Shown here: positions 1 to 64,000 of the stretch, one piece after another
How the letters are laid out: the number at the start of each line of letters is the position of its first letter
Position numbering within the stretch: the first letter of the stretch is position 1
IMG/VR virus record: IMGVR_UViG_3300035698_025300
Reading direction: 5' to 3' (one strand)
DNA length: 64,000 nucleotides
From: a virus
Translations under genes and position numbers: made by a program
Notes under the pieces: generated by a model
The model's input: the letters and a program-made list of their open reading frames with translations, nothing else
Told to the model about the DNA's origin: nothing
The model's database searches: none

Positions 1-498
1 CAACCTTGGCCACATCATGGTTTGCTTCAATATAAGAGAAAGTCCATTGATCTGTTTCCTGTAGATCTTTGCTAATTTTTGAAACGGCTTCACCTGTATA
101 TTCTTTAGACGAGTTTTCGGCTCCATCCGTAAAGACCGTTACAACGAATTTGATTTCTTTGTCTTCCTTCGCTTCGTCATAAAGCTCGCTATACAGACGG
201 TTTACGCCTGTCCCCAAAGCATCATAGAGGGCAGTGCATCCGTTAGGCAAGAAATCTGCATCAGTAAGTTCTTTAAGCTCAGATGGAGATTCTCTCCAAA
301 GTCGTATATCCATTTCTTGATTAAACACAATAAGTGATACTGTATATTTTTGGTCTGGATATTTTTCTTCCAACTGCTTAATGGTTTGAACATTTTCGTT
401 AAACCCCATAATAGTGGAATCTTTAATCGCGCACATAGAACCGCTTTTATCAAGAACTAATAAGTGACCTTTTTATTTTCTTTTGTTAACTTTGCCAT
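1..498 (-). pseudogene. vWA-domain protein, runs off the window edge, -1 frameshift about 10 codons after the start
   Basis: RBS AAGGAG then ATG at 498 (MAKLTKENKK then stop). The -1 frame reads HLLVLDKSGSM...CTALYDALG...VFTDGAENSS (MIDAS motif). One extra A in the A5 run restores a single ORF. Confidence 0.75.
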
Positions 499-580
499 TT
501 TTGTATCTCCTTAGTAAAGCGCATCGACTAAACGCTATGTATTAAAGTCGATTAGTTATATAGTCGGACAAACTCAAGAT

Positions 581-805
581 CTACTTAAAGTATTTCTGCT
601 GTCCGTCTCTCGCACTCATAAAAGTATCGGCGTCTAGAGCGATGACGATGGGCTTTCGACTGACCCATTTCTTCCCATCAAACAATCCTCGACCTTCCCA
701 ATACTTGCCAGATTTATTTTTACGCTTTGCGGTAATCTCACCGATTCTCCCGTTGCAGCAAACCGCGACGGACCCGATAATATCTGATTTGTTTTTAGCC
801 TTCAT
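581..805 (-). CDS. hypothetical protein
   Basis: ORF overlapping the kinase stop (coupled). Start probably at 805. Confidence 0.55.
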   Translation of the reverse strand: MKAKNKSDIIGSVAVCCNGRIGEITAKRKNKSGKYWEGRGLFDGKKWVSRKPIVIALDADTFMSARDGQQKYFK

Positions 806-2468
806 TTTCATTTTTCCTTGTTTTGACAGTATATATTTTATCACCTTTGTACCCACACACAACATTATTCTTTTTGAATAATTTTATTGCTGCGACATCT
901 GGATCTTGAATCGACTTTATGTCGTTTGACGTAGGCTTATGATAAAATAATTCTATTTCATCTTCATTGACATGCACACAAACGCCAGTATCTAAGACTG
1001 CGAAGTTTATGTCAGTTGTCGCTATATTAGTAATTATTCTAACCTTATAGTTCCACTTATTTCCGAATTTAAAAACGAATTTATCGTAAATGCCTTGCTT
1101 TTCGGCTACAACAACCATAACATGGTTGTCATATTTAGCACCTACTATTTTGTATTCGCTTAACTCGTCAATGGCTGATTGGATTGACTTGCCTTTTTCT
1201 GGGAACACCGTAAAATAATAAGACCCTAAAATATCTTGAACAATAACTCCATCAAAAAGATCGGTCGCTTTGTCCAAAACGCTTGCCGCCAAATTGGCAG
1301 AAATGATAACGCTGTTTGGTAATTCAACATATTCTATCTCATAAACCTCATCTTGATTTTTAATATAGATTTCGCCATTATACGACATGATTTTTTCAGC
1401 CTTTATATTAATGGATATAGGCTTACCAGAAAATAAATCATTTGCAGCTAGTTTGCCATCAACTATATCAAATTCAATGGCTTTTTTATTTTTCGCAGTA
1501 ATTACAATATGATTATATTGTTTTGGATATATAGAATTATTAAACATCCAAGAATCTTTAGTGGCGACACATAAAGTTCCTTCTATGTCACAAGCATGCT
1601 GCACATTAGAAGAGTAATCGTGAAGTTCGTTTATATCAAAATTGAGAGTAACGAACTGTGTAGATGGTATATAAAAAACCGTCGCATCAGGCGATATAAC
1701 TGGAGGCTGTATTCTCTCTCCAACCTCGAATATAGCTTCGTACCAATCTCTTAGTTTATTAGGAATAACGCTAAATGGTGAACAAACTTTTGGAACTTTA
1801 ACGTCGTCGCTAAAAACTGAAAGATTATTTAACATTCGATCATTTATATTTTTAAATTGCGTGTGCCTGCCTTTATAGGGGTGTATCCCAATTAGCATCT
1901 GAAAGGTAACAATTCCAAAAGAAAACCAATCCGTCAGTTCTGAGAATTTGGATGCATGTCTATCTCTAACACTTTCCATAATAACTTTCGCCGGGAAATT
2001 TTGTGTTTGATAGCTATCAACATCAATAAAGTAAACTTTGGAAAACTGCTTGTCTATTAAGAAGTTCATCTCATTTAAATCTACAATAATAATGTTATTA
2101 CTATGTATGAAATCTATTTTACTCCTTATGTCCTCAATAAGAGCTAAAGTCTGTTCGTGCGTGATAGAGTTTCTATCGCGGAAAGATTTAGTGAAGAACT
2201 TACATAGAGAATGTGTATTATCTATATACGGCATAGTATAGCCAACATAATCACTACCTTTGTACACCATTTCTTCTGGAGCGATAATGTCACTATGCTT
2301 TAAAACAGAAAGCTCCTGTACTTTAGACTGAGGTATAGGCGAGCTAGAATCGTTATATACTTTTATGGCAGTGTCGCCAAAAGCGTAAATATCTCCTTCG
2401 CCGCCAGATGCAACAAAGTGCTTTTTGGTTAAATTGAAATTTTTCCCGCTCTCAGTCAAAACTTTCAT
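795..2468 (-). CDS. Ser/Thr protein kinase-like protein (TerY-P triad kinase)
   Basis: GGEGDIY glycine loop, AIKVY, IVDLNEMNFL catalytic loop, FIDVDS, DWFSFG, HPYKG. Confidence 0.85.
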   Translation of the reverse strand: MKVLTESGKNFNLTKKHFVASGGEGDIYAFGDTAIKVYNDSSSPIPQSKVQELSVLKHSDIIAPEEMVYKGSDYVGYTMPYIDNTHSLCKFFTKSFRDRNSITHEQTLALIEDIRSKIDFIHSNNIIIVDLNEMNFLIDKQFSKVYFIDVDSYQTQNFPAKVIMESVRDRHASKFSELTDWFSFGIVTFQMLIGIHPYKGRHTQFKNINDRMLNNLSVFSDDVKVPKVCSPFSVIPNKLRDWYEAIFEVGERIQPPVISPDATVFYIPSTQFVTLNFDINELHDYSSNVQHACDIEGTLCVATKDSWMFNNSIYPKQYNHIVITAKNKKAIEFDIVDGKLAANDLFSGKPISINIKAEKIMSYNGEIYIKNQDEVYEIEYVELPNSVIISANLAASVLDKATDLFDGVIVQDILGSYYFTVFPEKGKSIQSAIDELSEYKIVGAKYDNHVMVVVAEKQGIYDKFVFKFGNKWNYKVRIITNIATTDINFAVLDTGVCVHVNEDEIELFYHKPTSNDIKSIQDPDVAAIKLFKKNNVVCGYKGDKIYTVKTRKNENEG

Positions 2469-2472
2469 TCTG

Positions 2473-3282
2473 CTATCCCAGATTTATCGCAGCCATAGAT
2501 ATATCATCATAATTTATTTTTCTGTTTTTGTGATAGTTTTGTAAAAACCTTTTCAGCCTGCGCTGAACAAACTTGCCCTGAAAATTCTTAAAACAAAATA
2601 AATCACGAAAAACTTCCGTCAAAGGAACTTCCTTTTCGTTTGGATGGAGGAAAGAAAAAACTCCATCTGATACTATTGACACCCAATCATATTCATCTCG
2701 TTTATACGACATTGCATATAAGTCCTCATAATCATATGATGGTTCCTTTTTAGTAGACAACTTTGTGCAAATGCCCTTGTCAATTTGATATTCGCTAATA
2801 ACTCTCCCCTTATCCATTGCAGAAAAGCCATCCCTATCCGACAGAGTTAGCCTATATGCTAAATATCTTGGAGCGTTACTTGGGAAATCGATTTTAACTA
2901 TCTTTACTGTCCCGTCTTTTTTGCCTAAAGCTATAGCCCCATCCCCAAAAGCGTGGAATAGTATTCTTTCTTTTGTGACACGAGCCATTAAAAGCGTTGC
3001 GTACAGACAGTCTCTCGTTAAACCTAATTGCCTAGCTACATCTCTAGATTCATATATTACTTCATTAAAATAGTCTTGCAAGCTAATATATTCTTTAGGG
3101 GGTTCCCCCTCAAGATCTATAACATTTTTATATGCTATGCTTGTTAGAATCCTTGAACCAATGTCTGTATTAACTGCCGACGAACACCCATCGCTCAGAA
3201 AAATACTGCTCGGTGATGCAAGAGCGTAATCTTCACACACTTCGTGGGTATCACCTATATAAAATGCACAATCAGAATTCAA
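2473..3282 (-). CDS. PP2C-like protein phosphatase
   Basis: CEDYA, LSDGCSS, FGDG, VSDGV, YDDIS metal-binding motifs. Confidence 0.85.
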   Translation of the reverse strand: MNSDCAFYIGDTHEVCEDYALASPSSIFLSDGCSSAVNTDIGSRILTSIAYKNVIDLEGEPPKEYISLQDYFNEVIYESRDVARQLGLTRDCLYATLLMARVTKERILFHAFGDGAIALGKKDGTVKIVKIDFPSNAPRYLAYRLTLSDRDGFSAMDKGRVISEYQIDKGICTKLSTKKEPSYDYEDLYAMSYKRDEYDWVSIVSDGVFSFLHPNEKEVPLTEVFRDLFCFKNFQGKFVQRRLKRFLQNYHKNRKINYDDISMAAINLG

Positions 3283-3284
3283 TA

Positions 3285-4037
3285 TTAAATCTCCAGGTAG
3301 AATGGTTGTGAAGGCCCCCCGCTTCCAAGTGCTTGCGATTGAGCCGATATGCTTTTTGAAACGAAATCAGCCAGCTTAGACAGCTTCGCTGGTGTTGCTT
3401 TGTCTATCTCAATATACTGATTGAATCCGCCATCTTGTTTAAAGCTATTGAGATATCCACTAATAGTTGAGTATCCACCGACACCTACCCCTACCAGTAT
3501 AGTTACCAGGGACTCCAGCTTTTCCTGTACGTGACAATCATCACAAAGCCCCTTAACGTTGTCTGCACTTTTGATGGAACCTGTGTCCCCACCATCAGTA
3601 ACGACGAACACGATTGCATTAACGTCAAAATCATTTTCATACAAACTGTCTGCGTAATCATTTGTGGCTTCAATTGCATTATATGCGGCATCAAAAAGGT
3701 TTGTAGATCCTTTGATTTTTAATACGCTATTATAATCCGAGACGTTGCAATTTTCCAATAACTTAAAGCCGTGAATCTCTTCAATGTCATCAGAAAAAGT
3801 AACTAGTCTAACCAGTAGGTTATCGGCTCTTGGGCTACACTTACAGGCTTCTATTATAGACGAAATGGACTTTTCCATTTCCAGTTTGTAAGAACGAACA
3901 CTTCCGCTAACATCTACAGCAATAGTTACAAGAGTATATTCGGTAGCTCCTAAATTATCAATCTGGACGGCAGAATATCCGAAATTGGAGCCTTTTAGTG
4001 TTTCAGTATTAATTGTTTCATCATTCAGTTTTGGCAT
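3285..4037 (-). CDS. vWA (TerY-like) protein
   Basis: DVSGSV MIDAS, GST, VVTDGGD. Confidence 0.85.
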   Translation of the reverse strand: MPKLNDETINTETLKGSNFGYSAVQIDNLGATEYTLVTIAVDVSGSVRSYKLEMEKSISSIIEACKCSPRADNLLVRLVTFSDDIEEIHGFKLLENCNVSDYNSVLKIKGSTNLFDAAYNAIEATNDYADSLYENDFDVNAIVFVVTDGGDTGSIKSADNVKGLCDDCHVQEKLESLVTILVGVGVGGYSTISGYLNSFKQDGGFNQYIEIDKATPAKLSKLADFVSKSISAQSQALGSGGPSQPFYLEI

Positions 4038-4054
4038 TTTTAGCTCCTTAACAT

Positions 4055-4852
4055 TTACGCAACAAAATTAGTAGTGCTAGATAGTTGCATTCCTCTAGCA
4101 ACCATATCTTTGATAAAATCTTCCTGTAGGCTCTCAAAGCCTGTAACTGGACTTGTGGCGTCTTCGAGAAGGACAAGGCGAGATATGTAGCTGTCATCAT
4201 TAAATGCCTCAGCGATGTCCCTGACGGAATTTGCCAAACAGTGAGAACCAGCTTCGCCAGCGATCAATACTGTGTTTGCATCCATTAAAGACTGTATTAG
4301 CTTTGTGTTGATATGAGTTGTTGGATCTTGTGGATCGGGAACCTCTGCCTTAATAGCTGAATAGTGTTCAGTAAAGAGATTGCTTCCTTTGGTAACGTAG
4401 TTAACAAAAGCGAATTCTTTCTCCCATTCAATAAAAGCTTCAAACAATTCGGGATAAACAGCATAGCCGATACTTCCAATAAGACAGTGCGGTGGCCAAA
4501 TGCAGAGTGGATATCTGTCACCATCTTCCAAAGATTCAACATAATCAACCATTCGCTCTCTCCAGGAGAGATTAGTTGGATTCCATTTACCGTTTTTTAT
4601 ATCTTCTAAAGAAATAATCGTGAATGGATCTGGATGATTGCCATTACTGTCACGCCAAAATACTGGATGTGCCACATCAACAAAGTGGTGAGAATCAAGA
4701 GTGACGTGAATATCGTTAAGAATATTTTTATTTTTTTTAACGAATTTAGCAAGTCTAGCCATATCATCATTTGCCCCCTGCACAAAAAGATTTCCTTTTG
4801 GATCGCAAAAATCATTTTGAGGGTCAATGCAAAGAAGGTCGATTTTTTTCAT
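4055..4852 (-). CDS. isochorismatase/nicotinamidase-like cysteine hydrolase
   Basis: IDPQNDF, TLDSH, WPPHC, KGSN..TEHYSA, GEAGSHC. Confidence 0.85.
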   Translation of the reverse strand: MKKIDLLCIDPQNDFCDPKGNLFVQGANDDMARLAKFVKKNKNILNDIHVTLDSHHFVDVAHPVFWRDSNGNHPDPFTIISLEDIKNGKWNPTNLSWRERMVDYVESLEDGDRYPLCIWPPHCLIGSIGYAVYPELFEAFIEWEKEFAFVNYVTKGSNLFTEHYSAIKAEVPDPQDPTTHINTKLIQSLMDANTVLIAGEAGSHCLANSVRDIAEAFNDDSYISRLVLLEDATSPVTGFESLQEDFIKDMVARGMQLSSTTNFVA

Positions 4853-4878
4853 TTAAATGCTCCTTATAGTAGCACGTC

Positions 4879-4907
4879 ATTATAGTCTTTTAATATAGGT
4901 TTTGCAA
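4879..4907 (-). promoter_or_regulatory. sigma70-type promoter for the amidase-vWA-PP2C-kinase operon
   Basis: TTGCAA-17 nt-TATAAT. Confidence 0.7.
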
Positions 4908-4913
4908 TTTGTT

Positions 4914-5558
4914 TTATGCTTTAGGCTTAACTGTTTTTAATGGAGTGTCGAGCAAAATATCTACGAATCTCTTAATTGTTTTGTACGTCTTGCCTGTAGT
5001 TTTTAGTGAATATTTATGAATAGCTTCTTTTTTTATCCATTCTCTAAGATTGGATGCAGATTCAGAAGATCTAGCGTACCAGTCGCAAACCATTTCGGCG
5101 ATAGCTTCTTCAGACATGTTTTTAATATTGCCCCAACACTCTGGGTGATGATCATTGGACATTACATGTTGATGTATTGCCATTTTAAGCTTTTCTCCTT
5201 CAAGCTCTTCATGTGGATCTTCTTTGACTAGATATTCCCATTCTATCCCGGCAAACTTGCTTCGATCATGGACCATACTTCTTGAGACAATTTTACGAGC
5301 AAAATATGGATCGCCGCGCTCAATGATTCGCTCGGCCAATAGTTGCATAGAATCCTGAACTTTGCGAATATGCCTTAATAGGCTATTCAGCTTGCGGATC
5401 TCTCGGGTCATAGTCGCGATACGCTCTAGTTTAGCCTGTGCTTCTTGAACCTGCTGCTGTGCGGTCTTGGCCTCTTCTATAACCTCGTCTTTACGCATTT
5501 TCTCTATAGGCTTGCTGGCGGTCTCTCCGTTTGGGCCACCGCAGTTATCTTTAGTCAT
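4914..5558 (-). CDS. HD-like phosphohydrolase (DUF5662-like)
   Basis: HDRSKF...HHPECW...EMVCDW pattern. Confidence 0.6.
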   Translation of the reverse strand: MTKDNCGGPNGETASKPIEKMRKDEVIEEAKTAQQQVQEAQAKLERIATMTREIRKLNSLLRHIRKVQDSMQLLAERIIERGDPYFARKIVSRSMVHDRSKFAGIEWEYLVKEDPHEELEGEKLKMAIHQHVMSNDHHPECWGNIKNMSEEAIAEMVCDWYARSSESASNLREWIKKEAIHKYSLKTTGKTYKTIKRFVDILLDTPLKTVKPKA

Positions 5559-5610
5559 ATCTTAATCCTTAAATAATATCTAAAACGGTTTGTGAGTGTT
5601 AAATACTATT

Positions 5611-6069
5611 CTATGGTTGAATAATAGAACCCTCTCGCTCTTTTAGGGCTTGAGCCATTCCAGCGGGAGCTTGAATGATTCTACTCTGTTCTGCCTCTTG
5701 TTCTGCTAACATTCTGTCTTGTTCCTGCTGCATAATACTATGGATGAAATTCTCTGCGGCTGGGCCAGCGAATTCGTAAAAACGCTTCATACCCTCTTCT
5801 ACGCTTTTAACATCCATTTCAAATTTTACTTCTGAAGACATACCACCAGGCATTCCTATACTGGCTATGCCAATATAGTATTCATCCATTTCGACGAATT
5901 TTAAAGACATAACCTCCTCCTTGGTGGCATTGGGAGGCAGGTCCATATCGACTTCTCCAATCTTCTTAACAACATCGATGCGTCTTCCGTCATCAGTTTG
6001 ATACGTTTCAATTTTCCGAAGAGCAACCTGTTCAACCTGATTATCCGCTGTATTTTTACTGTCTGTCAT
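5611..6069 (-). CDS. hypothetical protein
   Basis: 152-aa ORF with RBS and an upstream TTGCTT-17-TATAAT promoter. Confidence 0.7.
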   Translation of the reverse strand: MTDSKNTADNQVEQVALRKIETYQTDDGRRIDVVKKIGEVDMDLPPNATKEEVMSLKFVEMDEYYIGIASIGMPGGMSSEVKFEMDVKSVEEGMKRFYEFAGPAAENFIHSIMQQEQDRMLAEQEAEQSRIIQAPAGMAQALKEREGSIIQP

Positions 6070-6131
6070 TACGATCTCCTATAAAAGTTATTATATTATA
6101 CAAAAGTATGTTTTTAAAAGCAATTAAATAT

Positions 6132-6446
6132 CTAAGAACTTGTGTTTTTTTTCGCGACATCGGCATCCTTATCTTCTTCCGCGACTTCGGCATCCTTATC
6201 TTCTTCATTATTCTTTTTGGCCTCAATATCGTAGAGATCGATATTATGCATATTTTTAAGATCATCATAAGATTCAAAAGTTGATGACGCCTTTAGGCTT
6301 CCTTCTGCTGGTGCCGGACTTAATAAAAGATTAAATTCTGCCAAAAAAAATGGAAACGATTCACTGTGAAAGGGAGTCTCTATTTTTGACAGATGTATAA
6401 TAGGATAATACTGCCCTAAAAGTATGTCGCTAGCAAATATTTTCAT
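6132..6446 (-). CDS. hypothetical protein, acidic C-terminus with a 27-nt tandem duplication
   Basis: ORF; EEDKDAEVA/EEDKDADVA repeat. Confidence 0.5.
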   Translation of the reverse strand: MKIFASDILLGQYYPIIHLSKIETPFHSESFPFFLAEFNLLLSPAPAEGSLKASSTFESYDDLKNMHNIDLYDIEAKKNNEEDKDAEVAEEDKDADVAKKNTSS

Positions 6447-6511
6447 TTTCTCTGTATTGTTTAAAACAAAACTAGATATAGTATTAATATCTTCTTTAAT
6501 ACTACCAGATT

Positions 6512-6730
6512 CTATACAAAAAACGATATCAGAATCACTTTTTTTTTATTAGCTGCTACTAAACCTTTGGGGGCTAAGGGGTCATTAGTATGAATGGCAA
6601 AAACGCTCTTCTCAAAAATAACTGATCTATAATCTATAATAGATGAGCAGTCGATGGCCAATTCTTTACCTAAGCCGCCATCGCCTGCAACAAAGTGTAA
6701 TATTCTGCCATTAGTAATCAATGTTTTCAT
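6512..6730 (-). CDS. hypothetical protein
   Basis: ORF coupled to the upstream HNH gene. Confidence 0.5.
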   Translation of the reverse strand: MKTLITNGRILHFVAGDGGLGKELAIDCSSIIDYRSVIFEKSVFAIHTNDPLAPKGLVAANKKKVILISFFV

Positions 6731-7857
6731 TAGCCTTTTCCCTCTACGGTCCTGTTGACATCCCAGTATTCTGGTAAATATTTAGGTTTTGCTATTTCGA
6801 CAAAATGTTTACGCCAACGGATAATGAAATCTTCTATAGAGTCTACATTCTCCACAACGTATCTTCCATATTCTTTGTAATTTTTACTTTTTACCAAATA
6901 CTGTATCTTCGAAGCCTTAATTATATCTTTTTGATAAATTTGCTTTTTCTTTAAATGCTCTCTAATGATTTTTCGTAAACCGCTTTTTTTTCTTTTGCTC
7001 ATATTGTTGTCAGTCTGCAATAAAGCCGTTGCAGCATCATGAACTCTATGTAGTTCTTCATCTACAGAAATGCCTGATCCCTGCATAGTAATCCCGAACT
7101 CGTCAGCAAACTCTTCCTTGAGTTTCATGGCTTCTTTTTCATACTCGTCGTGATGATCACGACACAAAAGTAAAACGTCATGGTAAGAGTGTTTCTTAAG
7201 GTTTTCCGGGAAGAACTTCCTAAAACAATATGGTAAAACATGATGTTTTGTTAGACCTTCTGAGCATCCGCAGACAACGCATTTGTCCTCTTTGTCTTGC
7301 AGGTAGAAATCATCATTTCTGTGTCCTCGACCTGCTGGCTCGAATTTAAGCCTAATTGTTGGAGGGTCTTCTTTCTCCAAAACAGCCAAATCTTTTTTAA
7401 GATACCAATCAATTTTGTCCTGGCCGCATCGACTGAGAATCTCTCCGTCTGGAGCCAACATGATACCATTTGTGTATATCTTTTTTGATTTGTTTTGAGA
7501 AGAACTATTGTGCAAAAAAGTCGCAACATGAATTGCAGCTTTCCAGTTGATATCACCTGGAGAGAAAACGGCTACTACGTTTTTGTCTTTAGATGACTCT
7601 CTATGGAAAACTCGTTTCTTTTTTAACTCTTGAATCGTTTTATCTTGATAAATTATATAATAGGTTTGCTTGCTTTTAGTCGAGCGATTTCTCTCAATTA
7701 ATTTCAAGACGACGTAGCTACCATGTCCGGAGTACTTATCAATATAGTATTTTGATTTACTTTTGTTTAAATTGTCGGCGGTGGCGTCAACCACTTCTTC
7801 CAACTTACCCTTAAGGGATTTTAAAAAATCTTCTTTGGAAAAATTGTTTTTACTCAT
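6730..7857 (-). CDS. HNH endonuclease resembling the C-terminal domain of EXD2-type proteins
   Basis: LAPDG..LSRC...WYL; CVVCG, TKHHVLPYCFRKFFP..LK.H..HDVLLLC..HH; start likely MSKNNF at 7857. Confidence 0.7.
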   Translation of the reverse strand: MSKNNFSKEDFLKSLKGKLEEVVDATADNLNKSKSKYYIDKYSGHGSYVVLKLIERNRSTKSKQTYYIIYQDKTIQELKKKRVFHRESSKDKNVVAVFSPGDINWKAAIHVATFLHNSSSQNKSKKIYTNGIMLAPDGEILSRCGQDKIDWYLKKDLAVLEKEDPPTIRLKFEPAGRGHRNDDFYLQDKEDKCVVCGCSEGLTKHHVLPYCFRKFFPENLKKHSYHDVLLLCRDHHDEYEKEAMKLKEEFADEFGITMQGSGISVDEELHRVHDAATALLQTDNNMSKRKKSGLRKIIREHLKKKQIYQKDIIKASKIQYLVKSKNYKEYGRYVVENVDSIEDFIIRWRKHFVEIAKPKYLPEYWDVNRTVEGKG

Positions 7858-7920
7858 ATAAAAGTCCTTTACATATACACAATTATATATCGTATAGATC
7901 TGAATTGCACATAGTATATA

Positions 7921-7945
7921 AAAAAAGACCGGCACAAAGCCGGTC
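7921..7945 (-). terminator. intrinsic terminator ending the large leftward tRNA operon
   Basis: GACCGGC-TTTGT-GCCGGTC followed by T6. Confidence 0.75.
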
Positions 7946-7981
7946 AATCAAAAAATATTGCCGAAAATAAATGGCAATAAA

Positions 7982-8081
7982 CCGCAGGTATAGGATTCGA
8001 ACCCATATTTACCGTTCACAGCTGCCCAGCCCTAACTATGTGGGCGTGTTATTTCACATTTCTGGGGGCTGCTACCCTGCG
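7982..8081 (-). ncRNA. tRNA-like RNA with no assignable anticodon
   Basis: Acceptor CGCAGG/CCTGCG and T-arm ATGGG-TTCGAAT-CCTAT present; interior does not fold as a cloverleaf. Confidence 0.5.
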
Positions 8082-8082
8082 T

Positions 8083-9090
8083 TTAAAAATCATTCTCATT
8101 TACTAAATACCATTTTATATGCTGTTTAGGCTTATCTTGTCTAACATAATTCACGATAAAAATATTACCATTTGGCAATTGTGCCCAGCCAGTATACCCA
8201 CCATCTGACAATTTGTTTTTATCGTGATCTAAAGGCAAAATAGTAAATGTATTTATGTCTTTTCCGTCTGTTAATGCTGCAAATGTATTTTTGGACCAAA
8301 AGCCTTTTTTAAATTTCGACATCTGCTCACGGTATGTTAATAAATAGTTGCCAGATTTTAGCTTTCCAAATGTGGGCCTATGACATCCACCAAATCTTGT
8401 TGACCTTACTGCACTCCAAACGCCTTTTTCATTTAAGATAGAACAACAAGCGGGAAAACCTAAATCAGAGTTTTCTCTCATCATGCAAATTAACCCGTCT
8501 TCGTATTTAGACAAACTACCCTCAACTAAATTGTAATCATCTTCATTTTGATAAAACCTATAAACAGGCATCCAATCAGATAGTATTTTTTTGATCCCCA
8601 AAGACAACAAAACTGACGATTATGTTTTTTGTCATAGGAATGTGTAACCATTTTATAGTGTTCTAAGTGGTAGACTATTTGACTGGGAACGATTCTCCAA
8701 ACGCCTTTCAATCTTGTTGGTTTGGACCATACTACTCCATCATCTGTATATGATATAAATATTTTTGTTTTAGCCTTGTCGTTTTCGCTTTCAAAAAAAA
8801 CATTCACAATTTTCCTGTTTGACAAAATCGCATACAGCGAATAAACGACCATTTTCTGCAAACAGCCTGGGACAGTTCCATCTGCCACGACCCTTTTCAA
8901 AAATACAAATATGATTTTGGAAATTAATATTATCAATACCTGAAGATATGACGTTAATAGAAGTGCCATCAGTATTTTTGTGACTTTTTGCTGATTTATA
9001 AACTGTATAAAGCTTACCTTTAAAAACCGTAACATTTGGAAAACCTAAAAATTTACTATCATCTTGTGCAATGATGCCACTATCTATCAT
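8083..9090 (-). pseudogene. BNR/Asp-box sialidase-like beta-propeller split by two homopolymer frameshifts
   Basis: Three ORF-track frames join: FPNV..., SYTDDGVVWSKP (Asp-box), EGSL...MMRENS...HRP. Breaks at the T8 run (~8793-8800) and A7 run (~8586-8592). Confidence 0.7.
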
Positions 9091-9119
9091 TTTTGTTGCC
9101 TTTTTAAATGAACAAAAAA

Positions 9120-9191
9120 TGGCAGAATCGGGAGTTGAACCCGCTTGCACGGCTTATGAAACCGCCGCGGAAGCCCTTCCGCCCTACTGCC
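9120..9191 (-). tRNA. tRNA-Met/Ile2 (CAT)
   Basis: Cloverleaf, loop TTCATAA, G1-C72, some stem mismatches. Confidence 0.75.
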
Positions 9192-9499
9192 ATAGATATA
9201 AGCCTAGCTGCCTACCGTTTGCTTTTCATCGGCACAGGTATTGTATCTCTACAAATTTCGTTTGACCTTTCACTTCTTGATAGTTGGTTGGTCTATCTCG
9301 AAGCTTCGTTATGAATCGCGGCAGTAACAATTGCCCATTCCTCTCATTCTAGTCTGAGCATCCACCTTATTGGAATATGAGGCTGACACAACTTTCCTTT
9401 TGTGCCATTCAAAGAGAATAAATCACCATAAAGCAACTAGATGCTAAACAATTATCTCTTATCTTTCTCACCAAGCTTATATTAAATTATCAAAATCTA

Positions 9500-9670
9500 T
9501 TGCCCTGGCGGGAGTCGAACCCGCAATTACTGGCCCGGATTAGCTGTTTACCCTCTCTGAACGATCTAGAACTTTCAGATACTCTTAAGCCTTTAGTTAT
9601 CCAGTCCCTTTAGTTATCCAGTCATGGGTAACATTCCATGTGCTTTTACCAATTTAAGCGTTACAGGACA
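9500..9670 (-). tRNA. tRNA-like gene (possibly Asn GTT) with a ~95-nt insertion at the variable arm
   Basis: Acceptor TGTCCTG/CAGGGCA, D-arm GCTT/AAGC, stem CATGG/CCATG with 8-nt loop AATGTTAC, insertion closed by ACTGG/CCAGT, canonical T-arm. Confidence 0.6.
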
Positions 9671-9672
9671 AA

Positions 9673-9747
9673 TACTCCCGGCAGGACTCGAACCTGCAAC
9701 TTCCTGTTTCGTAGACAGGCACTCTAATTCCATTGAGCTACGAGAGT
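9673..9747 (-). tRNA. tRNA-Arg(ACG)
   Basis: Cloverleaf, loop CTACGAA. Confidence 0.9.
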
Positions 9748-9788
9748 GTTTTAAATGGTCCACCATGCAAGCTCCGCTTCTTCATACC

Positions 9789-10067
9789 TTATTTTGCGCC
9801 AAGATATGTTGCAATGCCTGTGATCCTTTCTCGACACATGCGAAGCATATTTTTCGCTATTTTTCTTTTTTTATCGTCTTTAACGCGATACTGCTTGCTT
9901 CTATACTTTTTCCAATTACGTTCAGTGTGAGCGTAGGAATAGTAGTCCCACGGATCAATTCCACTGTAAGATTTTGGCTTGCGAGGTTTTACAAAAATCT
10001 TGTGTTCGTCATCCAGATCCGGCCAAGAATCTCTATGAAGCATTTTTAAGTTTCTTTTATACGCCAT
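9789..10067 (-). CDS. hypothetical basic protein
   Basis: 92-aa ORF with RBS between tRNAs. Confidence 0.6.
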   Translation of the reverse strand: MAYKRNLKMLHRDSWPDLDDEHKIFVKPRKPKSYSGIDPWDYYSYAHTERNWKKYRSKQYRVKDDKKRKIAKNMLRMCRERITGIATYLGAK

Positions 10068-10152
10068 TCAAATCTCCCTAGTTAATTCAATAACTAGGGA
10101 AACCAAGACGAATTATTATAAAATTCTTCATTCACATTCTCCAAATATATGA

Positions 10153-10224
10153 TGGCTTTACCAAGACTCGAACTTGGATCAAAGGTTTCGAAGACCCTCA
10201 TGCTATCCTTTACACCATAAAGCC
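10153..10224 (-). tRNA. tRNA-Arg(TCG)
   Basis: Cloverleaf, loop CTTCGAA. Confidence 0.9.
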
Positions 10225-10230
10225 TAGTGA

Positions 10231-10302
10231 TGCGCCATACCGGATTCGAACTGGTACCCACTGACTGGAAATCAGGCATGCTGCCGTTAACACCAATGGC
10301 GC
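10231..10302 (-). tRNA. tRNA-Gly(TCC)
   Basis: Cloverleaf, loop TTTCCAG; directly preceded by TTGCAT-17-TATAAT. Confidence 0.9.
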
Positions 10303-10354
10303 TCATGTGTTATTATATGATTGCTTTCTGAACTATGCAATCATTTTTAAAAAA

Positions 10355-10427
10355 TAGGCGATCCCGGATTCGGACCGGGGACCATCGCGGTGTAAACACG
10401 ACACTCTAGCCACTGAGTTAATCGCCT
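10355..10427 (-). tRNA. tRNA-Val(TAC)
   Basis: Cloverleaf, loop TTTACAC. Confidence 0.9.
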
Positions 10428-10625
10428 GTAAAGGATCATCGCATGACCTGCGGACCGAACGGCCGGCGGTAGTCGGTCATCTTAGCACAATCACGTTCTG
10501 CTAGGGAAATATCTCTATTTTTTGGCCAAAAGTAAAAGACATAATCACGGCAATAACTCCCATCATAGCAGTTACCTCATTGTAGCGACAATCGCTGTTG
10601 CCGAATACCCACTAAGCGTGGGCAG

Positions 10626-10699
10626 TGATCCTTGCTGGACTCGAACCAGCGGCCTTCTGTGCGTCGAGCAGATGCTCTTGCCATCTGAGCTAAAGGACC
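10626..10699 (-). tRNA. tRNA-Val(GAC)
   Basis: Cloverleaf, loop TCGACGC (C33, atypical). Confidence 0.8.
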
Positions 10700-10764
10700 A
10701 GTAATACTTACTATTTCATTATAGCAGACTGTTTGAGATTCTGCAAGTAAAAACAATTTCATAA

Positions 10765-10839
10765 TACCCCCAATAGGACTCGAACCTACATATGTCACAG
10801 GGTGTAGACCTGCCGCTAGACCAATTCAGCTATGGGAGT
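10765..10839 (-). tRNA. tRNA-Val(TAC), atypical
   Basis: Stem GCAGG/CCTGT, loop TCTACAC. Confidence 0.65.
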
Positions 10840-10876
10840 GTAATTAAATCTTACTGTATTTAAACCAGAAATAAAA

Positions 10877-10959
10877 TCCGGGCAGCAGGAATCGAACCTG
10901 CGTCAGAGCTATGCTCCCACGGTTATCAGCCGTGTGCCTAACCATTCGGCCACACCCGG
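10877..10959 (-). tRNA. tRNA-Ile(GAT) with long variable arm
   Basis: Loop CTGATAA; variable arm GGAGCATAGCTCTGAC. Confidence 0.8.
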
Positions 10960-11190
10960 TTATTCTTCTACATTAGAAAACATACAAGAGCTAAAAATAT
11001 ATCCAGAATGCTCTTCTAATTCAACTGAAGTATAAGAACAGTCAACTTCTATATTCTTAATAGTATATTCTCGACCTAAAACTAAAATTCTTTTAGCTAT
11101 TCTAATATTACCACTCCAATCTGCTGATGGATGAGTAAACCTGATCCTACTTCTTCTAGGAGTATAAATATCCATATACTGATCTTCCAT
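10960..11190 (-). CDS. hypothetical protein
   Basis: ORF with RBS. Confidence 0.6.
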   Translation of the reverse strand: MEDQYMDIYTPRRSRIRFTHPSADWSGNIRIAKRILVLGREYTIKNIEVDCSYTSVELEEHSGYIFSSCMFSNVEE

Positions 11191-11232
11191 ATTAATCTCC
11201 GAAAAGATTGTTGAACAAGTCTTTAGTTTCTT

Positions 11233-11394
11233 TTACCTTTCTTCAAATTCTGGAGGAGTTTGCTCTTTTTGCATTTTGTATGCTTCAGAACAATATTCGC
11301 ATCCCCTCCCTCCATTGCAGCAATTATTTCCACAATTACCCCATTTCACAAAAGGCTCTCTACAATGACCACAATAATCCCATTCATGTTTCAT
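11233..11394 (-). CDS. small Cys-rich hypothetical protein
   Basis: MKHEWDYCGHC...CC..C..C. Confidence 0.5.
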   Translation of the reverse strand: MKHEWDYCGHCREPFVKWGNCGNNCCNGGRGCEYCSEAYKMQKEQTPPEFEER

Positions 11395-11416
11395 GTTATT
11401 CCTCATCATAATCTTC

Positions 11417-11725
11417 TCATTTATCATAGTCATCGTAATAAAAATCAAGATTATATAAATCTATCAAAATTTCGCATGCTTCTTTTGGACCAAATTGGCA
11501 CAAAAGATACCTGTCAGGGCCGACTATATTAACCCCTGTTGATGGCCCGTCCATAGACAGCATGAATTTGCACCCGTCTTCCAGTTTTACAGGTTCCGAC
11601 TCCCTGTTTGGTCCATACACGGCAAATTTGCTACTTATCTCATATTCTTTTGTGCCGGTCAGCTTAGTAACAGTTGTCCCGTCTGGAATATCTTTAACCT
11701 TCAGCAATATTTTAACTTTTTCCAT
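11417..11725 (-). CDS. hypothetical protein
   Basis: ORF with RBS. Confidence 0.6.
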   Translation of the reverse strand: MEKVKILLKVKDIPDGTTVTKLTGTKEYEISSKFAVYGPNRESEPVKLEDGCKFMLSMDGPSTGVNIVGPDRYLLCQFGPKEACEILIDLYNLDFYYDDYDK

Positions 11726-11749
11726 CTTATACTCCTCATTTTTATTTCA

Positions 11750-11944
11750 TCATACTAGATCATTAAGGTCAACATGAAGTATTGAGCGAAGGTCATCTGG
11801 TAGCGTAACAATCGCGTAACTGTCCGTTTTTATTGCAGTTACATGAACACGACTTTGACTGTCATCAACTTTATCGCTCGGAACAAAGAACGAGTATTCC
11901 CCGGCTTGAGCTTTAACAATTACAGTAAGCTCATCGCTAAACAT
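11750..11944 (-). CDS. hypothetical protein
   Basis: ORF with RBS. Confidence 0.5.
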   Translation of the reverse strand: MFSDELTVIVKAQAGEYSFFVPSDKVDDSQSRVHVTAIKTDSYAIVTLPDDLRSILHVDLNDLV

Positions 11945-12028
11945 TCCTTTTTTTTACAGCACATTTAAGCCACTGTTTCATACTACTTCTCCAATATAAT
12001 TTTAAATTCCTTATGAGACTCTTATGTA

Positions 12029-12327
12029 TTACTGGCTATTTTCTTTTTTAAGCCGGTCTCTTAAATCCATAAGGAAAAATCCAAGGTAATTTTTACCGTT
12101 TCCAGAATTGGCTGGTGATACTCCCCAATATGTATCTCCCCACCAGTTTCCTTCTTCTAAAACTAAATCTCCGGTCGATAACAATTTCTTCCTTATGATT
12201 TAGCTGCCTGATAAGCATGTTCTGTGCTTGGGTGTTCAATTCCATCAAATTCTACAACAGTTGTTTCGCCCATCCAAAAGTTTGACAGAAAGCGGTACTC
12301 GCCCTCAAACTCTGATATTTTCTTCAT
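12029..12327 (-). pseudogene. NADAR (YbiA-like) family gene with internal deletion and frameshift
   Basis: N-terminal FLSNF...STEHAYQAAK, then in another frame IRKKLLSTGDLVLEEGNWWGDTYWGV...GKNYLGFFLMDLR; the usual central segment is missing. Confidence 0.75.
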
Positions 12328-12353
12328 TATTTTTCTCCTATTTTTCTTATTAA

Positions 12354-12426
12354 TGGAGCTACTGGGGGTCGAACCCAGAATCTCATCCGTGCAAAGGATG
12401 CGTCTTCCCATCAAGACCTTAGCCCC
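12354..12426 (-). tRNA. tRNA-Ala(TGC)
   Basis: G3-U70, loop TTTGCAC. Confidence 0.92.
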
Positions 12427-12429
12427 AAA

Positions 12430-12678
12430 CTATATATCAGAACCTATTCTATGTTTCCTGCTATAAGTCTGCCTTTTTGCCACTTCTTCTTGGCTTATTT
12501 GATCTTCTCCGACAAAAGTAACTTGCCATCCATTTTCCCATTTGTCGTTTTTTTTAATTTCAAGAAACTTATCTTGAATTGCAAACTTGGATGGAACCCA
12601 AGCAACATCGTGTAAAATTGTTCCATCTGCCTTTTTTAACTGCAACTTACATTGTTTGTAATATACTATTTTAGACAT
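12430..12678 (-). CDS. hypothetical protein
   Basis: Probable start MSKIVYY within the longer track ORF. Confidence 0.55.
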   Translation of the reverse strand: MSKIVYYKQCKLQLKKADGTILHDVAWVPSKFAIQDKFLEIKKNDKWENGWQVTFVGEDQISQEEVAKRQTYSRKHRIGSDI

Positions 12679-12877
12679 TTTTTCACCATTTAAAAAGGTT
12701 ATTACATTTTTAGTGATATAATAAATATATGAAAGAACCTTTTTGCCCTTATTTTCATCTATGTCACTTTGGTAACAGAGTTCGCAGTATGGAGCGCCCA
12801 TGCAGCATCTGTAAGCATCTAAAATTGCCAGACTTATTTTCTCCAAAAGGACAAAAAGACATAAAACGCAATGAAAA

Positions 12878-12948
12878 CACGCCCTAGAGGAATCGGACCC
12901 CTGCCTACTGGGTTGGAACCAGCCGCACTGCCACTATACTAAAGGCGT
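12878..12948 (-). tRNA. tRNA-Trp(CCA)
   Basis: Loop TTCCAAC, G73. Confidence 0.88.
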
Positions 12949-12990
12949 AAATTTAATCTTTTTCAAATGTCTGGAACAGAACTTTATAAA

Positions 12991-13062
12991 AGCCAGTATA
13001 GAGACTTGAACTCTACTCTCTTGTCTACCAAACAAGCGCATCGCCATCTATGCTTTACCGGC
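12991..13062 (-). tRNA. tRNA-Thr(GGT)
   Basis: Loop TTGGTAG. Confidence 0.88.
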
Positions 13063-13110
13063 ATTGTTGGTGTAATAGTCCATTATACGAAACCGTCAAA
13101 ACACATTCAA

Positions 13111-13183
13111 TCCGCTTACTAGGAATCGAACCTAGAGCCTTCTGGGTAAGAACCAGACACTCTACCAGTTGAGCTATAAGCGG
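13111..13183 (-). tRNA. tRNA-Lys(CTT)
   Basis: Loop TTCTTAC. Confidence 0.9.
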
Positions 13184-13579
13184 TCAATGCCAATGACTAA
13201 ATACCCACAAAGATATGTCATCAACAGTAATTTCTTTTTTAGATAAAACAGAAATCGATCCGTTAGGACCAAAAGCCAAATCCAGAGCGGCAGCGATACT
13301 CTCTCGAAGAGAGTAAAAATCGTAAACCCTTTCAAAATCAGTAGGTTCGAGGCCGCCAGAAGATTCATTCCATTTCTCTAAGATTTGTCCAGCAAAAACG
13401 TACTGTCCATTCATTCCGTCAAAGATTACGTTAATTCCGTTTTTGCCTTCGATATCTGTGTTATACGCGCTGTCAAAATATTCTTCACATTTCTCATATG
13501 CGTCTTCATTGTCATCTGCCATTTCTGGGTAGGGCAGCTTAACTCCCAGTATGGCATAGTTCATCAATTCTGTGCCCAT
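13184..13579 (-). CDS. hypothetical protein
   Basis: 131-aa ORF with RBS and an upstream TTGCAG-17-TATATT. Confidence 0.7.
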   Translation of the reverse strand: MGTELMNYAILGVKLPYPEMADDNEDAYEKCEEYFDSAYNTDIEGKNGINVIFDGMNGQYVFAGQILEKWNESSGGLEPTDFERVYDFYSLRESIAAALDLAFGPNGSISVLSKKEITVDDISLWVFSHWH

Positions 13580-13865
13580 AAAAATCTCCTCGTTCTGTAT
13601 TCGTATAATATAAAGTTATGCAGATTCACCTGCAAGACAGTCGTTTTTATTCAGCTATTGAGACCTTCTTTTTGTAGAGCCTTAAGAGCAAATTGGTATG
13701 CGGTATCTACCGCTCAGCCTTTTTGGAATAAAAGTCTTTGAGCATCTTTGGGGATTGATTCTCCACTTGTTGTGAATATAGCGAAAATACCAAAATCGTT
13801 CTCAGCAACATCGTAAATGTTATTTTCTTTACTCATTTTTTGCTCCTTATTGATATTTTTATCAA

Positions 13866-13938
13866 TAACCCCGCCGGGAATCGAACCCGGAGTCTTCCGA
13901 TTAAAGGTCGGATGCTTTGCCAATTAAGCTACGGAGTC
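13866..13938 (-). tRNA. tRNA-Lys(TTT)
   Basis: Loop CCTTTAA. Confidence 0.85.
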
Positions 13939-13946
13939 ACAAAATA

Positions 13947-14033
13947 TAGGCCGGACAGGATTCGAACCTGCGATGGTGCTTTCGCAACGCCAGATTAAAA
14001 ATCTGGTCCCTTCAGCCACTCGGACACCGGCCC
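13947..14033 (-). tRNA. tRNA with TTT (Lys) anticodon on a type II, Ser-like body
   Basis: D-arm TGTCCGAGTGGCTGAAGGGA, loop TTTTTAA, 18-nt variable arm, A73. Confidence 0.8.
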
Positions 14034-14256
14034 GTGTTTTAGTGAGTGTTGAAGGTTTACCTTGTTGATGAACATAACTCATCTCGTTTCTCCTTTTGTT
14101 ATTAAAACCTATCCATAAAAATACTCTGCCATTGCAACTTCATATGTTTCTCCATCAACCTCGATGGAATTATCTCGTTCTCTGCCAATTAAAATCATTT
14201 GCAATTTGGCTTGCTCTTTTGCTCTATTTTCTACTTTTTTCATTAATTCGTTTAAT

Positions 14257-14643
14257 TCAATTCTCATCCTTAGCCCCCTCTGGGAATATGTAGTCCATAG
14301 CCACTTTTTCTATGTCTTCTCCATTTCCTATTAAAGTATAATAAATTTCACCATTCTCGTCAAAAGTAGAAGAAATAAGATTATTTTTTTCCATTTCTCT
14401 TAATGCATATCCCATTAGGCGCATTTCTAGTTCTTCTGCCATATCTTCTTCTGTAGCTTCGTGATTTCCGTTATTCCAAAAATATACTAAAATTGAATTT
14501 CCAAAATCAACTACACAATCAGTATATGTTTTAAGGTCTTTAAAATCTTCTTTTTTGATTTCATATTCATAAATTGCTTTTAAGCATTCTTCGTATCTTT
14601 TCAGTGATATCTCTTCGTATGGACATTTTTCAACATTACTCAT
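14257..14643 (-). CDS. hypothetical protein
   Basis: 128-aa ORF, RBS, promoter TTGCAG-17-TATAAT upstream. Confidence 0.7.
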   Translation of the reverse strand: MSNVEKCPYEEISLKRYEECLKAIYEYEIKKEDFKDLKTYTDCVVDFGNSILVYFWNNGNHEATEEDMAEELEMRLMGYALREMEKNNLISSTFDENGEIYYTLIGNGEDIEKVAMDYIFPEGAKDEN

Positions 14644-14722
14644 TTATCAACTCCTATTATGAAAGTGTATTACATTATATAGCGAACATGTAAAAACTGC
14701 AATAATAGGACATACTTTATTA

Positions 14723-14794
14723 AGCCGGCTGCGGGAATCGAACCCGCTTATCTGGCTTACAAGACCAGCACATTACCATTTATGCTTAACCGGC
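14723..14794 (-). tRNA. tRNA-Thr(TGT)
   Basis: Loop CTTGTAA. Confidence 0.92.
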
Positions 14795-14805
14795 GTAAAT
14801 AAAAA

Positions 14806-15054
14806 TATCAATACTATAGCCAGGATTCTGTTATCAGCATACATTTATCTCTTTCTGCGTCAACAAAAAGGCAAGAAAACTTGCCGCCCTCGACCCGCCC
14901 ATTGTAGAACAGCTTACCATCTAGGACTGTTTGAGGTTGCATATCGGGTCAATTCCCTATACGTGGTCCAAGCGACTTACATCTCCCACATTAAAGCTAG
15001 ATATGTCCTGAGCTTCCTCTATCACGATCGTGACAGCGTATGCTCGCATTGATA
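14806..15054 (-). ncRNA. rnpB: compact RNase P RNA
   Basis: P1 TATCAATGC/GTATTGATA, P2 AGCATAC/GTATGCT, P3 hairpin, P4 GAGGAAGCTCAGG paired with 3' ACAGAATCCTGGCTATA, helix ATCTAG/CTAGAT. Confidence 0.85.
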
Positions 15055-15057
15055 CAA

Positions 15058-15132
15058 TGGCTAGAGCCGGATTTGAACCGGCGACACCCGCATTTTCAGT
15101 GCGGTGCTACTACCAGACTGAGCTATCTAGCC
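15058..15132 (-). tRNA. tRNA-Phe(GAA)
   Basis: Loop CTGAAAA. Confidence 0.92.
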
Positions 15133-15173
15133 GAAAAGTAAACAACTATTCTTTAAGAGTTTAGGATAAACAG

Positions 15174-15247
15174 TGGACCGCGCCGGGACTCGAACCCGGA
15201 ACCTTTTCCGTGCAAAGGAAACATTCTCCCAATTGAAATACGCGCCC
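15174..15247 (-). tRNA. tRNA-Ala(TGC)
   Basis: Loop TTTGCAC; one bulged base in the acceptor stem. Confidence 0.85.
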
Positions 15248-15255
15248 ATTTATAA

Positions 15256-15327
15256 TGGAGCCTCCCGGGATCGAACCAGGTCCTGTGGTACTTCGCACCA
15301 CCGCTTAACCTTTTAAGCTAAAGCTCC
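15256..15327 (-). tRNA. tRNA with GAA at the anticodon position (Phe?), atypical loop
   Basis: Stem GTGGT/ACCAC, loop GCGAAGT. Confidence 0.55.
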
Positions 15328-15384
15328 AAAACCTATATTTAATTTTCAATACATTTTTATAAATTTCTATCAAATTTATGCATT

Positions 15385-15419
15385 AAAAAAGCCTACCGAA
15401 CTCATTTGTGCGGTAGGCT
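15385..15419 (-). terminator. attenuator terminator 1
   Basis: AGCCTACCG...CGGTAGGCT followed by a T-run; homologous to the 20487-20521 hairpin. Confidence 0.85.
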
Positions 15420-15458
15420 CATAAAAAATAACGTAAAGCTCTAACGCACTTCCTCCGC

Positions 15459-16833
15459 CAAGCACACTTCGATGGGGCACCCGTAGACGAGAAAGAGGCA
15501 GTGCTTCCATATCGGGGATTTGAGAAATACCAGTACATAGCCTACAAGTTCGGGCGCATTGCCAGAAAGCTGAACTACGTCAACAAATAGGCGCTATGGC
15601 ATTCCGAACAGACCAGGCCTGCTTTGGTCTTTGGTCTTCGGCTTCTGTCCAGCATTCCCGCAATGGTCGATGTCGGCAGGATCGTAGTTTGTCCAAAGGA
15701 CCTCGGTACGCTTGCCTTTCGTGGCGTGGTTGGTGCGTTCAGCGCTCCGAGTCCTATACCACTGGCATTCGGGATACAACTCTTCCATCAGGTCGCAATC
15801 GTAGTTGGAGATGGCAACGTGACCCACCACTGTATTCAGGACTGCTGCAAGCGCCCGGTGTTCGTCATCTGTCATTTCGAAGCCATAGGCCTTCGTGTCG
15901 CCTCGGGTTGCGTGGATATATGGAGGATCACAGTAGAAAAGGGTATCGGGCGAATCATATAGGAGGATAACGTCAATGGCTGGACGGTTCTCTATCTGAA
16001 CACGAATCAAGCGTTCCGCGATCGCAGGCAGTTGGTCAACTCCTCCGAGCCAACGGCTGATTACACCACTCATGCCGCGGCGACTAGTGTTCTTGCAGTT
16101 CGCCCACCTGCCTATCGTGGCTGTCTGTGCCAGGCCTGTTCGGACTTGGCGAGCGCGAATATAGAAGCGCCTGGCTCGTTCCAGAGGAGGTACATCCGGG
16201 TCCAAGACACATGCACTGCCAAATTCCTCTCTCGAAAAGGGCGTGAGAGCGATGGCCTCGATTAGCTTGTCCTTCTCATCTCTGAGTACGCGGAAGAAAT
16301 TGCAGACTTCACCGTCCAAGTCGTTGTATGTTTCGATGCTGGCGGGAGGCCGATTCAGAAGTACGGCGGCCGACCCGGAGAACGGCTCGCAATAGTGATG
16401 GCATGGCGGCAGCAATGGAAGAAGCCAGTCTAAGTGGCTAAACTTCCCCCCATACCAGCCGAATGGGATCAGCTTCCGGCGTCCGAGCCGCTGTACGGGC
16501 GGGGCCAGCTTTCGTCCGTTCTTCTTTCTTTTCATTCCGTCCATGTGCAATTCCAAAAGGCAGTAAGTGATTTTCTAACTGTGCGTTACCGCCATTCCTA
16601 GGTGGTTAGGAAGTCGGTCCAGCAGTATTGATCAACTGTAACCCGTGCCAGCGGAAATTGCGAGGCTTTTCGTTACAGGCCCTACCAGATCGGACATCGG
16701 ACGAGCCCATTCCGCCGGGCGTCACGAGGCCTTGGAAGGCGTCTCCACTGGAGCCGCCGAGGCAACTCGGGATCGAAGGCCTTGGACCACTTCGCGCCAA
16801 CGCCTCTGGAGTTCCGTTTCGATGGAGCTCCGC
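15459..16833. mobile_element. 1375-bp GC-rich captured bacterial DNA segment flanked by a 6-bp direct repeat
   Basis: CTCCGC at 15453-15458 and 16828-16833; abrupt GC shift; truncated gene 3' ends at both sides. Confidence 0.8.
15594..16556 (-). CDS. DNA adenine methyltransferase (Dam/D12-class N6)
   Basis: FGWYGGK, YCEPFSGSAAV, YNDLD, FYCDPPY. Confidence 0.92.
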   Translation of the reverse strand: MELHMDGMKRKKNGRKLAPPVQRLGRRKLIPFGWYGGKFSHLDWLLPLLPPCHHYCEPFSGSAAVLLNRPPASIETYNDLDGEVCNFFRVLRDEKDKLIEAIALTPFSREEFGSACVLDPDVPPLERARRFYIRARQVRTGLAQTATIGRWANCKNTSRRGMSGVISRWLGGVDQLPAIAERLIRVQIENRPAIDVILLYDSPDTLFYCDPPYIHATRGDTKAYGFEMTDDEHRALAAVLNTVVGHVAISNYDCDLMEELYPECQWYRTRSAERTNHATKGKRTEVLWTNYDPADIDHCGNAGQKPKTKDQSRPGLFGMP

Positions 16834-16898
16834 TGTAAAGGCTTTAACCGCCCAAATAGTTTTAAAGAACATGTTGTTACGTGCGTTTTCCATGCTTC

Positions 16899-16927
16899 AT
16901 TATATGATACTCAAAACAGCAGTGCAA
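16899..16927 (-). promoter_or_regulatory. sigma70 promoter of leader 1
   Basis: TTGCAC-17-TATAAT with AT-rich upstream element. Confidence 0.8.
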
Positions 16928-17031
16928 CAACTTTTTTTTAAAAAATATTTCAGCTCAATCATAAAGGTTTTTACCCATATATTAAGTATTTATACTTTAG
17001 GCTACAATATTAATTAAGGGGTTTTCAATAT

Positions 17032-19092
17032 ATGTCCAATTTTAATAATTACAAAGGTTTTAAGATATTAGCAGGAACGCCAACAGGCGATGGTGGAAAA
17101 GCTTTAAATGAAAATTTCACCTACGCAGGAGATACGATAGAAGACGCAGGAGATACGATAGAAGAAAATAGTAATGACATCTTATCTCTAGAAAATAAAA
17201 GCACAATCAATTATTGGAGTTTTGACCTTTTGGGAGACTCAATATCAACTGTTAGCGGGAACCTGTGGTCTGGAACAATCACATATGGTAGCTGGGCAGA
17301 AATGGCTGCAATATTTTCAAACCAAAGGGTGCAGCTTGCTAATAGATTTGCTTCTGGCGGGTATAGCTCTCAAGAGATTATGAACAACTATTTATCTAGT
17401 GCTGTAGCTTCAGATTCTGATATGTGCGTCATCCACTGCGGGATTAATGATTGGGGGGATGGTATAGTTTCAACGACAACACTCCTTAATATTAGGACCA
17501 TGACAGATGCTCTAATAGCCGTTGGAAAAAAGGTCATTCTAACGACATTAATGCCAGATGGCTCGACGGCGGGACTGGACTCCAAGTGGCATGAATGGTA
17601 CCTGATTAACGAAGGAATAAGATCAATGGTACTAGAATATCCCGGTAAAGTTGTTTTAGCTGATTTCGCTAATGTTGTAATCGATATAGATGCAAATGTA
17701 AGTGGGCCGAGAGGAGATTCTATGGGTCATCCGTCCTGGAAGAGTGAATATAGTACCGACCTCGTACATCCAAAAGCTGGCCCAGCTACAAGAGAAATGG
17801 GTCGAGCACTATTAGAAGCCTTTGAGAGATTTTCTATTCCAAACGAGTATTTTTGGCTGGGCTCTACTGGGTCAATTAATGGTGTCCACAACCCGCTTTG
17901 TTTTGGAGAGGACGGGAGCTTGGCTGGAGGGGCGACCGGAACGGCTCCAGACTGGTGGAAATTTGAGGGGAATTCTGATTGGGTTTCGTATGTATCAGCC
18001 AGAACAGGAAACCAAAGCCGAAGCAATTGGTTCTCAGCAACTATGGACGCCACAGTTGCGCCGGCAAGCTTAACACAGCCTTCTATAAGACTCCAGGATG
18101 GCGTGTATAAAGTATACCTCGACATAGAAATACCAATAGGAGCAGAAGCCAATAACTCTGATAGCTATATCCAATTATTTTATCAAGACTCAGATGGAAG
18201 TCCAATTGAAGTTTATAACGCTAGATATTTTCAAAACGAGGCATTAATAGATTCCGAAAATGGATTTTCTGGAACGCTCAAAGGTAATGTAACCATCAAC
18301 AGCGGTGATACTAATGTTAAGTTACTTTTACTCATTTCTGGTATTTCTGATGTTTCTGTTTCTGGACTAAGATTCGAAACCGTCACAGATAGCTCTTCTG
18401 TTAGAAATGTATTAGATTTTGACGGGGCAGGATTCATCGGCACTGACCTGACTGTTCCTATTGTTTCGGGCGTTTTTCCGGCTACTACTGGATGGACGAT
18501 AGAAGCCTGGGTGAATGCGGTAGAAGCTAGAATAGAAAGCGGAATTGTTACAAATAAAATAAGAGGAATATGTAGCGGATGGCAAAATATATGTCCGTTT
18601 TTTGGGATTAATGAAAATAATTATTTTGAACTATCTGCTCACATAAATAATAATATCTTTAAAGACGATAGCTCAGTTCTTGCCCCAGATGGGTCTGGCT
18701 ACGGGTGGCATCATTACGCTGTTACAGTTTCAAATAATGGAGGGAATACTGATATTATATACTATTATGACGGGATAAAAATAGGATCAACTGTCACTAC
18801 GGCGGGAAACCTGACAAACAACTCCGCGTATGAAGGATTAAATTATATTGGGAAATCTGCTGGATCAGTTGGGATATTAGGGTCTATTGCGGGTTTTGGA
18901 ACACGCCCATCTCCAGCGACACCGGCGGAAATAGCTACGGCATACGCAGAAGGGCTAGGGACTTTGACAGATTATGACATGTACCTAAGATGCGATGACG
19001 GATCTGGAACTACTGTCACAGATTCAACGGTAAATGAAAATGATGTAACATTGCCAGCATCTGGAGCTGCTTGGGGAACTGACGTTGTTTGA
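17032..19092 (+). CDS. SGNH/GDSL hydrolase plus LamG-like domain protein, probable virion appendage
   Basis: GDSIS, CGINDW, D.VHP; C-terminal WTIEAWV...WHHYAVT LamG pattern. Confidence 0.75.
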   Translation: MSNFNNYKGFKILAGTPTGDGGKALNENFTYAGDTIEDAGDTIEENSNDILSLENKSTINYWSFDLLGDSISTVSGNLWSGTITYGSWAEMAAIFSNQRVQLANRFASGGYSSQEIMNNYLSSAVASDSDMCVIHCGINDWGDGIVSTTTLLNIRTMTDALIAVGKKVILTTLMPDGSTAGLDSKWHEWYLINEGIRSMVLEYPGKVVLADFANVVIDIDANVSGPRGDSMGHPSWKSEYSTDLVHPKAGPATREMGRALLEAFERFSIPNEYFWLGSTGSINGVHNPLCFGEDGSLAGGATGTAPDWWKFEGNSDWVSYVSARTGNQSRSNWFSATMDATVAPASLTQPSIRLQDGVYKVYLDIEIPIGAEANNSDSYIQLFYQDSDGSPIEVYNARYFQNEALIDSENGFSGTLKGNVTINSGDTNVKLLLLISGISDVSVSGLRFETVTDSSSVRNVLDFDGAGFIGTDLTVPIVSGVFPATTGWTIEAWVNAVEARIESGIVTNKIRGICSGWQNICPFFGINENNYFELSAHINNNIFKDDSSVLAPDGSGYGWHHYAVTVSNNGGNTDIIYYYDGIKIGSTVTTAGNLTNNSAYEGLNYIGKSAGSVGILGSIAGFGTRPSPATPAEIATAYAEGLGTLTDYDMYLRCDDGSGTTVTDSTVNENDVTLPASGAAWGTDVV

Positions 19093-19099
19093 GTTTTTA

Positions 19100-19173
19100 T
19101 ACCCGTACACGGATTCGAACCGAGATTAACAGCTTGAAGGGCTGTCGTCCTAAACCACTTAGACGATACGGGC
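19100..19173 (-). tRNA. tRNA-Glu(TTC)
   Basis: Loop CCTTCAA. Confidence 0.88.
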
Positions 19174-19177
19174 GTAT

Positions 19178-19942
19178 TTAGTATCCAATTTTATTATTAA
19201 ATATAGGTTTCATCCTACATTTAGAATCACCAGTAAAATGTAAAAGATCAAAATCCATAAATAGTTTTTTTGTTTTTTTTGTAGACGGGTAATAGCCAAT
19301 TTTTATATTACATTCTACTCCATCATAAATATTGTTGTATATCATATAATTAAAAGCTGTTTGATCATATGAGTTTGAACTTCTATATCTTTTGCCATTT
19401 TTTATTAAATCAAGCCAAATATCAAACATATGAGACAAATATTTAGAATTTATTGCGAAAAAACCAGCATTTATCCCACGAATACCACTCATTTTATTTA
19501 ACCGTTTTCTACTAAACATCTGATTATGCCAGGAATTGTTTTTCAGAAGACAGTCTTCTAAAACGTATTTAACTTTCCCATTATCTAATCCATTAAATAT
19601 ATTATGAATTTTTTTACAAAATAAAATATCTGCGTCTACAAACATTATGTTTTTATACTTATTTGGGTCTATCATTCTACCACAAGCTATCTTCATATAT
19701 CGATCATCATTTGGAGTTTGCTTAACTTTGAAAATTTTATAGTATCCGCTATTGTCGCACTGGCAATCTGTGAATATTATTATATCTCCATCAAATTTTC
19801 CTTTCTTCCTAGCCGAGATAGCGCACATTTTTGCCATCTCAAAATGTTTTTCTCCAAGACCGACAGTATACATAACACTGTTTTCTTTTGATTTATTTGT
19901 ATAATGCAAAGTGACTCTTTCCATCATTTTATCATGCCACAT
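19178..19942 (-). CDS. GT-A glycosyltransferase (GT8-like)
   Basis: FVDADIL, INAGFF, DQTAFN, HFTG. Confidence 0.75.
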   Translation of the reverse strand: MWHDKMMERVTLHYTNKSKENSVMYTVGLGEKHFEMAKMCAISARKKGKFDGDIIIFTDCQCDNSGYYKIFKVKQTPNDDRYMKIACGRMIDPNKYKNIMFVDADILFCKKIHNIFNGLDNGKVKYVLEDCLLKNNSWHNQMFSRKRLNKMSGIRGINAGFFAINSKYLSHMFDIWLDLIKNGKRYRSSNSYDQTAFNYMIYNNIYDGVECNIKIGYYPSTKKTKKLFMDFDLLHFTGDSKCRMKPIFNNKIGY

Positions 19943-19980
19943 AATCAGCGTTTATCCTTTACGAAACTACAAATAAAGAA

Positions 19981-20055
19981 CACCCCTAATCGGATTCGAA
20001 CCGATGTTAACAGACTGAGAATCTGTCGTCCTAAACCTAACTAGACGATAAGGGC
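19981..20055 (-). tRNA. tRNA-Glu(CTC)
   Basis: Loop TTCTCAG. Confidence 0.9.
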
Positions 20056-20074
20056 ATTACGCGAAAAATGTCAA

Positions 20075-20169
20075 CTCCCTAGCTAGGACTCGAACCTAGA
20101 ACCTGCTGGTTATTTATTGCGCTATTTAACGCATACAGCCAGCCGCTCTACCAATTAAGATACTAGGGA
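20075..20169 (-). tRNA. tRNA-Asn(GTT) with a 22-nt intron in the anticodon loop
   Basis: U1-A72, G73; removing 20113-20134 gives loop CTGTTAA. Confidence 0.75.
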
Positions 20170-20175
20170 ATAAGA

Positions 20176-20266
20176 CTCCAGGGGGAGGACTCGAACCTCC
20201 ATACCGTTCTAGACGGATTACGTCTGATTAACAATCAGGTCACTTACCCAATTAGTGTACCCCAGA
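20176..20266 (-). tRNA. tRNA-Asn(GTT) with long variable arm
   Basis: Loop TTGTTAA, 22-nt variable region, U1-A72, G73. Confidence 0.8.
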
Positions 20267-20345
20267 ATATGTAATATTTACTTGTCATTATTTCGCACTG
20301 ATGTTTCTTTTAAACATCTTTCCAGTTTATATCCATCAAAAAAAG

Positions 20346-20418
20346 GGCGACTAACCAGATTCGAACTGGCCCCCACAGATTCACAGTCTATTATGCTAAC
20401 CACTACACCATAGCCACC
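20346..20418 (-). tRNA. tRNA-His(GTG)
   Basis: G-1:C73, loop CTGTGAA. Confidence 0.92.
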
Positions 20419-20440
20419 GTATCAATATTTAATTTTCAAA

Positions 20441-20477
20441 ACAACGCGGCGCCTTAACCAATTGGGCCACGCTCACC
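20441..20477 (-). pseudogene. 5' half of a tRNA (His-like), truncated at the anticodon loop
   Basis: GGTGAGCGTGGCCCAATTGGTTAAGGCGCCGCGTTG with no 3' half. Confidence 0.6.
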
Positions 20478-20486
20478 ATGTATATT

Positions 20487-20521
20487 AAAAAAGCCTACCG
20501 AACGTTTCTGCTCGGTAGGCT
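20487..20521 (-). terminator. attenuator terminator 2
   Basis: AGCCTACCGA...TCGGTAGGCT followed by a T-run. Confidence 0.88.
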
Positions 20522-20543
20522 CATAAAAATCTATGCTTATGAC

Positions 20544-20621
20544 TTAACGCACGAATACCTCTTCAGCGGTTTCTTCCGCTTCGTTATGATTAAATTCATT
20601 ATGGTTTCGTGCAAAAGTCAT
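20544..20621 (-). CDS. leader peptide 2, MTFARNHNEFNHNEAEETAEEVFVR
   Basis: RBS AAGGA; 25 codons between promoter and terminator. Confidence 0.8.
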   Translation of the reverse strand: MTFARNHNEFNHNEAEETAEEVFVR

Positions 20622-20641
20622 AGTAATTTTCCTTATGTCTT

Positions 20642-20670
20642 ATTATATGATACTGAACATCAGCAAGCAA
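20642..20670 (-). promoter_or_regulatory. sigma70 promoter of leader 2
   Basis: TTGCTT-17-TATAAT. Confidence 0.8.
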
Positions 20671-20716
20671 CTTCTTTCTTAAAAAATCTTTGTTCGTTCT
20701 CTATTTATAAAAATTA

Positions 20717-20787
20717 AGCTCTCGGAGGGGGTCGAACCCTCATCTCTGGTGTACGAGACCAGTATGCTCCCCTTGCACCACAAGAGC
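20717..20787 (-). tRNA. tRNA-Thr(CGT)
   Basis: Loop CTCGTAC. Confidence 0.88.
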
Positions 20788-20830
20788 GTCAAACAACATT
20801 ATATTATAGTATATTATTTTTTATATGCAA

Positions 20831-21895
20831 TTATTTTCTATTAAAAACAACAGAGGCATAACATCTTGACGGTCGATCTCTTTTTATCCTATACTTGGAG
20901 ATACTTTTAGTGTCTTTGCTTAAGTGTTCCCAAAAATCGTATAAATTGTTTCTATAATTTTCATTATATATAAGATGAATTAATAGGGATGAAATTCCTT
21001 TTGGGCTAAGATACTTTTCCCATGTTTCTTTTGATTTTTTTGCAAAAGGTTCTGGGTCTATTTCTTTTAAGACCAAAAGATCTGATGGAGAGTTAATATA
21101 TACATAATGTTCATTGGGGTAAAATGGGAACGGATAGCATGGTATATAGTTAAAAGCCAAAGGCATGCCGAGTGACATATATTCCGTTTCCCTGTAGCAT
21201 TTTCCATCATATTTAGTACTTGAACCGCGAAGGGAAAACCCCCATTTACATTTTTCTAAACTGTCTACATATTCGGATTTATTTTTATGGAATTTAGGGT
21301 AAAATAGTCCAGATTTTTTAGCGTGATCAACCCAAGGTCTTCTGTGGCCTCTATTTCTATCCACAGTAAAAGCAGAGCTTCCTAAATATTTGTGATTTTC
21401 GTTCTTCCATAAAAATCTCCCAACAGGAAAATTTTTACTAACCCCATAAGCAAAAGGTAAAATCTTAAATCCATATTTTTCTTCAATAGACGTAAACAGA
21501 TCTTTATGTTTAAGTGTATATTGCAATATGAAATAAAATTTGATACCTCTAAATAGTTCTTCATAATTCTCAACAAAACTGTGAGATATGTGTGGTACGT
21601 CGTGGCCGTCTAATATACAGTTTATATTATTTATTCTTATTTTATATAAATGATCACCAATATATTTCATTTTTCTAACGCTTCTCTTCAACAACTGCGA
21701 AACGGTTACGTTTTTGAAAATTCCACTATTCCGAAAACAGTCATTAAAATAACGAAAATTATAGTTGCGACCAGGGTTTGACACAGTTAAACTGTGTTGA
21801 GTTTTTTCAAAATGACTAAAATCATATTTGCTAAACACTCTATTATTAAAATGATATTTTAGATTAGACCGTCTAGACATAAAACCTCTTCGCAC
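20831..21895 (-). CDS. putative glycosyltransferase (GT-B-like C-terminus)
   Basis: EYVDSLEKCKWGFSLRG...CYRETEYMSLGMP pattern; gene context. Confidence 0.55.
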   Translation of the reverse strand: MRRGFMSRRSNLKYHFNNRVFSKYDFSHFEKTQHSLTVSNPGRNYNFRYFNDCFRNSGIFKNVTVSQLLKRSVRKMKYIGDHLYKIRINNINCILDGHDVPHISHSFVENYEELFRGIKFYFILQYTLKHKDLFTSIEEKYGFKILPFAYGVSKNFPVGRFLWKNENHKYLGSSAFTVDRNRGHRRPWVDHAKKSGLFYPKFHKNKSEYVDSLEKCKWGFSLRGSSTKYDGKCYRETEYMSLGMPLAFNYIPCYPFPFYPNEHYVYINSPSDLLVLKEIDPEPFAKKSKETWEKYLSPKGISSLLIHLIYNENYRNNLYDFWEHLSKDTKSISKYRIKRDRPSRCYASVVFNRK

Positions 21896-22254
21896 TTAAT
21901 ATCAAAACTCTCTAACTCGTCAGATATAATTTGTCTATGACAAGTATTAATATCTGAGCACACGCACATTATTACGACATTGTGATCTTTTATCATGGAC
22001 AATAGTTTCGACATACCCTTTTCAATATCATTAATTTTAAATTCACTTTCATCCCTGTAGTTTACATTACCCAATTCTTTAAGATGAATATAATTTTTGC
22101 TGAAAGTGGTTTGTAGAAACTTTTTTCGCCAATATATAGAATAACTTGTTGGGCTATATCTAACATCCACCAACATTATATCGTTATCGAAAATGAATTT
22201 TTTAAGATTAGATATAAAAACATTATCATATCCCAGGCTATATACTTTATTCAT
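21859..22254 (-). CDS. DUF488-like protein
   Basis: YSLGY...LVDVRYSP...ELGN...MC...CHR. Confidence 0.7.
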   Translation of the reverse strand: MNKVYSLGYDNVFISNLKKFIFDNDIMLVDVRYSPTSYSIYWRKKFLQTTFSKNYIHLKELGNVNYRDESEFKINDIEKGMSKLLSMIKDHNVVIMCVCSDINTCHRQIISDELESFDIKCEEVLCLDGLI

Positions 22255-22262
22255 GTTCTTAA

Positions 22263-22835
22263 CTATCCGAACTGCTCTAAAACGTCTATTCTAACGATCT
22301 TCATCCTTGCGACGTTTTTATTATTCTGCATGATACATACTTTGTGATTGCTAAAAGATTTAGCCGCCCAGACAACATAATCTTCTACGGCGATAGACTG
22401 ATTATGTGATTTTTTATTAATGTCTATTATAGTTTGAGCAGACCTATGTATTATATCTTCAGACTCACTGCTTCCTGCAAGTCTTTTTTCTAAACCATCT
22501 GCTCTAACCTTAATGAACAAATTCCTTGTTTTAGACGCATATTTATCATAATAATTTTTTAAAGAATGACAATCAAGGGAAGATTGCGTGCAAAAAGTTC
22601 CAGCTATGTCTTTTAGATTCATGTCTAAATATTGGAATTGCTCGCCCGGTTCAGAGGCAACCACGACAGCAAATGGCTGTAAAAACCTAGCCATTAACGC
22701 AAAGTAGCCATTATCCGCTCCTATATCAAAAACAGTTCCCAAATAATCGCGAGGAAATTTATATATATCATACATATCTTTTCTAGATATATTTTTCCTA
22801 TCAGTGCGAGCCTTATGCTTGTTGGAGCCTAACAT
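22263..22835 (-). CDS. FkbM-like SAM-dependent methyltransferase
   Basis: VFDIGADNGYF...ASEP. Confidence 0.65.
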   Translation of the reverse strand: MLGSNKHKARTDRKNISRKDMYDIYKFPRDYLGTVFDIGADNGYFALMARFLQPFAVVVASEPGEQFQYLDMNLKDIAGTFCTQSSLDCHSLKNYYDKYASKTRNLFIKVRADGLEKRLAGSSESEDIIHRSAQTIIDINKKSHNQSIAVEDYVVWAAKSFSNHKVCIMQNNKNVARMKIVRIDVLEQFG

Positions 22836-23590
22836 TTAAATTCCTTTATAACTGGCACGTCTTTTATGATAGTATAATTGTCATTATTATCTGGACTCAA
22901 TCTGGTCTTTTTGCCTTCGTGCCAAAAACCTCTTTCGGTCGTCTCTGGTATAAAGATTTTTTGGGCGTCTGAAAGAAACGCTCCCCACCAACCAAAAGTG
23001 CTAGCTGACAAAATTATGTTATTGAATCCCATTATAAATTGTAACATTTGTGTATCTGTGCCATTACAAATAATAGGATTAAATTTTTTGAATAATTTAA
23101 TAAATTTATGATCTGCCATACCGTCCGTACATATAAAACAATTATCCCATTCTAATAAATTACATAAAATCTTTTCATAGTATTCAAATACTAACATTCT
23201 ATTTCTATGACGACAATAATCACCCAATCTAACATGTATAATAACATCATGGGGTGATTGTTTGTAAAGGCGTGGAAGCTGTAGCCATTTCTTCATTTTA
23301 TCTCTAAACGGGAAATAGTATGACTGTTTTTGAAACCATCCATCCAGCAAAATACTCTGCTTGTTCCTGAATGCTTCGCCTGCCGCAGACCAGATGTCTT
23401 CTGTTTCTTCGGTTATACGAAAAAGCTCTTCTTTTCCGTTGTGAATCCCGCCTACATGGTCAAAAGTACCTGGTATCCCATTGATAGTAGGAGCATCCAA
23501 AAAATAATTCATCCTATGGGCAATTAACCTTCCCAAGGAATATTGGAAAAGATTATTACCAAGACGGCCTCTATATTTAACTCTAATCAT
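22829..23590 (-). CDS. alpha-1,2-fucosyltransferase (GT11)
   Basis: GRLGNNLFQY, HVRLGDY, STFGWWGAFLS. Confidence 0.85.
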   Translation of the reverse strand: MIRVKYRGRLGNNLFQYSLGRLIAHRMNYFLDAPTINGIPGTFDHVGGIHNGKEELFRITEETEDIWSAAGEAFRNKQSILLDGWFQKQSYYFPFRDKMKKWLQLPRLYKQSPHDVIIHVRLGDYCRHRNRMLVFEYYEKILCNLLEWDNCFICTDGMADHKFIKLFKKFNPIICNGTDTQMLQFIMGFNNIILSASTFGWWGAFLSDAQKIFIPETTERGFWHEGKKTRLSPDNNDNYTIIKDVPVIKEFKC

Positions 23591-24563
23591 TATGAAAAAT
23601 CTCTTTAACTTTTGACTCTAGATTTTCTGCAAAATTAGAAAATTTGTAATTTTTATGAGCCTCTTCACGACTTTTTTGAGTTTTAGATATGATTGTCTCT
23701 TTATCAGTCAAAAACGCCTCTAGAGAGCTAATGATATAATCATTGTCCCAAATGGGATCTATATGAAAATAGTTATCGTGAAACGCTTGAGGAGCCTCTG
23801 GTGGCATGGTCCCGCACATGCACGAAGAACAGGAGGCAACTTCAATATATTTAAGAAACAGGTTCTGTCTTTTTCCACAATCCAAGAAAGTCAGCCAAGA
23901 TTGATTGATAGCTTCTGTGAGTTTTTTCCCTATTACTATGTCATCATAGTTAGGCTCTTTTTCGACATTACGACTATAACCTGGATGCTCTATTATCCTA
24001 ATTTTCATGTCTCCATTATAGCTTTTTAGAAGTTTATACATTCTATTTCTAAAAGGAAAATTTCTTCTAGATTCTGCTCCGTAAAACAGTATATCTATAT
24101 TTTTTTTCAAGCCCATATCAAAATTAACATTCGGATCGACGGTATGGCTTACGTTAAAAAAGTGACAAGATTCTATATCTTTGTATAATTCTATATCATT
24201 AGTATATCTGCAACAGGCCGCTTTGATTTTATATTTTTGTATCAAATCTGCATGAACGTTCGCATGCATAAAAAAATCCCCATCAAGCCAAATGGTAGGG
24301 ATAAAACAATTTTCTATATTACTGATACATCTAAAGTCTGACCCTTTGGCTCTAAATTGAAGCAACAAAACGTTTAAACAATCTTTTTTATAATATCTTT
24401 CGACTATACTATTTACATCTTCACCAATACTGAAATCTCTTCCTGGCACAGCCAGCGAAAAGTTTTCGAGTGAGCTTAGGAACACGCTTCGATGAAATAC
24501 ATTTTTGTCCATCCTGTCTCTAAAAAGATTATAAGGATTTACTATAAGAGTAAAATTAATCAT
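23583..24563 (-). CDS. glycosyltransferase (CgeB/GT1-like)
   Basis: DILFYG, KYIEVAS C-terminal pattern; context. Confidence 0.6.
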   Translation of the reverse strand: MINFTLIVNPYNLFRDRMDKNVFHRSVFLSSLENFSLAVPGRDFSIGEDVNSIVERYYKKDCLNVLLLQFRAKGSDFRCISNIENCFIPTIWLDGDFFMHANVHADLIQKYKIKAACCRYTNDIELYKDIESCHFFNVSHTVDPNVNFDMGLKKNIDILFYGAESRRNFPFRNRMYKLLKSYNGDMKIRIIEHPGYSRNVEKEPNYDDIVIGKKLTEAINQSWLTFLDCGKRQNLFLKYIEVASCSSCMCGTMPPEAPQAFHDNYFHIDPIWDNDYIISSLEAFLTDKETIISKTQKSREEAHKNYKFSNFAENLESKVKEIFHND

Positions 24564-25450
24564 ATTAAATTTTGGTGATAATAGTGAATATATGAGTCTA
24601 CTAGATTTTTGACATGTTTGTTTTTTCGCAAAGAGGGTCTAAAACAAAAAAAGAGTGCCCTTTTGCTACTTTCGTTAAATCTGTTGCTACGAGTCATAAG
24701 GAATAAATCATTACCTGGCAAATAAGAAATTTGATTATCATTTTTATGCATAGCCTTACTAATGAAATACTGGTCCATGTAGTCGAATAGGCTGCATGAG
24801 TTAATATAATCAGCCACATCATTAAAGAACTTTCTAGTTTTTTCATTATTCTTAGTTAGAATAACTCCTGCCAAGTACTTTAATTTTTCATCGTTTGTTG
24901 ATCTTCTATTCATGCATATATCGCAACGAGACAGACGACGGCGAACTTTTGAAGAGATATCATTCTGCAAAATAGCATCAGCGTCTAAGAAAACAAATAT
25001 CTCATTATCGTTTTTATGTCTATTCATAATTCCAGAAAAGGCAACAAAACGATAAGCTTGAGAATATACCTTTTGCTCAAAAGCAGAAACAAATTTTTTA
25101 GCTTCAAAAATAGATTCTTTTAGTGTTTTTAGAGTTTTTATTTCCTGTTTTTGCTGTTTGGTTAAATTGATACCGTAGAAGTAAATTTTCCAATTAGGGT
25201 CTTTCTGGTGGATAGACGCAATAAGAGCCTTAGCATAATGAAAATATTTTGTATCACAACCGATGAAAGCCGTAATGGGTGATTTAATAATATCGCTAGA
25301 TACATCAACCAAGACATCATCAGCAGACATAGTTTCCTTATTGGTAAAAATATTCTTATTTTTTGAAGTGTCCACTTTGGCTATGTCACTATCTATAGAA
25401 GATTTCCCATTATATTTTATTTTAGCTATTTTTTCATCTGCACACATCAA
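24560..25450 (-). CDS. nucleotide-diphospho-sugar transferase
   Basis: FLDADA DxD, AGV, DQ. Confidence 0.65.
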   Translation of the reverse strand: MMCADEKIAKIKYNGKSSIDSDIAKVDTSKNKNIFTNKETMSADDVLVDVSSDIIKSPITAFIGCDTKYFHYAKALIASIHQKDPNWKIYFYGINLTKQQKQEIKTLKTLKESIFEAKKFVSAFEQKVYSQAYRFVAFSGIMNRHKNDNEIFVFLDADAILQNDISSKVRRRLSRCDICMNRRSTNDEKLKYLAGVILTKNNEKTRKFFNDVADYINSCSLFDYMDQYFISKAMHKNDNQISYLPGNDLFLMTRSNRFNESSKRALFFCFRPSLRKNKHVKNLVDSYIHYYHQNLI

Positions 25451-26228
25451 TCCACTCTTTATTCCTTTTACGCCAATGATTTAGATGAATTATTGGGGGT
25501 AAAATATCAATATTTTTATATTTCCTTCTAGGTCTAGCTATTTTTACTACTTTACTAAATTGCTCTCTAAACCTCATATCGGATGAAAACTTATTTCCAC
25601 GACAGTTAAATAAAGACCTTTCTGAATTAGAGCTAGGATATTCTATATTATTTTGTTTCATATATTCTGTTTCAACATACTGAAAATAGCCAGCGCCGGG
25701 GGCTCTACCGTTACCAGAATATCCTGTAATGATAGAATTAGATTTATCGAATGTGTTTTCAACTATAGAGTCTAAATAAGCTTCCTGATCGACTAGTTCA
25801 TAAGACTTCTGTGGATCAGTGGTCCACCTTGGGGCCGTTAGTAAAACGCCTTCTCCTCTCCATTTGTCTGTATGATTTTGCCATAGATCTGCGAAAAAGT
25901 GCGGATGAAATATCATATCTGCATCAGAAAAAAATACCCAAGAAGCCTCTGTGCTAGATATGGTATCGTTACGTACGAAACCTCGCTTGCCAAAACTTTT
26001 GCTATCGTATGTTTTAATTCTTATATTTAGTAAACTGCCAAAAGTCCTGATCATTCTATCTCGAATCGGAGTCCATCTGTCTAAATTGTGTATATCTATT
26101 TTTACAACTATAGAAGGAACAGTCTTACCATTTAGGGGTTTCTGCTCAAAAATGGATGACAGCATCCACCAAAAGCGTTTATGAAATTCATACTCCTGTA
26201 CGGAGATTTCTATGTCATATCTGCTCAT
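25434..26228 (-). CDS. GT2-like glycosyltransferase
   Basis: RN....WVFFSDADMIF; GAGYFQ. Confidence 0.65.
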   Translation of the reverse strand: MSRYDIEISVQEYEFHKRFWWMLSSIFEQKPLNGKTVPSIVVKIDIHNLDRWTPIRDRMIRTFGSLLNIRIKTYDSKSFGKRGFVRNDTISSTEASWVFFSDADMIFHPHFFADLWQNHTDKWRGEGVLLTAPRWTTDPQKSYELVDQEAYLDSIVENTFDKSNSIITGYSGNGRAPGAGYFQYVETEYMKQNNIEYPSSNSERSLFNCRGNKFSSDMRFREQFSKVVKIARPRRKYKNIDILPPIIHLNHWRKRNKEWIDVCR

Positions 26229-26973
26229 TACGTGTTACCTCTTTATATTTATTCTTTAATCTTCTAAAATTTGATATATGGTCCCAGCCAAACTTTTTGA
26301 ATTTAACTCTTTTAAATGACCTGCCTGTCCTGGCGGCTATATAGTATAAATAAGTATCTTGAGAAGGGATAGGAAGAATCTTTTTACCATAATATTTCTC
26401 AGATAGTGTAGCAGCCTCCTGAGCCCATCCGGTTTTACAGAAGAACAGCCAGGAAATAATCCTTGAATGACATACTCTTTTTGAGTCTGGATCGTAGTTA
26501 AAATCAAGACGAGGGCTGTATTTTAGACTATCTACATCATCTCCCCAGTTGTCTAATGTTTGTATTGCATTAGCGGGCTTAGTGTATCCCCATGGGTTAG
26601 ATATAAAAACATGCCCCCCAGTAAACCAATCATCAAAAATCCATTTACGAGAGTCTGTAGCTAATGTGTCTGTGTCTATCTTTAAATACCATTCAGTTTC
26701 TACGTGTTGAGGGGCATAGACTAAAGATGTTAGCATTCCAGATCTCTGATCAGGAAAATCGATATTGTCCCAGGGTACCAACTTCACATCGTGTCCCCTC
26801 AAAAAATCTAGCCTGTCATCATTTTCGTTAATTTGTTTTTTGTCAAACATAATAACAATCTTTTTAAACTGGTTAAATTCTTTACCCTTCAGCCCAAACC
26901 ATGTTTTCCAAGAGAGTTTCAATTCGTCTAGGTGGTGATCGTCTATAGCTGTTACTAGTGTTATATTTTTCAT
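26215..26973 (-). CDS. putative GT-A glycosyltransferase
   Basis: WYLKIDTDT DxD; context. Confidence 0.55.
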   Translation of the reverse strand: MKNITLVTAIDDHHLDELKLSWKTWFGLKGKEFNQFKKIVIMFDKKQINENDDRLDFLRGHDVKLVPWDNIDFPDQRSGMLTSLVYAPQHVETEWYLKIDTDTLATDSRKWIFDDWFTGGHVFISNPWGYTKPANAIQTLDNWGDDVDSLKYSPRLDFNYDPDSKRVCHSRIISWLFFCKTGWAQEAATLSEKYYGKKILPIPSQDTYLYYIAARTGRSFKRVKFKKFGWDHISNFRRLKNKYKEVTRNEQI

Positions 26974-28283
26974 TTATTTTTAGGGGCCTTCTCTTGTCCA
27001 TACCATATTATGTTTTTCTCTTTTTCTTTGGCTCTAAACAATTTTCTGGCTTCGTCAACATTTTCTTCTAGATCTTTTAGTTTAGACTGTACATCTAATT
27101 CCGATAAGCCGGTCACACCATTGTTGACATCTGCCTCAAAACTAGATCTCTCCATTTTAGCCAAGTCTAGATTTTTTCGTAGTCTATCTAGTTCTGCTTT
27201 CACTTTGTCTTTATCGCCTTGATTTTTATTTTTTGCTTTTTTCTTTTTCTTTTCATTTGCTTGACGATCATAAAGCCCTACAGTTCTTTCTTCGTCTATA
27301 TTTGGCATATTTTGAGTTGCTATTTGAATTGCTTCTTCAAAATCAATAAAAGGGAAAACTTTCAATTCTGAATCAGGATTGCAGTTAAATATATTAAATT
27401 GATGCTTTTCGAATACAGGCTTTAGTTCAGTAAGGCGTTCTTTGAGCTTTTCGTATGTGGCATTATTGCCTTTTACTGAACTCGGAGACCTACCCTGATT
27501 AAAATGGTATGTATACTTTTCGCTCATATTGAAGTCAACACCTAACATAAAGACCTTGCGAATTCCTAAAAAGAATAGTAATCTCATAGTTGGAAGAAAA
27601 ACAGATCTTCCTCCGCCCCACTTGGAATGGTCTCCCCAATTAATAGTATCTTCAAACAAGAATTGACTAGCATCGAACTTTTCGTTTCTTCGATAATAAA
27701 AAACGTTTGGACAGTCGCCAACTTTAATGTCCATTTCTTTCCATCTATCGTTGTCAAATAAATTTTTATCGGCGTGTGCAAAAGGAACTATTTTAGTGAT
27801 TTTCGGATCTAACCAAATAGATTTCATAAAATGGGTAGGATTATCTACGCAGCACCACAAGTTAGGACGAAAGCTTTTTGGCGAATTGTTCATACCAATT
27901 GTGATAAATCCTGGACGATTGAGAAGCTCTTTGTTTTCAATTTTTGCGAAGCTGGGGCCGCTAGCTACTAAGAATGCCGATGTTCCCCTATAGATATCGC
28001 CTAGCCACACAGGATGGCCATCTCTAGTAAATAGTATGGGGGGAGACTGTATGTACTGCCCCACGTTAAAGCCCACATGACGCTCTCTCCCGTGTCTTAG
28101 AGAAGTGTGATCGGAAGCATCTCTCCCGTTGCCGCCAGGAGCCTGATGTATAATCCCATCAACTATCTTCCCATCTGGGGTTTGCCTACCAATTTTATGA
28201 TCATTATCTCCTATCTGTTTCTCTTTGGAGACATCAATTTTTCTTACCTCATCCGTCATTATTACTCCCAATAATCTTCCCAA
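26970..28283 (-). CDS. Maf/DUF115-like glycosylation-associated protein with coiled-coil tail
   Basis: FLVASGPSF, IGMNN, LGVDF..HF, FNCNP.S.L..FP. Confidence 0.65.
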   Translation of the reverse strand: MGRLLGVIMTDEVRKIDVSKEKQIGDNDHKIGRQTPDGKIVDGIIHQAPGGNGRDASDHTSLRHGRERHVGFNVGQYIQSPPILFTRDGHPVWLGDIYRGTSAFLVASGPSFAKIENKELLNRPGFITIGMNNSPKSFRPNLWCCVDNPTHFMKSIWLDPKITKIVPFAHADKNLFDNDRWKEMDIKVGDCPNVFYYRRNEKFDASQFLFEDTINWGDHSKWGGGRSVFLPTMRLLFFLGIRKVFMLGVDFNMSEKYTYHFNQGRSPSSVKGNNATYEKLKERLTELKPVFEKHQFNIFNCNPDSELKVFPFIDFEEAIQIATQNMPNIDEERTVGLYDRQANEKKKKKAKNKNQGDKDKVKAELDRLRKNLDLAKMERSSFEADVNNGVTGLSELDVQSKLKDLEENVDEARKLFRAKEKEKNIIWYGQEKAPKNK

Positions 28284-28909
28284 TCATTATTGTATACCTC
28301 TTTAAGCTTGGCCAAATATTGATTTGTTTTAATTTTGCACATCCACAGGTCTCTTCCTGACCCTCCTTTGCAAACTACTCCTTCAAATATATCAAAATCT
28401 CTTCCACTGCGCGTACCATCATATTTTCCTTGACGCACATCATCTGCGAATTTACCATTAAGTTTCCCTTCGTATACAACTCTGGCTATATCTACAACTG
28501 GTTTAAAGATTTTTACAAATTTTTTTGGACTCAAAAGGCCATTTTTATATACCCAGATATCAAACAATATAACATCTTTGGTCTTATCATTTGGTTTGTG
28601 TAATCCCGCGAAAGAATCTCGACCAACGAACTCAGTAAAAGCTGTTATGTTTTCAACCCCCCCCCTAAGTTCTTTATGTTTTTTAAATAAAACATCTAGG
28701 TCTTTAGAATATTTATTCATGAATATAGGTATAGCTTCAGAGAATACTGTATCGGTATGATCGAACAGCCTTCGCCTTGTGCCGAATTTATAAAATCCTC
28801 TTTTCTTGCTCCACTCCCATCTAAGGTTAGAACCATCGTATTTCTCAAAAGCAATACAATGATCGCTGGGGCAGTTTTTGGATCCTGGTATTTTGGGGTA
28901 GGCTTTCAT
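28262..28909 (-). CDS. ATP-dependent RNA ligase-like nucleotidyltransferase
   Basis: YPKI, motif I EKYDGSN, EFVG, LFDIW, EGVVCK, KIK. Confidence 0.7.
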   Translation of the reverse strand: MKAYPKIPGSKNCPSDHCIAFEKYDGSNLRWEWSKKRGFYKFGTRRRLFDHTDTVFSEAIPIFMNKYSKDLDVLFKKHKELRGGVENITAFTEFVGRDSFAGLHKPNDKTKDVILFDIWVYKNGLLSPKKFVKIFKPVVDIARVVYEGKLNGKFADDVRQGKYDGTRSGRDFDIFEGVVCKGGSGRDLWMCKIKTNQYLAKLKEVYNNDWEDYWE

Positions 28910-28987
28910 GCTTATTTCTTCCTAAAAAATATCCGCGCTATTTTGCATATATTACAATTATAGCGCGGATATTAAATAAAACAATTA

Positions 28988-29797
28988 TTAGCCATCAGAT
29001 TTTTGACCAGTGAAATCCTTCCAGTTAGGAAGAACGGCCTCCAGCTTCTCCATGGCTTCAATTTGAGGAGGAGGAGAATAGTCTACAAATAGTCCGATAT
29101 ATGCTTCACTTTCATAGTATTTTTTAACGACTTCAGTGACGTATCCATAGGCTTTATCACCTTCTTCTTTCTTCCTAAGAACTATGTCGTTAAAGGGTTC
29201 TCCTGTTTCCATATTTATTTGTATAAGCTCTTGAGCGATGGAACGGTTTGATGTATACCCCTTCGGTGAGTTCCTCTTTACGGTAATTGTATATCCACCA
29301 TCCTCTAAAGGATTAAAAGCCAAATTAAGCTCAAAACTCTTAATTTGAACTATACTAAGAGGAACATAGATATTTTTGATTTGTGACTGAACATCAACTG
29401 AAAAACAGTTGGTGTCTAGAGGAATAATAGTCCTGATTTTATTCCTAAAAGCATCCGCATTGTTCGTAAGTTGCTTTTTGACCTTGTTCTCGAATTTGTC
29501 AATTGATTTAACTAGTTCTTCTGTGGCCTCAATATCGTTCATTAATAATGACATTTGATGTATTAGGTCATTTTCCTGAGAATTGAATCTAAACTCGGTA
29601 TTTATCGGCCCACTATGCATTTTCCCATCCTGTAAAATATAATCAACATCAATGTTTTCAACATGACCATATTCGATAAAATTATTAATGACCTCTGAAG
29701 CCACTTTTTGCACGCTGTCTTCATCTGAGAAAATCTCTAACAGCTTGTTATACGATTCTATATTTTCTTGCTTGATTTCAACCTGTTCGTTTTCCAT
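28988..29797 (-). CDS. hypothetical protein
   Basis: 269-aa ORF. Confidence 0.75.
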   Translation of the reverse strand: MENEQVEIKQENIESYNKLLEIFSDEDSVQKVASEVINNFIEYGHVENIDVDYILQDGKMHSGPINTEFRFNSQENDLIHQMSLLMNDIEATEELVKSIDKFENKVKKQLTNNADAFRNKIRTIIPLDTNCFSVDVQSQIKNIYVPLSIVQIKSFELNLAFNPLEDGGYTITVKRNSPKGYTSNRSIAQELIQINMETGEPFNDIVLRKKEEGDKAYGYVTEVVKKYYESEAYIGLFVDYSPPPQIEAMEKLEAVLPNWKDFTGQKSDG

Positions 29798-29889
29798 AAA
29801 AAATCTCCATATATGTGATATTTTTATATCGTCATATATGGAGATTAATTATAAGTTTTCGAGCTTAGAATAAAACTAAATTTTAAAAC

Positions 29890-29962
29890 TGTTGGTGCGG
29901 GGAATCGAACCCCGATCTCCGACATGGCAAGCCAGTATAATTATCCGTTATACGACACCAAC
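29890..29962 (-). tRNA. tRNA-Gly(GCC)
   Basis: Loop TTGCCAT; directly preceded by TTGCTT-17-TATAAT. Confidence 0.85.
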
Positions 29963-30006
29963 TTTTTGTAATATATTATACAATACATTTTATCATAAAG
30001 CAATCA

Positions 30007-30400
30007 TCATTCGTGCAATTCGTTAATATTTATTCCTAGTTTCTTCATTGCTTTTGACTTGTTTTTAGAGCATTCATAGCATCTAAATTCTGGCTGATGA
30101 TCCCATCTGTCGTAATTCTTTGTCTGGACGAGCCGATATCCTTTTGCTATTTTACCACAATCAGAACAGGCTATACTGTCTTCGACTTGCCAGCATGAAC
30201 CTTCTAGTTTTTTGTTAAAAATTAAAGAGTCTACCCAGAAAAAAATAAGACCGCCAACAAGGTTAGCTATAACAGTGGTTAGTGTAGCTCCGATGTGATC
30301 AGTCAGAAGCCAAACAAATACAGCTAAAATTGGAGTACTTAGCTGCCATCTAACTAAATACCAAAAATATCTCTTCCAGTTAATTCTCTTCACATGCCGC
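30007..30400 (-). CDS. small membrane protein with a C-terminal Cys-pair (Zn ribbon) domain
   Basis: Two hydrophobic segments, CSDC...CYEC; start approximate because the track ORF start overlaps the tmRNA. Confidence 0.6.
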
Positions 30401-30435
30401 CCTTTCAGTATCTTTTTTAATTTTATTCCACAAAA

Positions 30436-30785
30436 TGGAGCCGAGGGGAGTCGAACCCCTGTCCAGTGCATACTTCACAATTAGCATCTACGTTCATAGG
30501 TATTTTATTTATATAATCGCATCAAAGGCATAAAATAACAAAAACCCATATCAACGATGACAACTTATTGTTCGGAAGCTATCGCTGTCATGTCACTTCC
30601 TAAGCTCTACTATTGGCATCTTGTCCAGACCATAGAGCAAACCCGGCAAGATGTGCTACTTAAATTTAAGCAGCGGCTTTTGCGTTGTTGGCATTTAAGT
30701 GCCTTGGATCTGTTTAACGACTCCTTTATCCAAAGTCGGAACGCAACTAATAGCTCTTCATACCTGTCGAAACCAAAGCGGCCCC
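30436..30785 (-). ncRNA. ssrA: tmRNA, tag (A)NNAKAAA
   Basis: 5' GGGGCCGCTTTGGTTTCGAC, acceptor GGGGCCG/CGGCTCC with G3-U70, T-arm GGGTTCGACTCCC, tag frame at 30692-30666. Confidence 0.92.
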
Positions 30786-30792
30786 GGTTGTA

Positions 30793-31023
30793 TTAAAAAC
30801 CAGCTATATCTTTTTTCCATTCACAACATTTTTTATACTTTTTTCCACTTCCGCATAAACATGGACCATTTCGTTTAGGCTTTACTTTACCTGATTCCGC
30901 TTTTATAAAAGCTGGCGGTTCGTATGAGCCCGGAATCATATTTTTTCTGTTCTTCCGAAACTTAACTACTTCCTTTTTTAGTCTTTCCAGTTCTTGACTG
31001 TTGAGTTCTAAATTCTCTTTCAT
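30793..31023 (-). CDS. SEC-C motif protein
   Basis: RNGPCLCGSGKKYKKCC. Confidence 0.85.
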   Translation of the reverse strand: MKENLELNSQELERLKKEVVKFRKNRKNMIPGSYEPPAFIKAESGKVKPKRNGPCLCGSGKKYKKCCEWKKDIAGF

Positions 31024-31286
31024 TTTATCTTCCTATTCCATTTTATTTTCATTAATTACAGATTGCTTATTATTATGTCCAAGTCACCAAATGGGACTTT
31101 TGATGGGCCGTGGCTATTCCTCTCTTTGCCTCGCATTACCTTTTGCAGTTCAGCCAAAAGCTGCTCTGCTTCTTCTTCTGAGATTACTATACTTTTTACT
31201 GTGACAACTTTCTTCTCGTCTATGCGAACTTGCATATACTTCTCCTTGATAGCAAATTATAGCTTTCTATGTGTTTAACAGCAATT

Positions 31287-31835
31287 TTAATCTATAGGAT
31301 TTTTTTCATCGTACACAGTGGTCATTAATTCAATTCCCTCAGAATAAGGAAATTTCATCCAAGATTTTTTATTGTCAATGATTTTTTGATAATTCATAAC
31401 GATAAAATCAGATACAATCGAAAAGTCTTTAGAGCTTTCATCTACAGCTTCTAGAATATGTCCACGAAGCCTTTTTTCAATATGTTCTTTTTCGTACTTA
31501 ACTAATGTTTTATTAAATGCAAACTCTTCTGGAACGTCTTCTAATTTGAAAAAATACTCTTCATCTTCCATAATTTTAATACGAATTTCTCTCAACGCAG
31601 CCGCAGCGTCAGTATTGTCAAGATAAAGAAAAGCATTTTCTAATACGGCCAGATGACCGATAGCAAACCATAAATGATGATCGTAGTCGCCAGTTGCGAA
31701 CTCATCCATAAGAAGCTGTGCTTGCCCAATCTCGTTAGATGGGACTATTTCACATCGTAAGAATTCAAGCCTATTAGAAAGTATAAAGGCTTGTGCTAAA
31801 TGCTTTCTAACACAATCTGCACAACTATCACGCAT
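31287..31835 (-). CDS. hypothetical protein
   Basis: Likely start MRDSCADC. Confidence 0.65.
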   Translation of the reverse strand: MRDSCADCVRKHLAQAFILSNRLEFLRCEIVPSNEIGQAQLLMDEFATGDYDHHLWFAIGHLAVLENAFLYLDNTDAAAALREIRIKIMEDEEYFFKLEDVPEEFAFNKTLVKYEKEHIEKRLRGHILEAVDESSKDFSIVSDFIVMNYQKIIDNKKSWMKFPYSEGIELMTTVYDEKNPID

Positions 31836-31836
31836 T

Positions 31837-32391
31837 TTAAGTCTCCTCTGGATATGGATTTTCTGAAAATATATCAATATAAAATATAAAACTGTCAACT
31901 CTTACTTCATGAAGCGGCCAGGGATCGGTCCTGGACCACTCTATATCATAACTTAATTCAGTTTCACCATCTATCTCTACTAAGTACTCTTTGCCGAGCA
32001 GTTCGGAATCATACCAAACCAAATTTAAATCATCACCACAAGAGTGTAATTCGTAAATTTCAGATGAAGATCCCAATTTAATATTAGTGACGCTTAAAGA
32101 CATATCACTTAATAAATGTTTGTTAACAACAATACCAAACGATAAATATTTTTCACTAAAAGCGTCAAATTCCATACTACATTTTATTTCGTTATCTTGT
32201 TTTATAATTAAATCATTTTCCCATTTAGTAATCATTGAAACCTTTTCGCTATTGGCCCATATTCCCATGTTTTCATCAAATGCTTCGTACTCACTAGTAT
32301 TATGTTCTGATTTGTAGAACGTCTGTATATTAGAGGTAATGATCGGAGCTTTTCGACATCCTAACCTATGATTGCATATGACTTTTTTCAA
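31837..32391 (-). CDS. hypothetical protein
   Basis: 184-aa ORF. Confidence 0.6.
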   Translation of the reverse strand: MKKVICNHRLGCRKAPIITSNIQTFYKSEHNTSEYEAFDENMGIWANSEKVSMITKWENDLIIKQDNEIKCSMEFDAFSEKYLSFGIVVNKHLLSDMSLSVTNIKLGSSSEIYELHSCGDDLNLVWYDSELLGKEYLVEIDGETELSYDIEWSRTDPWPLHEVRVDSFIFYIDIFSENPYPEET

Positions 32392-32757
32392 TTATTCGTC
32401 CTCTGGGAAATGTTCTTCTTGCATACCCAAACACTCTATATAAGCTTCAGAAAAAGAAGATCCAATATGTTCGTAAAGTTTACTAGGAGCAAATTCTGGG
32501 TTCCTAAGCTGTGGGTTGCAACGAACGTTTTTTGTTCTTATTAAGTATCTTTCTGCTTCTAGATGACAATTTTCACATAAAGTTATTCCATTAAGCGTGT
32601 TATAACCACCACATGGCATGTCGTTTCGATTGGTTATATGATGCACGTCAAGCTTCGTATTGTTTTTGCAGATTACACAAGCATTTTTATCTCGCTGCAA
32701 ACAACTTTCCCGAAAACTTTTTCTAAGCAATTTTAAGATTTGTTTTTTATCAGACAC
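32392..32757 (-). CDS. HNH endonuclease
   Basis: RDKNACVIC...DVHHI...NGITLCENCH. Confidence 0.85.
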   Translation of the reverse strand: MSDKKQILKLLRKSFRESCLQRDKNACVICKNNTKLDVHHITNRNDMPCGGYNTLNGITLCENCHLEAERYLIRTKNVRCNPQLRNPEFAPSKLYEHIGSSFSEAYIECLGMQEEHFPEDE

Positions 32758-33220
32758 TGTAGCCCCACGTAGAGATAGAATTTAATTGACTATCATTCAG
32801 CATTATATATCCGTCTCGGCACTGGGACCACAAAAACTCTTTGATACTTTCTTGATAATCAAGCAGCCCGTAATCAGACAGCCTTCCCATATATTTAATA
32901 AAATCTTCAAGAAATTGGTCGGAAAACACAGAGGGGTCAAATGATTGGTCATAAAATATTTCCATAAACTGACCGAATCCCTGCGGCTTTATTTTTAAAT
33001 GAAGACTCCAGAGAAGGGCTGCTAAAGACCTTACTAAATTTCTTTCAACAGCAAAGTCCTTAGTGAAAACGCTCCAATTTGCTTCGGACATATCTTCCTT
33101 TTTAGGAAACAATAAATCTAATCTCGGTGATCCATATTCACCAGATTGTACTTCTTCCCATGTTTGTTTAAGAGTTCGTCCTTCATATGTCTCGCCTAAA
33201 TAGAATGCTAATATACTCAT
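32750..33220 (-). CDS. hypothetical protein (weak OGFr-N-like resemblance)
   Basis: FYLG..EGRTL...LLFP pattern next to a macrodomain gene. Confidence 0.45.
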   Translation of the reverse strand: MSILAFYLGETYEGRTLKQTWEEVQSGEYGSPRLDLLFPKKEDMSEANWSVFTKDFAVERNLVRSLAALLWSLHLKIKPQGFGQFMEIFYDQSFDPSVFSDQFLEDFIKYMGRLSDYGLLDYQESIKEFLWSQCRDGYIMLNDSQLNSISTWGYSV

Positions 33221-33313
33221 TTTTTTACACCAGTGCTAAAGTTTTACACTTGCAGTATCGTCAATATGGCATTCAAGTCAAAACATATAGTTTCAATGAA
33301 TTTCCTATACTTA

Positions 33314-33925
33314 TCAATCCGCAACTACCCAGTCTATTTTACTGCTTTTTCCAATATAACTAAATATTTTTTTATATTCTTCAAAATTCTCATCGTCAAA
33401 ACAGCAGATAGTTACTTCGTCTAAATACGTTCCTTCAGGATGACATATGTGGTGCAGCGCTCTATTTAGTGAATTCATTGCAATATCGGCTGCTATATCT
33501 TTTGGAAAACAGAAAGCCCCTGTACTTATACAAGGAAAAGCTATACTTTTTAACCCCTGCTTACTAGCCAGTGTCAAGCAGTTATTATAACACAATTCTA
33601 AATCACTTAAACACTTTGGTTTTTCTTTTTCAGAAAAAACGGGGCCTACGGTATGTATTACATATTTCGCTTTTAAATCATAACCGCCAGTAATACGAGC
33701 CTCACCAACGGGACAGCCGTAAAGATTTAAACATTCTCCTAATAGTTTTGGGCCAGCCGCTCGATGAATTGCACCATCCACCCCTCCACCGCCAGTTAGT
33801 TGTTCGTGGGCAGCGTTAACCATGGCATCTACAGAAAGTTCTGTAATATCTCCTCTCGTGAGTAGTATTTTAGCTCCTACTGTTCGCTTATTTACTGACA
33901 TTTCCATATTGATATCTTCGGTCAT
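33314..33925 (-). CDS. macrodomain ADP-ribose hydrolase (YmdB/MacroD-like)
   Basis: GDIT, VNAAH..LTGGGGVDGAIHRAAG, IHTVGP, FPCISTGAF. Confidence 0.92.
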   Translation of the reverse strand: MTEDINMEMSVNKRTVGAKILLTRGDITELSVDAMVNAAHEQLTGGGGVDGAIHRAAGPKLLGECLNLYGCPVGEARITGGYDLKAKYVIHTVGPVFSEKEKPKCLSDLELCYNNCLTLASKQGLKSIAFPCISTGAFCFPKDIAADIAMNSLNRALHHICHPEGTYLDEVTICCFDDENFEEYKKIFSYIGKSSKIDWVVAD

Positions 33926-33988
33926 AAAAAATCTCCTTCATCCAACAAGGATAAAGTAGGTATGAAACACTTATATTGTTTATATTGA

Positions 33989-34061
33989 CAGGCCCACGAG
34001 GACTCGAACCCGCGAATAGAAGGACCAAAACCTTCTGTGTTGCCAATTACACTATGGGCCT
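33989..34061 (-). tRNA. tRNA-Gln(TTG)
   Basis: Loop TTTTGGT. Confidence 0.88.
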
Positions 34062-34071
34062 ATATTAAAAA

Positions 34072-34145
34072 TCGGAACGGCCGGAATCGAACCGGCGTTC
34101 TCCTAGTCCCGAACTAGGCGAATTACCTAACTTTCCTACATTCCG
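34072..34145 (-). tRNA. tRNA-Pro(CGG)
   Basis: Loop TTCGGGA. Confidence 0.9.
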
Positions 34146-34150
34146 TCTAA

Positions 34151-34223
34151 CTGCCTCGACAGGACTCGAACCTGTATAGACTGATTCAAAGTCAGTTATG
34201 TTAACCAATTACATTACAAGGCA
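34151..34223 (-). tRNA. tRNA-Gln(TTG)
   Basis: Loop CTTTGAA. Confidence 0.9.
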
Positions 34224-34230
34224 TCATGAA

Positions 34231-34303
34231 TCGGAGCGAGAGGATTCGAACCTCCGTCTCGGCGCCCCAAACGCCGTACTAAACCAAGCTCAGCTACGCT
34301 CCG
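34231..34303 (-). tRNA. tRNA-Pro(TGG)
   Basis: Loop TTTGGGG. Confidence 0.9.
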
Positions 34304-34383
34304 TAAACATACTTTAATTATAATGATAGCATAAACCGCAAGTGCGAGCCATTTAGTAAAAAGAGAGTGACCCGCTACAGCGA

Positions 34384-34449
34384 TTATTGCTGATCGGGGT
34401 CTGGTTGTGTATCTTGATCGACGGTCTGATTGTAGTTAATCTTTGTCAT
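34384..34449 (-). CDS. leader peptide 4, MTKINYNQTVDQDTQPDPDQQ
   Basis: 21 codons immediately after a consensus promoter and before the Pro/Gln tRNAs. Confidence 0.75.
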   Translation of the reverse strand: MTKINYNQTVDQDTQPDPDQQ

Positions 34450-34468
34450 AATACTCAACCTTTAATTA

Positions 34469-34497
34469 ATTATAGGATACTTAAAGATCCTTGTCAA
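34469..34497 (-). promoter_or_regulatory. consensus sigma70 promoter of leader 4
   Basis: TTGACA-17-TATAAT. Confidence 0.9.
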
Positions 34498-34509
34498 TAA
34501 CTTTTTTTA

Positions 34510-34584
34510 TAGCGGGAGATGGATTCGAACCACCGACCTGGAGCTTATGAGGCTCCCGAGCTAACCTAACTGCTCTATCCCGCG
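34510..34584 (-). tRNA. tRNA-fMet-like (CAT)
   Basis: C1/U72 mismatch, A11-U24, loop CTCATAA; lacks the three consecutive G-C anticodon-stem pairs. Confidence 0.8.
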
Positions 34585-35291
34585 ATGTGGATTATGTATC
34601 TCTACGTGACAATTTCTGCACAAAAGAATACATTTTGATAATTCTTCTAAAACTTTATCCCAGCTACATGTTAATATATTAGATATATTATGCTTTTTAT
34701 CATGAATATGATGAAATTCTAATCCATCTAATATATCGTAGCCGCATATGCTACATTTATTTCCTAAAATTTTTATTGCTCTTATTTTTCTGTTTATATA
34801 ATTACTTCGTCTTTTCTTTTGATTCATATGATATTGGTTATGACATCTGGAACATAAAAGAATACATTTTGATAACTCTCTTTCTATTTTGTTCCAACTA
34901 TGACCTATAATATCATATATATTAAATTCTTTTTCATTTTCATGATGGAATGTTAGTGCTGCATAATTTTTGCAGTATCCACAGAAAGAACATTTAGAAC
35001 CTTTCATTTTTATAGCTTTTACTTTATTCTTATATTTTATATCTTTAATTGCTATATTTAAACATTTTTTGCATTTATTATATTGCCCATTTCGAAATTT
35101 TTCAATATTTGTTTCTCTACAGACTATACATCTATAAAATCTTTTTAAGTTTTTATATTTAGTTGTTAATTTATACTTTTTAATAAACGACAAACCGCGC
35201 TGGCTCTTTTATTTATTTTTTTGCCAATTTCTCTTTGTGAAAAGCCTTTTTCGGTTAAATCCTTCAATTCTAAATATATCTTATTATCCAT
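34561..35291 (-). CDS. free-standing homing endonuclease: HTH plus two HNH repeats, with an A5 frameshift near 35180
   Basis: MDNKIYLELKDLTEKGFSQREIGKKINKRASAVCRLLK then -1 frame; two CS.CGY...FHH...ELSKCILLC..CH repeats. Confidence 0.8.
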
Positions 35292-35413
35292 AAAGACGCC
35301 GCTATGGAAGCCGTTTCACCCTCCCGCTGTTTTATTATACAATCTCAATTGGAGGATGCAGCAACTTTTTTATTTTTGTAGGATTTTTTTATTTTAACTC
35401 GAATAATATATGT

Positions 35414-36025
35414 ATGTCAAATTCTTGGTACAAAAAATCCATGCCAACCATTAAAGTAGTGAAAGCTTTTATTGGCGATATCTGCCAAAAAATTTCGCAG
35501 ATTCAGGGAGTCAAAGACGTATATGTCTGGGGATCTTACGCCAAAAACGTTAATAATGACAAATACCCAATAAGAGACCTAGATATAATTGCGTCTACTT
35601 CGTTTCTTTCAGGAGATTTGCTATCAATATCCGAAAACCCGGTATTACCATTCAATTTAAAGAGTGCGAGTCTGGTAGAGGAAGGATATAACCCAAAAGC
35701 GGTAATATTCAGTAAAGAATTTGTTCGAGTTGCTGATTTCAATATAGACCACTGGGCCATATCTAAAGATAAAAAACTGATGCATTGGGGACCAACGCCA
35801 GAAACTCAAGAAGAATGGGATGACATCAAGAGAGACGCAGAAAATTATGCACAACTCTCGACCGGCCTCACTCGACAAAAACTAAGCAGCGATGTTAAAA
35901 AAAGAAAATGGCAAAATGAGCATGATTACCATATTTCTATGGCATTATCAGAAATGCCGAATGGCTGGTATCAATCTAAATGTCGTATAAAAGACTTGTT
36001 TGATGAAGCACTTAAACTTTCGTAG
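35414..36025 (+). CDS. Pol-beta-type nucleotidyltransferase-fold protein
   Basis: VYVWGSYA...IRDLDII; N-terminal NSWYKKS. Confidence 0.6.
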   Translation: MSNSWYKKSMPTIKVVKAFIGDICQKISQIQGVKDVYVWGSYAKNVNNDKYPIRDLDIIASTSFLSGDLLSISENPVLPFNLKSASLVEEGYNPKAVIFSKEFVRVADFNIDHWAISKDKKLMHWGPTPETQEEWDDIKRDAENYAQLSTGLTRQKLSSDVKKRKWQNEHDYHISMALSEMPNGWYQSKCRIKDLFDEALKLS

Positions 36026-36086
36026 TTTTTATCGCTTAAAAGGATTATCCTCTATAACGCTATAATTATATATTAAGGATAATATT

Positions 36087-36686
36087 ATGGCCCAAATCAA
36101 AAATCTGTCAAATGGTGATAACTATACTGTAGCAGATAGTGATACTCTCGTCTTATCTTTAGACGAAAGCGAAGAGATTTATATAATCATACAATCTAGA
36201 CCCATGATGCTAACCAGAATAAATGATATACTATTTATAGGAATCCGGTCACCAGAGCAGAGAGAATACAAGGCAGAATATCATCTGTCAGAAGTTGTTG
36301 ACGGTTTTAGTGATTCGTTTTCTTACTGGGAATGGCAGATTGAATATATAGAGAATAACCCAGCGGCTAATACGTTTAGGATAAAAATAGATTTTATCTT
36401 TCAGACCTGTGGAGCTGGCCCAAAATTCCCACCAGATTATATTGATTTGCTAGTAGAAAATCTTAATGATGAGAACGCGTCGCCGAATCCGAAAAAATGG
36501 GCCAATTTCAGTTGCTCGCACAAAGCCTGGATTCACCTGACAAGCTTGGCTAAAGACGGCTATATGCTACCAGAAGATGTTCCAGACGAACCAAAAGTAG
36601 AAGACTACACAGATCTTGTTAGTAGCATTGACGACTGTTGGGACTGCTCTATAGCTGAACCTGACTGGCTAAAGGCTCGACAGTGA
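36087..36686 (+). CDS. hypothetical protein
   Basis: 199-aa ORF with RBS. Confidence 0.7.
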   Translation: MAQIKNLSNGDNYTVADSDTLVLSLDESEEIYIIIQSRPMMLTRINDILFIGIRSPEQREYKAEYHLSEVVDGFSDSFSYWEWQIEYIENNPAANTFRIKIDFIFQTCGAGPKFPPDYIDLLVENLNDENASPNPKKWANFSCSHKAWIHLTSLAKDGYMLPEDVPDEPKVEDYTDLVSSIDDCWDCSIAEPDWLKARQ

Positions 36687-37282
36687 GTAATAAGATTTTC
36701 GGTATAGGTCTGCTCAAAACGGGAACTGTCTCTCTATATGAGGCAATGAAGAGGATAGGATTTAAGTCAGTTCATTACCCCAGAAAAATGAATCTGATAA
36801 AAAAACATCAATTCAGTAATGATATTACCGTGTCTGGTAGATTCAGTTCGCTAGACATGGAATTCGAAAATAGTAAATTCATTTTTACGCAAAGAAACAT
36901 AGACGACTGGGTTGAATCTTGCTATAACCACTTTAAAAACTCTAATAGACAAAATATGAATTTTTCTTACTGGATGTCGGAAGCCTACTATTATATTTTT
37001 AATTGTTCCGCAGAAAAAGCTGAGAATCTATCTAAGCAACAATACAAAAAGTGTTATAAAGAATTCGAACAAAAAGTTCGAGATTACTTCGCGAACCGTC
37101 CTAATGACATTTTATATCTAAACATAATGGAAGACAAGAATCCTTGGACCAAGTTAGTGACATTCTTAGAAAAAAATAGCCTTCTTTCTTTTCCTCACAA
37201 AAACAAAGGAAAATATTCAAAAATTGACGTTGACAAGAAAAACCACAAAAGTGGAAAGAACTTTCATATTATAGGTCGATAA
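36683..37282 (+). CDS. sulfotransferase-family protein
   Basis: KIFGIGLLKTGTVSL PAPS loop, KFIFTQR...W..S, W..L..FL, FPH.N. Confidence 0.8.
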   Translation: MSNKIFGIGLLKTGTVSLYEAMKRIGFKSVHYPRKMNLIKKHQFSNDITVSGRFSSLDMEFENSKFIFTQRNIDDWVESCYNHFKNSNRQNMNFSYWMSEAYYYIFNCSAEKAENLSKQQYKKCYKEFEQKVRDYFANRPNDILYLNIMEDKNPWTKLVTFLEKNSLLSFPHKNKGKYSKIDVDKKNHKSGKNFHIIGR

Positions 37283-37715
37283 CAGTTGTAGGATTGAAAA
37301 ACAGATTATCACTGTTGGTCGGGTTTACCCGTACTATAAATGCATAGAACTACGATGCATTAAAGGTAAAAATCCGGTTGCCGTACTTATAGCAAATAGC
37401 AGCTAAAAAGGCTATAAGCAAGAATTCATTGCAGGGCGAGTATCCTGCATGGAAAAAGCAAAGTATTAAACAAAAGATACTAGCAACGGCGCTGCTAAGA
37501 CCAGACCAATAAAAGGTAACTTAATTGGGAGTTACTGAATAATTGATCATAAGCATCCTCTTATTATAATTTCTTTATGTACTTTTTCAACACACTACAA
37601 TAGACTTGCGCTAAAAGTACTTAGCAAGTGGTCGTACTGCGAGGTACAAAAAAGGAAGGTAAAAGTAATAATCACTGTCCGAAGGACAGGGATTGCTGCG
37701 AGCGAAGCGAGCTAG

Positions 37716-38084
37716 CTATTTACTATGACCAGATAGAGACCGGCAAAGCTCTTTGTCAGAAAAAACTTGAGAACTATGCGTATTGTAATCTACGAAAACA
37801 TTTTTATTAGTAGACTCTGAACTGATAAAATCTAATATAACTGTTTTCTGGCGTCTAGTAGCTGGCTTTGTTAACTGGATGCTTATCTCTCTTTCTGTTC
37901 CTACTAGTCTGATAAAACTGTGAAAAAAAGCTATACGGTAATATAAAAAATCATACCCGTATTTGTAATCAATGTTAAATAGATCACAAATTTTCTGAGT
38001 ATGTTTTTGATTAAAGGTTTCTATTATCTCACCGTCTTTTGCCACCCATAAACTTATGTTTTTAGAACAAACTTGTGTAGCCAT
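37716..38084 (-). CDS. hypothetical protein
   Basis: 122-aa ORF. Confidence 0.6.
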   Translation of the reverse strand: MATQVCSKNISLWVAKDGEIIETFNQKHTQKICDLFNIDYKYGYDFLYYRIAFFHSFIRLVGTEREISIQLTKPATRRQKTVILDFISSESTNKNVFVDYNTHSSQVFSDKELCRSLSGHSK

Positions 38085-38183
38085 TATATCTATCCTCTGT
38101 CTATTTAAAAAGACAATATATGTAACATGCGCTTTTTTATATTGGATATTAATAAAGAATATATCCTTTTTTATTTATAGATT

Positions 38184-38660
38184 TTATGGAGTTAAAATTG
38201 AGTTTGGAGAACAAGAAAAATCATTCACTGGTTCTGGATCAAAATCGGGACGCTCATCTCCACCATTATTTCTACGCCAATAATCATTCCAGATATATTC
38301 TTCGACTTTTTTTATAAACGAATAAATATCTTCTTCACAAATACTTGTGATAAAATCTGTATGAAATGTTAATCCTGATCCAACAGTAGATATATGGTTG
38401 ATGAACTCTAAATCTCCAATTAGGTATTCATTATTTTTTGATACTTGAATTGTGTATTTATAGTCTTTTAGGGAGAAAACTAGCCGTACTATTGATGTAT
38501 CTATTGTAAGTCTGCTTAAAACAATGCGCCTCATTAAAGGCTGACAAAGAGACACTTGTATTTCTGAACTATTTTCATTTAGTTCAAAATAAGAGGTTAC
38601 GGCTTTAATAAGATGGATTTCCCAGTCTTGTGACCAGTCTTTTAATTCAGATTCATTCAT
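38184..38660 (-). CDS. hypothetical protein
   Basis: 158-aa ORF. Confidence 0.65.
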   Translation of the reverse strand: MNESELKDWSQDWEIHLIKAVTSYFELNENSSEIQVSLCQPLMRRIVLSRLTIDTSIVRLVFSLKDYKYTIQVSKNNEYLIGDLEFINHISTVGSGLTFHTDFITSICEEDIYSFIKKVEEYIWNDYWRRNNGGDERPDFDPEPVNDFSCSPNSILTP

Positions 38661-38843
38661 GTTAATTCTCGATAATATGTTGTTCTTTTTCCATTATAGT
38701 GAGTGGATGCTTTTAAATCAACGAAAAATGTAAAAATAGTGGATATTATTAAAAACTCTCTTAATTCTTTTTAAATAATAAAGGACAAATTCTGGGTTTA
38801 GTTAATAAAAAATAGAAGTAAACCCAAACAGGGAGAATGAATA

Positions 38844-39104
38844 ATGAAAGCTATAGTAATAATTTTTCTACTGATGATAGCGATAGGTGCTTCTGGTTGT
38901 AGCACGGCTCAATCTCACAATATGTATGAAAACAAGAGTATTGGTCCTTCAACTCATTATGAAGGGCCTGCGGATTATAAAAGGACTAGAATCGAGATTA
39001 GGCGAGGTTCAGGTAATAAGATTGAGATTTACCCGTCCAAGAACAGTCGAAGATTTAGGATAACCAAAACGAATGGACGAATAATAGTGGAGGCTTTGGA
39101 TTAA
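38844..39104 (+). CDS. small lipoprotein-like protein
   Basis: Hydrophobic N-terminus with ASGC lipobox. Confidence 0.6.
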   Translation: MKAIVIIFLLMIAIGASGCSTAQSHNMYENKSIGPSTHYEGPADYKRTRIEIRRGSGNKIEIYPSKNSRRFRITKTNGRIIVEALD

Positions 39105-39105
39105 T

Positions 39106-39858
39106 ATGAAAAATACAAATAGCAATGTAGTAAATAACGGGTGGAGACCAAAATATATAATACTTACCATTTTACTGATGGTCTCAACATTTTGCGTTGG
39201 TTATAGTGTCGCTCTAAGAAAAACACAAACTACTAATGTGAATCAAGTAGTTAATAGTGAGTACGCAAAATTTGCAGAGATTGCTAAGAGTTTAAATGAA
39301 GGTGATTCTGTAATAATAACTATTGATGAGGGAACTACCCCAGGGGTTCGCACAACAAGTGAGGGAAATAAAGACATAGTTATTAAGTCTGACAAGTGGT
39401 ACGGTAGATTCTTGTCTTGGTTTGGTTTAGGAGCAACAGAAGCAGCAGTTAAAGACCAAGGTTTTGATATAGGTTCCGGCGGAGAAGAAGCACAATTTGC
39501 AAAACAGAAAGGTTATGGAATCTTAGAGAGTTTGTGGTCTAAAATTAAGTCGCTTTTCTGGGGAGTCGGTTTCGCCCTCTTACTACTAGGCGTTTTGACC
39601 TTTGTTCCTGTCGTTGGGCCTATTGCCTCTGGAATACTGAGATTCATCGCCAGTTTGATTCCTATGGTCGGAAGCGCTGTAGAACGCATAGTTGCTTATT
39701 TCAAGTCCGAGAAGCCTCTAAAGCAAACTGTGGCAGGCGTACAGAATTATAAGGATAATCTTGAGGCGACAGAAAAAGAGAAGTTAAAAGACGAATTAAT
39801 TAAAGCTCAAGACCAAGGATCTAGAGATGTTATTAAAAAGGTAAAAAATAAGATTTAG
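39106..39858 (+). CDS. membrane protein
   Basis: N-terminal TM segment plus a C-terminal hydrophobic hairpin. Confidence 0.65.
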   Translation: MKNTNSNVVNNGWRPKYIILTILLMVSTFCVGYSVALRKTQTTNVNQVVNSEYAKFAEIAKSLNEGDSVIITIDEGTTPGVRTTSEGNKDIVIKSDKWYGRFLSWFGLGATEAAVKDQGFDIGSGGEEAQFAKQKGYGILESLWSKIKSLFWGVGFALLLLGVLTFVPVVGPIASGILRFIASLIPMVGSAVERIVAYFKSEKPLKQTVAGVQNYKDNLEATEKEKLKDELIKAQDQGSRDVIKKVKNKI

Positions 39859-39879
39859 TATTTTTGAATAGACACAGAG

Positions 39880-39909
39880 AAGGGCGGGATTTATTCCTGC
39901 CCTTTTTTT
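39880..39909 (+). terminator. terminator between convergent genes
   Basis: AAGGGCGGGA...TTCCTGCCCTT followed by a T-run. Confidence 0.75.
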
Positions 39910-40931
39910 ATTGTCAGTGGTATGCAAGAAACATCATAGTTGTTAGTAAGTATATCGGAAACCAGTTTTTGCTTTTCTTTGCTTTCTACTAATATTTGAG
40001 CGGAACCGTCTCCTTGAGAACCTACCCCTTTTGCTCCAAGTATATGATCTGATATTAAATTGGAGTTAATGATTTTGTGTAGTATAGGAGCTTGTAGTTC
40101 TTTACAGGTTGGGGCCAACATATCGTCAAAATCTTTTTGAGACTTAACTAAAGCTTTTCCTAGTCCAGAATTGTCTCCATTTTCTATTAGTTTTTTTGCA
40201 TTAAGCACATTTGCTTTGTTGATTGGACCTAAGCACTTGTGTTTTTCTTTTTCTTGGACGGTTGACGGGAACGGAAAACCGGAGTTTAGACTAGATAATA
40301 TTTTTTTTGTATTTTTGCTGGAATGAAGATCAACGATAATCATATAAAGATCATTTTTTGGATATATTTCTTCTACTTCTATGTTATCTCCATCAAATTC
40401 TATTAGGACAGGATTTGAATAGGCACATGCTTGATCTAATTTTCCACAACGTGAAGGTGTAGTTACCTCTCCTAGATATGCTATTTCCATTTCTCTTTTT
40501 GTGGTCCAGTTTAGATCGCATATGGTATTATAGGCTTTTGCTACCAATACGCATATCGACGCTGAGCTAGATAGCCCCTTCTTTAGGGGCAGGTCTGTTT
40601 TGTAGTTATTTATTACGACGCCTGGTATATTTTCATAAGAACTGAGTATTTGATAGAGAACACCACATATGTAGCTGAAATACCCTCCTTTTTGAGCGGA
40701 AAGTTTTAATTTTTCTACATCATAAGGTATTTCTGTGGTGGTCCCATTTTGCGTAAAAAGCAGGCTAGGCTTGTCGTGTCTTTCGATGGACGCATAGTTC
40801 CCCCGATTGGTTGGGGCAACAATTGCATAACCTTTTTCTATATCAGAGTTTTGGCGCCGGTGGCCAGCAGCCCAATCGCTGTGTTCCCCAAGAACACAGA
40901 GTCTACCAGGAACAAATATATTTTTTGACAT
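39891..40931 (-). CDS. GHMP-family sugar kinase (galactokinase-like)
   Basis: VPGRLCVLGEHSDW, LPLKKGLSSSAS, CGKLDQ, GAKGVGSQGDG. Confidence 0.85.
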   Translation of the reverse strand: MSKNIFVPGRLCVLGEHSDWAAGHRRQNSDIEKGYAIVAPTNRGNYASIERHDKPSLLFTQNGTTTEIPYDVEKLKLSAQKGGYFSYICGVLYQILSSYENIPGVVINNYKTDLPLKKGLSSSASICVLVAKAYNTICDLNWTTKREMEIAYLGEVTTPSRCGKLDQACAYSNPVLIEFDGDNIEVEEIYPKNDLYMIIVDLHSSKNTKKILSSLNSGFPFPSTVQEKEKHKCLGPINKANVLNAKKLIENGDNSGLGKALVKSQKDFDDMLAPTCKELQAPILHKIINSNLISDHILGAKGVGSQGDGSAQILVESKEKQKLVSDILTNNYDVSCIPLTIKKGQE

Positions 40932-41026
40932 TGTTTTTCCTAATTTATTTACTGATTATAAAATCGGCATAATCCGGGTATTTCTTGCTGTGTGGCTGTT
41001 TGTAGTCTATAATAAAATATATTCCA

Positions 41027-41416
41027 TTGTCTGTTTTAAGGATAGATATCATGAATTTGGAAATTGTTTTCGAAGATCCGATACACAAATTTGACGATAT
41101 GCATTTTGTTATGATTGATGTGAAGTCTCTTGATGACGCATGGCAGAGCGACCCTTTTTATATACGCTCGAAAAGTGAGGGTAATTCAAAGTATGCAGAA
41201 GCTTTAGACTACATATGCAATTTAAAATCTTGTGCTTCACCTCACATTGGACTTGACTCTGAAGGGAAGGTTGGGTTTTTTGATGGGCGTCATCGTTTTG
41301 CTGTTTTGCGTGATTTAGGGCTTAAATCAATCAAAGTGGCTGTTAGCAAAGAAGATTATTCAAAAATTAAAAGGCTTTTTGAAGCGTCAGTTGGAGTTTT
41401 TGGAGTCATTATTTAG
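41027..41416 (+). CDS. ParB/Srx-like domain protein
   Basis: VGFFDGRHRFAVLRDLG. Confidence 0.55.
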   Translation: MSVLRIDIMNLEIVFEDPIHKFDDMHFVMIDVKSLDDAWQSDPFYIRSKSEGNSKYAEALDYICNLKSCASPHIGLDSEGKVGFFDGRHRFAVLRDLGLKSIKVAVSKEDYSKIKRLFEASVGVFGVII

Positions 41417-41426
41417 GAGTTTTACT

Positions 41427-42455
41427 ATGCGAAAAGTATTTTTATCTTTGGTTGTTTTATTTATGGTCGTGTTGTCAGGATGCTCGTCAAGTTATGTGCT
41501 TCGAGATGAAAGTGGGAAAATTATCGGAGCGGCAGAGCCTATCACGAAAAAGGCCGCTGATAATTATCGAAAGGCTAGGAACCAGTCTGATAGTCGTAAA
41601 CCGGCACCAAAAACAGCTATTGCCGAGAAGGGGATAAGTTCTCACGTATCGGTTGTAACCAGTGCCGGTCAGGGGTCTGGAATTGTTATAAAAAGAAATA
41701 ATATCACCTATGTTTTGACGACAGCACACGGTTTAATGCGTGCGTCAGAAAAATTTACGCCAAAAAAAGTGGACCATCCAGCTAAGCCGATAAACCCCTT
41801 ACCAACAAAAACTTTAGGACCAGATAATATTGGAGCAGAAGGGTGGGCTAAGAATTCCTTGTCTTTGGACAATTTATATTCTCGCCTTAAGAGCACAGGA
41901 ATAGTTGAAACCGAAGATTTAGATCTCGATCTCGATACAATAGGCTTAGACGTCAGCGCTGGTTACAAGAAGGTTTGCGGAATGTGGTTTCAAACAAATA
42001 ATATTAATGTTGTGAAATATGAATTTCGTCAATCAGGTAAATCTGTTAAATACAGCAAGGCTGTAGCAATAAATATAGATCCATTATATGACATAGCTAT
42101 TTTGAGAATTGAAAACGGACACAAGCTTGCGGTTAAAGGTGCTGATTTTTATGACGGCGTAGATAGAATTGCCATTGGGTCAGATGTTTTCCATTGTGGT
42201 AATATGTTGGGCTTGTTGCCAGAAACACTCACTAAAGGGATCGTTTCTCATAATAACAGAGGAGCCGGTCAGTACCTACAACTTGATTGCTACGCGATTT
42301 ATGGATCATCTGGTGGTGGAGTGTATGAGGCATCTAGCGGCAAGTGCGTTGGAATGGTGAGGAGCATATATTCACCAAATATGACGATGGCCATTTCCAT
42401 TGAGTTCATAAGACTGTGGGCTCATACTCGAAATTTGGATAACCTTTTTGAGTAA
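41427..42455 (+). CDS. trypsin-like serine protease with lipoprotein signal
   Basis: LSGC lipobox; GSG, LTTAH, DIAIL, GSSGGG. Confidence 0.85.
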   Translation: MRKVFLSLVVLFMVVLSGCSSSYVLRDESGKIIGAAEPITKKAADNYRKARNQSDSRKPAPKTAIAEKGISSHVSVVTSAGQGSGIVIKRNNITYVLTTAHGLMRASEKFTPKKVDHPAKPINPLPTKTLGPDNIGAEGWAKNSLSLDNLYSRLKSTGIVETEDLDLDLDTIGLDVSAGYKKVCGMWFQTNNINVVKYEFRQSGKSVKYSKAVAINIDPLYDIAILRIENGHKLAVKGADFYDGVDRIAIGSDVFHCGNMLGLLPETLTKGIVSHNNRGAGQYLQLDCYAIYGSSGGGVYEASSGKCVGMVRSIYSPNMTMAISIEFIRLWAHTRNLDNLFE

Positions 42456-42503
42456 CCCCTGAAACATTGATTAATTTTGTGTAAAAGAAAAAGTATTTTC
42501 TTG

Positions 42504-42532
42504 TTGCTCCCGCGAGCGATAGATTGTATAAT
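42504..42532 (+). promoter_or_regulatory. sigma70 promoter of leader 3
   Basis: TTGCTC-17-TATAAT. Confidence 0.8.
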
Positions 42533-42574
42533 GATATAGTAAGAGATAAATTCTTGCATATAGGATAAATTCAG

Positions 42575-42694
42575 ATGAATACTGCAACACAACAATTTGA
42601 AGGCGTAGCTATAGTCAATAAGACTGTCTCGCAATCTTTGTATTCATCGTTATCCTATCTCTCTAGTAGTTTATCTAGTTATTGTTTGCTGTAA
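42575..42694 (+). CDS. leader peptide 3, MNTATQQFEGVAIVNKTVSQSLYSSLSYLSSSLSSYCLL
   Basis: RBS AGGA; 39 codons before the Leu/Tyr/Cys/Ser tRNA array. Confidence 0.8.
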   Translation: MNTATQQFEGVAIVNKTVSQSLYSSLSYLSSSLSSYCLL

Positions 42695-42701
42695 TCACGC
42701 A

Positions 42702-42751
42702 AACTCGGACGGCTAGAAAACGAATTCTCTGTATTCCCCGTTTGGGTTCTT
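42702..42751 (+). terminator. attenuator hairpin 3
   Basis: AACTCGGACGG/CCGTTTGGGTT with a short U-tract. Confidence 0.6.
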
Positions 42752-42775
42752 GACAAGTAAATAGTGTAAATATGC

Positions 42776-42852
42776 GCCCACGTAGGCAAATTGGTAAAGT
42801 CTGTTGGTTCAAAACCAGCGTAATTTTGGAGGTTCGATTCCTCTCGTGGGTA
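42776..42852 (+). tRNA. tRNA-Leu(CAA), short variable arm
   Basis: Loop TTCAAAA. Confidence 0.85.
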
Positions 42853-42857
42853 GTATC

Positions 42858-42930
42858 GCCTCGGTAGGCCAAAGGCAGAGTCAGCGGATTTAAAATCCGT
42901 ACAGTGTGGGTTCGAATCCCACCCGAGGCA
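42858..42930 (+). tRNA. tRNA-Leu(TAA), 5-nt variable loop
   Basis: Loop TTTAAAA. Confidence 0.85.
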
Positions 42931-42943
42931 TTGTAAAATAGAT

Positions 42944-43019
42944 GCCGCGTAGGCAAATTGGTAAAGTCTGTTGGTTCAAAACCAGCGTAATTTTGGAGGT
43001 TCGATTCCTCTCGCCGGTA
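42944..43019 (+). tRNA. tRNA-Leu(CAA) duplicate with altered acceptor stem
   Basis: Body identical to 42776-42852. Confidence 0.75.
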
Positions 43020-43028
43020 GTTAGATTA

Positions 43029-43117
43029 GGGTTCTGTTCCATACGGCGGTCTGTAAAACCGTTGCCTGAAAAATATGTATGGCGGTCGGGCGAGTGGTTC
43101 AACTCCTCCAGAACTCA
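43029..43117 (+). tRNA. D-armless tRNA-Tyr(GTA)-like RNA
   Basis: 8-bp acceptor, loop CTGTAAA, no D-arm, long variable arm. Confidence 0.65.
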
Positions 43118-43191
43118 TGATTCTATGAAGAGATAAATCGGCCCAGCGAAAGCGATTGTAGGTTCGATTCCTATCTTGCTCAGTAATTTTT

Positions 43192-43276
43192 GGAAGTGTG
43201 ACCGAGTGGATAATTGTAGCAGACTGCAAATCTGCCGAGCGTATGCCCTTCGTAAGTTCGAATCTTACCGCTTCCG
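43192..43276 (+). tRNA. tRNA with GCA (Cys) anticodon, long variable arm and G73
   Basis: Loop CTGCAAA. Confidence 0.8.
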
Positions 43277-43284
43277 TTTCTATT

Positions 43285-43367
43285 GGAAGGTAATGCAGCA
43301 TTGGTAGCTGTGCTGGTCTGCTAAGCCAAGTGTATGAAAATATCAGGTTCGATTCCTGTGCCTTCCG
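43285..43367 (+). tRNA. 8/4 tRNA-Ser(GCT)
   Basis: GGAAGGTA/TGCCTTCC, T-stem CAGG/CCTG, extended D-stem, G73. Confidence 0.85.
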
Positions 43368-43377
43368 TTGATTACCT

Positions 43378-43471
43378 GGAGCGCGTGACAGCTATTGGCA
43401 GGGCTGTGCTGGTTCTGAAAACCAGTTGGCGTCTTGATGGCGTCATGCAGGTTCGATTCCTGTCCGCTCCG
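43378..43471 (+). tRNA. tRNA-Ser(TGA), 8/4-like
   Basis: Loop TCTGAAA, T-stem CAGG/CCTG, G73, one acceptor mismatch. Confidence 0.8.
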
Positions 43472-43493
43472 TTGCTCTTAGAAGTGTGAAGTT

Positions 43494-43577
43494 GGCACGG
43501 TGGCTGAGTGGTTAAAGCGGCGGTCTGCAAAATCGTTACGCCCGCAAGGGGCGTGGGTTCGAATCCCACCCGTGCCT
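43494..43577 (+). tRNA. tRNA-Cys(GCA) with long variable arm, U73
   Basis: Loop CTGCAAA. Confidence 0.85.
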
Positions 43578-43582
43578 TTATT

Positions 43583-43672
43583 GGAAGGTAGCCGGATATT
43601 GGCTAGTCGGGGCTGGCCGGAAACCAGTTGGGCGCGTCTCGCGTCCTGAGAGTTCGATTCTCTTGCCTTCCG
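43583..43672 (+). tRNA. 8/4 tRNA-Ser(GGA)
   Basis: GGAAGGTA/TGCCTTCC, T-stem AGAG/CTCT, loop CCGGAAA. Confidence 0.85.
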
Positions 43673-43677
43673 CTTAT

Positions 43678-43759
43678 GGAGCATAGGTAGAAAGGTTCTT
43701 AACGGGTTTCGAAAGCCCGCCCAGCCTTTGGGCTGAAGGTTCGATTCCTTTATGCTCCG
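43678..43759 (+). tRNA. 8/4 tRNA-Ser(CGA)
   Basis: GGAGCATA/TATGCTCC, T-stem AAGG/CCTT, loop TTCGAAA. Confidence 0.82.
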
Positions 43760-43895
43760 TCTTAATCATCAGACATTGTATTTATTATGCAATTTATATT
43801 CTGCGGTAAAATAGTTTATGTTGCCGAATAAGTAAAAGGAATTTGCCGTTATTGTTACAAATAAAAGATACTTATTAGTTTAACGGGAACATAAT

Positions 43896-45752
43896 ATGGA
43901 TAAATTATCTCAGTCTTCTGTAACATTGGAAAATGCAGTTAAAAGCGATACAGGTCAGCCAATCGTTACCATAAAAGGGAACACTTACCCCATTAGAAAA
44001 GAGCTAGGTCGTAGCGGGTTGGGATTTACTTGGTATCGTGGAGGCAATTTCTGGTGGATGTTTAAAAGTCGGTTCGATGCCAAGAAAGATTTTATACTAC
44101 CTAAAATACAATCTCTTGGTATTGATATTTCTAATTTTAAAGATGTAGACGCTTCTTCAGCAGCATCTGCAACCGACAATAGCAATCAGTCCGCATCTTC
44201 CGAGACAGCTAAAGAGTCCGATTTGACAGACAAGACAACTGTTACTGACAATTATTCGTATACTAATTTTCCCGTTAATGACAATATTTACACAACAACT
44301 ATACCGGCTTTACATCAGGGAAAAAACATTGAGTTGAAGGTTCAGTTCGGTCGTAATAGGGATGAAAAGTATAGAAAAACTATTCCTAGATATATTATAC
44401 AGATTTTTTATAAAGATATTTTGGTACGAAAGAAAGAAGGGGCTCCACCGAAAGGATCTAAGTGGACTAAGGCCGGTCCTAATTATAACGAAGATGATAT
44501 AGTTAGAAGAGTTTTAGAGGCTATCCCGTCTTGGGCAGACAATCCTAAGTCTGCTTTATATGAGCATATAGAGTACGAAGACGTAGCCGAGAATCGTGGA
44601 GCAGATTTACAGGGAGTTTTTGATACTTTATCTGAATCATTTGGAGCAGATGTTTCTGATAAATTTCCTGATAGAAGTATACGCCTAGATGTTCCTCCGT
44701 ATGAGGGGGTGGTCCCTATCAAGCTAGATCCTCAGTACTATAAGACTTTGAGGGGGCTTACTGTAAATCTGTTGACTAATGTGGATCATAGATTGGCTCC
44801 AAGGCCAGGAAAACTCGCTAGAATAGACATACCAGTTACTGAGGGGACTATTTCAGATGTTCTTAGGTATGTAGACGATTATATTTTACAGAACCAGCAG
44901 AAAATAAAAGAATCATATTTAGAATATTTAAAGTCTTTCGCTTATACAAAAGAGCAGGAAGAGCAATTTTCTTCAGAGTTTGGGGAAGTTTTAGACAGAA
45001 TTGTAAATAATAACGTTGATGTATCTTTCTTTAAGAGGCAATTACTTGAGCTTGGTTTTATTCGGCCAAGCAAACGGCAGAAGGCCACTGGTCCAGGCGT
45101 GGCTCCACAGGGAGCTTTTAAACTTATTATAGATGATAAAGCTATCCGTGATGCTTCTTTGAGGTGGAAGAGCGCTGATTTAAACGATCCAAAGTATATA
45201 TATGCTGCTATAGCTTACAATTTGATGCGTATTAAGCATAGGAATATTGGCTACATGCCTATTCTTTTGGACGATGCATACCGCGCTGTGGCTTCTTTGC
45301 TTAAGAGATTTTTTGATGCAAATATAACTAACCAGCAGGTTGCGTCTTTTGTTGATTCGGTTGCTAGGGGCATATTTAAAGATTTAACCGGCAGGAGTTA
45401 TCGCAGTTTTGACGAGGTATACTCTGATTTTTATTCTGGCAATTGGAACTCGGATCAACAATCTACAGAAACTGGGCAGTTTGTGGCAAATGTTAATAAC
45501 GCAGCTTTGACGGCTTTTGCAGATTTTATGACCTCCAATATGAATATAACCATAGAACAGGTGGTCACAAACCCAAAATCGGCTTATCGTAGATTCGCTT
45601 TACAACATCATCCGGACAGGGTTCCAAATGAACAGAAAGCAGAGGCCGAGAGGATCATGGCTGAAGCAAACGCTTTGTATGAGAATCTTCCAAGAGAAGT
45701 ATTTAGCTCGTCTAACTGGTATATAAAATCGAAGAGGTCTAAAAATGGCTAA
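43896..45752 (+). CDS. large protein with a C-terminal J-domain-like HPD motif
   Basis: SAYRRFALQHHPDR...AE..M...N..Y. Confidence 0.7.
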   Translation: MDKLSQSSVTLENAVKSDTGQPIVTIKGNTYPIRKELGRSGLGFTWYRGGNFWWMFKSRFDAKKDFILPKIQSLGIDISNFKDVDASSAASATDNSNQSASSETAKESDLTDKTTVTDNYSYTNFPVNDNIYTTTIPALHQGKNIELKVQFGRNRDEKYRKTIPRYIIQIFYKDILVRKKEGAPPKGSKWTKAGPNYNEDDIVRRVLEAIPSWADNPKSALYEHIEYEDVAENRGADLQGVFDTLSESFGADVSDKFPDRSIRLDVPPYEGVVPIKLDPQYYKTLRGLTVNLLTNVDHRLAPRPGKLARIDIPVTEGTISDVLRYVDDYILQNQQKIKESYLEYLKSFAYTKEQEEQFSSEFGEVLDRIVNNNVDVSFFKRQLLELGFIRPSKRQKATGPGVAPQGAFKLIIDDKAIRDASLRWKSADLNDPKYIYAAIAYNLMRIKHRNIGYMPILLDDAYRAVASLLKRFFDANITNQQVASFVDSVARGIFKDLTGRSYRSFDEVYSDFYSGNWNSDQQSTETGQFVANVNNAALTAFADFMTSNMNITIEQVVTNPKSAYRRFALQHHPDRVPNEQKAEAERIMAEANALYENLPREVFSSSNWYIKSKRSKNG

Positions 45753-46053
45753 AAAAGAATTAGATAAAGAATTATGGGAAAAAGCTTCAAAAGAGGGCGA
45801 GATGTCTTTTTTAAGAATGAGCAGGGCAATGAAAGACCCTCCTTTGGGAATGTCTGATAAAGTCAAGGCTAAATATGAAGAGTTAAAACTTTTCGGCTTT
45901 ATAGAAGCTCTGCCTATAGACTCTGCTCACGCTAAAGACGCATACACTGCGCTGTTCGCACAGTCAGAGTACGATCAACTTTATAAAGATAAGAATGATC
46001 CCACGAAGCTAAGCAAATGGGAAAGGATTACCGGACAGCGCCTTAAGAGTTAA
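45745..46053 (+). CDS. hypothetical protein
   Basis: ORF coupled to the previous gene. Confidence 0.65.
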   Translation: MAKKELDKELWEKASKEGEMSFLRMSRAMKDPPLGMSDKVKAKYEELKLFGFIEALPIDSAHAKDAYTALFAQSEYDQLYKDKNDPTKLSKWERITGQRLKS

Positions 46054-48019
46054 GTATCTGTTCTTTAAGCTCTATAAATTTCTTGCTTAGAACGAATGGT
46101 AGTTGACTTTCTCTGTGGTCATAACCAAAGGCTCTTTTGCTTGTGACGATGATCGGAGGGGCTTGTACTCTTTTGAATACGTTATTGTTCATTTGTTTCA
46201 TGAACCATTCTAAATCAGTAACAAATTCTTTCGGGTCTCCAAGATTCCATCTATCATATAGTTTTTGGCTTATGTTTAGATTTTCGCATATACGGCCTTG
46301 AATATACCATTCCATTACCAATTCTGGAGCGGTGTTTTTATATGTCATGAAGATTTCTAGAAGTTGGTCGTGATAGGCAAATTTCATTGGATCAATTTGC
46401 TCATCTTTAAGCTCCGCTGATGGGGCAACTTCGAAATTAAATAGATCATCAGGTAAGAGGCTCTCTGGAATAATTTCTTCCATGAATATGTCGCTATTTA
46501 GATATCTGGCCATCTCGAAAACTTCCTCTTTGGTGAGATCTCCTAGCGGGCTAATGGCCCCACCGACATCACCGTAGAGGGTTGCATAGCCTAGCGCTGT
46601 TTCAAGTTTGTTTCCGTTGTTTGTAAACAACGCTCCCATTTTTGCGGCTATGCCGGCTAGAATTGATGAGCCTCTGGTTCTGGCGTAAATATTTTCTATA
46701 ACTAGGCTGCTGGCATCTTCGAATTGGGGGTCATAGCCAGGCCCTAATCGTAGGTTAAGTTCACCTGAATCCCATCCTCCAGCTTTATTAACGGCTATAA
46801 GTGTATCGGTTGCTACTGTTGTTATTGGGATTATGCGATATCTTATTCCCAGCTTATCTGCTATATCTTTAGCAATGTTTTTTGTAGCACTTGAGTTATA
46901 TTTGCTAGGCATATTAATTGCCATGACATTTTTTTCTCCAACGGCCTTAACAAGAAGGCACGCGACAACTGAGCTGTCTATCCCACCAGAAAGGCCAATG
47001 ACAAATTTTGGATGGTCTTTTTGTCCAATTATGTCTTTCATGTGCTGAATGCCACGTATCAATGTTAAATACTTCTCAGCTATTTTGTTATTTTTTCTTT
47101 TTCTTTGTGTCGCGCATATTATGTCAATCATTTCGGTAGAAATTACCATTAGTTTTTCTTTATATTGATCTATTACATAGTCTGCCAACTCTCCCTTTCG
47201 GTTATATACACTACTTCCTCCATCGAACGTGATGATATTTTTGCCGTTATTCTGGGCTCCCACACAGTTGACATAATAGAATTGTGGCATGGGTTTATCC
47301 AGAGGGGCTAATTCTTTGTAGAGGAACTTTATAGCGTTGTGGCGAGCTTTATCTTTACCGTAGGTCCAAGGGGATGCTGATAAATTGATGATAATGGTGG
47401 CTCCATTATTAACGGCATTTTTAGTTGGATTTTTAGCTTTTCCTTCTCGCACATAATCTTCACACCATAGATCTTCACAGAGTTCTACTCCAATTAACTC
47501 ATCTTTGAATTTGAAAGGAGCAAAGATATTAAAGCAGCCGTTTTCCCATAATTGATAAGCTGATGTGAAATATCTTTGATCGTCAAAGAATCTGTAATTA
47601 GGAAGTAGGGCTTTTACTTGTAGTCCTTTTGGGACGAATTTGGAATATTTGTCATGGCCTGATTTCTTAACAGGCTCTCCATTGTAATAGAAATAAGCAG
47701 CATTATATTTTCTAGTCCTGCCATCTTCGTTTGGGAACCAAAAGCCGGATTCATCGTGTTCGCTAAGGAAGACGTTACCGAAAATAACCCCGATTCCCAT
47801 GGACGCCTTAGCGATTTGCTCGTTAAAGCTCATAAGCCATCGGCAATATTCGTCATCATTGAATTTATCGCCAAGAAAATATCCACCTACGCACATTTCA
47901 GGGAAAGATATAAGATTTGCTCCGCGAGCTTTCGCTTCATTAATCATGCGAAGCATTTTATATACATTTTGTTGTGGCTGTCCTGAGACGACATCCATTT
48001 GACCTAGAGCAATGTTCAT
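46043..48019 (-). CDS. nadE: glutamine-dependent NAD+ synthetase
   Basis: N-terminal CN-hydrolase (FPEM, ELCEDLW, SASP) plus synthetase IGLSGGIDSS, GNKLE.ALGYATLYGD, PSAEL. Confidence 0.95.
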   Translation of the reverse strand: MNIALGQMDVVSGQPQQNVYKMLRMINEAKARGANLISFPEMCVGGYFLGDKFNDDEYCRWLMSFNEQIAKASMGIGVIFGNVFLSEHDESGFWFPNEDGRTRKYNAAYFYYNGEPVKKSGHDKYSKFVPKGLQVKALLPNYRFFDDQRYFTSAYQLWENGCFNIFAPFKFKDELIGVELCEDLWCEDYVREGKAKNPTKNAVNNGATIIINLSASPWTYGKDKARHNAIKFLYKELAPLDKPMPQFYYVNCVGAQNNGKNIITFDGGSSVYNRKGELADYVIDQYKEKLMVISTEMIDIICATQRKRKNNKIAEKYLTLIRGIQHMKDIIGQKDHPKFVIGLSGGIDSSVVACLLVKAVGEKNVMAINMPSKYNSSATKNIAKDIADKLGIRYRIIPITTVATDTLIAVNKAGGWDSGELNLRLGPGYDPQFEDASSLVIENIYARTRGSSILAGIAAKMGALFTNNGNKLETALGYATLYGDVGGAISPLGDLTKEEVFEMARYLNSDIFMEEIIPESLLPDDLFNFEVAPSAELKDEQIDPMKFAYHDQLLEIFMTYKNTAPELVMEWYIQGRICENLNISQKLYDRWNLGDPKEFVTDLEWFMKQMNNNVFKRVQAPPIIVTSKRAFGYDHRESQLPFVLSKKFIELKEQILNS

Positions 48020-48029
48020 TTTTGTCCTT

Positions 48030-48773
48030 TTATTTTCCTGTGACGGCGGTTATGAAGTCGCAAGCATCTAATACGTTATTTACTGATGGGAAATCGCATG
48101 TGCAGTTTTTCGTGCAGATTACTTGTTTGACTGCATTTTTGTCCAGTTCAGCAGGGGCTGTGTCTACAGCACAGAATCGAACTCCGATCTTCTGCCAGTT
48201 TTTTACGAGATCATCAATAGGCAGACCTGGTAGTTCTTTTACCGCATCTATGACAACTACGACATTGTAACCTCTGTTTGCTAGCCCCACTACCGCATCG
48301 TTAACACAGACATTTGTTGCAACCCCATAAACGAATATGGTTGTTTGTTTTGTTGCAACATCATTAAGGACTTTTTCTGTGAAAGGGTTGCCATCGAATA
48401 CATTAAATGCGTCTTTTAGTAATAGTATGTCGTCGGCTAGCTTAACTTCCTCCGAACTGTAAGATTGATCTTCCCAATCTATTACCAGGGCGTGTTCACC
48501 TGGGAACGTTTCTTCGATTAGGTTTACCCCGTCTGTATTCCTCATGCAGTGTGGGGGGAATTTCGACATAAAATCTGGTTCGTCTGATAGCTCTTCAGAG
48601 TCTTTGTTGTGACAGTCTGCTGTGCTGATGACTGTAATGTCCTGCTTTTTCGATAGTTTCGTTAGAAAAACTAGGTTGGCCTTTATTCCACCCGCTCCGT
48701 CAATTGATAGTTTCCCATCAGAATTCATAAAATCTTTTTGCGTGTCTACGTTCCAGAAAATAGCCTTATTCAT
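48030..48773 (-). CDS. pncA: nicotinamidase
   Basis: VDTQKDFM, DCH, FPPHC, GVATNVCV; operon context. Confidence 0.88.
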   Translation of the reverse strand: MNKAIFWNVDTQKDFMNSDGKLSIDGAGGIKANLVFLTKLSKKQDITVISTADCHNKDSEELSDEPDFMSKFPPHCMRNTDGVNLIEETFPGEHALVIDWEDQSYSSEEVKLADDILLLKDAFNVFDGNPFTEKVLNDVATKQTTIFVYGVATNVCVNDAVVGLANRGYNVVVVIDAVKELPGLPIDDLVKNWQKIGVRFCAVDTAPAELDKNAVKQVICTKNCTCDFPSVNNVLDACDFITAVTGK

Positions 48774-49620
48774 TTATATTCTCCTGTTGTTTAAGTCTAT
48801 AGAGTTTTTTATTTAATCGGTATAAATATGATCTACCGAATTTATTATTTTCAAGTCCATCATATAGCGTTTGAGGAATGTCGTTTTTTATTTCTTTGCA
48901 ATTAACAGAGCAGCCCATAGCTATAGTTGCTACCGTGTCTACATCGCCTTGATATGAGATGCACCGTTTAAGCACACCACTCATGGTATTATAGTCTTTG
49001 ATTGCCGTGATTGCAGCACGAACACCCATAAAAGATGTTGTTCCTACTCTGCCTGCCCATCTTTTGTTCCAATGCCCAGACTTAATTGTATCATCTAAAA
49101 ATACACCTATATCTTTTTTGAGTCCCAAATTGTAAATGAAGTAGTGACTCATGAGGGAGACTGCACAAGATGCACTCAACCCTTTTGGTGTATTGTGCGT
49201 AACTTCTGACTGCAAGGTTGCGTATTCTATTACTCTATTAATGTCTGGAAGTATCCCTATTGGACAGCCCCTCATGCTTGAGCCGTTCTTTGTGCTCTCA
49301 GGTATTATCTTGTCTAGGAATTCTTTTCCGTTTTTAACGGAAACAAGAAATTTTAAGAACCCCCGGGCGTATCCATTCCTGGGGTCACGGCGAAAACAAT
49401 TAACGAAAGAATCGGCTATATTTTCTTTTGTCCATTCTTTTTTAGCTATTAACAATTCTGCTATAGCAATACTCATTTGGGTGTCATCGGTATATGATCC
49501 TGGCATAGAGTCGTGGCTGGGGTGACTAAAGTATTGACTTAAATCATTAGGGCCTGGTTGTTTTCTTGCAAACTCAAAAGCTGCACCATATGCATCGCCA
49601 ATTGCTAATTCTACTAGCAT
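48766..49620 (-). CDS. ADP-ribosylglycohydrolase (DraG/ARH family)
   Basis: AIGDAYG, YTDDTQM, NGSSMR, GDVDTVA. Confidence 0.92.
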   Translation of the reverse strand: MLVELAIGDAYGAAFEFARKQPGPNDLSQYFSHPSHDSMPGSYTDDTQMSIAIAELLIAKKEWTKENIADSFVNCFRRDPRNGYARGFLKFLVSVKNGKEFLDKIIPESTKNGSSMRGCPIGILPDINRVIEYATLQSEVTHNTPKGLSASCAVSLMSHYFIYNLGLKKDIGVFLDDTIKSGHWNKRWAGRVGTTSFMGVRAAITAIKDYNTMSGVLKRCISYQGDVDTVATIAMGCSVNCKEIKNDIPQTLYDGLENNKFGRSYLYRLNKKLYRLKQQENINE

Positions 49621-49622
49621 TT

Positions 49623-50807
49623 TTATTCCACCTCACTGCATAGCGGCTCATTAAAGAATGTCCATTTTGCAACTTTTAGCGCGTCTTCGTCTCCTGTTGC
49701 TTTGCCTGGGTTGTCGCTAAGTTTTATTACTTCTATTCCATTGACAGATCGTAGTTTGATAACCATATTTAGTGGCGTAGTATTGTCAAAGTCATTTGTA
49801 AAGTGTGTTCCAATTCCAAAGGCTACTTTGATTTTATCGGCAAACTCTTTTTGTATTTGTATAGCACTGTCTGTATTCAGTCCGTCGCTGAAAACTATAG
49901 TTTTTGCACTTGGATCGATACCAAGACTCTTATACTTTTCAATAACTTTATTTCCAAATTCTATAGGGTCACCGCTATCATGCCTGACGCCATCGTAAAG
50001 TTTTGCTAGGCGTAGATTAAAGTTTTTGAAAAATACGTTGCTTCCATATGTGTCTGTTAAGGCGATTCCTAGATCGGCGTTATAGACTCGAACCCAGTTC
50101 TGTAGGGCAAAATAGTTTGCATTTCTTAATCCTTCTAGTGCGGAACAGCCCATGATCCATTCGTGGGCCATTGTTCCAATTGGAGTGACATTGTATTTTC
50201 TGGCAAAATATAAATTGCTAGTTCCGATAAAACCCGTTCCTGTTGATAGGATTTTTATGGCTTTATCTTGCGTCTCGAAGCTTAATCGCCTTCTCGTGCC
50301 GAAGTCGGCATATTTACACTTCTCTAGGTCTAGTTTTTCGGTTTTGATTTTTGTTTTTTCTAGGAAGGTCGTGTTGATCTGTTCTTCCCACGAATTGTCG
50401 AAATTGAGAAAGTACCCTTCGCTGATCATAGCCATCAATGGAACTTCCCAGAGGATGGTTTTGTGCCATGGGCCAGTTATCGCGATATTAAGTTCACCGT
50501 CCTCTATTGTTGCTTTGACTTCTTTTGGATCAAATCTGTAGTTTTTGAGGTAATTTAAATACGAGGTTTTAAAATAAGGGCAGTTTTTCTTGAGCCACTC
50601 GATATCCGAGTCGGTAACTTGTAGATTTTTAAAGTCCTGTATTGACCCTTTTAATTGACCAAGAAATTCTTCTGAAAATTTGTGTTCTCCACGATTTGTG
50701 AATTTGTAAGTGGCTTCAGCGTCTGGGAATAGCTCCAATACAGCCTGCTGCATCGTAAATTTGTAAAGATCTGAATCGAGGATGGATGTTGGTTTTGCTG
50801 TTAGCAT
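49623..50807 (-). CDS. pncB: nicotinate phosphoribosyltransferase
   Basis: LDSDLYKFTMQQA, DFGTRRR, GTSN, GTMAHEW, GVRHDSGDP, KLSDNPGK. Confidence 0.95.
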   Translation of the reverse strand: MLTAKPTSILDSDLYKFTMQQAVLELFPDAEATYKFTNRGEHKFSEEFLGQLKGSIQDFKNLQVTDSDIEWLKKNCPYFKTSYLNYLKNYRFDPKEVKATIEDGELNIAITGPWHKTILWEVPLMAMISEGYFLNFDNSWEEQINTTFLEKTKIKTEKLDLEKCKYADFGTRRRLSFETQDKAIKILSTGTGFIGTSNLYFARKYNVTPIGTMAHEWIMGCSALEGLRNANYFALQNWVRVYNADLGIALTDTYGSNVFFKNFNLRLAKLYDGVRHDSGDPIEFGNKVIEKYKSLGIDPSAKTIVFSDGLNTDSAIQIQKEFADKIKVAFGIGTHFTNDFDNTTPLNMVIKLRSVNGIEVIKLSDNPGKATGDEDALKVAKWTFFNEPLCSEVE

Positions 50808-50850
50808 TTTTGGACCCTTTTAGAAAAGAATTTGACTAATCTGTTTTCAA

Positions 50851-50878
50851 ATTATATACTATTGTGGGAGAATCGCAA
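50851..50878 (-). promoter_or_regulatory. sigma70-type promoter of the NAD operon
   Basis: TTGCGA-16-TATAAT. Confidence 0.6.
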
Positions 50879-50931
50879 TTTTTTTTAAAAAAAGTGATTA
50901 ATTCCTGATGCATTATAATCATATGTAACTT

Positions 50932-51771
50932 GTGGAGGAGTTTATGAATAACACTATTGATATTGAAGCAACATGGAAAAGGTATAAAAGCGGGAAGCAC
51001 CCTAAGCTAAAGAATGATATTATCGTTTATTACTATGGGCTTGTAGATAAAATAGCTAAAAAGATGTCTGCAAAAACGAATTACAAAGTTTCATCTGAAG
51101 AGTTGAGGTCTCACGGTGTGGATGGTTTGTATAGAGCTATTGACGCATACGACTTGGACCGTGGAATTAAATTTGAAACGTACGCTTATGCTAGGATACA
51201 TGGTTCCATGATAGATGGATTAAGAACTGAGGATTGGATTCCTAGATCTGTACGTATAAGACATAACAGCATGGAAAAAGCAAAAGAGAAAGCGAGGATT
51301 AAGCTTGGACACGATCCAAATGAGGAAGAAATCTTATCAGAAGCCGGCATAGACGTGATTGATTTTTATAAAAATGACAAGAAATATAAGCCAGTAGGTT
51401 TTGCAAGTATAGATTCTAATTTTGTAAGTAACGGATCTATAGAAGATTCAGACAATAAACAAGATTTTAATCGATATTTAGAGGATGGCCATGTAGCCAG
51501 GCCCGGTTCAGAAATAGAAGATCGGGAATTTTTATGCAAGGTCGTTGGGAGAGATTTAAAGCTTATAGAAAAAAAGATCATTTATTATTATTATTACCAG
51601 AAATTAACTATGCGAGAGATAGCGGATATTATAAGCATGTCTGAATCTCGTATCAGTCAGATACACCATGAGGTACTGAAAAAAATCAAAAGATCCATTA
51701 AAAACAACCCAGAATTGTTTGGAGAAGAAATTTTAGCTCTGTTCGCCAAAAGAGAAAAATCTAAAAAGTAA
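50932..51771 (+). CDS. FliA/WhiG-family sigma factor
   Basis: KFETYAYARIHGSMIDGLRTEDWIPRSVR; region 4 MSESRISQIH. Confidence 0.9.
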   Translation: MEEFMNNTIDIEATWKRYKSGKHPKLKNDIIVYYYGLVDKIAKKMSAKTNYKVSSEELRSHGVDGLYRAIDAYDLDRGIKFETYAYARIHGSMIDGLRTEDWIPRSVRIRHNSMEKAKEKARIKLGHDPNEEEILSEAGIDVIDFYKNDKKYKPVGFASIDSNFVSNGSIEDSDNKQDFNRYLEDGHVARPGSEIEDREFLCKVVGRDLKLIEKKIIYYYYYQKLTMREIADIISMSESRISQIHHEVLKKIKRSIKNNPELFGEEILALFAKREKSKK

Positions 51772-51817
51772 ATTGTTTTCAGCGTTGTTGAACCATATAA
51801 TAAAGTCGAGGATATCT

Positions 51818-52333
51818 ATGATTTATGTAAAAGTTGGAGACATTACTGCCTGCAAGGGGTATGACGCTATCGTGAACGCCGCCAATGGTATAGGAATACT
51901 AGGCAAAGGGGTGGCTGGAGCTATTCGTAATGCTGGTGGGATGGTGATACAAGATGAAGCGCGACAGATTTACAAAGACAAAGGGAAACCTTTTTCTCCT
52001 GGAGAATATTACAGAACAGGAGCGGGTAACCTGAAAAAGCGTGGAATATTGAATGTATATCATGCTGTAACGATGTCTATGCCTGGCTCACTAAGTAGCT
52101 TACATGTGATCCTTGAGGTTATGCCTAGAGTCCTGGAGGGAGCCATAAACGATGATTGTGATTCTATAGCCTTTCCGGGACTAGGCACAGGCATTGGTGG
52201 TATTGATCCTTCAAGCGCCGCGAGTTGCATGTTTGGTATCGCATTGCGATATCACGACAGAATAAACATATATTTTATTGATAAGAATGAAAAATTTATT
52301 AATATGATAAAAGATAAGGCCGGTTTGCTATGA
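51818..52333 (+). CDS. macrodomain protein
   Basis: GDIT, IVNAANG.G.LGKGVAGAI, AFPGLGTGIGG. Confidence 0.9.
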   Translation: MIYVKVGDITACKGYDAIVNAANGIGILGKGVAGAIRNAGGMVIQDEARQIYKDKGKPFSPGEYYRTGAGNLKKRGILNVYHAVTMSMPGSLSSLHVILEVMPRVLEGAINDDCDSIAFPGLGTGIGGIDPSSAASCMFGIALRYHDRINIYFIDKNEKFINMIKDKAGLL

Positions 52334-52962
52334 TTCTTACAAAAAATCCTATTTTGATGTTGAACAAAAGTTGGATACCAGTGCGCGTATCGACGTTCAA
52401 GAAGGCTCTAGGTAAAGTTTGTGCTGAGAGGGCCAGGTTCGTAGACCACGAAAATTATGCACTGTATACTTGGGATGAATGGATTACAGAATTCTCTATG
52501 TCGTATGCGGATTCAGAGCAGTCTAGATGGCCTATGATCAAAGGCGTGAGATTTAGTATCCGGCGGCCTGAAGTTGTAGTGTGTAGCATTTATAACACAA
52601 TTCCCAAGAACGACCTTAAGCTGACTCGGCGCAATTTGTTAGTTAGGGATGGTTTTGCTTGTCTGTATTGTGGAAAAAGGGTCACTTCGGAATCGGCAAC
52701 ACTAGACCATATTATGCCACGTTCGCGGGGCGGAATGAATCGTTGGGATAATTTAGCTATTTGTTGCGTTAAGTGTAATGCCCATAAAGCTAACAGGACT
52801 CCAAGGGAGGCTAATATGGGATTAAGGTCTAAGCCGAAGAAGCCGAATTGGAACCCTTTATACGCACTATTGAATACTAAGAGCCCTAAGTCTTGGGAGA
52901 AGTTCATAAATACCGATAAGTGGAATGAACTCGGTTACTGGGACGTAGAGTTACAGGAGTAG
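52330..52962 (+). CDS. HNH endonuclease (McrA-like)
   Basis: LTRRNLLVRDGFACLYCG...TLDHIMPRSRGG.N.WDNL..CC..CN. Confidence 0.9.
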   Translation: MILTKNPILMLNKSWIPVRVSTFKKALGKVCAERARFVDHENYALYTWDEWITEFSMSYADSEQSRWPMIKGVRFSIRRPEVVVCSIYNTIPKNDLKLTRRNLLVRDGFACLYCGKRVTSESATLDHIMPRSRGGMNRWDNLAICCVKCNAHKANRTPREANMGLRSKPKKPNWNPLYALLNTKSPKSWEKFINTDKWNELGYWDVELQE

Positions 52963-52966
52963 GTAT

Positions 52967-53674
52967 TTGATAAAACACAGAATTAGACACAAAGTTGTTC
53001 AGAAAACAAACAAGGTGCGCCAGTGGAAGGGCAAGCTTCCTGGCGTGCCTTGTTTTATTTTAGGTAATGCTCCTAGCCTGAGTGATCATCCTATTCACAA
53101 GTTGGATGGATATTTTTCTATAGGAGTTAATAGAATATTTAAGCGAATTGAGCCAACGATATTGTTATGGCAAGACATTGCTTTGTATTACACCAGTAGA
53201 AAAGAGTTAGTAAAAGTAAAGTCTATTTTGTTTTCTCGCGATATTGCTGATCCTAGAAGCATCGCTTATCATTTTAAACTCCTTAACGGTATGTATAAGA
53301 TAACGAATAATCCAACGGTACTGGCGGGGCGCGGAAATTCTGCTCCTTTGGCATTTCAGTTGGCGTATTGTTTGGGTTGTAACCCCATAATATTGATAGG
53401 ATGTGATTGTCTTTATCGCGGCGATAAGACTGATTTTTACGGTGTTAATAAGGACCATAACCAAAATACTTTATCTAATTGTTCAGTCGGTTTGAATTGG
53501 ATAAAAGGCTTCTCTGGCGAGCGAGAAGTAGTTTCTTGTTCTGAAAGTGTTACCTTTCCGGATATAATGTCTTTAGACGATTTGTTGCTACGAGATGACA
53601 TAAAAAGAAGTAAAATTGGATTTGATGCATACAGAAATATTTTGTTAAATGGAGAAAAGTATGGAAAATCGTAA
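52967..53674 (+). CDS. Maf/DUF115-like protein
   Basis: CFILGNAPSL, IGVNR, LIGCD. Confidence 0.65.
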   Translation: MIKHRIRHKVVQKTNKVRQWKGKLPGVPCFILGNAPSLSDHPIHKLDGYFSIGVNRIFKRIEPTILLWQDIALYYTSRKELVKVKSILFSRDIADPRSIAYHFKLLNGMYKITNNPTVLAGRGNSAPLAFQLAYCLGCNPIILIGCDCLYRGDKTDFYGVNKDHNQNTLSNCSVGLNWIKGFSGEREVVSCSESVTFPDIMSLDDLLLRDDIKRSKIGFDAYRNILLNGEKYGKS

Positions 53675-55097
53675 TGTGGAAGTTACCGCTAGCAGTAGTC
53701 GCAGTCATAGCGGGTTTGATTTTTTGCCGGAGAGAATTAGAGCGACCATAAGAGACATGGCTTCAAGTTCTTTAACATACAATGAGCGTAACACTTTAAT
53801 GAGTGATGCAACCTTGGGGGAATATCAAAAGGCTAGACGCTACATTGATTTATATGACATGCTATTGGAGGCGTTCTTTGAAGGGGCTCACAGTAAGCAT
53901 CAATACGCATCAGACAATATTGATGGATATATCCATAGTTTGTTACAATTTAATATGAAAAGTTTTTTTAAAGAAAATGGTTTTGAGATTGTGGGGGATT
54001 GTTTTTGCGATGAAGACCACATTTCTCAGGCTAGAAGGATACAGGTTCAATGCGGAGTCGATAAGAGTTTTCCTGTTTACTCAGATTCCGTAATATTTTT
54101 GGAAGGTAAAGACGAAAAGCTTGTTTTCAGAATTTCAAAAGGGTTTTATCAGGGCGGTACGTATTTTTATGAGTTGAACTATTCCGGTGGTCGTGACATT
54201 AATAAGTTTTTTGGAGAATTTCTTAAGGTTAGCCGGAAAAACAATTTTTATAAAAATCAGAAAATTAATGCTGATTGCGAGTTCTTGAAAATTAATAAGA
54301 ATGTTTCCTGGGAAAATGTTATTTTACAGGAGGGCACGAAGTCTATAGTTCAAAACAATGTTTCAGAGTTGTTTAGCCTGACAGAAATTTTGGAGGATAA
54401 TAATATTTCTCTTAAGCGCGGCGTTATTCTTGCAGGCCCTCCAGGAACCGGAAAAACTATGATATGTAAGGTTCTGTGCGGGATGCTTGATGTTACTGTT
54501 CTGTACGTTTTGCCTTCTCATATAAGACAAAAAACAGATGTTTCTCGAATTTGCGACATGGCTAAGGACTTAGCCCCAACACTTCTTATTCTTGAGGATA
54601 TAGATTATGTGGCTGAAGACAGAGATGATGGTGGCGGTTGGCCAGTTATAGATTTGATGAACAAAATGGATGGGTTGGAAGAATTTAATAATGTTATTAC
54701 TCTTGCAACCACCAATCACGTCGATAAGGTTGAAAAGGCTATTAAGAACAGACCTGGTAGATTCGATAGGATTATAAAAGTCCCAGCACCGAATGAGTAT
54801 TGTCGCAAAAGGATGCTGGTCGAGTTCACTAAATCTCTTATAGTTGATGGCGTTAATTTTGACCATCTGGCTTCAAGCTCCAATGGTATGAGCGGAGCGT
54901 ATATAAAAGACGTAGTTCTCACTGCGGCCTATAATGCTATACGCGCTGGCAGTCTTCGAGGGAAGCGGGCGGTCTTGTTGCAGTCTCATTTTGAGGAGGC
55001 AATTAAGGAAATTAAAAATAAGGATTTTACTCAATATTGCGAGGTAGAACCTAAAGGTCATATGGGTTTTGCTCCCCACGTCGCAAGCGACGAATAG
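53661..55097 (+). CDS. AAA+ ATPase
   Basis: GPPGTGKT, LILEDID, ATTNH, RPGRFDR. Confidence 0.92.
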   Translation: MENRNVEVTASSSRSHSGFDFLPERIRATIRDMASSSLTYNERNTLMSDATLGEYQKARRYIDLYDMLLEAFFEGAHSKHQYASDNIDGYIHSLLQFNMKSFFKENGFEIVGDCFCDEDHISQARRIQVQCGVDKSFPVYSDSVIFLEGKDEKLVFRISKGFYQGGTYFYELNYSGGRDINKFFGEFLKVSRKNNFYKNQKINADCEFLKINKNVSWENVILQEGTKSIVQNNVSELFSLTEILEDNNISLKRGVILAGPPGTGKTMICKVLCGMLDVTVLYVLPSHIRQKTDVSRICDMAKDLAPTLLILEDIDYVAEDRDDGGGWPVIDLMNKMDGLEEFNNVITLATTNHVDKVEKAIKNRPGRFDRIIKVPAPNEYCRKRMLVEFTKSLIVDGVNFDHLASSSNGMSGAYIKDVVLTAAYNAIRAGSLRGKRAVLLQSHFEEAIKEIKNKDFTQYCEVEPKGHMGFAPHVASDE

Positions 55098-55241
55098 AAA
55101 AATAAAAGTATAAGGTTTGATTGTATGGGGCTTTGTACAAAAGAGCAGTTTTCGTCACGGAAGAAGAAGAGGATTCATTTCGGCCGATTTGTATGGATTG
55201 TATTGCAGGCCAACTTTTTGAAACAATTAATGGAGAAAAAT

Positions 55242-58142
55242 ATGTCAGGATTTTATTCTTATGAAGAGGCGGTCGAAGCCTCTTTGGAATATTTTAACGG
55301 AGACCGACTAGCAGCAGAGGCTTTTGTGGGGAAGTATGCTTTAAAGGACAAAGAAGAGCAATACTTAGAAAAAGACCCCGATCAAATGCATCGACGGGAA
55401 GCTAGGGAATTTTATAAGATAGAAAAGAAATACCCCAACCCTCTTTCCGAAGAAGAAATTTATTCTTACTTGAGCAATTTCGAATATATTATACCAGGCG
55501 GTTCTCAAATGTCTGGTATTGGTAATGATTTTAAGGTTCAGACTTTAGGGAATTGTTATGTTGTGAAACCCCCATATGATAGTTATGGCGGTTTGATGTA
55601 TTCTGATCAGCAGCTAGCTCAACTAATGAAGCGCCGAGCCGGTGCGGGAATTGATATTTCTCCATTACGCCCAAAGAATATGCTCGTTGCAAACGCTGCT
55701 GGGACCACAGACGGCATTGCTGTTTTTATGGAGAGATACTCCAATACTTGCAGGGAAGTTGCACAGAATGGACGTAGGGGGGCTCTGATGATTACCCTTA
55801 ATGTTCACCACCCAGAAATACTTAATTTTATAAACGTAAAAAGAGATTTAAATAAGGCTACCGGAGCTAATATCTCTGTTCGCTTTACGGACGAGTTTAT
55901 GAATGCTGTTGAGAATGATGAAAAATATAAACTTCGTTGGCCAGTTGACTCGAAAGAGCCAGTGGTTTCTGAGGATATTTCTGCAAAGCTTGTTTGGGAA
56001 GCTTTCGTTGATGCTTCTTGGACTTGCGCTGAGCCTGGGTGTCAATTTATAGATGCTATGAACAATAATTCTCCATCGCATTGTTATGGAGTAGTAGATG
56101 AACGATTTTACAATATAACTACAAATCCTTGCGTAACTGGAGGCACAGAGGTATTAACCGATAGAGGCAATATCCCTATAAGAGAGATCGTTAAAAATGG
56201 ATTTGATAATTATAAAGTTTATACTTATGATATATGTAGTGGCAATATAGAGACCGAAAGCATTGTTTTTGGGGGCTTGACTAAAGAGGAGGCTGATGTT
56301 ATAGAACTGGAACTGGATGATGGCGAAGTTTTGCGATTGACTCCTGATCATAAGGTTTATACTGAGAATCGGGGATACGTTAAGGCTTCAATGTTGGGCG
56401 AAGAAGATGTTATATTAAAAGTTGAGAGAATGGAAACAAAAAAGATTGTTAGAAAAAGAATAAAAAAAAATAGAGTCATTGAAAATGAAGATGTGTACGA
56501 TTTGACCGTAGAGAAAAATCATAATTTCTTCGCGAATGGAATATTGGTTCATAATTGCGGTGAAATTATTATGGGGGTTGACTCTTGCAGGCTGATGTCT
56601 ATTAATCTATATTCTTTCGTTGATAATCCTTTCGCCGAGAACGCTGTATTTGATTTTGAAAAGTTAGAAAAAATTTCAGGGATAGGTCAAAGGCTTATGG
56701 ATGATGTCGTTGATATGGAGATTGTTAAAATACAGAAAATCATAGAAAAAGTAAAATCGGATCCTGAACCAGAACATATTAAACAAATAGAATTAGATAT
56801 GTGGCAAGATTATTTGGACACATGCCAGTTAGGTCGCCGAACAGGTTTGGGGATTATGGGTCTGGCTGATGCTATGGCTGCTGTTAATGTTAAGTTTGGA
56901 TCTGAAGAATCTATAAAGATGACGGGCGAAATTTATAAAGTTTTAAATAGAGGGGCATATAAAGAGTCTATTAAGTTGGCAGAAGAAAGAGGGCCATTCC
57001 CTCTTTACAATAAAAAGATTGAAAAAGATAATGAATATCTAAATAGGGTTTTAGAAGCTCACGGATTGAAAAGTAAACACAATAAGGTTGGCCGTCGAAA
57101 CATCGCCCTACTCACTACTGCCCCAACAGGGACAGGAGCGTTAGAGGCTCAGGTCTCTTCTAGCGGAGAGCCAGTTTTTAGGGTGTCTTATAAGAGGAGG
57201 CGCAAAATCAACCCCTCAGATCGGCAGGCTACGGTAGATTTTGTAGATGACAGAGGGGATAAATGGCAAGAATACGTGGTGTATCATTCAAAGTTCCAAA
57301 TATGGATGGATGTTTCTGGAAAAGAAGAAATAGAAGATTCTCCTTACTTTCAGGCGACAGCCGACGATGTTGATTGGGGGGCTTCTGTAAAGATGCAGGC
57401 TGAAGCTCAAAAATGGATTTGCCATTCAATATCTAAGACGTGTAATCTCCCCAAAGAGGCGAGCAAAGAACTCGTTTCAGATATTTATATGGACGCTTGG
57501 AAGTCTGGCTGCAAGGGGTTTACTATTTATAGAGATGGTTGCAGAGACGGCGTGTTATTAGACCTGGAATCTGCTAATAATGCAGGTGGTATCACTAAAA
57601 ACGATGCTCCAAAACGCCCAAAGAAATTACGTGCAGACGTTTATCACATTAAGATTACTAAAAAATTAGATAAACCACGAACATTTGACTATTTAGTTTT
57701 AGTAGGATTGTTGAATGATGAGCCATATGAGGTTTTTGTGATGGAGAACGGTTCACTTCCGAGACATTACAAAAAAGGCGTAATTATCAAAGTGAAACGT
57801 GGACAATATCGTTTGGAGTTAGATGGGGATACAAAAAATAAATATTCTGTAAATAATATTTTAGATAGTACCACAGAGTTCGAAGACTCGTTAACCAGGT
57901 TAACGTCTACGGCCATTCGTCATGGAGTCGATATGTCATATGTTGTTCAGCAATTAGAAAAAGCAGAAGGTGATATGTGGTCATTTAGCAAGGCTGTGTC
58001 TAGGGCTTTAAAGAAGTATATAAAAGATGGAACCCATGTCACAGGAGATGTTTGCGGAAATCCAGATTGCGGCTCTAACGATTTGGTCCGGACGGAAGGC
58101 TGCGTGACTTGTGTTAGTTGTGGTCATAGTAAATGCTCTTAG
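55242..58142 (+). CDS. nrdJ: class II (B12-dependent) ribonucleotide reductase with mini-intein
   Basis: LGNC, RRGA, TTNP|intein|CGEI, RRTGLG, TAPTG, SISKTCN, C-terminal Zn ribbon; likely start MSGFYS. Confidence 0.92.
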   Translation: MSGFYSYEEAVEASLEYFNGDRLAAEAFVGKYALKDKEEQYLEKDPDQMHRREAREFYKIEKKYPNPLSEEEIYSYLSNFEYIIPGGSQMSGIGNDFKVQTLGNCYVVKPPYDSYGGLMYSDQQLAQLMKRRAGAGIDISPLRPKNMLVANAAGTTDGIAVFMERYSNTCREVAQNGRRGALMITLNVHHPEILNFINVKRDLNKATGANISVRFTDEFMNAVENDEKYKLRWPVDSKEPVVSEDISAKLVWEAFVDASWTCAEPGCQFIDAMNNNSPSHCYGVVDERFYNITTNPCVTGGTEVLTDRGNIPIREIVKNGFDNYKVYTYDICSGNIETESIVFGGLTKEEADVIELELDDGEVLRLTPDHKVYTENRGYVKASMLGEEDVILKVERMETKKIVRKRIKKNRVIENEDVYDLTVEKNHNFFANGILVHNCGEIIMGVDSCRLMSINLYSFVDNPFAENAVFDFEKLEKISGIGQRLMDDVVDMEIVKIQKIIEKVKSDPEPEHIKQIELDMWQDYLDTCQLGRRTGLGIMGLADAMAAVNVKFGSEESIKMTGEIYKVLNRGAYKESIKLAEERGPFPLYNKKIEKDNEYLNRVLEAHGLKSKHNKVGRRNIALLTTAPTGTGALEAQVSSSGEPVFRVSYKRRRKINPSDRQATVDFVDDRGDKWQEYVVYHSKFQIWMDVSGKEEIEDSPYFQATADDVDWGASVKMQAEAQKWICHSISKTCNLPKEASKELVSDIYMDAWKSGCKGFTIYRDGCRDGVLLDLESANNAGGITKNDAPKRPKKLRADVYHIKITKKLDKPRTFDYLVLVGLLNDEPYEVFVMENGSLPRHYKKGVIIKVKRGQYRLELDGDTKNKYSVNNILDSTTEFEDSLTRLTSTAIRHGVDMSYVVQQLEKAEGDMWSFSKAVSRALKKYIKDGTHVTGDVCGNPDCGSNDLVRTEGCVTCVSCGHSKCS
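56130..56555 (+). mobile_element. mini-intein (142 aa, no endonuclease)
   Basis: CVTGGTEVLT...TPDHKV...VYDLTV..NHNFFANGILVHN followed by Cys. Confidence 0.92.
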
Positions 58143-58160
58143 TAAAATGAAAGGTATAAA

Positions 58161-58679
58161 ATGGTTAAATTGAAGTTTAAAAAGCTAAATGGTGATGCAA
58201 TAATTCCTGTATATCAAAAAGAAGGTGATGCTGGATTTGATTTTCATGCTGTTATAGATTGTGATAATCCATATTTTGTTAAATCCGGTGAATACTCTAT
58301 ATATGATAGTTCGTTAATCAGGAAAAGAGTGGTAAATGATTGTTTAATTATTCCTTCTATGTGTCAGTGTGTTGTTAGGACGGGTCTTTCTGTTGAGATA
58401 CCAATAGGTTATGAGTTGCAAGTCCGTCCACGCAGTGGTTTAGCCTTTAAGAAAAGTATTACTGTTACGAATTCTCCAGGTACTATAGATTCTGGATACC
58501 GTGGGGAGATTATGGTTATACTATTTAATCTGGGTACAAGCTCGTTTATCGTTGATAGCAGTGATAGAATTGCTCAGGGCGTTATTTCTGTCGTCCCAAA
58601 GGTTGAAATCGAGGAAGTTGAGGAGCTTAGCGATACGGACAGGGGCTCTGGAGGATTCGGTTCTACTGGCAAGAAATAG
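58161..58679 (+). CDS. dut: trimeric dUTPase
   Basis: AGFD, RPRSG, PGTIDSGYRGE, DRIAQ, RGSGGFGSTG. Confidence 0.95.
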   Translation: MVKLKFKKLNGDAIIPVYQKEGDAGFDFHAVIDCDNPYFVKSGEYSIYDSSLIRKRVVNDCLIIPSMCQCVVRTGLSVEIPIGYELQVRPRSGLAFKKSITVTNSPGTIDSGYRGEIMVILFNLGTSSFIVDSSDRIAQGVISVVPKVEIEEVEELSDTDRGSGGFGSTGKK

Positions 58680-58739
58680 CAACATTAATATATAAAATAC
58701 GTTAAATTTAAGGAGACCCGATAGTGTCGGGGCTTTTTA

Positions 58740-60605
58740 TTGAAGGATAATGGGTTTTTTCGATATAAATATAGGCAAGTACTCGTCGGAGACATATGCT
58801 ATATGAATACAGATTTATCAATAAGGAGAGCGAGTTTCTCTGGCAATATTTTGTTTGTATACCGAAACGGTGACAACGATAGTTTTGAATTGGCTAGATA
58901 TTACAAAAAGGCTCACAATCTATCAGATAATCAATTAGTAGGAATTGATTGTTCAGCCGATGAGGTGTTATCAGATTATGTCACTTTTCAAAGTGAAGTC
59001 GAAACACCTATTAGCAACGCCATATCTGCATCTTCTTTCGATGTTTACATTATCGTTCTTGGGATGAACGTTCCAGGTGGTTTTTTGGATGATATAGATG
59101 TAATTTCTTCAACATCTAGAATATCTAGAATCAATCATGTATACCAGAAAAAAACTAATAATTATTTATACGATAAACAGTCTTCTAATTATATGTCAGA
59201 TGTAGATTTTAGTCATGCAATAATATGTTCTAGGATTGATGCTCCATCACTGACAGAAGCTAAGAAGCTAGTTGGCTATAGCAGGGAGTATATAGACCAG
59301 TATTACGCAAATGGAAGAATATATTTTGACCCCTATTCCGATTTTACCGATAGTGAAGCTTCGGCTTATAGATCGGATATGTTGTCTTTTTATAATGATT
59401 TATTATATAAGTTAAATTTGGAAGTGTCTACAACTGTATTTATTGATGATTATACAGATGTGGTAACTCCTTATCTACAGCATGATTCTTTTTATTGGGG
59501 ATGGTTTGCTGACAGGTCAACGAGTTCTTTCTTTTATAGTAGTGACGCTGCTAGGATATTTTTCTATAATGCGGATTATGATTCTGCCTACACGATGAGG
59601 GATTCTTCCAATGGTAACTTTGCTCCTTTAGCTTTGGGCGCTGGCTATATATCTATGTGTGGGGCTATGTCTGATCCAACTACAGGGGGATTTTTACGAC
59701 CATCTCCATTTTTTAGGGTTTTGAATTCTGGGGGAATGATAGGAGAGGCATATTTGTTTGCTGATCCTTATCTTGATTGGACAAACGCTCTCATCGGAGA
59801 CCCGTTGTCTACTGTGGCCTTTCCTGAAAATAGCGAAGAGTCTGTGATAGGTCTCAGTGATGCGGAGAATACATATTTTAAAACATGGTTGTCTACCGCA
59901 GACAACTTAGCAAGGATTATTGCGAGAATTATCCCAGAGACGGAGGCAGCAAAGGATAATTTGTGTATTATTTTGGAGACATCTGATATCCCTCTTTCTG
60001 TAGATTTATTAGAGTCCGCATCTGGCTACTATAAACCATTGACTTCATCTGATTTTAATGAAAATAGATTTTCTGGAATAATTTATTCATGGATGGATAT
60101 GGCAAACAGCACGGTTATACCAAGTGTAAGAGAGCAGTATGGTTTGGAAATTAATGATATAAAAGACTTACTGACGGAGACATCTTCAAATATAAGTCTG
60201 TTGTTAAAGGACATTAACGCAGATTTGACAGATTCAGTAAGTGCATCTAATTATTATGATTCGGGATTTTGGAAGTTTGAAGATTTAATCCAAAATGAAA
60301 ACGGGGGTTTTACTAACTATCATTTTGAGTTACAGTTATCTGATACAGATGATTTTTCTAGTATCTTGCAAAGTTATGATAGTTCATCTGACGTGACTGG
60401 CTGGTTTGTTCAGGACTACAATGGCAGTTATAATTATATTGATAGCTCAGGTGTTTCGTCTTCATTTGTTGGTATGAACATCAAGTATGAATCTCAGGAT
60501 AGCGGATACCTAACTAGTGGACAGGCTTATTATATAAGAATTAGACAAAAGGATGCTTTAGGGGTTTATAGCTATAGAGAGTTTGAGGATATTATTTACA
60601 CATGA
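58740..60605 (+). CDS. TIGR03790-like domain protein
   Basis: LFVY......S..LA.YY...H; WGW, ADYD, GAMSDP, LIGDPL. Confidence 0.6.
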   Translation: MKDNGFFRYKYRQVLVGDICYMNTDLSIRRASFSGNILFVYRNGDNDSFELARYYKKAHNLSDNQLVGIDCSADEVLSDYVTFQSEVETPISNAISASSFDVYIIVLGMNVPGGFLDDIDVISSTSRISRINHVYQKKTNNYLYDKQSSNYMSDVDFSHAIICSRIDAPSLTEAKKLVGYSREYIDQYYANGRIYFDPYSDFTDSEASAYRSDMLSFYNDLLYKLNLEVSTTVFIDDYTDVVTPYLQHDSFYWGWFADRSTSSFFYSSDAARIFFYNADYDSAYTMRDSSNGNFAPLALGAGYISMCGAMSDPTTGGFLRPSPFFRVLNSGGMIGEAYLFADPYLDWTNALIGDPLSTVAFPENSEESVIGLSDAENTYFKTWLSTADNLARIIARIIPETEAAKDNLCIILETSDIPLSVDLLESASGYYKPLTSSDFNENRFSGIIYSWMDMANSTVIPSVREQYGLEINDIKDLLTETSSNISLLLKDINADLTDSVSASNYYDSGFWKFEDLIQNENGGFTNYHFELQLSDTDDFSSILQSYDSSSDVTGWFVQDYNGSYNYIDSSGVSSSFVGMNIKYESQDSGYLTSGQAYYIRIRQKDALGVYSYREFEDIIYT

Positions 60606-60973
60606 TAAGAACAGAAGATTACAAAACTATATCAGATAATGTTAATTTTATTAATTTGCAAGAACATATTATATGGATGCTGACTGGTGAGATTTACGTT
60701 GATGTTTCTGGAGAGTCTTCTAACACGATATATGACCAGTCTGTAGATGCTTTTTTGTCTTCTTTGAATGGTTTTTACGGGGCCGTGCTGGAAGACTGGA
60801 TAAGAAACGACGACCTGTATGATTTCGTTAAGAGGCTTCAACTGCATGTTGTAGCACACTACAAGCAGGACATTAATACGTTTTTGTCTGATAATGAAAT
60901 AAAGGTTAAGAGCATTTTCGCTGATATTTCCGATGCAGTGGGTTATGAAATAGATTCATCTAACATAGAGTAA
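60602..60973 (+). CDS. hypothetical protein
   Basis: ORF coupled to the previous gene. Confidence 0.7.
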   Translation: MIRTEDYKTISDNVNFINLQEHIIWMLTGEIYVDVSGESSNTIYDQSVDAFLSSLNGFYGAVLEDWIRNDDLYDFVKRLQLHVVAHYKQDINTFLSDNEIKVKSIFADISDAVGYEIDSSNIE

Positions 60974-60986
60974 AGCAGATATAAAA

Positions 60987-62879
60987 ATGGCTAAAAAGAA
61001 AGTAAACATATCTGATATATTAAAAAAAGCGCAAGATGATATTATATTGTCTTCCACGAAGAGCGACAGCTATATACCAGATATTATAACATTTTGTTAT
61101 GATAAGAAGTTTTTAGATTTAAAGAGAAGAAACATTACATTAAGACCATTCCAGAGTATTATTTTGAAGGTCTTTTATCGTGGCAGTAGGGGGAACGAAG
61201 ACTTAAAGTTAGCACCAGAAGAGATAGAGCTTTGCCAGCAGCACGGTTTAGACTCAGACGAGAAGGGTGATGTTTTAACTAAATACGAATCCAATAAGGT
61301 GTTTAGGGAATTGGTTCTTGTCTGGGGGCGTCGATCAGGCAAAGACTTTTTATCTTCTATTATTGCTGCATATGAGGCTATGAGGCTTTTAGAAATAGAG
61401 GGTGGAGATCCATATCAATACTATGGAATATCTTCTGCTTCCCCAATTAGTATTTTAACGGTGGCTACTGCAAAAGAGCAGGCAACGCTGGCTTTCCAAG
61501 AGATTAAAGATAGAATTTTGGGGTCTCAATATTTTAAGGATAGAATCGGTCCTGACGGTGTGGGCTCTGATAAAATTCGACTAATGACCCCACAAGATTT
61601 CGAAGAAAATAAGGATTTAGCAGAGCGTAAACTTCCTTTGAAAAGGGGCTCGGTTGTTGTAGAGGTTGGTCACTCTAACTCTGACTCGCTTTTGGGAAAG
61701 GGTATTTTTGTTTTGATCTTGGATGAAGTCGCCGCATATAAGACTACTGGCTCTTCGTCGTCTGGAGAGCGTATATATACTGCTCTTTCGCCTTCATTGA
61801 ACACTTATAAAAGAGACGAGCCAGTGTTGAATGACGACGGCAAGAAAATGTTTAACGAGAATGGCGAGGTTATAACTAAAGTTGTTTATGATTCTAAAAT
61901 AGTTAGCATTTCTTCGCCTAGAGGTGAAGAAGGTATATTCTATAATATTTTCGTTAATTCCAATAAGGTTCCTGGTCGTCTAGCTTGTAGGCTACCTACT
62001 TGGGTAGTTAGTCCGGGATTAACCGAAGAGTCTTTGCGAGAAACAAACTCTAACATGACGGATGAAGAGTTTATGATGGAATTTGGTGCAGAGTTCTCAG
62101 GTACTGGCGGTGATGCCTTCTTCCCCAGGCGAAATGTGGAGGAGTGTTTTAGTCCAGCATTGTCTATTAGGAAGGTGGGCGAGACTGGTCTTATATATTT
62201 TGGACATTTAGACCCCTCAACATCGAGTCATAATTACGCATTTGTTATTTCTCACAGAGAACTATTTTTTAATAAGGAAACTAATAAGAACGACTTTTTA
62301 GTTAAAGTAGATCATATAAAGTTTTGGCACCCAAGCGCTGAATCTCCTATTAATGTAGACGAGGTTGACCAATATGTTATAGATATGAAGAGGAAATTCC
62401 ATTTTGGGCTGATTACTTATGACCAATGGAATTCTACTGGGAGTATTAATAAGTTAAGGAAACACGGTATCCCAGCTAAGATGACCAGATTCACTGATAG
62501 ATATAAGATGCAGATATATTCTGAATTATATAATTTAGTTGTTTCTGGAAGAATGATAATACCAATGCATTTGTTATTGAAGAATGAAATGTTAAATCTG
62601 AGAAGGCGTTTTACTCCTACGGGATATAGGGTTTACCCGAATCCAGATGGGGATACACATACAGATGATATCGTTGATGCTTTGGCGGGCTCAGTATTTG
62701 CTACATTTGAAAGCGATCAAAAGACTCTGCCCGGAGGTAGGCTAGTTAATTTCGGTGGAACTCCATCGCAGAACGCTAGAATGTGGCAGTCAATGAGTGG
62801 TCCAATGGGTTACGGGACAGGGCAGCAGGTTTCGCATCAGTTAGAGCGTATAAATTCCTGGCCAAATAGAAAAAGGTAA
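60987..62879 (+). CDS. terL: terminase large subunit
   Basis: Walker A WGRRSGK, Walker B LILDE, ISSP, nuclease HLDP...YDQW...DDIVDA. Confidence 0.9.
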   Translation: MAKKKVNISDILKKAQDDIILSSTKSDSYIPDIITFCYDKKFLDLKRRNITLRPFQSIILKVFYRGSRGNEDLKLAPEEIELCQQHGLDSDEKGDVLTKYESNKVFRELVLVWGRRSGKDFLSSIIAAYEAMRLLEIEGGDPYQYYGISSASPISILTVATAKEQATLAFQEIKDRILGSQYFKDRIGPDGVGSDKIRLMTPQDFEENKDLAERKLPLKRGSVVVEVGHSNSDSLLGKGIFVLILDEVAAYKTTGSSSSGERIYTALSPSLNTYKRDEPVLNDDGKKMFNENGEVITKVVYDSKIVSISSPRGEEGIFYNIFVNSNKVPGRLACRLPTWVVSPGLTEESLRETNSNMTDEEFMMEFGAEFSGTGGDAFFPRRNVEECFSPALSIRKVGETGLIYFGHLDPSTSSHNYAFVISHRELFFNKETNKNDFLVKVDHIKFWHPSAESPINVDEVDQYVIDMKRKFHFGLITYDQWNSTGSINKLRKHGIPAKMTRFTDRYKMQIYSELYNLVVSGRMIIPMHLLLKNEMLNLRRRFTPTGYRVYPNPDGDTHTDDIVDALAGSVFATFESDQKTLPGGRLVNFGGTPSQNARMWQSMSGPMGYGTGQQVSHQLERINSWPNRKR

Positions 62880-62938
62880 TTCGATATAATATAGGAAATA
62901 AATAGTACGACTATATAATTTCATAATTGGAGTTGAAA

Positions 62939-63622
62939 ATGGCTAAATTCAATTTAAAACAAGCTAATCAGTCTGTTCCTCAAGTGGAAAATAGACTTAG
63001 AACAAGAAACGACGAGTTAAAAACAGAAGCTATAGATGATTCTGGAAGCTATCAGTACCGGTTAAGGGGTGAGCATTCGGACCCAGCGGGGGATACTCCA
63101 TATCAAAAATTAATGGAAGAAGCCCGTAATGATAATGATGGAGACGAGATCACCGAGGCTGCTATGAACCGAAGCGATGGCAAGACCATTAACGATATGA
63201 AGGTGCGATCAGACGACATGGCTAACACTCCTTTAATGGATTATGCTAAAAAGATGGATAATGAGGATGTCTTGCTTAGTTCTGGTAAAAGAGATACTAA
63301 ATTCTGGGATGAGGTTATTGGACCGGGATCACCTGGCCATGATAGCAAAAGTTTCGAAAGGACTAAGGTTGTTAAGGGGCACGGAGGTAGCCAGTTAGTG
63401 TCTAACTACGATAGCAGAGAAGACTTCGAGAAAGCGAACAAGATGGCTAAGGCCGCTTCTGGGCTTCTGAGGGACGCTGACGCTATCATATTCAGTGTAT
63501 ACCGTAAAGCCGCTCAAGAAGGGCGTTCTGAGTTGACCGGGGAAGAGCAGCAAGTTATTAGCGACATTAACAGTGGCAAGATTAGAATCCTATCTGGAAA
63601 TGTTCCTCAAAACTTAGACTAA
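62939..63622 (+). CDS. hypothetical protein, possibly structural
   Basis: MAKFNLKQA start; follows terL. Confidence 0.7.
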   Translation: MAKFNLKQANQSVPQVENRLRTRNDELKTEAIDDSGSYQYRLRGEHSDPAGDTPYQKLMEEARNDNDGDEITEAAMNRSDGKTINDMKVRSDDMANTPLMDYAKKMDNEDVLLSSGKRDTKFWDEVIGPGSPGHDSKSFERTKVVKGHGGSQLVSNYDSREDFEKANKMAKAASGLLRDADAIIFSVYRKAAQEGRSELTGEEQQVISDINSGKIRILSGNVPQNLD

Positions 63623-64000
63623 ATGGTGAGAATTTTGTCTAATTATTACAAAAAAATGCTTTTGTCCTTTAAGTCAAGATCACTGATCGATCAGACAGAT
63701 GATGCTTTTAGAGATGTGTATAATTTAGACAAAGACAAACCGCCTGGACAGCAGAGTTTAAAAACTCCAGGTGATATTAGTACTACGGGTCTAGGGCCAG
63801 ACTACTTCGAAAAGAACCAGCCTCCTAAGCCTTTCTCCAATGAAATTGAGTACTCAACAGTGCCTAAATGGACTGCCCCTTTTGACGGAAATGACCCAGA
63901 TCTAAATGATGCTAAACCTCCAATGACTGGAGGTGAGGGTTGGTATCCGGACGAAAGCCCTCTAGGATTAATGCAGAGTGAAATGCGCAAGCTGAATCAC
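63623..64000 (+). CDS. hypothetical protein, 3'-truncated by the window edge
   Basis: Open frame from ATG 63623 to the end. Confidence 0.65.
   Translation, partial: MVRILSNYYKKMLLSFKSRSLIDQTDDAFRDVYNLDKDKPPGQQSLKTPGDISTTGLGPDYFEKNQPPKPFSNEIEYSTVPKWTAPFDGNDPDLNDAKPPMTGGEGWYPDESPLGLMQSEMRKLNH

Follow-up and report, generated by a model that had tools for sequence, protein, structure and literature searches.

Only two ribozymes are universal, and RNase P is one of them; whether a virus can carry its own copy of the RNA subunit, and in what form, is the question raised by a short gene lying between two tRNA genes in the 64,000-nt stretch of DNA analyzed here (the window), which comes from a large salt-lake phage. 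Searches of the literature brought up no account of a virus-encoded RNase P RNA, and a 2024 review of RNase P mentions none. One report of an RNA in transferred tRNA clusters (PMC6582537) was considered as a precedent and rejected, the RNA in question being GOLLD RNA and not RNase P RNA. The RNA of the window is quite probably a phage miniature derived from type A RNase P RNA, which would act as a working catalytic subunit together with host RnpA in the maturation of phage tRNAs.

A sequence-only reading had placed a compact, phage-encoded RNase P RNA of about 250 nt in a tRNA operon at 14806-15054. The helix ends put the gene at 14805-15055 on the minus strand, and the P1, P2 and P3 helices, the P4 pseudoknot and the terminal ACAGAA motif named in that reading are all present in the sequence, essentially where it had put them (Table 1). 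No ORF of at least 60 aa overlaps the gene on either strand. Scanning metagenomes for the P4 strands of the window yielded two relatives, L190 and L196, which are 80% and 70% identical to the window RNA, respectively.

Table 1. Elements of the RNase P RNA gene and its flanking tRNA genes, in 5' to 3' order of the minus strand; positions are those of the window.
Feature	Position	Strand	Remarks
tRNA-Phe(GAA), upstream	15058..15132	-	No encoded CCA; ARAGORN and Rfam (64.4 bits); same neighbor in L190
Whole RNase P RNA gene	14805..15055	-	251 nt, 5' start of P1 to 3' end of P1; from helix ends and family profile
P1, 5' strand GUAUCAAU	15048..15055	-	Pairs with AUUGAUAU, 14805-14812
P2, 5' strand AGCAUAC	15038..15044	-	Pairs with GUAUGCU, 14836-14842
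P3 hairpin CUGUCAC-GAUC-GUGAUAG	15019..15036	-	3 of 7 pairs compensatory (window, L190, L196)
J3/4 AGGA and P4 5' strand AGC[U]CAGGA with bulged U	15006..15018	-	P4 covaries in the family
P5, 5' strand CAUAUC	15000..15005	-	Pairs with 14940-14945
P6 pseudoknot, 5' strand UAGCUU	14994..14999	-	Pairs with AAGCUG in the P17 loop, 14909-14919
Mini specificity domain: P7 AUGUG/CACGU, GGA, GAU-GUAA-GUC, loop GCUUGGAC, extra hairpin GGG-AAUUGA-CCC	14946..14991	-	
J5/15 CAA, P15 CCUC/GAGG, L15 AAACAG and CGGGUC (GGU), P16 UCC/GGG, P17 UAGA/UCUA	14888..14939	-	
Two distal hairpins, GGCAAG-UUUU-CUUGCC and P18-like CUUUUUG-UUGACG-CAGAAAG	14851..14885	-	Relatives form hairpins of their own here
J18/2 AGAUAAAUG (14850-14842), P2 3' strand, J2/4 GAUAACAGAA, P4 3' strand UCCUGGCU	14817..14850	-	Matches RF00010 consensus blocks
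tRNA-Thr(UGU), downstream	14723..14794	-	ARAGORN and Rfam (61.6 bits); same neighbor in L190

The core of the fold is marked by a two-strand motif, GAGGAAGCUC from 15019 and ACAGAAUCCUGGCUA at 14831-14817, which has a single occurrence in the 64-kb window and is never seen in 100 dinucleotide-preserving shuffles. The P4 5' segment GAGGAAGCUCAGGA is followed 175 nt downstream by the 3' segment ACAGAAUCCUGGCUA, and P4 itself reads AGC[U]CAGGA/UCCUGGCU, with the bulged U at its canonical place. P1 and P2 enclose the core, the P3 hairpin precedes P4, and P2 crosses P4 in the pseudoknot topology. In strand-swap tests, P1 of the window reaches -11.1 kcal/mol with its own strands and -6.3 kcal/mol with swapped ones (3 of 54 swaps were as good), and for P2 no swap out of 54 was as good; across the family, the own strands of P1 and P2 are better than swapped strands by about 5 kcal/mol and rank in the best 5% for 31/55 and 33/55 RNAs, respectively.

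Comparison with the two relatives supports the same helices. RNAalifold on the three sequences gives 60 pairs, 17 of them with double compensatory change: 11 fall in P1 (five of its 10 pairs), P2 (three of seven) and P3 (three), and others lie in P16, P17 and the extra hairpin of the mini specificity domain. The P4 5' strand is drawn there as a local hairpin because RNAalifold cannot draw pseudoknots, and this local hairpin breaks in L196. By a scripted count over the same three sequences, 17 of 18 cells are paired in P5, with double changes at four pairs, and likewise 17 of 18 in P6, with one compensatory pair (CCGC/GCGG in L196); the window also offers an AUCUAG/CUAGAU pairing that competes with P6. 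The distal hairpins have another sequence in each relative at the same places, for example CACA-GAAA-UGUG at the P18 position of L196, and the two hairpins that follow P15 in the window have no GNRA loops; these columns are misaligned by MAFFT, and column counts there are uninformative. The nested-only minimum free energy of the window RNA is not exceptional (z = -1.68).

The check proposed with the sequence-only reading, a match to the Rfam RNase P covariance models, failed for the window itself. At gathering scores (100 bits for RF00010) the Rfam matches in the window comprise 34 tRNAs and a tmRNA but no RNase P family, and at E<=10 on the 451 nt from 14700 to 15150 no RNase P model of any kind matches, RF02357 included. 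Nothing related is present in the GenBank phage collection by distant blastn of the RNA or megablast of 12 kb. The failed check is nevertheless overridden by three kinds of evidence, namely homologues that do match RF00010, a profile match to the window and covariation within the family.

The family was collected from IMG/VR by searching for the two P4 strands. The exact strands of the window occur in three contigs, and a degenerate pattern, which leaves five P4 pairs free without requiring complementarity and covers P4-to-P4 spacings of 160-190 nt, occurs in 60. In 51 of the 56 distinct pattern matches, the window included, each of the five free positions forms a Watson-Crick or G-U pair, where chance gives 0.0074 per match; the pair types found are AGC/GCU, AGU/GCU, AAG/CUU, AAC/GUU, AGG/CCU and AAU/AUU. 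By this pairing test, three pattern loci, representing two distinct sequences, are clear false positives.

Many of the relatives match RNaseP_bact_a with E-values from 1e-13 to 3e-31. End-to-end RF00010 matches are seen in L028 (105.5 bits, E=3e-31, above gathering), L023 (94.7), L040 (89.4), L020 (80.9), L034 (74.7), L010 (70.7), L047 (66.1), L003 (56.7, carrying the window's own P4 variant) and L056 (53.7 bits). A profile HMM of 26 window-like relatives, built with the window left out, matches 15051-14806 on the minus strand at E=2e-29; when all pattern columns and both P4 strands are removed, the interior-only profile still finds 14994-14840 (-) at E=2.1e-10, its sole match in the 64 kb. 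Taken together, the profile matches and the RF00010-matching relatives place the window RNA, as a diverged member, within a family that shades over into recognizable class A RNase P RNA, and judged by these matches it is a homologue of the bacterial type A RNA. Since current annotation misses the subtype of the window entirely, the family needs a covariance model of its own.

Conservation outside the search pattern bears on whether such an RNA still functions. In a 50-sequence alignment the conserved blocks are GCAA (J5/15), a P15 of 3-4 bp, AAACAG and CGGGUN (L15, with GGU) and AGAUnAAUG (J18/2); each of these is an RF00010 consensus block, and the window has all of them. P6 covaries in the family (CCGAGAA/UUCUCGG, GCAAGGGA/UCCCUUGC, GGAGAG/CUCUCC), as does P15 (CAC/GUG, GCC/GGU, CUC/GAG, CGC/GCG, UUC/GAA, UGC/GCA). 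In the family-wide swap test P6 reaches -12.5 kcal/mol with its own strands against -9.5 kcal/mol with swapped ones and ranks in the best 5% for 9/39 RNAs, the anchoring used for P6 and P15 placing L15 wrongly in the window sequence itself. The J5/15 AA, the L15 GGU and the J18/2 AG..AU are invariant or nearly so in the 50 sequences; in the E. coli ribozyme the J5/15 adenosines, the L15 GGU and J18/2 are the residues in contact with the site of cleavage and with the 3' end of the tRNA. Invariance of functional residues outside the pattern is expected of an enzyme that binds and cuts pre-tRNA and not of a relic. A decaying remnant of a captured host rnpB, carried as a functionless passenger in the tRNA array, would fit an RNA that Rfam does not recognize and from which large parts of the ancestral molecule are deleted, but it would not keep its functional residues invariant, nor would P1, P2, P3, P5, P6, P16 and P17 be maintained by compensatory changes between relatives that are 70-80% identical, and dozens of unrelated viral contigs carry an RNA reduced in this same way; a remnant is therefore very hard to credit.

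The part of the molecule that has been reduced is the specificity domain, which normally grips the tRNA elbow. Its reduction had been noted from the sequence alone, and it is borne out: the domain of the window is about 55 nt long and comprises P7, a 10-nt hairpin, an 8-nt loop and one extra hairpin. The usual P7-P14 domain with its J11/12 and J12/13 modules (CR-II, CR-III) is without counterpart between the P5 strands of the window, and the RF00010 consensus blocks of this domain (the ACAGAAA and GGGUGAAA stretches) have none in the window RNA, so that efficient tRNA recognition is not guaranteed. The P7 core GUG/CAC is invariant in the window, L190 and L196; the extra-hairpin loop GAAUUGA is kept in L196, and in L190 a single base of it is changed; a GNRA-capped hairpin stands at the same place in relatives (GAC-GAAA-GUC, GAC-GCGA-GUC, GAU-GCAA-AUC), and a GGGAGA block together with the GNRA-capped hairpin recurs in the family.

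Reduction has taken different forms among the phage RNAs. Some keep a J11/12-like GGGUGAAA module and are without P15-P17, and others keep GGGUAAG and P15-17 and are without P18, the differently reduced architectures being those of L028, L029, L022, L055 and L014 on one side and L013, L018-L020, L023 and L040 on the other. Several differently reduced architectures point to repeated, independent miniaturization, and the reduction of P RNA in phages accordingly seems, from this comparison of sequences, to have happened several times.

Among the known systems closest to the RNA is class A (RF00010; E. coli M1 RNA, Thermotoga maritima P RNA). The catalytic-domain layout is shared, with P1, P2, P3, P5 and the P6 pseudoknot, as are GAGGAA (CR-I) and the bulged U of P4, GCAA, P15 with L15 CGGGU, AGAUnAAUG (J18/2, CR-IV), and ACAGAA (CR-V) with the P4 3' strand. 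However, class A RNAs are about 330-400 nt long against 251 nt for the window RNA, and have P8-P14 with the conserved specificity-domain modules where the window has P7 and one short GNRA-capped hairpin. The P4 of the window reads AGC/GCU in place of AAG/CUU, a variant that had already been picked out from the sequence. Unlike class A genes, that of the window is invisible to Rfam and encoded by a phage in a tRNA array, apparently without an accompanying rnpA.

Two other reduced forms are also close. Archaeal type T P RNA is described as having almost no specificity domain. It belongs to another lineage (RF02357), being cellular and working with archaeal proteins, whereas the window RNA has the bacterial L15 GGU, J18/2, a P18-like hairpin and P6. 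In the Thermoproteaceae, type T RNase P RNA is a natural, diminutive form that was missed by existing covariance models (PMC3579882). The E. coli type A C-domain cleaves substrates without the specificity domain, and the efficiency of the construct Eco CP RPR depends on P6-type pairing, P18 being dispensable (PMC5839562). The likeness to the phage RNA is a catalytic domain that does without the normal specificity domain; in the phage RNA, P6 is retained and covaries, and the distal hairpins are degenerate. The difference is that Eco CP RPR is a laboratory construct of reduced efficiency, whereas the gene of the window occurs naturally, is conserved and carries a small replacement for the specificity domain. 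With the substrate-contact residues fixed, P4 and P6 covarying and cleavage by a C-domain published, a working catalytic subunit is the best reading of the phage RNA.

Compact P RNAs are also found in cellular genomes. The compact pattern occurs in at least 120 genome contigs, about half of which pass the P4 test, mostly as solitary genes in CPR, Elusimicrobia and DPANN assemblies; those passing include Shapirobacteria loci (L089, L099, L126, L133 and others) and DPANN loci, nearly all outside tRNA arrays. The compact P RNA is the only RNase P RNA in 5/5 genomes checked (four Elusimicrobia MAGs and one Paludibacteraceae MAG) and scores 129-150 bits with RF00010; in the Elusimicrobia MAGs (L122, L112, L144, L166) it measures 242-262 nt. 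These RNAs resemble that of the window in overall length and catalytic core, but they keep specificity-domain modules (ACAGAAAC.., GUAAGAGUGAAAAGGCUAAAC) and give at best a weak match to the phage-subtype profile. The Elusimicrobia RNAs were for this reason rejected as the same design in cells. Only two of the genome-contig matches have the phage-like form, and both lie in dense tRNA arrays: L161, on a contig of the Acidimicrobiia MAG UBA5794 with 15 tRNAs per 8 kb, and L174, on a contig of the uncultured archaeon LFW-28 with 21. Both contigs are probably phage contigs or prophages.

The existence of these cellular forms raises the alternative that the window is not phage DNA and that the RNA is a reduced rnpB belonging to the cell itself, like those of Elusimicrobia or CPR bacteria. 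The gene content argues otherwise. The window carries a terminase large subunit at 60987-62879, 36 tRNAs (ARAGORN) and a tmRNA, genes for NAD synthase, a nicotinamide phosphoribosyltransferase-like protein and a Dam-type methylase, and many orphan ORFs, and Rfam finds no rRNA in it. NAD-salvage and RNR genes are typical of large phages. Based on the terminase, the tRNAs and tmRNA, an RNA ligase, the NAD and RNR genes and the orphan ORFs, the source element is a large tailed phage. Relatives of the RNA moreover lie in IMG/VR contigs, two of them with terminal repeats, and the cellular compact forms keep specificity-domain modules and are themselves barely matched to the subtype of the window, which leaves a cellular origin extremely improbable even with compact P RNAs as sole copies in several MAGs.

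Several other genes of the window were recorded in passing. An RNR large subunit interrupted by an intein is encoded at 55125-58142 (+), an NAD synthase/phosphoribosyltransferase cluster at 46043-50807 (-) and a macro-domain protein (E=8e-44) at 33314-33925 (-). The tmRNA, at 30433-30785 (-), scores 142 bits and has the tag peptide ANNAKAAA. The ORF with an RNA ligase domain (PF09414, E=1e-8) lies at 28262-28909 (-), near a tRNA-Gly and the tmRNA, and its place beside the tRNA set suggests a possible function in tRNA repair.

The position of the gene suggests how the RNA could be made. The tRNA-Phe ends about 2-3 nt before P1, and about 10 nt separate the end of P1 from tRNA-Thr. The gap between tRNA-Phe and P1 is too short to hold a promoter, and no minus-strand candidate upstream of the RNA is convincing, so that co-transcription with the tRNAs is the simplest reading. 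L190 has the same gene order as the window (Phe-P RNA-Thr-Lys-Lys-Thr-Trp-Ala). Among 71 distinct family RNAs, 40 are accompanied by at least three tRNAs within 2 kb, for 33 the distance to a tRNA on the same strand is no more than 120 nt, and the tRNAs around the 71 are never mainly on the opposite strand; some homologues lie hundreds of nucleotides to kilobases from the nearest tRNA, or at loci with no detected tRNA. The RNA would thus be transcribed as part of a tRNA operon in the order tRNA-Phe, P RNA, tRNA-Thr, and its position between them suggests release by tRNA-processing cuts: its 5' end would arise from 3' processing of tRNA-Phe, and its 3' end when RNase P cuts at the start of tRNA-Thr.

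The same closeness of tRNAs, 2-10 nt away on both sides, could be taken to mean that the element works in cis as a structured spacer, serving host RNases as a substrate or landing pad and helping to separate the tRNAs of a polycistronic precursor, since tRNA-processing cuts would release the P RNA in any case. A spacer would nevertheless have no reason to conserve the active-site architecture of RNase P, and homologues are also found far from tRNAs or at loci without a detected one; the idea is decidedly improbable next to that of a catalytic RNA released from the tRNA precursor.

As for what the RNA would act on, it had been proposed that it is tuned to tRNAs of non-standard shape. This finds no support: both flanking tRNAs are canonical (64 and 62 bits), and similarly reduced P RNAs in about 55 other viral contigs lie beside tRNAs that mostly score normally in Rfam. 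Some tRNA genes elsewhere in the window are long, those for tRNA-Ile, Lys, Asn and Cys at 10877-10959, 13947-14033, 20174-20267, 43191-43277 and 43494-43577 measuring 83-94 nt, which implies long variable arms or inserts that are unusual for these identities; a tRNA-Val at 10355-10427 is called by ARAGORN and missed by Rfam. None of the 36 tRNA genes of the window encodes CCA, and 31 of the 36 are directly followed by T. Genes of this kind fit endonucleolytic 3' processing and CCA addition in the host, and pairing of the L15 GGU with the tRNA end would be possible only if CCA were added before 5' cleavage.

A protein partner was sought in the same DNA. No match to RnpA (PF00825) was obtained among the 48 ORFs scanned against Pfam or PHROGs in the window, which covers just 64 kb of the phage; nothing convincing appears among its small basic ORFs, and none was found in five large viral relatives (four at least 90% complete, two with terminal repeats), although RnpA was recovered by this search from 10 of 14 control bacteria. 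As no phage RnpA was found, the host protein is the most likely partner, and the question is raised whether host RnpA is hijacked by a phage RNA. The absence also lends itself to an explanation in which the RNA is a non-catalytic decoy or regulator, its protein-binding core soaking up host RnpA or pre-tRNA and thereby redirecting or starving host tRNA maturation. With no RnpA in the tested ORFs of the window or in the five relatives, the RNA must compete for the host protein, if any is used, and the near loss of the specificity domain would suit such a role. A sponge, however, needs no invariant J5/15 adenosines, L15 GGU, bulged U in P4 or P6, all of which are kept across about 50 divergent sequences, and a decoy is for this reason unlikely.

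The preferred reading remains a catalytic one. The RNA has a whole catalytic domain, with the residues for binding the cleavage site and the 3' end of the tRNA, and has lost nearly all of the domain that grips the elbow; after release from the tRNA precursor it would most likely assemble with host RnpA and, as an extra or replacement catalytic subunit, strip the 5' leaders from the 36 or more phage pre-tRNAs and from pre-tmRNA during infection. In bacteria tmRNA is itself an RNase P substrate. The logic would be that of phage tRNA arrays and tmRNA, in which copies of host translation RNAs are carried, with the difference that P RNA is an enzyme of tRNA maturation and not its substrate.

Extended to the whole family, it is on balance likely that tailed phages widely encode an RNase P ribozyme in several independently reduced forms, with the window RNA representing a new structural class in which a tiny GNRA-capped module replaces the tRNA-elbow domain; working with host RnpA or free of protein, such RNAs would make tRNA maturation independent of the host P RNA, perhaps with relaxed substrate needs. 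If true, this would be the first virus-encoded RNase P as well as a natural minimal ribozyme of bacterial type. A conserved phage version would add a tRNA-processing ribozyme to the translation parts carried by large phages (tRNAs, tmRNA), and would provide a natural experiment in how little RNA a bacterial-type RNase P needs; a specificity domain that is almost gone, with P6 and the substrate contacts kept, agrees with deletion studies of the E. coli ribozyme.

Some minor features of the locus and its relatives can be added. Inside the P RNA, at 14870-14885 (-), the hairpin GGCAAG-UUUU-CUUGCC is followed by UUUUUGUU and fits the intrinsic-terminator consensus. Two terminator-like sites in the region are within shuffled expectation, and a hairpin followed by a U-run is present at this site in L190 and absent in L196; the feature could reflect attenuation or truncation of the full-length RNA and the downstream tRNAs, or it could be coincidence. 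In L058, a match to freshwater-1 RNA at 880-942 (-) scores 66 bits (threshold 72) and lies in the same tRNA array as a compact P RNA. Short contigs from four salt-lake metagenome runs are identical in sequence, with no variants. In one salt-lake run (X1), contig record 2 (355 nt) matches the window at 14817-14850 only (J2/4 and the P4 3' strand), with four differences, and on this partial match it probably carries a second P RNA, a related one belonging to another phage of the same lake.

Follow-up and report, generated by a model that had tools for sequence, protein, structure and literature searches.

The 64,000-nucleotide stretch of viral DNA analysed here as a whole (the window; IMG/VR record IMGVR_UViG_3300035698_025300) carries 36 tRNAs and one tmRNA according to ARAGORN, as well as three further tRNAs from Rfam, and raises the question of how a phage might control its own tRNA genes. 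The phage is large and uncultured, stems from a salt lake and is present in no public RNA run. In the initial annotation it was proposed that codon-matched leader peptides gate four of its tRNA clusters. Judged from the sequence, it is probable that ribosome-mediated leader-peptide transcription attenuators do gate tRNA genes here, instead of amino-acid biosynthesis genes. Conservation of the leaders, their co-variation with the tRNAs and the trp-like helices of the L1/L2 family favor this proposal, but L1 is interrupted, the 2:3 helix of L2 resembles that of shuffled sequence and L3 has no canonical terminator.

Four leader units and their tRNA clusters

Four units (L1 to L4), each with a promoter and a short ORF ahead of a hairpin or terminator and finally tRNA genes, were read directly from the sequence, and the promoters of all four are of the sigma70 type TTGxxx-17-TATAAT. 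The order of elements is as first described, but the 21-39 codons originally given for the leaders do not hold for L1 today, whose ORF is split by an island. The L2 unit lies on the minus strand, with its promoter (TTGCTT-17-TATAAT) at 20642..20670, a 25-codon leader ORF, MTFARNHNEFNHNEAEETAEEVFVR, at 20544..20621 with the Shine-Dalgarno (SD) sequence AAGGA 9 nt upstream, and an intrinsic terminator (12-13 bp stem, 6-nt loop, T6) at 20487..20522. N, H and E account for 12/24 residues of this leader, and cluster B behind it (19100..20417, minus strand) encodes His(gtg), Asn(gtt), an Asn-like tRNA, Glu(ctc), a glycosyltransferase-8-like ORF and Glu(ttc). The leader also still holds F, A and T, for which no matching tRNA lies behind it.

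The L4 unit, likewise on the minus strand, starts from a perfect TTGACA-17-TATAAT promoter (34469..34497), and its 21-codon leader ORF, MTKINYNQTVDQDTQPDPDQQ (34384..34449), has 11 Q, P or D among residues 8-21. A terminator-like hairpin followed by CUCUCUUUUU (34358..34401, minus strand; -14.1 kcal/mol, z -3.4) takes its 5' arm from the codons D-P-D-Q-Q and has the stop codon in its loop; its U-tract is interrupted. Cluster C (33989..34303, minus strand) consists of Pro(tgg), Gln(ttg), Pro(cgg) and Gln(ttg). The L3 unit is on the plus strand, where a promoter with a TG extension, TTGCTC-17-(TG)TATAAT (42504..42532), precedes a 39-codon leader ORF (42575..42694) that ends in ...SQSLYSSLSYLSSSLSSYCLL and in which S, L, Y and C make up 20/21 of the final codons. 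In its helix A the first sensor codons are base-paired to the SD/AUG region, and helix B (42674..42717, plus strand) draws its 5' arm from the last sensor codons and has the stop codon in its loop. Helix B is followed by no U-tract in the window phage, whereas relative L004 has a good one. Cluster D (42776..43761, plus strand) contains Leu(caa), Leu(taa), Leu(caa), an odd tRNA (43088-43182), Cys, Ser(gct), Ser(tga), Cys, Ser(gga) and Ser(cga). A candidate tRNA-Tyr was not confirmed in the window, Rfam supporting instead the odd tRNA that overlaps it.

The L1 unit (minus strand) has its promoter, TTGCAC-17-TATAAT, at 16899..16927. The ATG of the leader stands only 5 nt past the -10 box, an arrangement that recurs in relative L014, and the mRNA may therefore be leaderless. 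The first 22 codons, MENARNNMFFKTIWAVKAFTAE (16828..16893, minus strand), read from the sequence, are now fused in frame to a foreign island to give a 95-codon ORF (16606-16893). The island (15459..16827, minus strand) spans 1369 bp, has a GC content of 55% against 38-40% in the flanks, shows a GCGGAG repeat at both junctions and encodes a D12-class (Dam-like) adenine methyltransferase (15594-16556; PF02086, E 6e-23). Its right junction is spanned by a salt-lake metagenome contig, and the homologues of L1 in L014 and L020 are without the interruption. Beyond the island lie the last codons and stop of the leader (A E E V R *; 15441..15458, minus strand), which contain the GUGCG of segment 2, and an intrinsic terminator, GAGCCTACCG...CGGTAGGC followed by T6 (15385..15420, minus strand), about 87% identical to that of L2. 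With the island removed, L1 becomes a 25-codon leader, MENARNNMFFKTIWAVKAFTAEEVR, which is otherwise absent as an intact ORF, and its 13-residue core, FFKTIWAVKAFTA, uses the 7 amino acids carried by the 14 tRNAs found up to the next promoter and no others. These tRNAs form cluster A (10355..15328, minus strand), in the order Phe, Ala, Phe, Thr, Lys, Lys, Lys, Thr, Trp, Ala, Ile, Val, Val, Val, with small ORFs between them and a T-run ahead of a Gly promoter at the end. As initially noted, both Gly tRNAs sit directly behind TTGCAT/TTGCTT...TATAAT promoters of their own without a leader, and the same was found for Thr(cgt).

Agreement between leaders and downstream tRNAs

The initial annotation had further stated that each leader is enriched in the amino acids of its own downstream tRNAs. 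Leader enrichment was tested for every leader against every tRNA set, using a binomial test with the window's proteome as background. Enrichment for the own set was obtained with P values of 4e-5 for L2, 2e-5 to 5e-5 for L3, 1e-4 for L4 and 0.014 for L1, and none of the wrong pairings in the window was significant. The matched codons are mostly readable by some downstream anticodon. The agreement is nonetheless incomplete, as three Tyr codons of L3 are without a confirmed tRNA, the second "Asn" of cluster B (20075-20169) is only Asn-like, with a 22-nt insert in the anticodon loop, and no tRNA-Asp accompanies the four Asp codons of L4.

One alternative is that the leaders are short ORFs of low complexity that fall near tRNA genes by chance in AT-rich DNA. 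When 503 short ATG ORFs were scored against the four sets, other ORFs of the window scored similarly, the true leaders ranking 1, 4 and 9 in 2012 tests. Enrichment alone is therefore not unique to the leaders; together with position and correct pairing it is beyond chance. The true leaders alone are found on the correct strand with the matching cluster immediately downstream. In nine leader/tRNA pairs, 43/43 downstream tRNA identities are present in the own leader (Fisher 4e-13), and the true pairing was equalled or beaten by 4/720 permutations within the L1/L2 family and by 2/200,000 when all nine pairs were permuted. Chance is effectively refuted by these tests and by the non-significant wrong pairings, and the conservation described below also speaks against it; we give this explanation next to no weight.

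Homologous leaders were found in six uncultured relatives (L004, L006, L011, L014, L016 and L020) whose flanking proteins, where a homologue could be compared, are 47-52% identical, and leader amino-acid content shifts with the downstream tRNA set across them, the co-variation that the initial annotation had suggested looking for. Although the protease adjoining L3 shares just 47% identity with its counterparts in L004 and L006, both retain the leader tail LYSSLSYL..SLSSYCLL; it is followed in L004 by Leu x4, Tyr and Ser x2, and in the short L006 contig by Leu as the first visible tRNA. In L011 the leader MTARINNIMFTFNWATEAHEEFVR precedes His, Asn, Glu and Ala, and in L014 MKNTRINNMKTIWATKAFKGNVR precedes Ala, Phe, Thr, Lys x3, Thr, Trp and Ala. 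The L020 leader is without E and its array (His, Asn, Ala, Phe, Thr, Lys, Trp) without a Glu tRNA. The L016 leader has H, Y, Q, W and extra R, ahead of Trp, His, Tyr, Gln, Arg, Arg and more, and extension of the sequence of this phage added Phe, Phe, Ile, Arg, Ala and Gly further downstream. All 12 identities of the L016 array fall within the 14 of the leader, and C, D, E, L, P and S are missing from both. Its sensor Arg codons are AGA x3, fitting tRNA-Arg(tct/cct), and the structural Arg codons that form the helix are CGN. The frame is open in 10/10 leaders (21-42 codons), and in those grouped below as class I the stop codon always lies inside an invariant GTGCGTTA(A/G).

Alternative RNA structures and a proposed switch

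The leaders were grouped into class I (L1, L2, L011, L014, L016 and L020) and class II (L3, L4, L004 and L006). Class I leaders have trp-like alternative helices (1:2, 2:3 and 3:4), with the stop codon within segment 2. Segment 1 (CGCAC, codons 3-6) and segment 2 (GUGCG, in the last codons) are complementary, and segment 2 can instead pair with the terminator 5' arm (GCCU...CGCAC). Helix 1:2 has an energy of -9 to -23 kcal/mol and helix 2:3 one of -12.5 to -16 kcal/mol, with the exception of L2, where this antiterminator is weak (-6.3 kcal/mol). Helix 2:3 is better than 94-99% of shuffles in 5/6 leaders, and helix 1:2 likewise in 4/6. The competing hairpins of the initial annotation are thus borne out for the L1/L2 family in the relatives, but not convincingly for L2 itself, nor for L3 with its missing U-tract. 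When folding was carried out with a ribosome masking the middle of the sensor, the terminator 5' arm was paired, and with the ribosome at the stop codon the arm was free. Strong terminators (-18 to -23 kcal/mol) are present, and since full-length minimum-free-energy folds always retain them, antitermination would have to be kinetic, as also at trp.

From these parts we infer the following sequence of events. Host sigma70 RNA polymerase would start at the consensus-like promoter, and a pioneer ribosome would translate the leader (21-39 codons), in which the sensor codons are ones that the downstream tRNAs read. In class I, a ribosome reaching the stop codon would cover segment 2, so that the terminator forms and transcription stops, whereas a stall on sensor codons would leave segment 2 free to capture the terminator 5' arm, permitting read-through into the tRNAs. 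A weak point of this reading is that most class I sensor codons lie 3' of segment 1, and a stall late in the sensor leaves segment 1 unmasked. In class II, the first sensor codons pair with the SD/AUG region, and a ribosome stalled on the last sensor codons, which form the terminator 5' arm with the stop in the loop, would block the hairpin directly. The net effect would be a cluster that is on when its own codons decode slowly and off at adequate supply. As the leaders are written in the amino acids of their own tRNAs, these tRNAs are probably made only when their codons are slow, which may provide per-cluster feedback on tRNA supply during infection. A link between the switch and anticodon nucleases (PrrC, RloC, AriB, VapC), as put forward initially, is purely inferential.

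For class II the polarity is ambiguous, because an early stall would free the terminator and a tightly coupled ribosome would block it as well. L3 and L4 might accordingly work by pyrBI-like coupling, a close ribosome blocking the hairpin so that fast decoding gives read-through and an early stall termination, or stalling might act on how the precursor RNA is processed or how stable it is. Such coupling fits the position of the terminator 5' arm within the ORF and of the stop codon in the hairpin loop, the persistence of helix B when a ribosome masks early sensor codons and the lack of a 2:3-type antiterminator, which follows from segments 2 and 3 both being pyrimidine-rich; the missing U-tract of L3 in the window also makes plain intrinsic termination doubtful there. 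However, fewer tRNAs when they are scarce would be positive feedback and biologically implausible, half of the sensor codons belong to the hairpin arm, so that a ribosome stalled on them keeps the hairpin from forming, and class I units of the same genomes follow the classical logic of stall and read-through. We therefore regard coupling or RNA-processing control of this kind as unlikely.

Between the terminators and the first tRNA, 5-12 nt ahead of the latter, stands a conserved motif, TTGAAAAnTAAATAT, which, were it a promoter, would bypass the attenuator. The leaders would then be separate small units with constitutive terminators, the tRNAs would be transcribed from the TTGAAAAnTAAATAT element, and the codon match would have some other role or be a relic. 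After the L1 and L2 terminators the motif stands unchanged just ahead of the first tRNA, and it is similar in L3, L004, L006 and L014; the strength of the terminators agrees with this explanation, and so does the persistence of an intact cluster A behind the broken L1, which counts against attenuation. The spacing of the motif, however, misfits sigma70, and the rest of the window shows no enrichment of it (24 matches, 16.8 expected). Furthermore, a relic would not have retained frame, stop position and tRNA co-variation at a flanking identity that, where comparable, is only 47-52%, and the conserved 2:3 complementarity would be left without a role, all of which makes separate units quite improbable.

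Relation to known attenuators

In the literature searched, no publication on leader-peptide attenuation of tRNA genes was found. The attenuators proposed here share with thrL (Thr, Ile), ilvL/ivbL (Ile, Leu, Val), trpL, hisL, pheL and leuL a promoter, an intrinsic terminator and a short leader, presumably translated, that carries regulatory codons. Class I also resembles these enterobacterial leaders in its mutually exclusive helices 1:2, 2:3 and 3:4 and in the masking of segment 2 by the terminating ribosome, and, as in thrL and ilvL, several amino acids would be sensed by one leader. In contrast to them, the units are phage-encoded and control tRNAs rather than biosynthetic enzymes, so that their output would feed back directly on decoding; each leader lists 3 to about 14 amino acids as a "checklist" of the operon's tRNAs, and in class I the region between segments 1 and 2, not segment 1 itself, contains most of the sensor codons. 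In E. coli, the pheM attenuator of pheST (phenylalanyl-tRNA synthetase) is a leader peptide that controls a translation component via matching codons. From established knowledge, pheM can be likened to the phage units as a leader-peptide attenuator acting on the translation apparatus, but it serves a chromosomal synthetase and one amino acid, with no tRNA genes and no multi-amino-acid sensing.

T-box riboswitches also convert the status of a specific tRNA into read-through of a terminator ahead of translation-related genes, and this similarity of function would suit an RNA-only sensor that binds tRNA directly and in which the ORF is incidental. T-boxes, however, bind uncharged tRNA through one specifier codon, without ribosome or ORF, whereas frame and stop position are conserved in the phage leaders, which list up to 14 amino acids each, impossible for a single specifier codon. 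No specifier-loop architecture was seen, and an Rfam scan at the gathering threshold matched neither T-boxes nor other families of leaders or riboswitches, the phage leaders having no sequence homology to the Rfam leader families. A sensor of this type is thus extremely improbable.

Class II is closest to attenuators of the pyrBI/pyrE type, in which the leader ORF likewise enters the terminator hairpin and a ribosome on the last codons prevents it from folding. The signal at pyrBI is polymerase pausing at low UTP, and class II adds the anti-SD helix. Codons of the downstream tRNAs crowd the end of the class II ORF, suggesting that the signal there is a stalled ribosome.

Leader content and the tRNA genes downstream

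Four tRNA clusters of the phage are preceded by a promoter, a short ORF and a hairpin or terminator, namely cluster A by leader L1, B by L2, D by L3 and C by L4. Each leader was enriched in the amino acids of its own set (L1, F/K/T/I/W/A/V, P = 0.014; L2, N/H/E, P = 4e-5; L3, S/L/Y/C, P = 2e-5; L4, Q/P/D, P = 1e-4) and no other set was enriched. The L1 run FFKTIWAVKAFTA contains F, K, T, I, W, A and V and no other residue, and the 14 tRNAs found between 15328 and a T-run at 10355 serve just these seven amino acids (Phe, Ala, Thr, Lys, Trp, Ile and Val); past the T-run lies a tRNA-Gly with its own promoter. Since other short ORFs in the AT-rich window reach similar enrichment, enrichment alone is not unique. 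What sets the leaders apart is that the best-scoring ORFs are found on the right strand and directly ahead of the cluster they match, and the decisive evidence against chance is the comparison with relatives.

Six contigs of uncultured relatives (L004, L006, L011, L014, L016 and L020) were found to carry homologous leaders. The protease beside L3 has three relatives with 47% identity, two of which are encoded on L004 and L006; the protein beside L2 led to L011; and L014, L015/L016 (a 434-kb phage contig) and L020 were recovered with a pattern made of the invariant GTGCGTTA and the terminator. A relative of L4 was not found in a search anchored on the protein downstream of cluster C, which is useless as an anchor because its matches form a huge Macro-domain family. 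Scans of IMG/VR with two flanking proteins, the terminator pattern and an L3 pattern gave no relatives, or only L001-L003, which were set aside as chance terminator matches on contigs where tRNAs are absent. A homologue search with the 686-aa GDSL-like protein gave no match, and two relatives of a 354-aa protein (P0005 and P0006) were discarded, as their contigs are without tRNAs.

In nine leader/cluster pairs, 43 of 43 tRNA identities are present in their own leader (Fisher 4e-13, uncorrected for relatedness). The true pairing was equalled or beaten by 4 of 720 permutations within the homologous family and by 2 of 200,000 over the nine pairs; these tests, akin to the comparison with shuffled pairings proposed in the initial annotation, support the true pairing. 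Most of the matched codons can be read by a downstream anticodon. The Arg codons of L016 are divided in this respect: the three sensor codons (codons for downstream tRNAs) are AGA, and tRNA-Arg tct/cct follow, while those forming helix 1:2 are CGN.

The co-variation expected in relatives was also seen, as leader content tracks the tRNA set in L011, L014, L016 and L020, where both the leader and the downstream tRNAs were read. In L011 the leader MTARINNIMFTFNWATEAHEEFVR is followed by His, Asn, Glu and Ala, where the contig ends; from its leader, tRNAs for Phe, Thr, Trp and Ile would be expected further on. In L014 the leader MKNTRINNMKTIWATKAFKGNVR is followed by Ala, Phe, Thr, Lys x3, Thr, Trp and Ala. 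The L020 leader MTRNHNKMFFYFWAKSAFFGTTNNKAHMWGFVR precedes His, Asn, Ala, Phe, Thr, Lys and Trp; E is absent from this leader and a Glu tRNA is absent behind it. The L016 leader MTMKRTRHNYMFINQWAARTAVKGRRTVR precedes Trp, His, Tyr, Gln, Arg, Arg, Lys, Gln, Ala, Lys, Val, Val and Thr, and further downstream Phe, Phe, Ile, Arg, Ala and Gly; the 12 identities of this array all fall within the 14 residue types of its leader, and C, D, E, L, P and S are missing from both. L004 and L006 share the leader tail LYSSLSYLY(T/S)SLSSYCLL, which marks the same leader as L3, and in L004 it is followed by tRNAs for Leu x4, Tyr and Ser x2.

Start signals and folding of the leader transcripts

A TTGxxx-17-TATAAT promoter is present in all four window units. 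For L2, L3 and L4 the arrangement described in the initial annotation was borne out when the upstream regions were read directly and their short ORFs listed: the order is promoter, SD, ORF, hairpin and tRNAs, with ORFs of 25, 39 and 21 codons, respectively, and an SD-like AGGA/AAGG 6-10 nt 5' of the ATG. The mRNAs of L1 and L014 seem to be leaderless, since 5 nt separate the -10 box from the ATG. The frame is open in 10 of 10 leaders, over 21 to 42 codons, and in class I (see below) the stop codon always lies inside the invariant GTGCGTTA(A/G). We infer that the leaders are translated. Each of the Gly tRNAs, which had been described as leaderless with their own promoters, was indeed found to have no leader and to stand 7-12 nt behind a promoter of the leader-unit type. 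A similar promoter, whose spacer is 16 nt, precedes tRNA-Thr(cgt) by about 15 nt. Cluster A and the L016 array yielded no additional leaders; a 14-codon ORF, MTDYRRPFGPQVMR, before Val, Gly, Arg and Arg (P about 0.02 by hand estimate; no SD) was not accepted.

The leaders fall into two classes by folding. In class I (L1, L2, L011, L014, L016 and L020), with segments and helices named as in the trp attenuator, the free RNA forms a long hairpin in which codons 3-6 (…CGCAC/GCACGAA…) are paired with the last codons (GUGCG…), and directly after it stands a terminator of -18 to -23 kcal/mol, made in all six leaders of a 10-13 bp GC-rich stem and T6-7. A compensatory change maintains a small internal hairpin (UGGGC…GCC). 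In the full-length transcript the terminator was always in the MFE structure, even with a masked ribosome, so folding was switched to transcripts truncated before the 3' arm; in the trp attenuator the 3:4 helix is likewise the most stable. When a ribosome was masked mid-sensor in the truncated fold, GUGCG..AAGG paired with the terminator 5' arm and the first loop bases (GCCU..CGCAC/U) at -11 to -17 kcal/mol, and with the ribosome at the stop codon segment 2 was covered and the terminator 5' arm was free. The helix 2:3 duplex has -12.5 to -16 kcal/mol in five of the six leaders and beats 94-99% of shuffles (fractions 0.01-0.06), and the helix 1:2 duplex beats shuffles likewise in four of six.

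The exception in class I is L2, with a 2:3 helix of just -6.3 kcal/mol; the pairing first suggested for it (UCAUAA/UUAUGA and GGUA/UACC) does exist but is weak, at -4 to -8 kcal/mol. This second, 2:3, pairing accounts for the invariance, in distant phages, of the terminator's sequence as well as its shape. When five class I leaders were folded jointly with RNAalifold, only the internal hairpin and the terminator emerged, since the register of helix 1:2 shifts between sequences. The sensor codons of class I lie mostly after segment 1, so that masking of segment 1 would need a stall on the first sensor codons or a second ribosome.

In class II (L3, L4, L004 and L006) the SD/AUG region pairs with the first sensor codons over an invariant 16-18 bp, and the inner hairpin shows compensatory changes. 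A second hairpin has the last sensor codons as its 5' arm and the stop codon in its loop; it is terminator-like in L004 (-22.5 kcal/mol, z -3.7, U-rich tail) and in L4 (-14.1 kcal/mol, z -3.4, CUCUCUUUUU tail), and in L3 and L006, where no U-tract adjoins it, it is a less certain terminator. Class II is without a 2:3 helix, and direct occlusion by the ribosome would therefore be needed. In this model a ribosome on the late sensor codons would block the hairpin directly, whereas an early stall would not, which makes the polarity of class II less certain than that of class I.

Proposed mode of action, possible triggers and signs of decay

The sequences show the parts, their conservation, their co-variation with the tRNA sets and the alternative pairings, and in our judgement the leader units are probably ribosome-mediated attenuation switches that activate a cluster while decoding of its own codons is slow; which way the switch works and what triggers it we infer. 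Cleavage of tRNAs by host nucleases, as proposed in the initial annotation, is a possible trigger, and host shut-off or codon mismatch would serve equally well. Multivalent attenuators such as thrL and ilvL, as well as pheM-pheST, T-boxes and pyrBI, are the closest known systems. An Rfam 15 scan of the whole window gave only tRNA and tmRNA at gathering score, His_leader, Thr_leader, Trp_leader, Leu_leader and others being absent, and the T-box riboswitch (RF00230, with its specifier loop, T-box sequence and stem I) had no match in the window. The resemblance is therefore one of mechanism and not of descent, that is, analogous rather than homologous.

The tRNA genes of phages are usually viewed as static aids to codon usage, or as decoys or replacements against tRNA-cleaving defences, and to our knowledge their regulation is essentially unstudied; no description of leader-peptide control of tRNA genes was found in full-text searches of the literature. 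If the switches work as proposed, phages would gauge decoding speed codon by codon and tune tRNA supply to match, and attenuation would reach a new class of targets, stable RNA genes, with feedback on decoding itself. A more speculative view, which we hold to be less likely than not, is that the leaders are per-cluster decoding-rate sensors by which a huge phage might make up, as needed, for precisely the tRNA species lost from the infected cell, be it through host shut-off, codon-usage mismatch or tRNA-cleaving defence nucleases, as a modular feedback on the translation machinery. The checklists would then evolve by duplication and sub-functionalisation, an evolution visible in the combined His/Asn/Phe/Thr/Lys/Trp leader of L020 versus the split L2 and L1 of the window. 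The rule that leader content equals the downstream tRNA set could help to delimit the tRNA transcription units of uncultured phages and to predict tRNAs that are missing or odd. To synthetic biology the leader units would offer compact and portable sensors for the pools of individual tRNAs.

A conserved motif, TTGAAAAnTAAATAT, is placed downstream of the terminators, at 15335-15349, 20425-20439 and 20274-20288 on the - strand and at 42750-42764 on the + strand. It stands 5-12 nt 5' of the first tRNA in three clusters (A, B and D) as well as in L004, L006 and L014, occurs also before tRNA-Asn, and shows no enrichment in the rest of the window. A role as a processing signal or as a second promoter is possible; a promoter here would bypass the switch.

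The attenuation system looks partly eroded in this phage, as L1 is broken by an island, the L2 antiterminator is weak and L3 is without an adjacent U-tract, and also because L4 lists Asp with no tRNA-Asp and L3 lists Tyr with no confirmed tRNA-Tyr. The island (15459-16827, - strand; 1369 bp; GC 55% versus 38-40% in the flanks; bounded on either side by a GCGGAG repeat) interrupts L1 in frame and encodes a D12-class (Dam-like) adenine methyltransferase. A 25-codon L1 ORF, MENARNNMFFKTIWAVKAFTAEEVR, is recovered when the island is left out, but it is not intact now: from the ATG at 16893 the frame enters the island after 22 codons, and the promoter and sensor codons of L1 have become those of a 95-codon fusion ORF, with the methylase gene behind it. 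The terminators of L1 and L2 are about 87% identical. Among the salt-lake contigs aligned to the window, none had L1 free of the island; L014 is its uninterrupted counterpart, and the island amounts to a natural knock-out.

The phage and unusual features near the clusters

The window is phage-like, with a large terminase, ribonucleotide reductase, NAD-salvage genes, a tmRNA and about 39 tRNAs. Megablast against INPHARED phages gave no match, and no near match was found in deposited phages or IMG/VR; among deposited phages the nearest TerL, from a 485-kb uncultured phage, is 27% identical. Low-depth contigs of the phage are contained in salt-lake metagenomes, and it was not detected among the RNA runs searched. 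In one such metagenome contig 16 other nucleotides separate 19405 from 16935, which points to a variant without the GDSL-lipase-like gene (17032-19092) and without tRNA-Glu(ttc).

Several tRNA-like sequences depart from the usual form. An Asn-like tRNA (20075-20169, - strand), which Rfam calls but ARAGORN with default settings does not, carries a 22-nt insert that divides its anticodon loop of Asn type (CUGU|UAA); the insert may be a short intron or the mark of a pseudogene. Between the L2 terminator and tRNA-His, at 20440-20478 (-), is a remnant of a tRNA 5' half (acceptor and D-arm-like GCCCAATTGGTTAAGGCGC). The D-armless tRNA-Tyr once placed at 43029-43117 was unsupported; it overlaps an odd tRNA at 43088-43182 (+ strand) that is borderline in Rfam (29.9 bits) and has a 35-nt anticodon region, and the two cannot both be real. 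Nor did the proposed RNase P RNA between tRNA-Phe and tRNA-Thr (14806-15054, -) give a match at gathering score in the Rfam scan of the whole window. In L016, the stretch from the attenuator terminator to tRNA-Trp holds a 31-codon ORF (11197-11292, +) that has a strong SD (AAAGGAG) and stops 2 nt 5' of that tRNA, and two gaps of the array (11856-12037 and 12111-12227, +) hold T-arm-like sequences that neither ARAGORN nor Rfam calls and that may be further odd tRNAs.

Directly after cluster C lies a gene for a Macro-domain protein (33314-33925, -; PF01661, E 8e-44), and an NAD-related operon at 46043-50807 (-) has PHROG matches to NAD synthetase and a nicotinamide phosphoribosyltransferase-like protein; both are possible counter-defence genes.

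Follow-up and report, generated by a model that had tools for sequence, protein, structure and literature searches.

A foreign adenine-methylase segment interrupts a putative tRNA-operon leader in a large tRNA-rich phage

Phages encode orphan DNA methylases, of which the Dam enzymes of T4 and P1 are examples. The gene described here shares with these systems its solitary state, its D12 adenine-methylase class, relatives that are M subunits of type II restriction-modification systems, and a presumed role in self-protection; anti-restriction is the standard reading of phage orphan methylases (reviewed in PMC12707154). It differs from them in that the scar of its capture is visible, with stubs of both neighbouring genes, foreign base composition and joints at microhomology, and in that it lies within a putative regulatory leader and not in a separate cassette. 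SacI-family modules, which pair a RE_SacI nuclease (PF09566) with a D12 methylase, are a second point of comparison: the phage enzyme is 70-88% identical to their methylases, whereas their nuclease is not in the phage window. A classical moron carries its own promoter and terminator. Like phage morons, the segment studied here is a foreign gene of deviant composition that replaces nothing essential, but for promoter and terminator it appears to rely on the unit that it interrupts. That unit in turn resembles the ribosome-mediated attenuators of enterobacteria (trp, his, pheA, pheST and thr) in its promoter, its short ORF enriched in certain codons, its predicted alternative pairings and its U-run terminator; it differs from them in that phage tRNA genes lie downstream instead of biosynthetic or synthetase genes, and in having no Rfam match. 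Such captures are commonplace, but this one has left a footprint that is unusually easy to read, and its landing site is of interest.

The window analysed, the 64,000 nucleotides of IMG/VR record IMGVR_UViG_3300035698_025300, has a G+C content of about 37% and contains 37 tRNA genes and a tmRNA gene among mostly small, unassignable ORFs; it is treated here as a portion of a large tRNA-rich phage genome. Sequence words of the window are found in salt-lake metagenome runs, and the phage-holding runs on record include no RNA runs. DNA searches of INPHARED returned no relative of the phage. A neighbouring 686-aa gene had no match in a collection of 5.8 billion proteins, and a protein-based locus search with the same gene recovered no phage relative. 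An exact search of IMG/VR for the predicted empty site and leader start, and a search of JGI metagenome contigs for the leader terminator pattern, gave no match. The region of interest comprises a leader unit heading a tRNA array (leader 1), the foreign block that divides it, and an intact paralogous unit (leader 2):

16899-16927, minus strand: promoter-like site of leader 1 (TTGCAC, 17 nt, TATAAT)
16828-16893, minus strand: 5' part of the leader-1 ORF, 22 codons (MENARNNMFFKTIWAVKAFTAE), with segment 1 (AACGCAC) at 16887-16881 and the distal GCGGAG at 16833-16828
15459-16833, no strand assigned: foreign inserted block (the island), 1375 bp, 55.4% G+C, its ends slidable by the 6-nt repeat
15437-15458, minus strand: 3' part of the leader-1 ORF (GCG GAG GAA GTG CGT TAG) and segment 2 (GUGCGUUAGAGCUU)
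15385-15420, minus strand: leader-1 intrinsic terminator with a 10-bp stem and a U-run, predicted at -18.0 kcal/mol
9673-15328, minus strand: tRNA array 3' of leader 1, with 17 tRNAs and a few small ORFs
20478-20690, minus strand: leader-2 unit, with TTGCTT-17-TATAAT, a Shine-Dalgarno sequence, a 25-codon ORF (MTFARNHNEFNHNEAEETAEEVFVR) and a terminator

The sequence-only reading had described a markedly GC-rich island flanked by CTCCGC, the removal of which restores a 25-aa leader that is homologous to leader 2 and has the same terminator, and all of these points hold. The G+C content of the island is 0.554, against 0.375 in the remainder of the window; along the sequence it runs at about 0.33-0.41 outside, rises to 0.52-0.56 within approximately 15450-16850 and then drops again. 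Third-position G+C is 0.62 in the island's methylase gene, compared with 0.24-0.36 in four phage genes. CTCCGC occurs as a direct repeat at 15453-15458 and 16828-16833, bounding the island, and the chance that six flanking bases repeat at a given insertion is about 1 in 4096. Joining the minus strand from 16834 to 15458 yields MENARNNMFFKTIWAVKAFTAEEVR followed by a stop (25 codons), while the interrupted frame at present runs for 95 codons to 16606, inside the island. Aligned over the stretch between the promoter and the first tRNA, the restored unit and the leader-2 unit (20418-20700) score 126 (shuffled sequences, 12 +/- 5), and the alignment is continuous across the restored joint. Both arms of the leader-1 terminator are exactly identical to those of the leader-2 terminator (20487-20522), and the two leaders share the extended -10 element GTATCATATAAT (at 20642-20653 in leader 2). 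The restored frame, the alignment with the paralog and the identical terminator arms and -10 elements together indicate that a promoter-ORF-terminator unit already existed, in two copies, before the island split one of them. These observations support the view that the island is foreign and recently entered a 25-codon ORF that was already present, the pre-insertion state being reconstructed from the paralog only.

An assembly chimera, in which the phage contig had wrongly taken up reads from a G+C-rich organism, would also place foreign sequence at this position. Logan contigs from four runs (X1-X4) contain the island and its flanks with no differences, at similarly low depths of 2-4x. One 276-nt contig of X1, possibly the window's own source sample, covers 15227-15502 and bridges the left joint without mismatch. 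The independent bridging of both junctions, on which the sequence-only reading had let its interpretation depend, is therefore obtained on the left and not on the right, where no Logan contig crosses and both covering runs (X1 and X3) have a gap at 16818-16857; the missing right bridge and the 2-4x depth are what a chimera has in its favour. Against it, a chimera would not normally re-enter the phage precisely where it had left, with a 6-nt repeat and a restored frame, and island words are confined to phage-holding runs, with similar shares and depths. A query with the island alone recovers only salt-lake metagenome runs, namely seven that hold the phage and an eighth (X10) at a share of 0.11, with no additional high-share holder. 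The island is seen wherever the phage was, in 7-8 runs from 2017-2019. Overall, a chimeric assembly is very unlikely. Neither an island-free allele, which the earlier reading had envisaged, nor a close relative of the phage was found, and no contig that skips the island was seen, at a depth of 2-4x where such absence means little.

The island contains one complete gene between the 3' ends of two others:

16630-16832, minus strand: 3' remnant of the gene upstream in the donor, with the frame ...IETELQRRWREVVQGLRS..., a TGA at 16724-16722 and then the tail KSLAISAGTGYS
15594-16544, minus strand: intact D12-class N6-adenine DNA methylase, 316 aa, with an alternative TTG start at 16556
15447-15590, plus strand: 3' end of a convergent HhH-GPD/Ogg-like gene, about 47 codons (...HFLRQAHFDG...KLNYVNK, stop)

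Truncated ends of two neighbouring genes had already been noted from the sequence, and both are real; their extents were understated, as homology on the left continues to about 15447 and recombinase remnants reach down to about 16630. In six close relatives the methylase is followed by a 276-312-aa protein, the C-terminus of which the convergent stub matches (72-76% amino acid identity over residues 3-49), and a full-length relative of this gene has weak matches to Ogg and HhH-GPD models. On the other side, the open frame at 16832-16725 ends in the TGA, and the tail continues in the same frame and aligns, together with the surrounding DNA, with the C-terminal K-x-LAI-x-AGTG of large serine recombinases. 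A large serine recombinase precedes the methylase in the two related loci L001 and L002, and recombinase domains were matched in that of L001. The upstream stub before the TGA had no homolog by tblastn against the collected loci or by a degenerate pattern search of metagenome contigs. Gene order in the closest clade is recombinase, methylase, convergent 288-aa gene and RE_SacI; judged from this order and from the homology of the stubs, the island is a single colinear cut of a donor locus composed of recombinase, methylase, convergent HhH-GPD-like gene and nuclease.

The methylase matches PF02086 with 82.2 bits (cut-off 22; E = 6e-23) and DpnM (2dpm) at 2e-11. It contains the DPPY motif (YCDPPYIH) and the SAM-binding EPFSGSAAV, and it retains all residues that are invariant in ten aligned relatives. 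The sequence-only reading had called it a full Dam-like gene: full length it is, but it falls below the cut-offs of the models for Dam proper (TIGR00571, 71.5 against 114.85 bits; NF008152, 36.1 against 441), so that "Dam-like" describes the fold class only and does not imply GATC specificity. More than 8000 proteins match the enzyme, the best of them 83-88% identical (P0001, 88%). The family spans many phyla and at least 562 species genomes, with at least 70% amino acid identity across at least 10 phyla, and methylases 70-78% identical to the phage enzyme occur in Planctomycetota, Verrucomicrobiota, Chloroflexota, Acidobacteriota, Bacteroidota, Pseudomonadota and others. The closest matches have 87-88% amino acid identity and 77-79% nucleotide identity (the latter for the L001 and L002 loci), and the nearest relatives lie on a prophage-like contig of a Phycisphaeraceae MAG (87% amino acid and 79% nucleotide identity) and on metagenome contigs. 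The expectation that the island's origin might identify the host finds no support, since the family is so widespread, its nearest members are so distant and the island is seen in no run that lacks the phage; with the closest relative only 88% identical, the donor cannot be named.

A SacI-family nuclease profile, built from five neighbouring nucleases, was used to search 80 genome loci. A nuclease ORF of this family adjoins the methylase in 73 of the 80, mostly directly downstream, and the neighbouring nuclease of L001 matches RE_SacI (PF09566) at 1.4e-71. Among 13 viral contigs with close relatives of the methylase, eight carry the nuclease and five have none. A profile search of the 64-kb window found no RE_SacI-like ORF. 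The near-constant adjacency in genomes and the lack of a nuclease in the window indicate that the phage took the M half alone, and in this phage the methylase is an orphan, derived from a very mobile SacI-family type II module. The locus shows that methylases from so widespread a SacI-family module circulate in phages as orphans too.

Two further features bear on how the segment entered the phage:

15447-15458, minus strand: left-joint overlap GCGGAGGAAGTG, which encodes the leader codons AEEV paralogous to leader 2 and includes the proximal repeat at 15453-15458
16825-16830, no strand assigned: a GAGCTC site at the right joint, either created by the joint or derived from the donor

Homology to donor-family DNA can be followed across the left repeat as far as about 15447, beyond which the sequences diverge. 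At the same place in the donor gene, four of the five aligned close relatives read GCGCAGGTAGTG, which is identical to GCGGAGGAAGTG at 10 of 12 positions, and the fifth, L001, reads ACGCAGGTACTG (9/12); these similarities were measured on relatives of the donor family, not on the donor itself, and no relative aligns at the right joint. Joints at microhomology indicate illegitimate recombination, and re-entry into the phage at a patch of similarity also accounts for the 6-nt repeat. From these joints we infer that the segment entered by illegitimate recombination, through template switching or end joining at microhomology. A 12/14 similarity between 15468-15481 and 16818-16831 was also considered as a junction signature and attributed to chance, as many equally good pairs occur within the same 1.7 kb.

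The perfect 6-bp direct repeat at the island ends is explained equally well by target-site duplication, which would fit a self-mobile or transposable element. As the sequence-only reading had stated, however, there is no transposase ORF in the island, whose ORFs are the methylase and the two gene stubs, and no inverted pair links its ends. Moreover, both ends fall within gene fragments colinear with ordinary donor loci, and donor-family homology extends through the left repeat, so that transposition is highly unlikely. Integration of a serine-recombinase element (a prophage or island) followed by deletion of most of it would account for the recombinase tail at the start of the island and for the prophage-like region in which the closest relative, L001, lies. 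Large serine recombinases, however, join att sites without a 6-bp duplication, and such a duplication is not expected of att joining; no att-like repeats were seen, and this route would need two extra deletions that restored the phage frame exactly, which makes it extremely unlikely. Illegitimate recombination at microhomology is therefore retained as the route of entry. The event looks recent, to judge from its unameliorated base composition: the methylase has a G+C content of 0.555, compared with 0.557-0.582 in its relatives. In addition, the island contains nine sites of 6-bp palindromes that otherwise occur 0-1 times in the phage, five of them AGGCCT. The captured island is thus not yet adapted to the composition of the phage or to its strong palindrome avoidance.

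Taken together, the locus is quite probably explained by capture of the segment through illegitimate recombination, with the methylase likely serving anti-restriction and the attenuator split as a by-product. In such a capture, 1375 bp from a bacterial or prophage genome richer in G+C would have been copied or spliced in at short patches of similarity, bringing the complete methylase gene of a SacI-family module between the tails of a serine-recombinase gene and a convergent HhH-GPD-like gene. It would have landed at codon 22/23 of the 25-codon ORF, between the sigma-70-like promoter and the intrinsic terminator that head the 17-tRNA array, and the methylase, read from the leader promoter, would most likely methylate phage DNA in advance and so shield it from the cognate nuclease of module-carrying hosts. 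The locus would then be a clean and apparently datable snapshot of a lytic-type, tRNA-rich phage gaining a presumed anti-restriction methylase by a random cut of a mobile restriction-modification locus.

Alternatively, the methylase might be a passenger, neutral or regulatory, that is tolerated at a site the phage does not need. By the name of its family, GAGCTC is a possible target, a suggestion that sits uneasily with the adenine-methylase class of the enzyme, as known GAGCTC enzymes form m5C: those cited in a preprint (bioRxiv 10.1101/2024.07.15.603628) are m5C enzymes, and a marine methylome study reported cytosine methylation at GAGCTC (PMC9516812). GAGCTC occurs once in the 64-kb window, against 10 +/- 3.4 expected, and not at all in the phage part; if GAGCTC is the target, the 62.6 kb of phage sequence holds nothing to protect. 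This scarcity was considered as a specific sign of SacI pressure and set aside, because the phage altogether lacks 11 G+C-rich 6-bp palindromes. The same deficit, which includes GAGCTC, speaks for a passenger, since a GAGCTC methylase would protect little, as does the fact that the M gene and random stubs alone were taken, as accidental capture predicts. On the other hand, the gene is intact with its invariant residues kept, is oriented with a strong consensus promoter and is present wherever the phage was seen, and its target may differ from GAGCTC. A passenger is accordingly rather unlikely, and anti-restriction is the preferred role.

The methylase is oriented as the leader promoter is, and no terminator is predicted on that strand between them, so that it should be transcribed from that promoter. 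The leader-1 ATG lies 5 nt past the -10 element, so that almost no untranslated leader would precede it in the mRNA. The 15-mer conserved upstream of the first tRNA was considered as a general promoter and rejected because it is confined to the two paralogous units.

What the insertion would do to the tRNA array depends on the function of the leader. The restored leader 1 and leader 2 are predicted to fold alike, with a helix between the start-proximal and stop-proximal parts of the ORF followed by a strong terminator. Segment 2 has two alternative predicted partners, segment 1 and the terminator's 5' arm. In leader 1, AACGCAC and GUGCGUU (15449-15443) form the 1:2 helix, and the region is predicted at -16.5 kcal/mol, compared with -30.4 in leader 2; the leader-2 terminator is predicted at -22.5 kcal/mol. 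When segments 2 and 3 alone can pair, the 2:3 helix, of GUGCG-UUA-GAGCUU with the terminator 5' arm, is predicted at -14.1 kcal/mol. Mutually exclusive 1:2, 2:3 and 3:4 helices, with a U-run terminator, are thus predicted in the restored leader 1 and in leader 2, two sequences only. The central residues of the leader peptides also correspond to the tRNAs that they precede. The centre of leader 1, FFKTIWAVKAF, precedes tRNAs for Phe, Ala, Thr, Lys, Trp, Ile and Val, in an array with the order Phe, Ala, Phe, Thr, Lys (three), Thr, Trp, Ala, Ile, Val (three), Gly and Arg (two). The centre of leader 2, HNEFNHNEAEE, precedes tRNAs for His, Asn and Glu (in the order His, Asn, Asn, Glu, Glu). Counts of central residues against downstream tRNAs are 11/1 for leader 1 and 2/9 for leader 2 (Fisher p = 6e-4). 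A search for Rfam leader families over 14500-21000 gave only tRNA matches at E <= 1, and no account of phage tRNA operons under leader-peptide control emerged from a literature search. On the predicted folds and the codon correspondence, such control is plausible.

The earlier proposal that the island displaces segment 1 is correct, as AACGCAC at 16887-16881 is now about 1.4 kb from its partner GUGCGUU. The further proposal that the island duplicates the antiterminator segment does not stand: only 6 nt are repeated, better read as recombination microhomology, and GUGCG-UUA-GAGCUU is not duplicated. The pairing of GCGGAGG with the terminator arm, also proposed, is possible (duplex -12.0) but weaker than the antiterminator predicted here. 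The nearest upstream stop, that of the methylase, lies about 140 nt before segment 2. With segment 1 some 1.4 kb off and this stop so far away, neither segment 1 nor a terminating ribosome would mask segment 2. The insertion would have parted segment 1 and the ribosome stop site from segment 2 while leaving segments 2, 3 and 4 together, and under the classical kinetic model of attenuation such adjacency would favour 2:3 pairing. This model predicts a 2:3 antiterminator by default and read-through into the tRNAs; equilibrium folding predicts the terminator in every context tried, including the island-bearing one. The constitutive tRNA operon and the strong early promoter that had been suggested from the sequence are putative.

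A broader reading holds that four codon-matched leaders are ribosome-sensing attenuators and that the island uncouples one of them, leaving the 17-tRNA array constitutively read through and the methylase driven by the leader. We regard this as a tentative and on balance doubtful proposal. The main interest of the locus lies in an insertion that breaks one copy of a putative and previously undescribed attenuator; if the attenuator reading is true, leader 1 would be a natural broken allele, with the intact paralog 5 kb off as an internal control. By direct reading, leader 3 (42576-42695) contains a final run of Ser, Leu, Tyr and Cys codons before tRNAs for Leu, Cys and Ser.

The two paralogous leaders, each a promoter, open reading frame and terminator unit preceding tRNA genes, differ in their starts (16891-16904 for leader 1 versus 20600-20641 for leader 2, both minus strand). 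In leader 1, which is restored by removing the inserted foreign island, only 5 nt separate the -10 element from the ATG, so that it would be nearly leaderless, and has no Shine-Dalgarno site; this start aligns opposite the Shine-Dalgarno region of leader 2, whose own ATG is carried on 13 extra nucleotides relative to leader 1. Despite these different starts, the open reading frame is exactly 25 codons long in both leaders.

A second copy of AACGCAC, the heptamer forming segment 1 of the putative leader-1 attenuator, lies at 15733-15739 (minus strand) within the island's adenine methylase gene; segment 2, with which segment 1 can pair, follows 284 nt downstream. This copy is native to the donor family, as the locus of one of the closest methylase relatives (L002) has the heptamer too, and its occurrence in the methylase gene is probably due to chance (about 0.08 expected).

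The methylase family shows unusual conservation across the loci of the closest relatives (L001-L006) and 80 genome loci (L007-L086), at 70% or more at the amino acid level in at least 10 phyla, and a SacI-family nuclease gene almost always adjoins it. The closest clade has an odd three-gene arrangement in which the methylase and nuclease genes are separated by a convergent HhH-GPD/Ogg-like gene.

Outside the island (15459-16833), G+C-rich 6-bp palindromes are strongly and generally avoided in the window: AGGCCT, CACGTG, CCTAGG, CGCGCG, CTCGAG, CTGCAG, GAGCTC, GCGCGC, GGGCCC, GTCGAC and GTGCAC are all absent (2-11 expected). GATC is likewise scarce there (178 versus 235 +/- 15 expected).

Two further tRNA-like features were located around the tRNA arrays:

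20075-20169, minus strand, further tRNA (Rfam, 48.6 bits), absent from the ARAGORN list
20440-20478, minus strand, stretch resembling a tRNA 5' half (GGTGAGCGTGGCCCAATTGGTTAAGGCGCC...), between the leader-2 terminator and tRNA-His

The former, placed between tRNA-Asn and tRNA-Glu, probably has a long variable arm, and the latter is not matched by anything in the leader-1 unit. At 14806-15054, Rfam gave no RNase P family match when 14500-21000 was searched at E <= 1.

One open reading frame adjoins another tRNA gene:

34561-35193, minus strand, 210-aa open reading frame just upstream of tRNA-Met, with a promoter-like site on one side and the tRNA array on the other

Its predicted product contains repeated Cys-x-x-Cys and His-His motifs, HNH-like by eye.

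Follow-up and report, generated by a model that had tools for sequence, protein, structure and literature searches.

A candidate family of leader-peptide attenuators before the tRNA genes of large uncultured phages and its Asn/His/Glu-rich member

A short element on the minus strand (20425–20670), lying directly before a tRNA block of an uncultured phage, was analyzed by folding and by comparison with its relatives. We propose, with a probability of roughly 0.6 and from sequence analysis, that it belongs to a family of ribosome-mediated transcription attenuators of the leader-peptide type, which stand before the tRNA genes of large uncultured phages. The element probably gates tRNA synthesis by sensing slow decoding. 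All coordinates refer to the window, i.e. the whole analyzed stretch of 64,000 nucleotides (IMG/VR record IMGVR_UViG_3300035698_025300). The original prediction described here a leader sensing Asn, His and Glu (N/H/E) with textbook 1:2, 2:3 and 3:4 pairing. The comparative evidence sustained an N/H/E leader which gates tRNAs via a terminator, but the textbook 2:3 helix did not hold for this copy.

Leader unit and downstream genes

The leader unit consists of the following features, given in the direction of transcription.

20665–20670 (−): -35 element TTGCTT of the leader promoter, read from the sequence
20642–20647 (−): -10 element TATAAT, 17 nt 3′ of the -35 and conserved in homologs
20630–20634 (−): Shine-Dalgarno-like AAGGA, 8 nt 5′ of the AUG, read from the sequence
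20544–20621 (−): leader ORF, 25 codons plus UAA, MTFARNHNEFNHNEAEETAEEVFVR (ORF call; frame conserved)
20603–20621 (−): segment 1, leader nt 1–19, AUG and codons 1–6, partner of segment 2 in both the minimum-energy and the centroid fold
20565–20580 (−): central hairpin AGCGG/CCGCU inside the ORF, codons 14–19 (folds)
20539–20559 (−): segment 2, last codons V-F-V-R, stop codon and AAGUCAU (folds)
20487–20522 (−): intrinsic terminator (3:4), 13-bp stem, 6-nt loop and U6 (terminator scan; fold of -22.6 kcal/mol)

The short ORF thus has its own promoter and a translation start signal, as is expected of a ribosome-mediated attenuator. The -35 agrees with the consensus at 3 of 6 positions and is hence absent from the promoter-scan list; a -35 of the form cTTG... 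is common to all aligned homologs, and the -10 TATAAT (TACAAT in the homolog L060) is found in every homolog at a -35/-10 spacing of 16–17 nt. The terminator, with arms GAGCCUACCGAGC/GUUCGGUAGGCUU followed by U6, was confirmed (20522–20487) and is the sole terminator-like site in 19000–21000. It lies between the leader ORF and the tRNAs, the position required for attenuation, and ends 9 nt before the first tRNA sequence.

The block behind the terminator contains the following features.

20446–20477 (−): tRNA-His relic, 5′ half, 9 nt past the U-tract (compared with the complete tRNA-His of L194 at the same position)
20425–20439 (−): box TTGAAAATTAAATAT, 7 nt before tRNA-His, a possible internal promoter or processing signal (repeat copy elsewhere)
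20345–20417 (−): tRNA-His(GTG) (ARAGORN and Rfam)
20174–20267 (−): tRNA-Asn(GTT), 94 nt (ARAGORN and Rfam)
20075–20169 (−): second tRNA-Asn, anticodon loop enlarged by about 22 nt (Rfam tRNA, 48.6 bits; not called by ARAGORN)
19980–20056 (−): tRNA-Glu(CTC) (ARAGORN and Rfam)
19178–19942 (−): glycosyltransferase family 8 (GT8) gene, 254 aa, between both Glu tRNAs (PF01501, E = 7.9e-8)
19100–19173 (−): tRNA-Glu(TTC), the last gene of the unit, followed by a convergent gene (ARAGORN and Rfam)

The predicted downstream order of a His 5′ half, His, Asn, Asn, Glu(CTC) and Glu(TTC) was therefore found, with the GT8 gene before the last of them; a protein search gave no exact record of the GT8 protein. 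The His relic is identical at 26/29 nt to the 5′ half of the L194 tRNA-His. An exact second copy of TTGAAAATTAAATAT occurs before tRNA-Phe (15335–15349), and variants occur before Asn and Leu. At 3 mismatches the box gives 24 matches, where shuffles lead one to expect 16.8, which is no enrichment. Only its two exact copies and its placement before tRNAs are notable. As an internal promoter it could make the tRNAs partly independent of the attenuator.

Sensor codons and their match to the tRNA cargo

The twelve N/H/E codons which had been claimed for residues 6–21 of the leader are all present there, and they are beyond chance: N/H/E make up 12/24 leader residues against a background of 14.3% (binomial P = 3.8e-5), and among the 332 small ATG ORFs (18–45 codons) of the window this leader is the only one with at least 50% N/H/E. 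According to the folds, 13 codons lie in neither the 1:2 helix nor the central hairpin; 12 of them are N/H/E, and each of the 12 can be decoded by the downstream anticodons GTG, GTT, TTC and CTC. Both the composition and its covariation with the cargo, as given below, are what the enrichment of regulatory codons in an attenuator should look like. A stall at Glu codons 20–21 would cover segment 2 and so favour termination, a consequence that counts against the model.

Seven leaders were collected in this family, i.e. the present copy (W_L2) and a split paralogue (W_L1, leader 1) in the window, and L005, L046, L060/L069, L194 and L290 on five other uncultured-phage contigs. The split paralogue is present as two parts, and its uninterrupted form is seen in the L046 homolog.

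16828–16893 (−): 5′ part of the paralogous leader 1, MENARNNMFFKTIWAVKAFTAE, ended by a GC-rich insertion (intact homolog on L046)
15385–15452 (−): 3′ part of the paralogous leader 1 (EVR and stop), carrying the antiterminator partner and the same terminator (folds and alignment)

The relatives were obtained by several routes. Relaxed patterns in viral and genome contigs, filtered by script, returned nearly all chance matches and one real relative, L194; a HMMER profile search led to one useful relative, L290, and the L060 contig was reached via a neighbouring protein. GenBank phages yielded a single trivial tRNA match only, and IMG/VR scans with three DNA patterns and one protein found no relatives. 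Searches with the 135-aa and 128-aa neighbour proteins returned only themselves, and no leaders were present on contigs reached via P0007–P0009. The sequence was seen in salt-lake DNA runs only and in no RNA runs, and the contigs of those runs miss 20414–20716. Quick folds of two more leaders, 3 and 4, were without a clean terminator switch (the fold of leader 3 started one base off).

All seven leaders keep an in-frame ORF, a promoter, the 1:2 core and the same terminator. The ORFs have 23–33 codons (69–99 nt), every length is a multiple of 3 and no in-frame stop occurs; the alternative frames hold stops, with the exception of frame +1 of the split paralogue, which is open. Short ORFs are common, as the 332 of 18–45 codons in the window demonstrate, and a chance ORF in an AT-rich spacer before an ordinary terminator might be suspected. 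This explanation is hardly credible given a frame kept through indels in seven homologs, a conserved promoter and start codon, and a composition (P = 4e-5) unique among those 332.

The codons of the leaders follow the tRNAs behind them. The leader codons match their own tRNA array better than permuted pairings do (5/720 for six leaders, 33/5040 for seven and 0/265 derangements), where these values are to be read with the shared ancestry of the homologs in mind, which leaves few independent events. Of 34 amino acids with a tRNA in an array, 33 are also present in the leader of that array. His codons are restricted to the five leaders with tRNA-His downstream, and Glu codons are confined to leaders with a downstream Glu tRNA, the exception being three in the split paralogue. 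Between two sister leaders, L005 (..ATEAHEEFVR; array His-Asn-Glu-Ala) and L290 (..ATKAHKGFVR; array His-Asn-Ala, which lacks a Glu tRNA), the differences lie precisely at the Glu codons. Every non-structural Arg codon of L060 is AGA, and a tRNA-Arg(TCT) is found downstream. In L005, L194 and L290 the tRNA-His starts 8–13 nt past the U-tract with no room for a promoter, and it would therefore be made only by read-through.

These relations bear on a further explanation, in which the unit is an independent small gene, for a micro-protein or a small RNA, that has a promoter and a terminator of its own and is merely located beside tRNA genes. The complete promoter-ORF-terminator unit and its very stable fold would suit such a gene. 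The middle of the peptide varies freely while its composition tracks the neighbouring tRNAs, the conserved peptide ends coincide with RNA helices, Rfam gave no match, and in the three relatives named above the tRNA-His follows the terminator without its own promoter; we regard a stand-alone gene as very improbable.

Alternative RNA structures

The helix 1:2, predicted between the 5′ end and the 3′ end of the leader, is indeed present in the minimum-energy fold, as AUGACUU.UGCACGAAACC with GGU.AUUCGUGCG..AAGUCAU. This fold has -55.8 kcal/mol (z = -8.1) and 0/200 shuffles were as stable. The helix has 7 + 11 bp, joins codons 1–6 with codons 21–25 and the stop, and thus overlaps the ORF as it should in an attenuator; the family-invariant GUGCGUUAA lies within segment 2. 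The central hairpin stands at the same place in every homolog with a different sequence (UGGGC/GCCCA in L005, L194 and L290; GGCCGCU/AGCGGUC in L060). The terminator arms AGCCUACCG/CGGUAGGCU are invariant across the family. In the full-leader fold the AAGGA pairs with UUUUUAUG beside the terminator.

The antiterminator is the weak part of this copy. The 2:3 helix of the original prediction (UCAUAA/UUAUGA plus GGUA/UACC) is negligible, with only -3.6 kcal/mol, -2.1 of which comes from a hairpin touching one terminator base. The best alternative which excludes the terminator pairs UUC-G-UGCGU with AC...GCAGAA, i.e. the top of the 5′ arm and the loop, at -8.0 to -8.9 kcal/mol. It is at chance level (z = +0.25 and -0.02; matched by 13–28% of dinucleotide shuffles of the same 39–42 nt), and most of the terminator 5′ arm stays available as a toehold. 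No other terminator in the family is as strong as that of this copy (-21.3 to -22.6 kcal/mol).

When segment 1 is masked before the 3′ arm has been made, every homolog forms a 2:3 structure with bases of the terminator 5′ arm. In 6/7 homologs this is built of the shared antiterminator helices GUGCG/CGCAY and GGC/GCC, at -11 to -19 kcal/mol, their terminators having -14 to -17; both helices are lost in this copy, which has GUC in place of GGC and CGAGCAGAA in place of the loop CGCAY. Three relatives (L005, L194 and L060) reach 2:3 z-scores of -2.2 to -4.1, and the E. coli attenuators trp, thr and his gave -2.9 to -3.3 when folded in this way. For W_L1, L046 and L290 the z-scores of -0.75 to -1.6 do not stand out clearly from shuffles. 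A 2:3 helix unable to compete with 3:4 had been named as the outcome that would overturn the original prediction; thermodynamically this copy comes close to that outcome, and the relatives extend to z = -4.1. The energy gap between antiterminator and terminator was tried as a measure and dropped; it is not used as evidence because it does not discriminate, the gap of E. coli his (-28.9 kcal/mol) exceeding that of this copy (-17.4 kcal/mol).

Because of its weak antiterminator and the strongest terminator of the family, this copy is expected to be either a tight switch with low read-through or partly decayed after the rearrangement from which the His relic remains. It is the weakest example of a family which as such fits the model. 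A stronger version of decay has to be weighed, in which the antiterminator was lost after a rearrangement truncating the ancestral tRNA-His, leaving a near-constitutive terminator or insulator, and the tRNAs are made from a downstream element such as the TTGAAAATTAAATAT box. The chance level of 2:3 and a terminator lengthened by GAGC/GUUC point that way, and so does the arrangement behind it, where the His relic lies directly past the terminator, ahead of the box and of a different tRNA-His; downstream of the split leader 1, this box likewise stands before tRNA-Phe. However, the leader was re-tuned to N/H/E after duplication (12/13 free codons, no Lys or Trp codons), with Trp changed to Glu and the central hairpin rebuilt, which argues for continued selection on the sensor. 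The box is also without recognisable -35/-10 geometry, the promoter scan gave nothing between the terminator and tRNA-His, and E. coli his demonstrates that an attenuator can regulate despite a large energy gap in favour of the terminator. In our view such a locked copy is rather unlikely.

It is also conceivable that the leader is translated and senses decoding while its output does not pass via 2:3, acting instead through RNA polymerase pausing, Rho access, or the processing or stability of the precursor. A weak 2:3 beside a strong sensor composition fits this, as does the conserved and covarying central hairpin, which has no role in a simple 1:2/2:3/3:4 scheme. Against it, six relatives retain the two-helix antiterminator clamping both ends of the terminator 5′ arm, and because they keep this specific clamp a 2:3 antiterminator is the simplest reading for the family; we consider the other outputs improbable.

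Proposed mechanism and known systems

In the proposed attenuator, a sigma-70-type promoter would give a short transcript, with a translated mini-gene occupying its first 78 nt. With no ribosome, or with a fast passage, segment 1 would pair with segment 2, the 13-bp terminator would form and transcription would stop 9 nt before the tRNA block. During slow decoding of Asn, His or Glu (codons 6–17) a stalled or queued ribosome would cover segment 1, and the freed segment 2 could pair with the upper 5′ arm and the loop of the terminator. Some polymerases would then read into His, Asn, Asn, Glu(CTC), the GT8 gene and Glu(TTC). The parts, their conservation, the kept frame and the codon/tRNA covariation are observed, and we infer the translation of the leader ORF, the stalling and the read-through. 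As the tRNA products match the tested codons, they would relieve the stall, which would give a negative feedback on decoding capacity and not on amino-acid supply.

On this basis, there is about an even chance that large phages regulate their own tRNA supply by feedback, each block being gated by a leader with the codons of that block and transcribed only at slow decoding. The cause of slow decoding could be a codon-usage mismatch, depletion of host tRNAs, or tRNA-cleaving defence systems. It belongs to the same evenly balanced proposal that the sensor evolves readily, where a duplicated leader would have been rewritten to Asn/His/Glu for a His-Asn-Glu block and Glu codons come and go with the Glu tRNA in sister phages.

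As a classic form of regulation, leader-peptide attenuation is to our knowledge known from operons of amino-acid biosynthesis and from pheST. The enterobacterial attenuators (thrL for Thr/Ile; ilvL for Ile/Val/Leu; trpL, hisL, pheL and leuL) have the same order of a promoter, a codon-rich short leader, 1:2/2:3/3:4 pairing and a terminator before the genes, and a single leader of the thrL/ilvL type senses several amino acids, as the phage leader is proposed to do. In the folding test given above, L005, L194 and L060 resemble the trp, thr and his attenuators of E. coli. The classical operon attenuators (trp, his, thr, leu, pheA and ilv) regulate biosynthesis enzymes, whereas the phage leader precedes five tRNA genes and a glycosyltransferase gene; since the regulated genes are tRNAs and not biosynthetic enzymes, the phage loop would report decoding capacity. 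The phage leader further differs in having segment 1 at the very start of the ORF including the AUG, the regulatory codons between segments 1 and 2, and an extra conserved hairpin inside the ORF. It has no sequence or Rfam relationship to the enterobacterial leaders, and in this copy the antiterminator is at chance level. The Rfam leader families (His_leader, Thr_leader, Trp_leader, Leu_leader and others) and the T-box gave no match at gathering score in the window, and the best Rfam matches in 20400–20720 were unrelated small-RNA models with E of at least 0.4.

Two further systems act on translation-related genes. In E. coli the phenylalanyl-tRNA synthetase gene pheST is under a leader-peptide attenuator which senses one amino acid and is cellular. 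It likewise applies leader-peptide attenuation to the translation apparatus, with the difference that a synthetase is regulated, through one amino acid, and not in a phage. T-box riboswitches bind uncharged tRNA directly by a specifier loop and the T-box sequence, with no translated leader. They share with the proposed attenuator a transcription attenuation of translation-related genes which responds to the state of a specific tRNA, and no T-box feature is found here by Rfam.

If true, the proposal means that attenuation logic controls phage tRNA genes themselves, with one leader testing several codon families, and it explains how tRNA-rich phages dose their tRNAs. It would also provide a sequence rule (leader codons equal cargo) for predicting co-regulated tRNAs, and a natural readout of codon-specific decoding stress in infection, which bears on tRNA-targeting defence systems. 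In full-text literature searches and in the genome paper of Caulobacter phage phiCbK, no description of a leader-peptide attenuator before phage tRNA genes was found.

In the phiCbK record (JX100813), GenBank annotates rho-independent terminators immediately before tRNA blocks. The mini-ORFs that precede these terminators favour the amino acids of their block. One phiCbK mini-ORF has 23/44 P/K/L/S before a Pro-Pro-Lys-Lys-Leu-Leu-Leu-Ser-Ser block, and another, QFVRQIQVVRNI, precedes a Phe-Val-Ile-Ile-Val-Gln-Gln block, where in both cases composition only was compared; the Glu/Asp unit has a poor composition match (3/19). These units are of unrelated sequence, in a GC-rich genome of a different phage group, and the likeness is one of composition. 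Because the design of gating tRNAs would also be present in the cultured phiCbK, it can be tested at the bench.

Leader unit and its relatives

The leader studied here (leader 2) is a short ORF rich in Asn, His and Glu (N/H/E) codons, and the elements of its unit were located as follows.

20670-20665, minus strand: -35 element TTGCTT, 17 nt before TATAAT
20647-20642, minus strand: -10 element TATAAT
20634-20630, minus strand: AAGGA, 8 nt to the ATG
20621-20544, minus strand: leader ORF, ATG start, 25 codons, MTFARNHNEFNHNEAEETAEEVFVR
21 nt past the ORF, minus strand: terminator GAGCCUACCGAGC-AGAAAC-GUUCGGUAGGCUU followed by U6
20446-20477, minus strand: 5'-half relic of tRNA-His, 32 nt, 9 nt past the U-tract
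20425-20439, minus strand: 15-nt box TTGAAAATTAAATAT, between the His relic and tRNA-His
Downstream genes in order (cargo): tRNA-His, tRNA-Asn, second tRNA-Asn (Rfam only), tRNA-Glu(CTC), a family-8 glycosyltransferase gene, tRNA-Glu(TTC)

The terminator is the only terminator-like site within 19000-21000. The leader RNA folds at -55.8 kcal/mol, which is 8.1 standard deviations under its shuffles, and in this fold the ORF start AUGACUU.UGCACGAAACC is paired with the ORF end GGU.AUUCGUGCG..AAGUCAU (helix 1:2) alongside the terminator (helix 3:4). The leader ORF, both helices and the downstream gene order of the original prediction were thus all recovered by sequence, fold and tRNA scans. Both tRNA-Asn genes are oversized (20075-20169 and 20174-20267, minus strand); one, the Rfam-only gene, has about 22 extra nt within the anticodon loop, and the other, which carries a long extra arm, measures 94 nt.

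Homologous leaders were found in contigs of other uncultured phages. L005, a 2.6-kb contig, was reached via the protein upstream of the leader (52% protein identity) and has a homologous leader followed by His, Asn, Glu and Ala tRNAs; four further relatives (L046, L194, L290 and L060/L069, the last a 433-kb phage contig) came from pattern scans and a profile search. Together with leader 2 and its split paralogue in the window (leader 1; 16893-16828 and 15452-15385, minus strand) they make a set of seven. All seven have a promoter (cTTG... -35, TATAAT or TACAAT -10, spacing 16-17 nt), an ATG, an invariant GUGCGUUA(A/G) at the stop codon and invariant terminator arms AGCCUACCG and CGGUAGGCU with U6-7. 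Translation-start types vary: two are leaderless (5 nt from TATAAT to ATG), three are of AAGGA type and two are neither. The ORFs have 23, 24, 24, 25, 25, 27 and 33 codons with no in-frame stop, and the remaining two frames carry stops, except for the open frame +1 of the split paralogue. The leader frame is preserved across several indels, which argues that these ORFs are probably translated and are not chance ORFs.

About 1.37 kb of GC-rich DNA (15453-16827, minus strand), inserted after codon 22, interrupts leader 1; the insertion carries a 320-aa ORF and has GCGGAG at both flanks. The L046 leader is the uninterrupted form of leader 1, and this intact homolog (MKNTRINNMKTIWATKAFKGNVR, same terminator) confirms that leader 1 was formerly continuous. 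In L060 a second ORF of 31 codons, MFKVQIDGRWQRADYITAVMFFVKRLPVMLV, with a strong AAAGGAG site (584-679, minus strand; L069 11197-11292), is called by gene callers between the leader terminator and the first tRNA (Trp).

Leader codons and downstream tRNAs

Of the 24 residues after Met1, 12 are Asn, His or Glu, a share that is 14.3% in the 50 long ORFs of the window (binomial 3.8e-5). The six frames contain 332 ATG-started ORFs with 18-45 codons, and this leader is the only one with at least 50% N/H/E. Almost all of its other codons lie in paired regions of the fold, namely codons 1-5 (segment 1), 15, 18 and 19 (central hairpin) and 22-25 (segment 2); outside these regions 12 of 13 codons are N/H/E. 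All 12 can be decoded by the anticodons encoded downstream.

Leader sequences and the tRNAs encoded downstream
Leader	Sequence	tRNAs in order
This leader	MTFARNHNEFNHNEAEETAEEVFVR	His, Asn, Asn, Glu, Glu
L005	MTARINNIMFTFNWATEAHEEFVR	His, Asn, Glu, Ala, then contig end
L290	MKTTRIHNMFAFNWATKAHKGFVR	His, Asn, Ala, Phe, Thr
L194	MTRNHNKMFFYFWAKSAFFGTTNNKAHMWGFVR	His, Asn, Ala, Phe, Thr, Lys, Trp
L046	MKNTRINNMKTIWATKAFKGNVR	Phe, Thr, Lys, Lys, Thr, Trp, Ala
Split leader 1	MENARNNMFFKTIWAVKAFTAEEVR	Phe, Ala, Phe, Thr, Lys x3, Thr, Trp, Ala, Ile, Val x3, Gly, Arg x2
L060	MKRTRHNYMFINQWAARTAVKGRRTVR	Trp, His, Tyr, Gln, Arg, Arg, Lys, Gln

Across the family, 33 of 34 amino acids with a tRNA in an array are also present in that array's leader; the true leader-array pairing outperforms permuted ones, at 5/720 with six leaders, 33/5040 with seven, and 0/265 derangements. 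His codons are confined to the five leaders having tRNA-His downstream. The near-identical leaders of L005 and L290 differ exactly at the Glu codons of L005, and tRNA-Glu is found in L005 only. This leader has neither Lys or Trp codons nor the corresponding tRNAs downstream, and both kinds of codon are present in the three leaders whose arrays include Lys as well as Trp tRNAs. Because the leaders share ancestry, these matches represent few independent events, all in one direction.

Three other candidate leaders of the window, noted in the original prediction, each show enrichment for the amino acids of their own cargo and none for those of the others. Leader 3 (42575-42775, plus strand) is S/L/Y/C-rich and precedes Leu-Leu-Tyr-Cys-Ser... 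tRNAs (cargo match P = 2e-5), and leader 4 (34304-34449, minus strand) is Q/P/D-rich and precedes Pro-Gln-Pro-Gln tRNAs (P = 1e-4). Neither is related to leader 2 by sequence, and quick folds gave no clean terminator switch for either.

No Rfam family matches the leader. Among known systems, the multivalent leader-peptide attenuators of amino-acid operons come nearest, together with the pheST attenuator; here, in contrast, the cargo is tRNA genes, the owners are phages and segment 1 lies on the start codon. Leader-peptide attenuation of tRNA genes was not found described in a full-text literature search. In Caulobacter phage phiCbK (JX100813, 47000-52800) predicted rho-independent terminators are annotated in GenBank directly upstream of three tRNA blocks, and the mini-ORFs before the terminators, gp083 and a 32-codon ORF that lacks annotation, show enrichment for the amino acids carried by the following tRNAs; the phiCbK genome paper mentions neither leaders nor attenuation.

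Antiterminator folding and proposed mechanism

Each leader was folded as it would stand immediately before synthesis of the terminator 3' arm, either masking the first 30 nt or placing a ribosome footprint on each codon. In six leaders out of seven, GUGCG of segment 2 pairs with CGCAC/CGCAU at the top of the terminator 5' arm and loop, and the bases right after the stop (AGGC, AGGU, UAG.GCU) pair with GCCU at the foot of that arm, which is so clamped at both ends. These structures reach -11 to -19 kcal/mol, against -14 to -17 for the terminators. When the 42 nt upstream of the terminator arm were shuffled, z was -3.4 for L005, -4.1 for L194 and -2.2 for L060, compared with -3.05, -2.9 and -3.3 for the E. 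coli trp, thr and his attenuators (MG1655 record) in the same test; it was weaker for leader 1, L046 and L290 (-0.75 to -1.6).

The present copy stands apart as the outlier. After the stop it has GUC in place of GGC, a change that extends helix 1:2 to AUGACUU/AAGUCAU at the cost of the clamp foot, and its loop has become CGAGCAGAAACGUU, by which the terminator is longer and CGCAY is gone. Its best alternative, UUC-G-UGCGU with AC...GCAGAA, reaches -8.0 to -8.9 kcal/mol and is at shuffle level (z = +0.25, -0.02), and the terminator reaches -21.3 to -22.6. The 2:3 helix which had been called textbook in this copy is worth just -3.6 kcal/mol. In these folds the family matches the attenuator model well, and "textbook" is not an apt word for this member.

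We consider it likely, with a probability of about 0.7, that the family works by ribosome-position attenuation. Segment 1 contains the AUG, so translation would have to start before segment 2 is transcribed. Without early translation, helix 1:2 and then 3:4 would form and the transcript would end, so that the switch is off by default. With its A site at codons 4-10, a ribosome would cover segment 1 and leave segment 2 free for segment 3; at codons 11-19 a second ribosome could load and queue over segment 1, again leaving segment 2 free for segment 3; and from codon 20 onwards segment 2 would be covered and the terminator would form. The N/H/E codons at 6-17 fall within this predicted antitermination window, and the Glu codons 20-21 fall outside it.

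The chances that this copy still responds are about even. Strong retuning of its codons after duplication and a rebuilt central hairpin (UGGGC/GCCCA to AGCGG/CCGCU) argue for continued selection on it; its antiterminator is weak and its His relic rearranged, which speaks for decay or a very tight setting. The central hairpin within the ORF (20565-20580) is kept in every homolog via differing sequences: UGGGC/GCCCA (Trp-Ala...Ala codons) in L005, L194 and L290, AGCGG/CCGCU in the window and GGCCGCU/AGCGGUC in L060. This hairpin may act in pausing; the simple three-helix scheme assigns it no role.

Predicted read-through and tRNA-proximal elements

In L005, L194 and L290 the U-tract is 8-13 nt from the start of tRNA-His, a gap too small for a promoter; tRNA-His of these contigs can hence be made only by terminator read-through, and the terminator must then be conditional. 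At this position the window has the truncated His relic, which shares 26 of 29 nt with the beginning of the complete tRNA-His at the equivalent position in L194. The relic marks a rearrangement that introduced a different tRNA-His.

The distance from the box TTGAAAATTAAATAT to tRNA-His is 7 nt, and an exact second copy of the box (15335-15349, minus strand) stands 6 nt before the first tRNA (Phe) behind leader 1. Variants (TTGACAAGTAAATA) precede Asn and Leu tRNAs (20274-20288, minus strand; 42750-42764, plus strand); the distance from box end to tRNA 5' end is 6-12 nt for His, Phe, Asn and Leu, and similar TAAATAT motifs precede the Asn tRNAs of L005 and L194. The box could serve a non-sigma-70 polymerase as promoter or could direct processing, and in either case part of the tRNA output would bypass the leader. 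Because several sigma-70-like promoters lie further down the arrays, the leader probably gates the proximal tRNAs only.

Between the Phe and Thr(TGT) tRNAs lies a non-coding stretch (about 14795-15057, minus strand; about 900-1100 in L290) that has ACAGAAUCCUGGCUA directly upstream of tRNA-Thr in both phages, which suggests a conserved structured RNA; Rfam at gathering score gave no match to RNase P or any other family there.

The window reads as a portion of a large uncultured phage. Its GC content is low (33-47%), and among sequencing runs its DNA was found in salt-lake metagenomes only. ARAGORN gave 37 tRNA genes and a tmRNA, and the Rfam scan confirmed the tmRNA and added three further tRNA matches; other genes include an intein-containing ribonucleotide reductase, an AAA ATPase, a protein kinase-like gene and glycosyltransferases. 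The intein splits the reductase large subunit (55125-58142, plus strand), and the phage tmRNA (30433-30785, minus strand) encodes the short tag ANNAKAAA.
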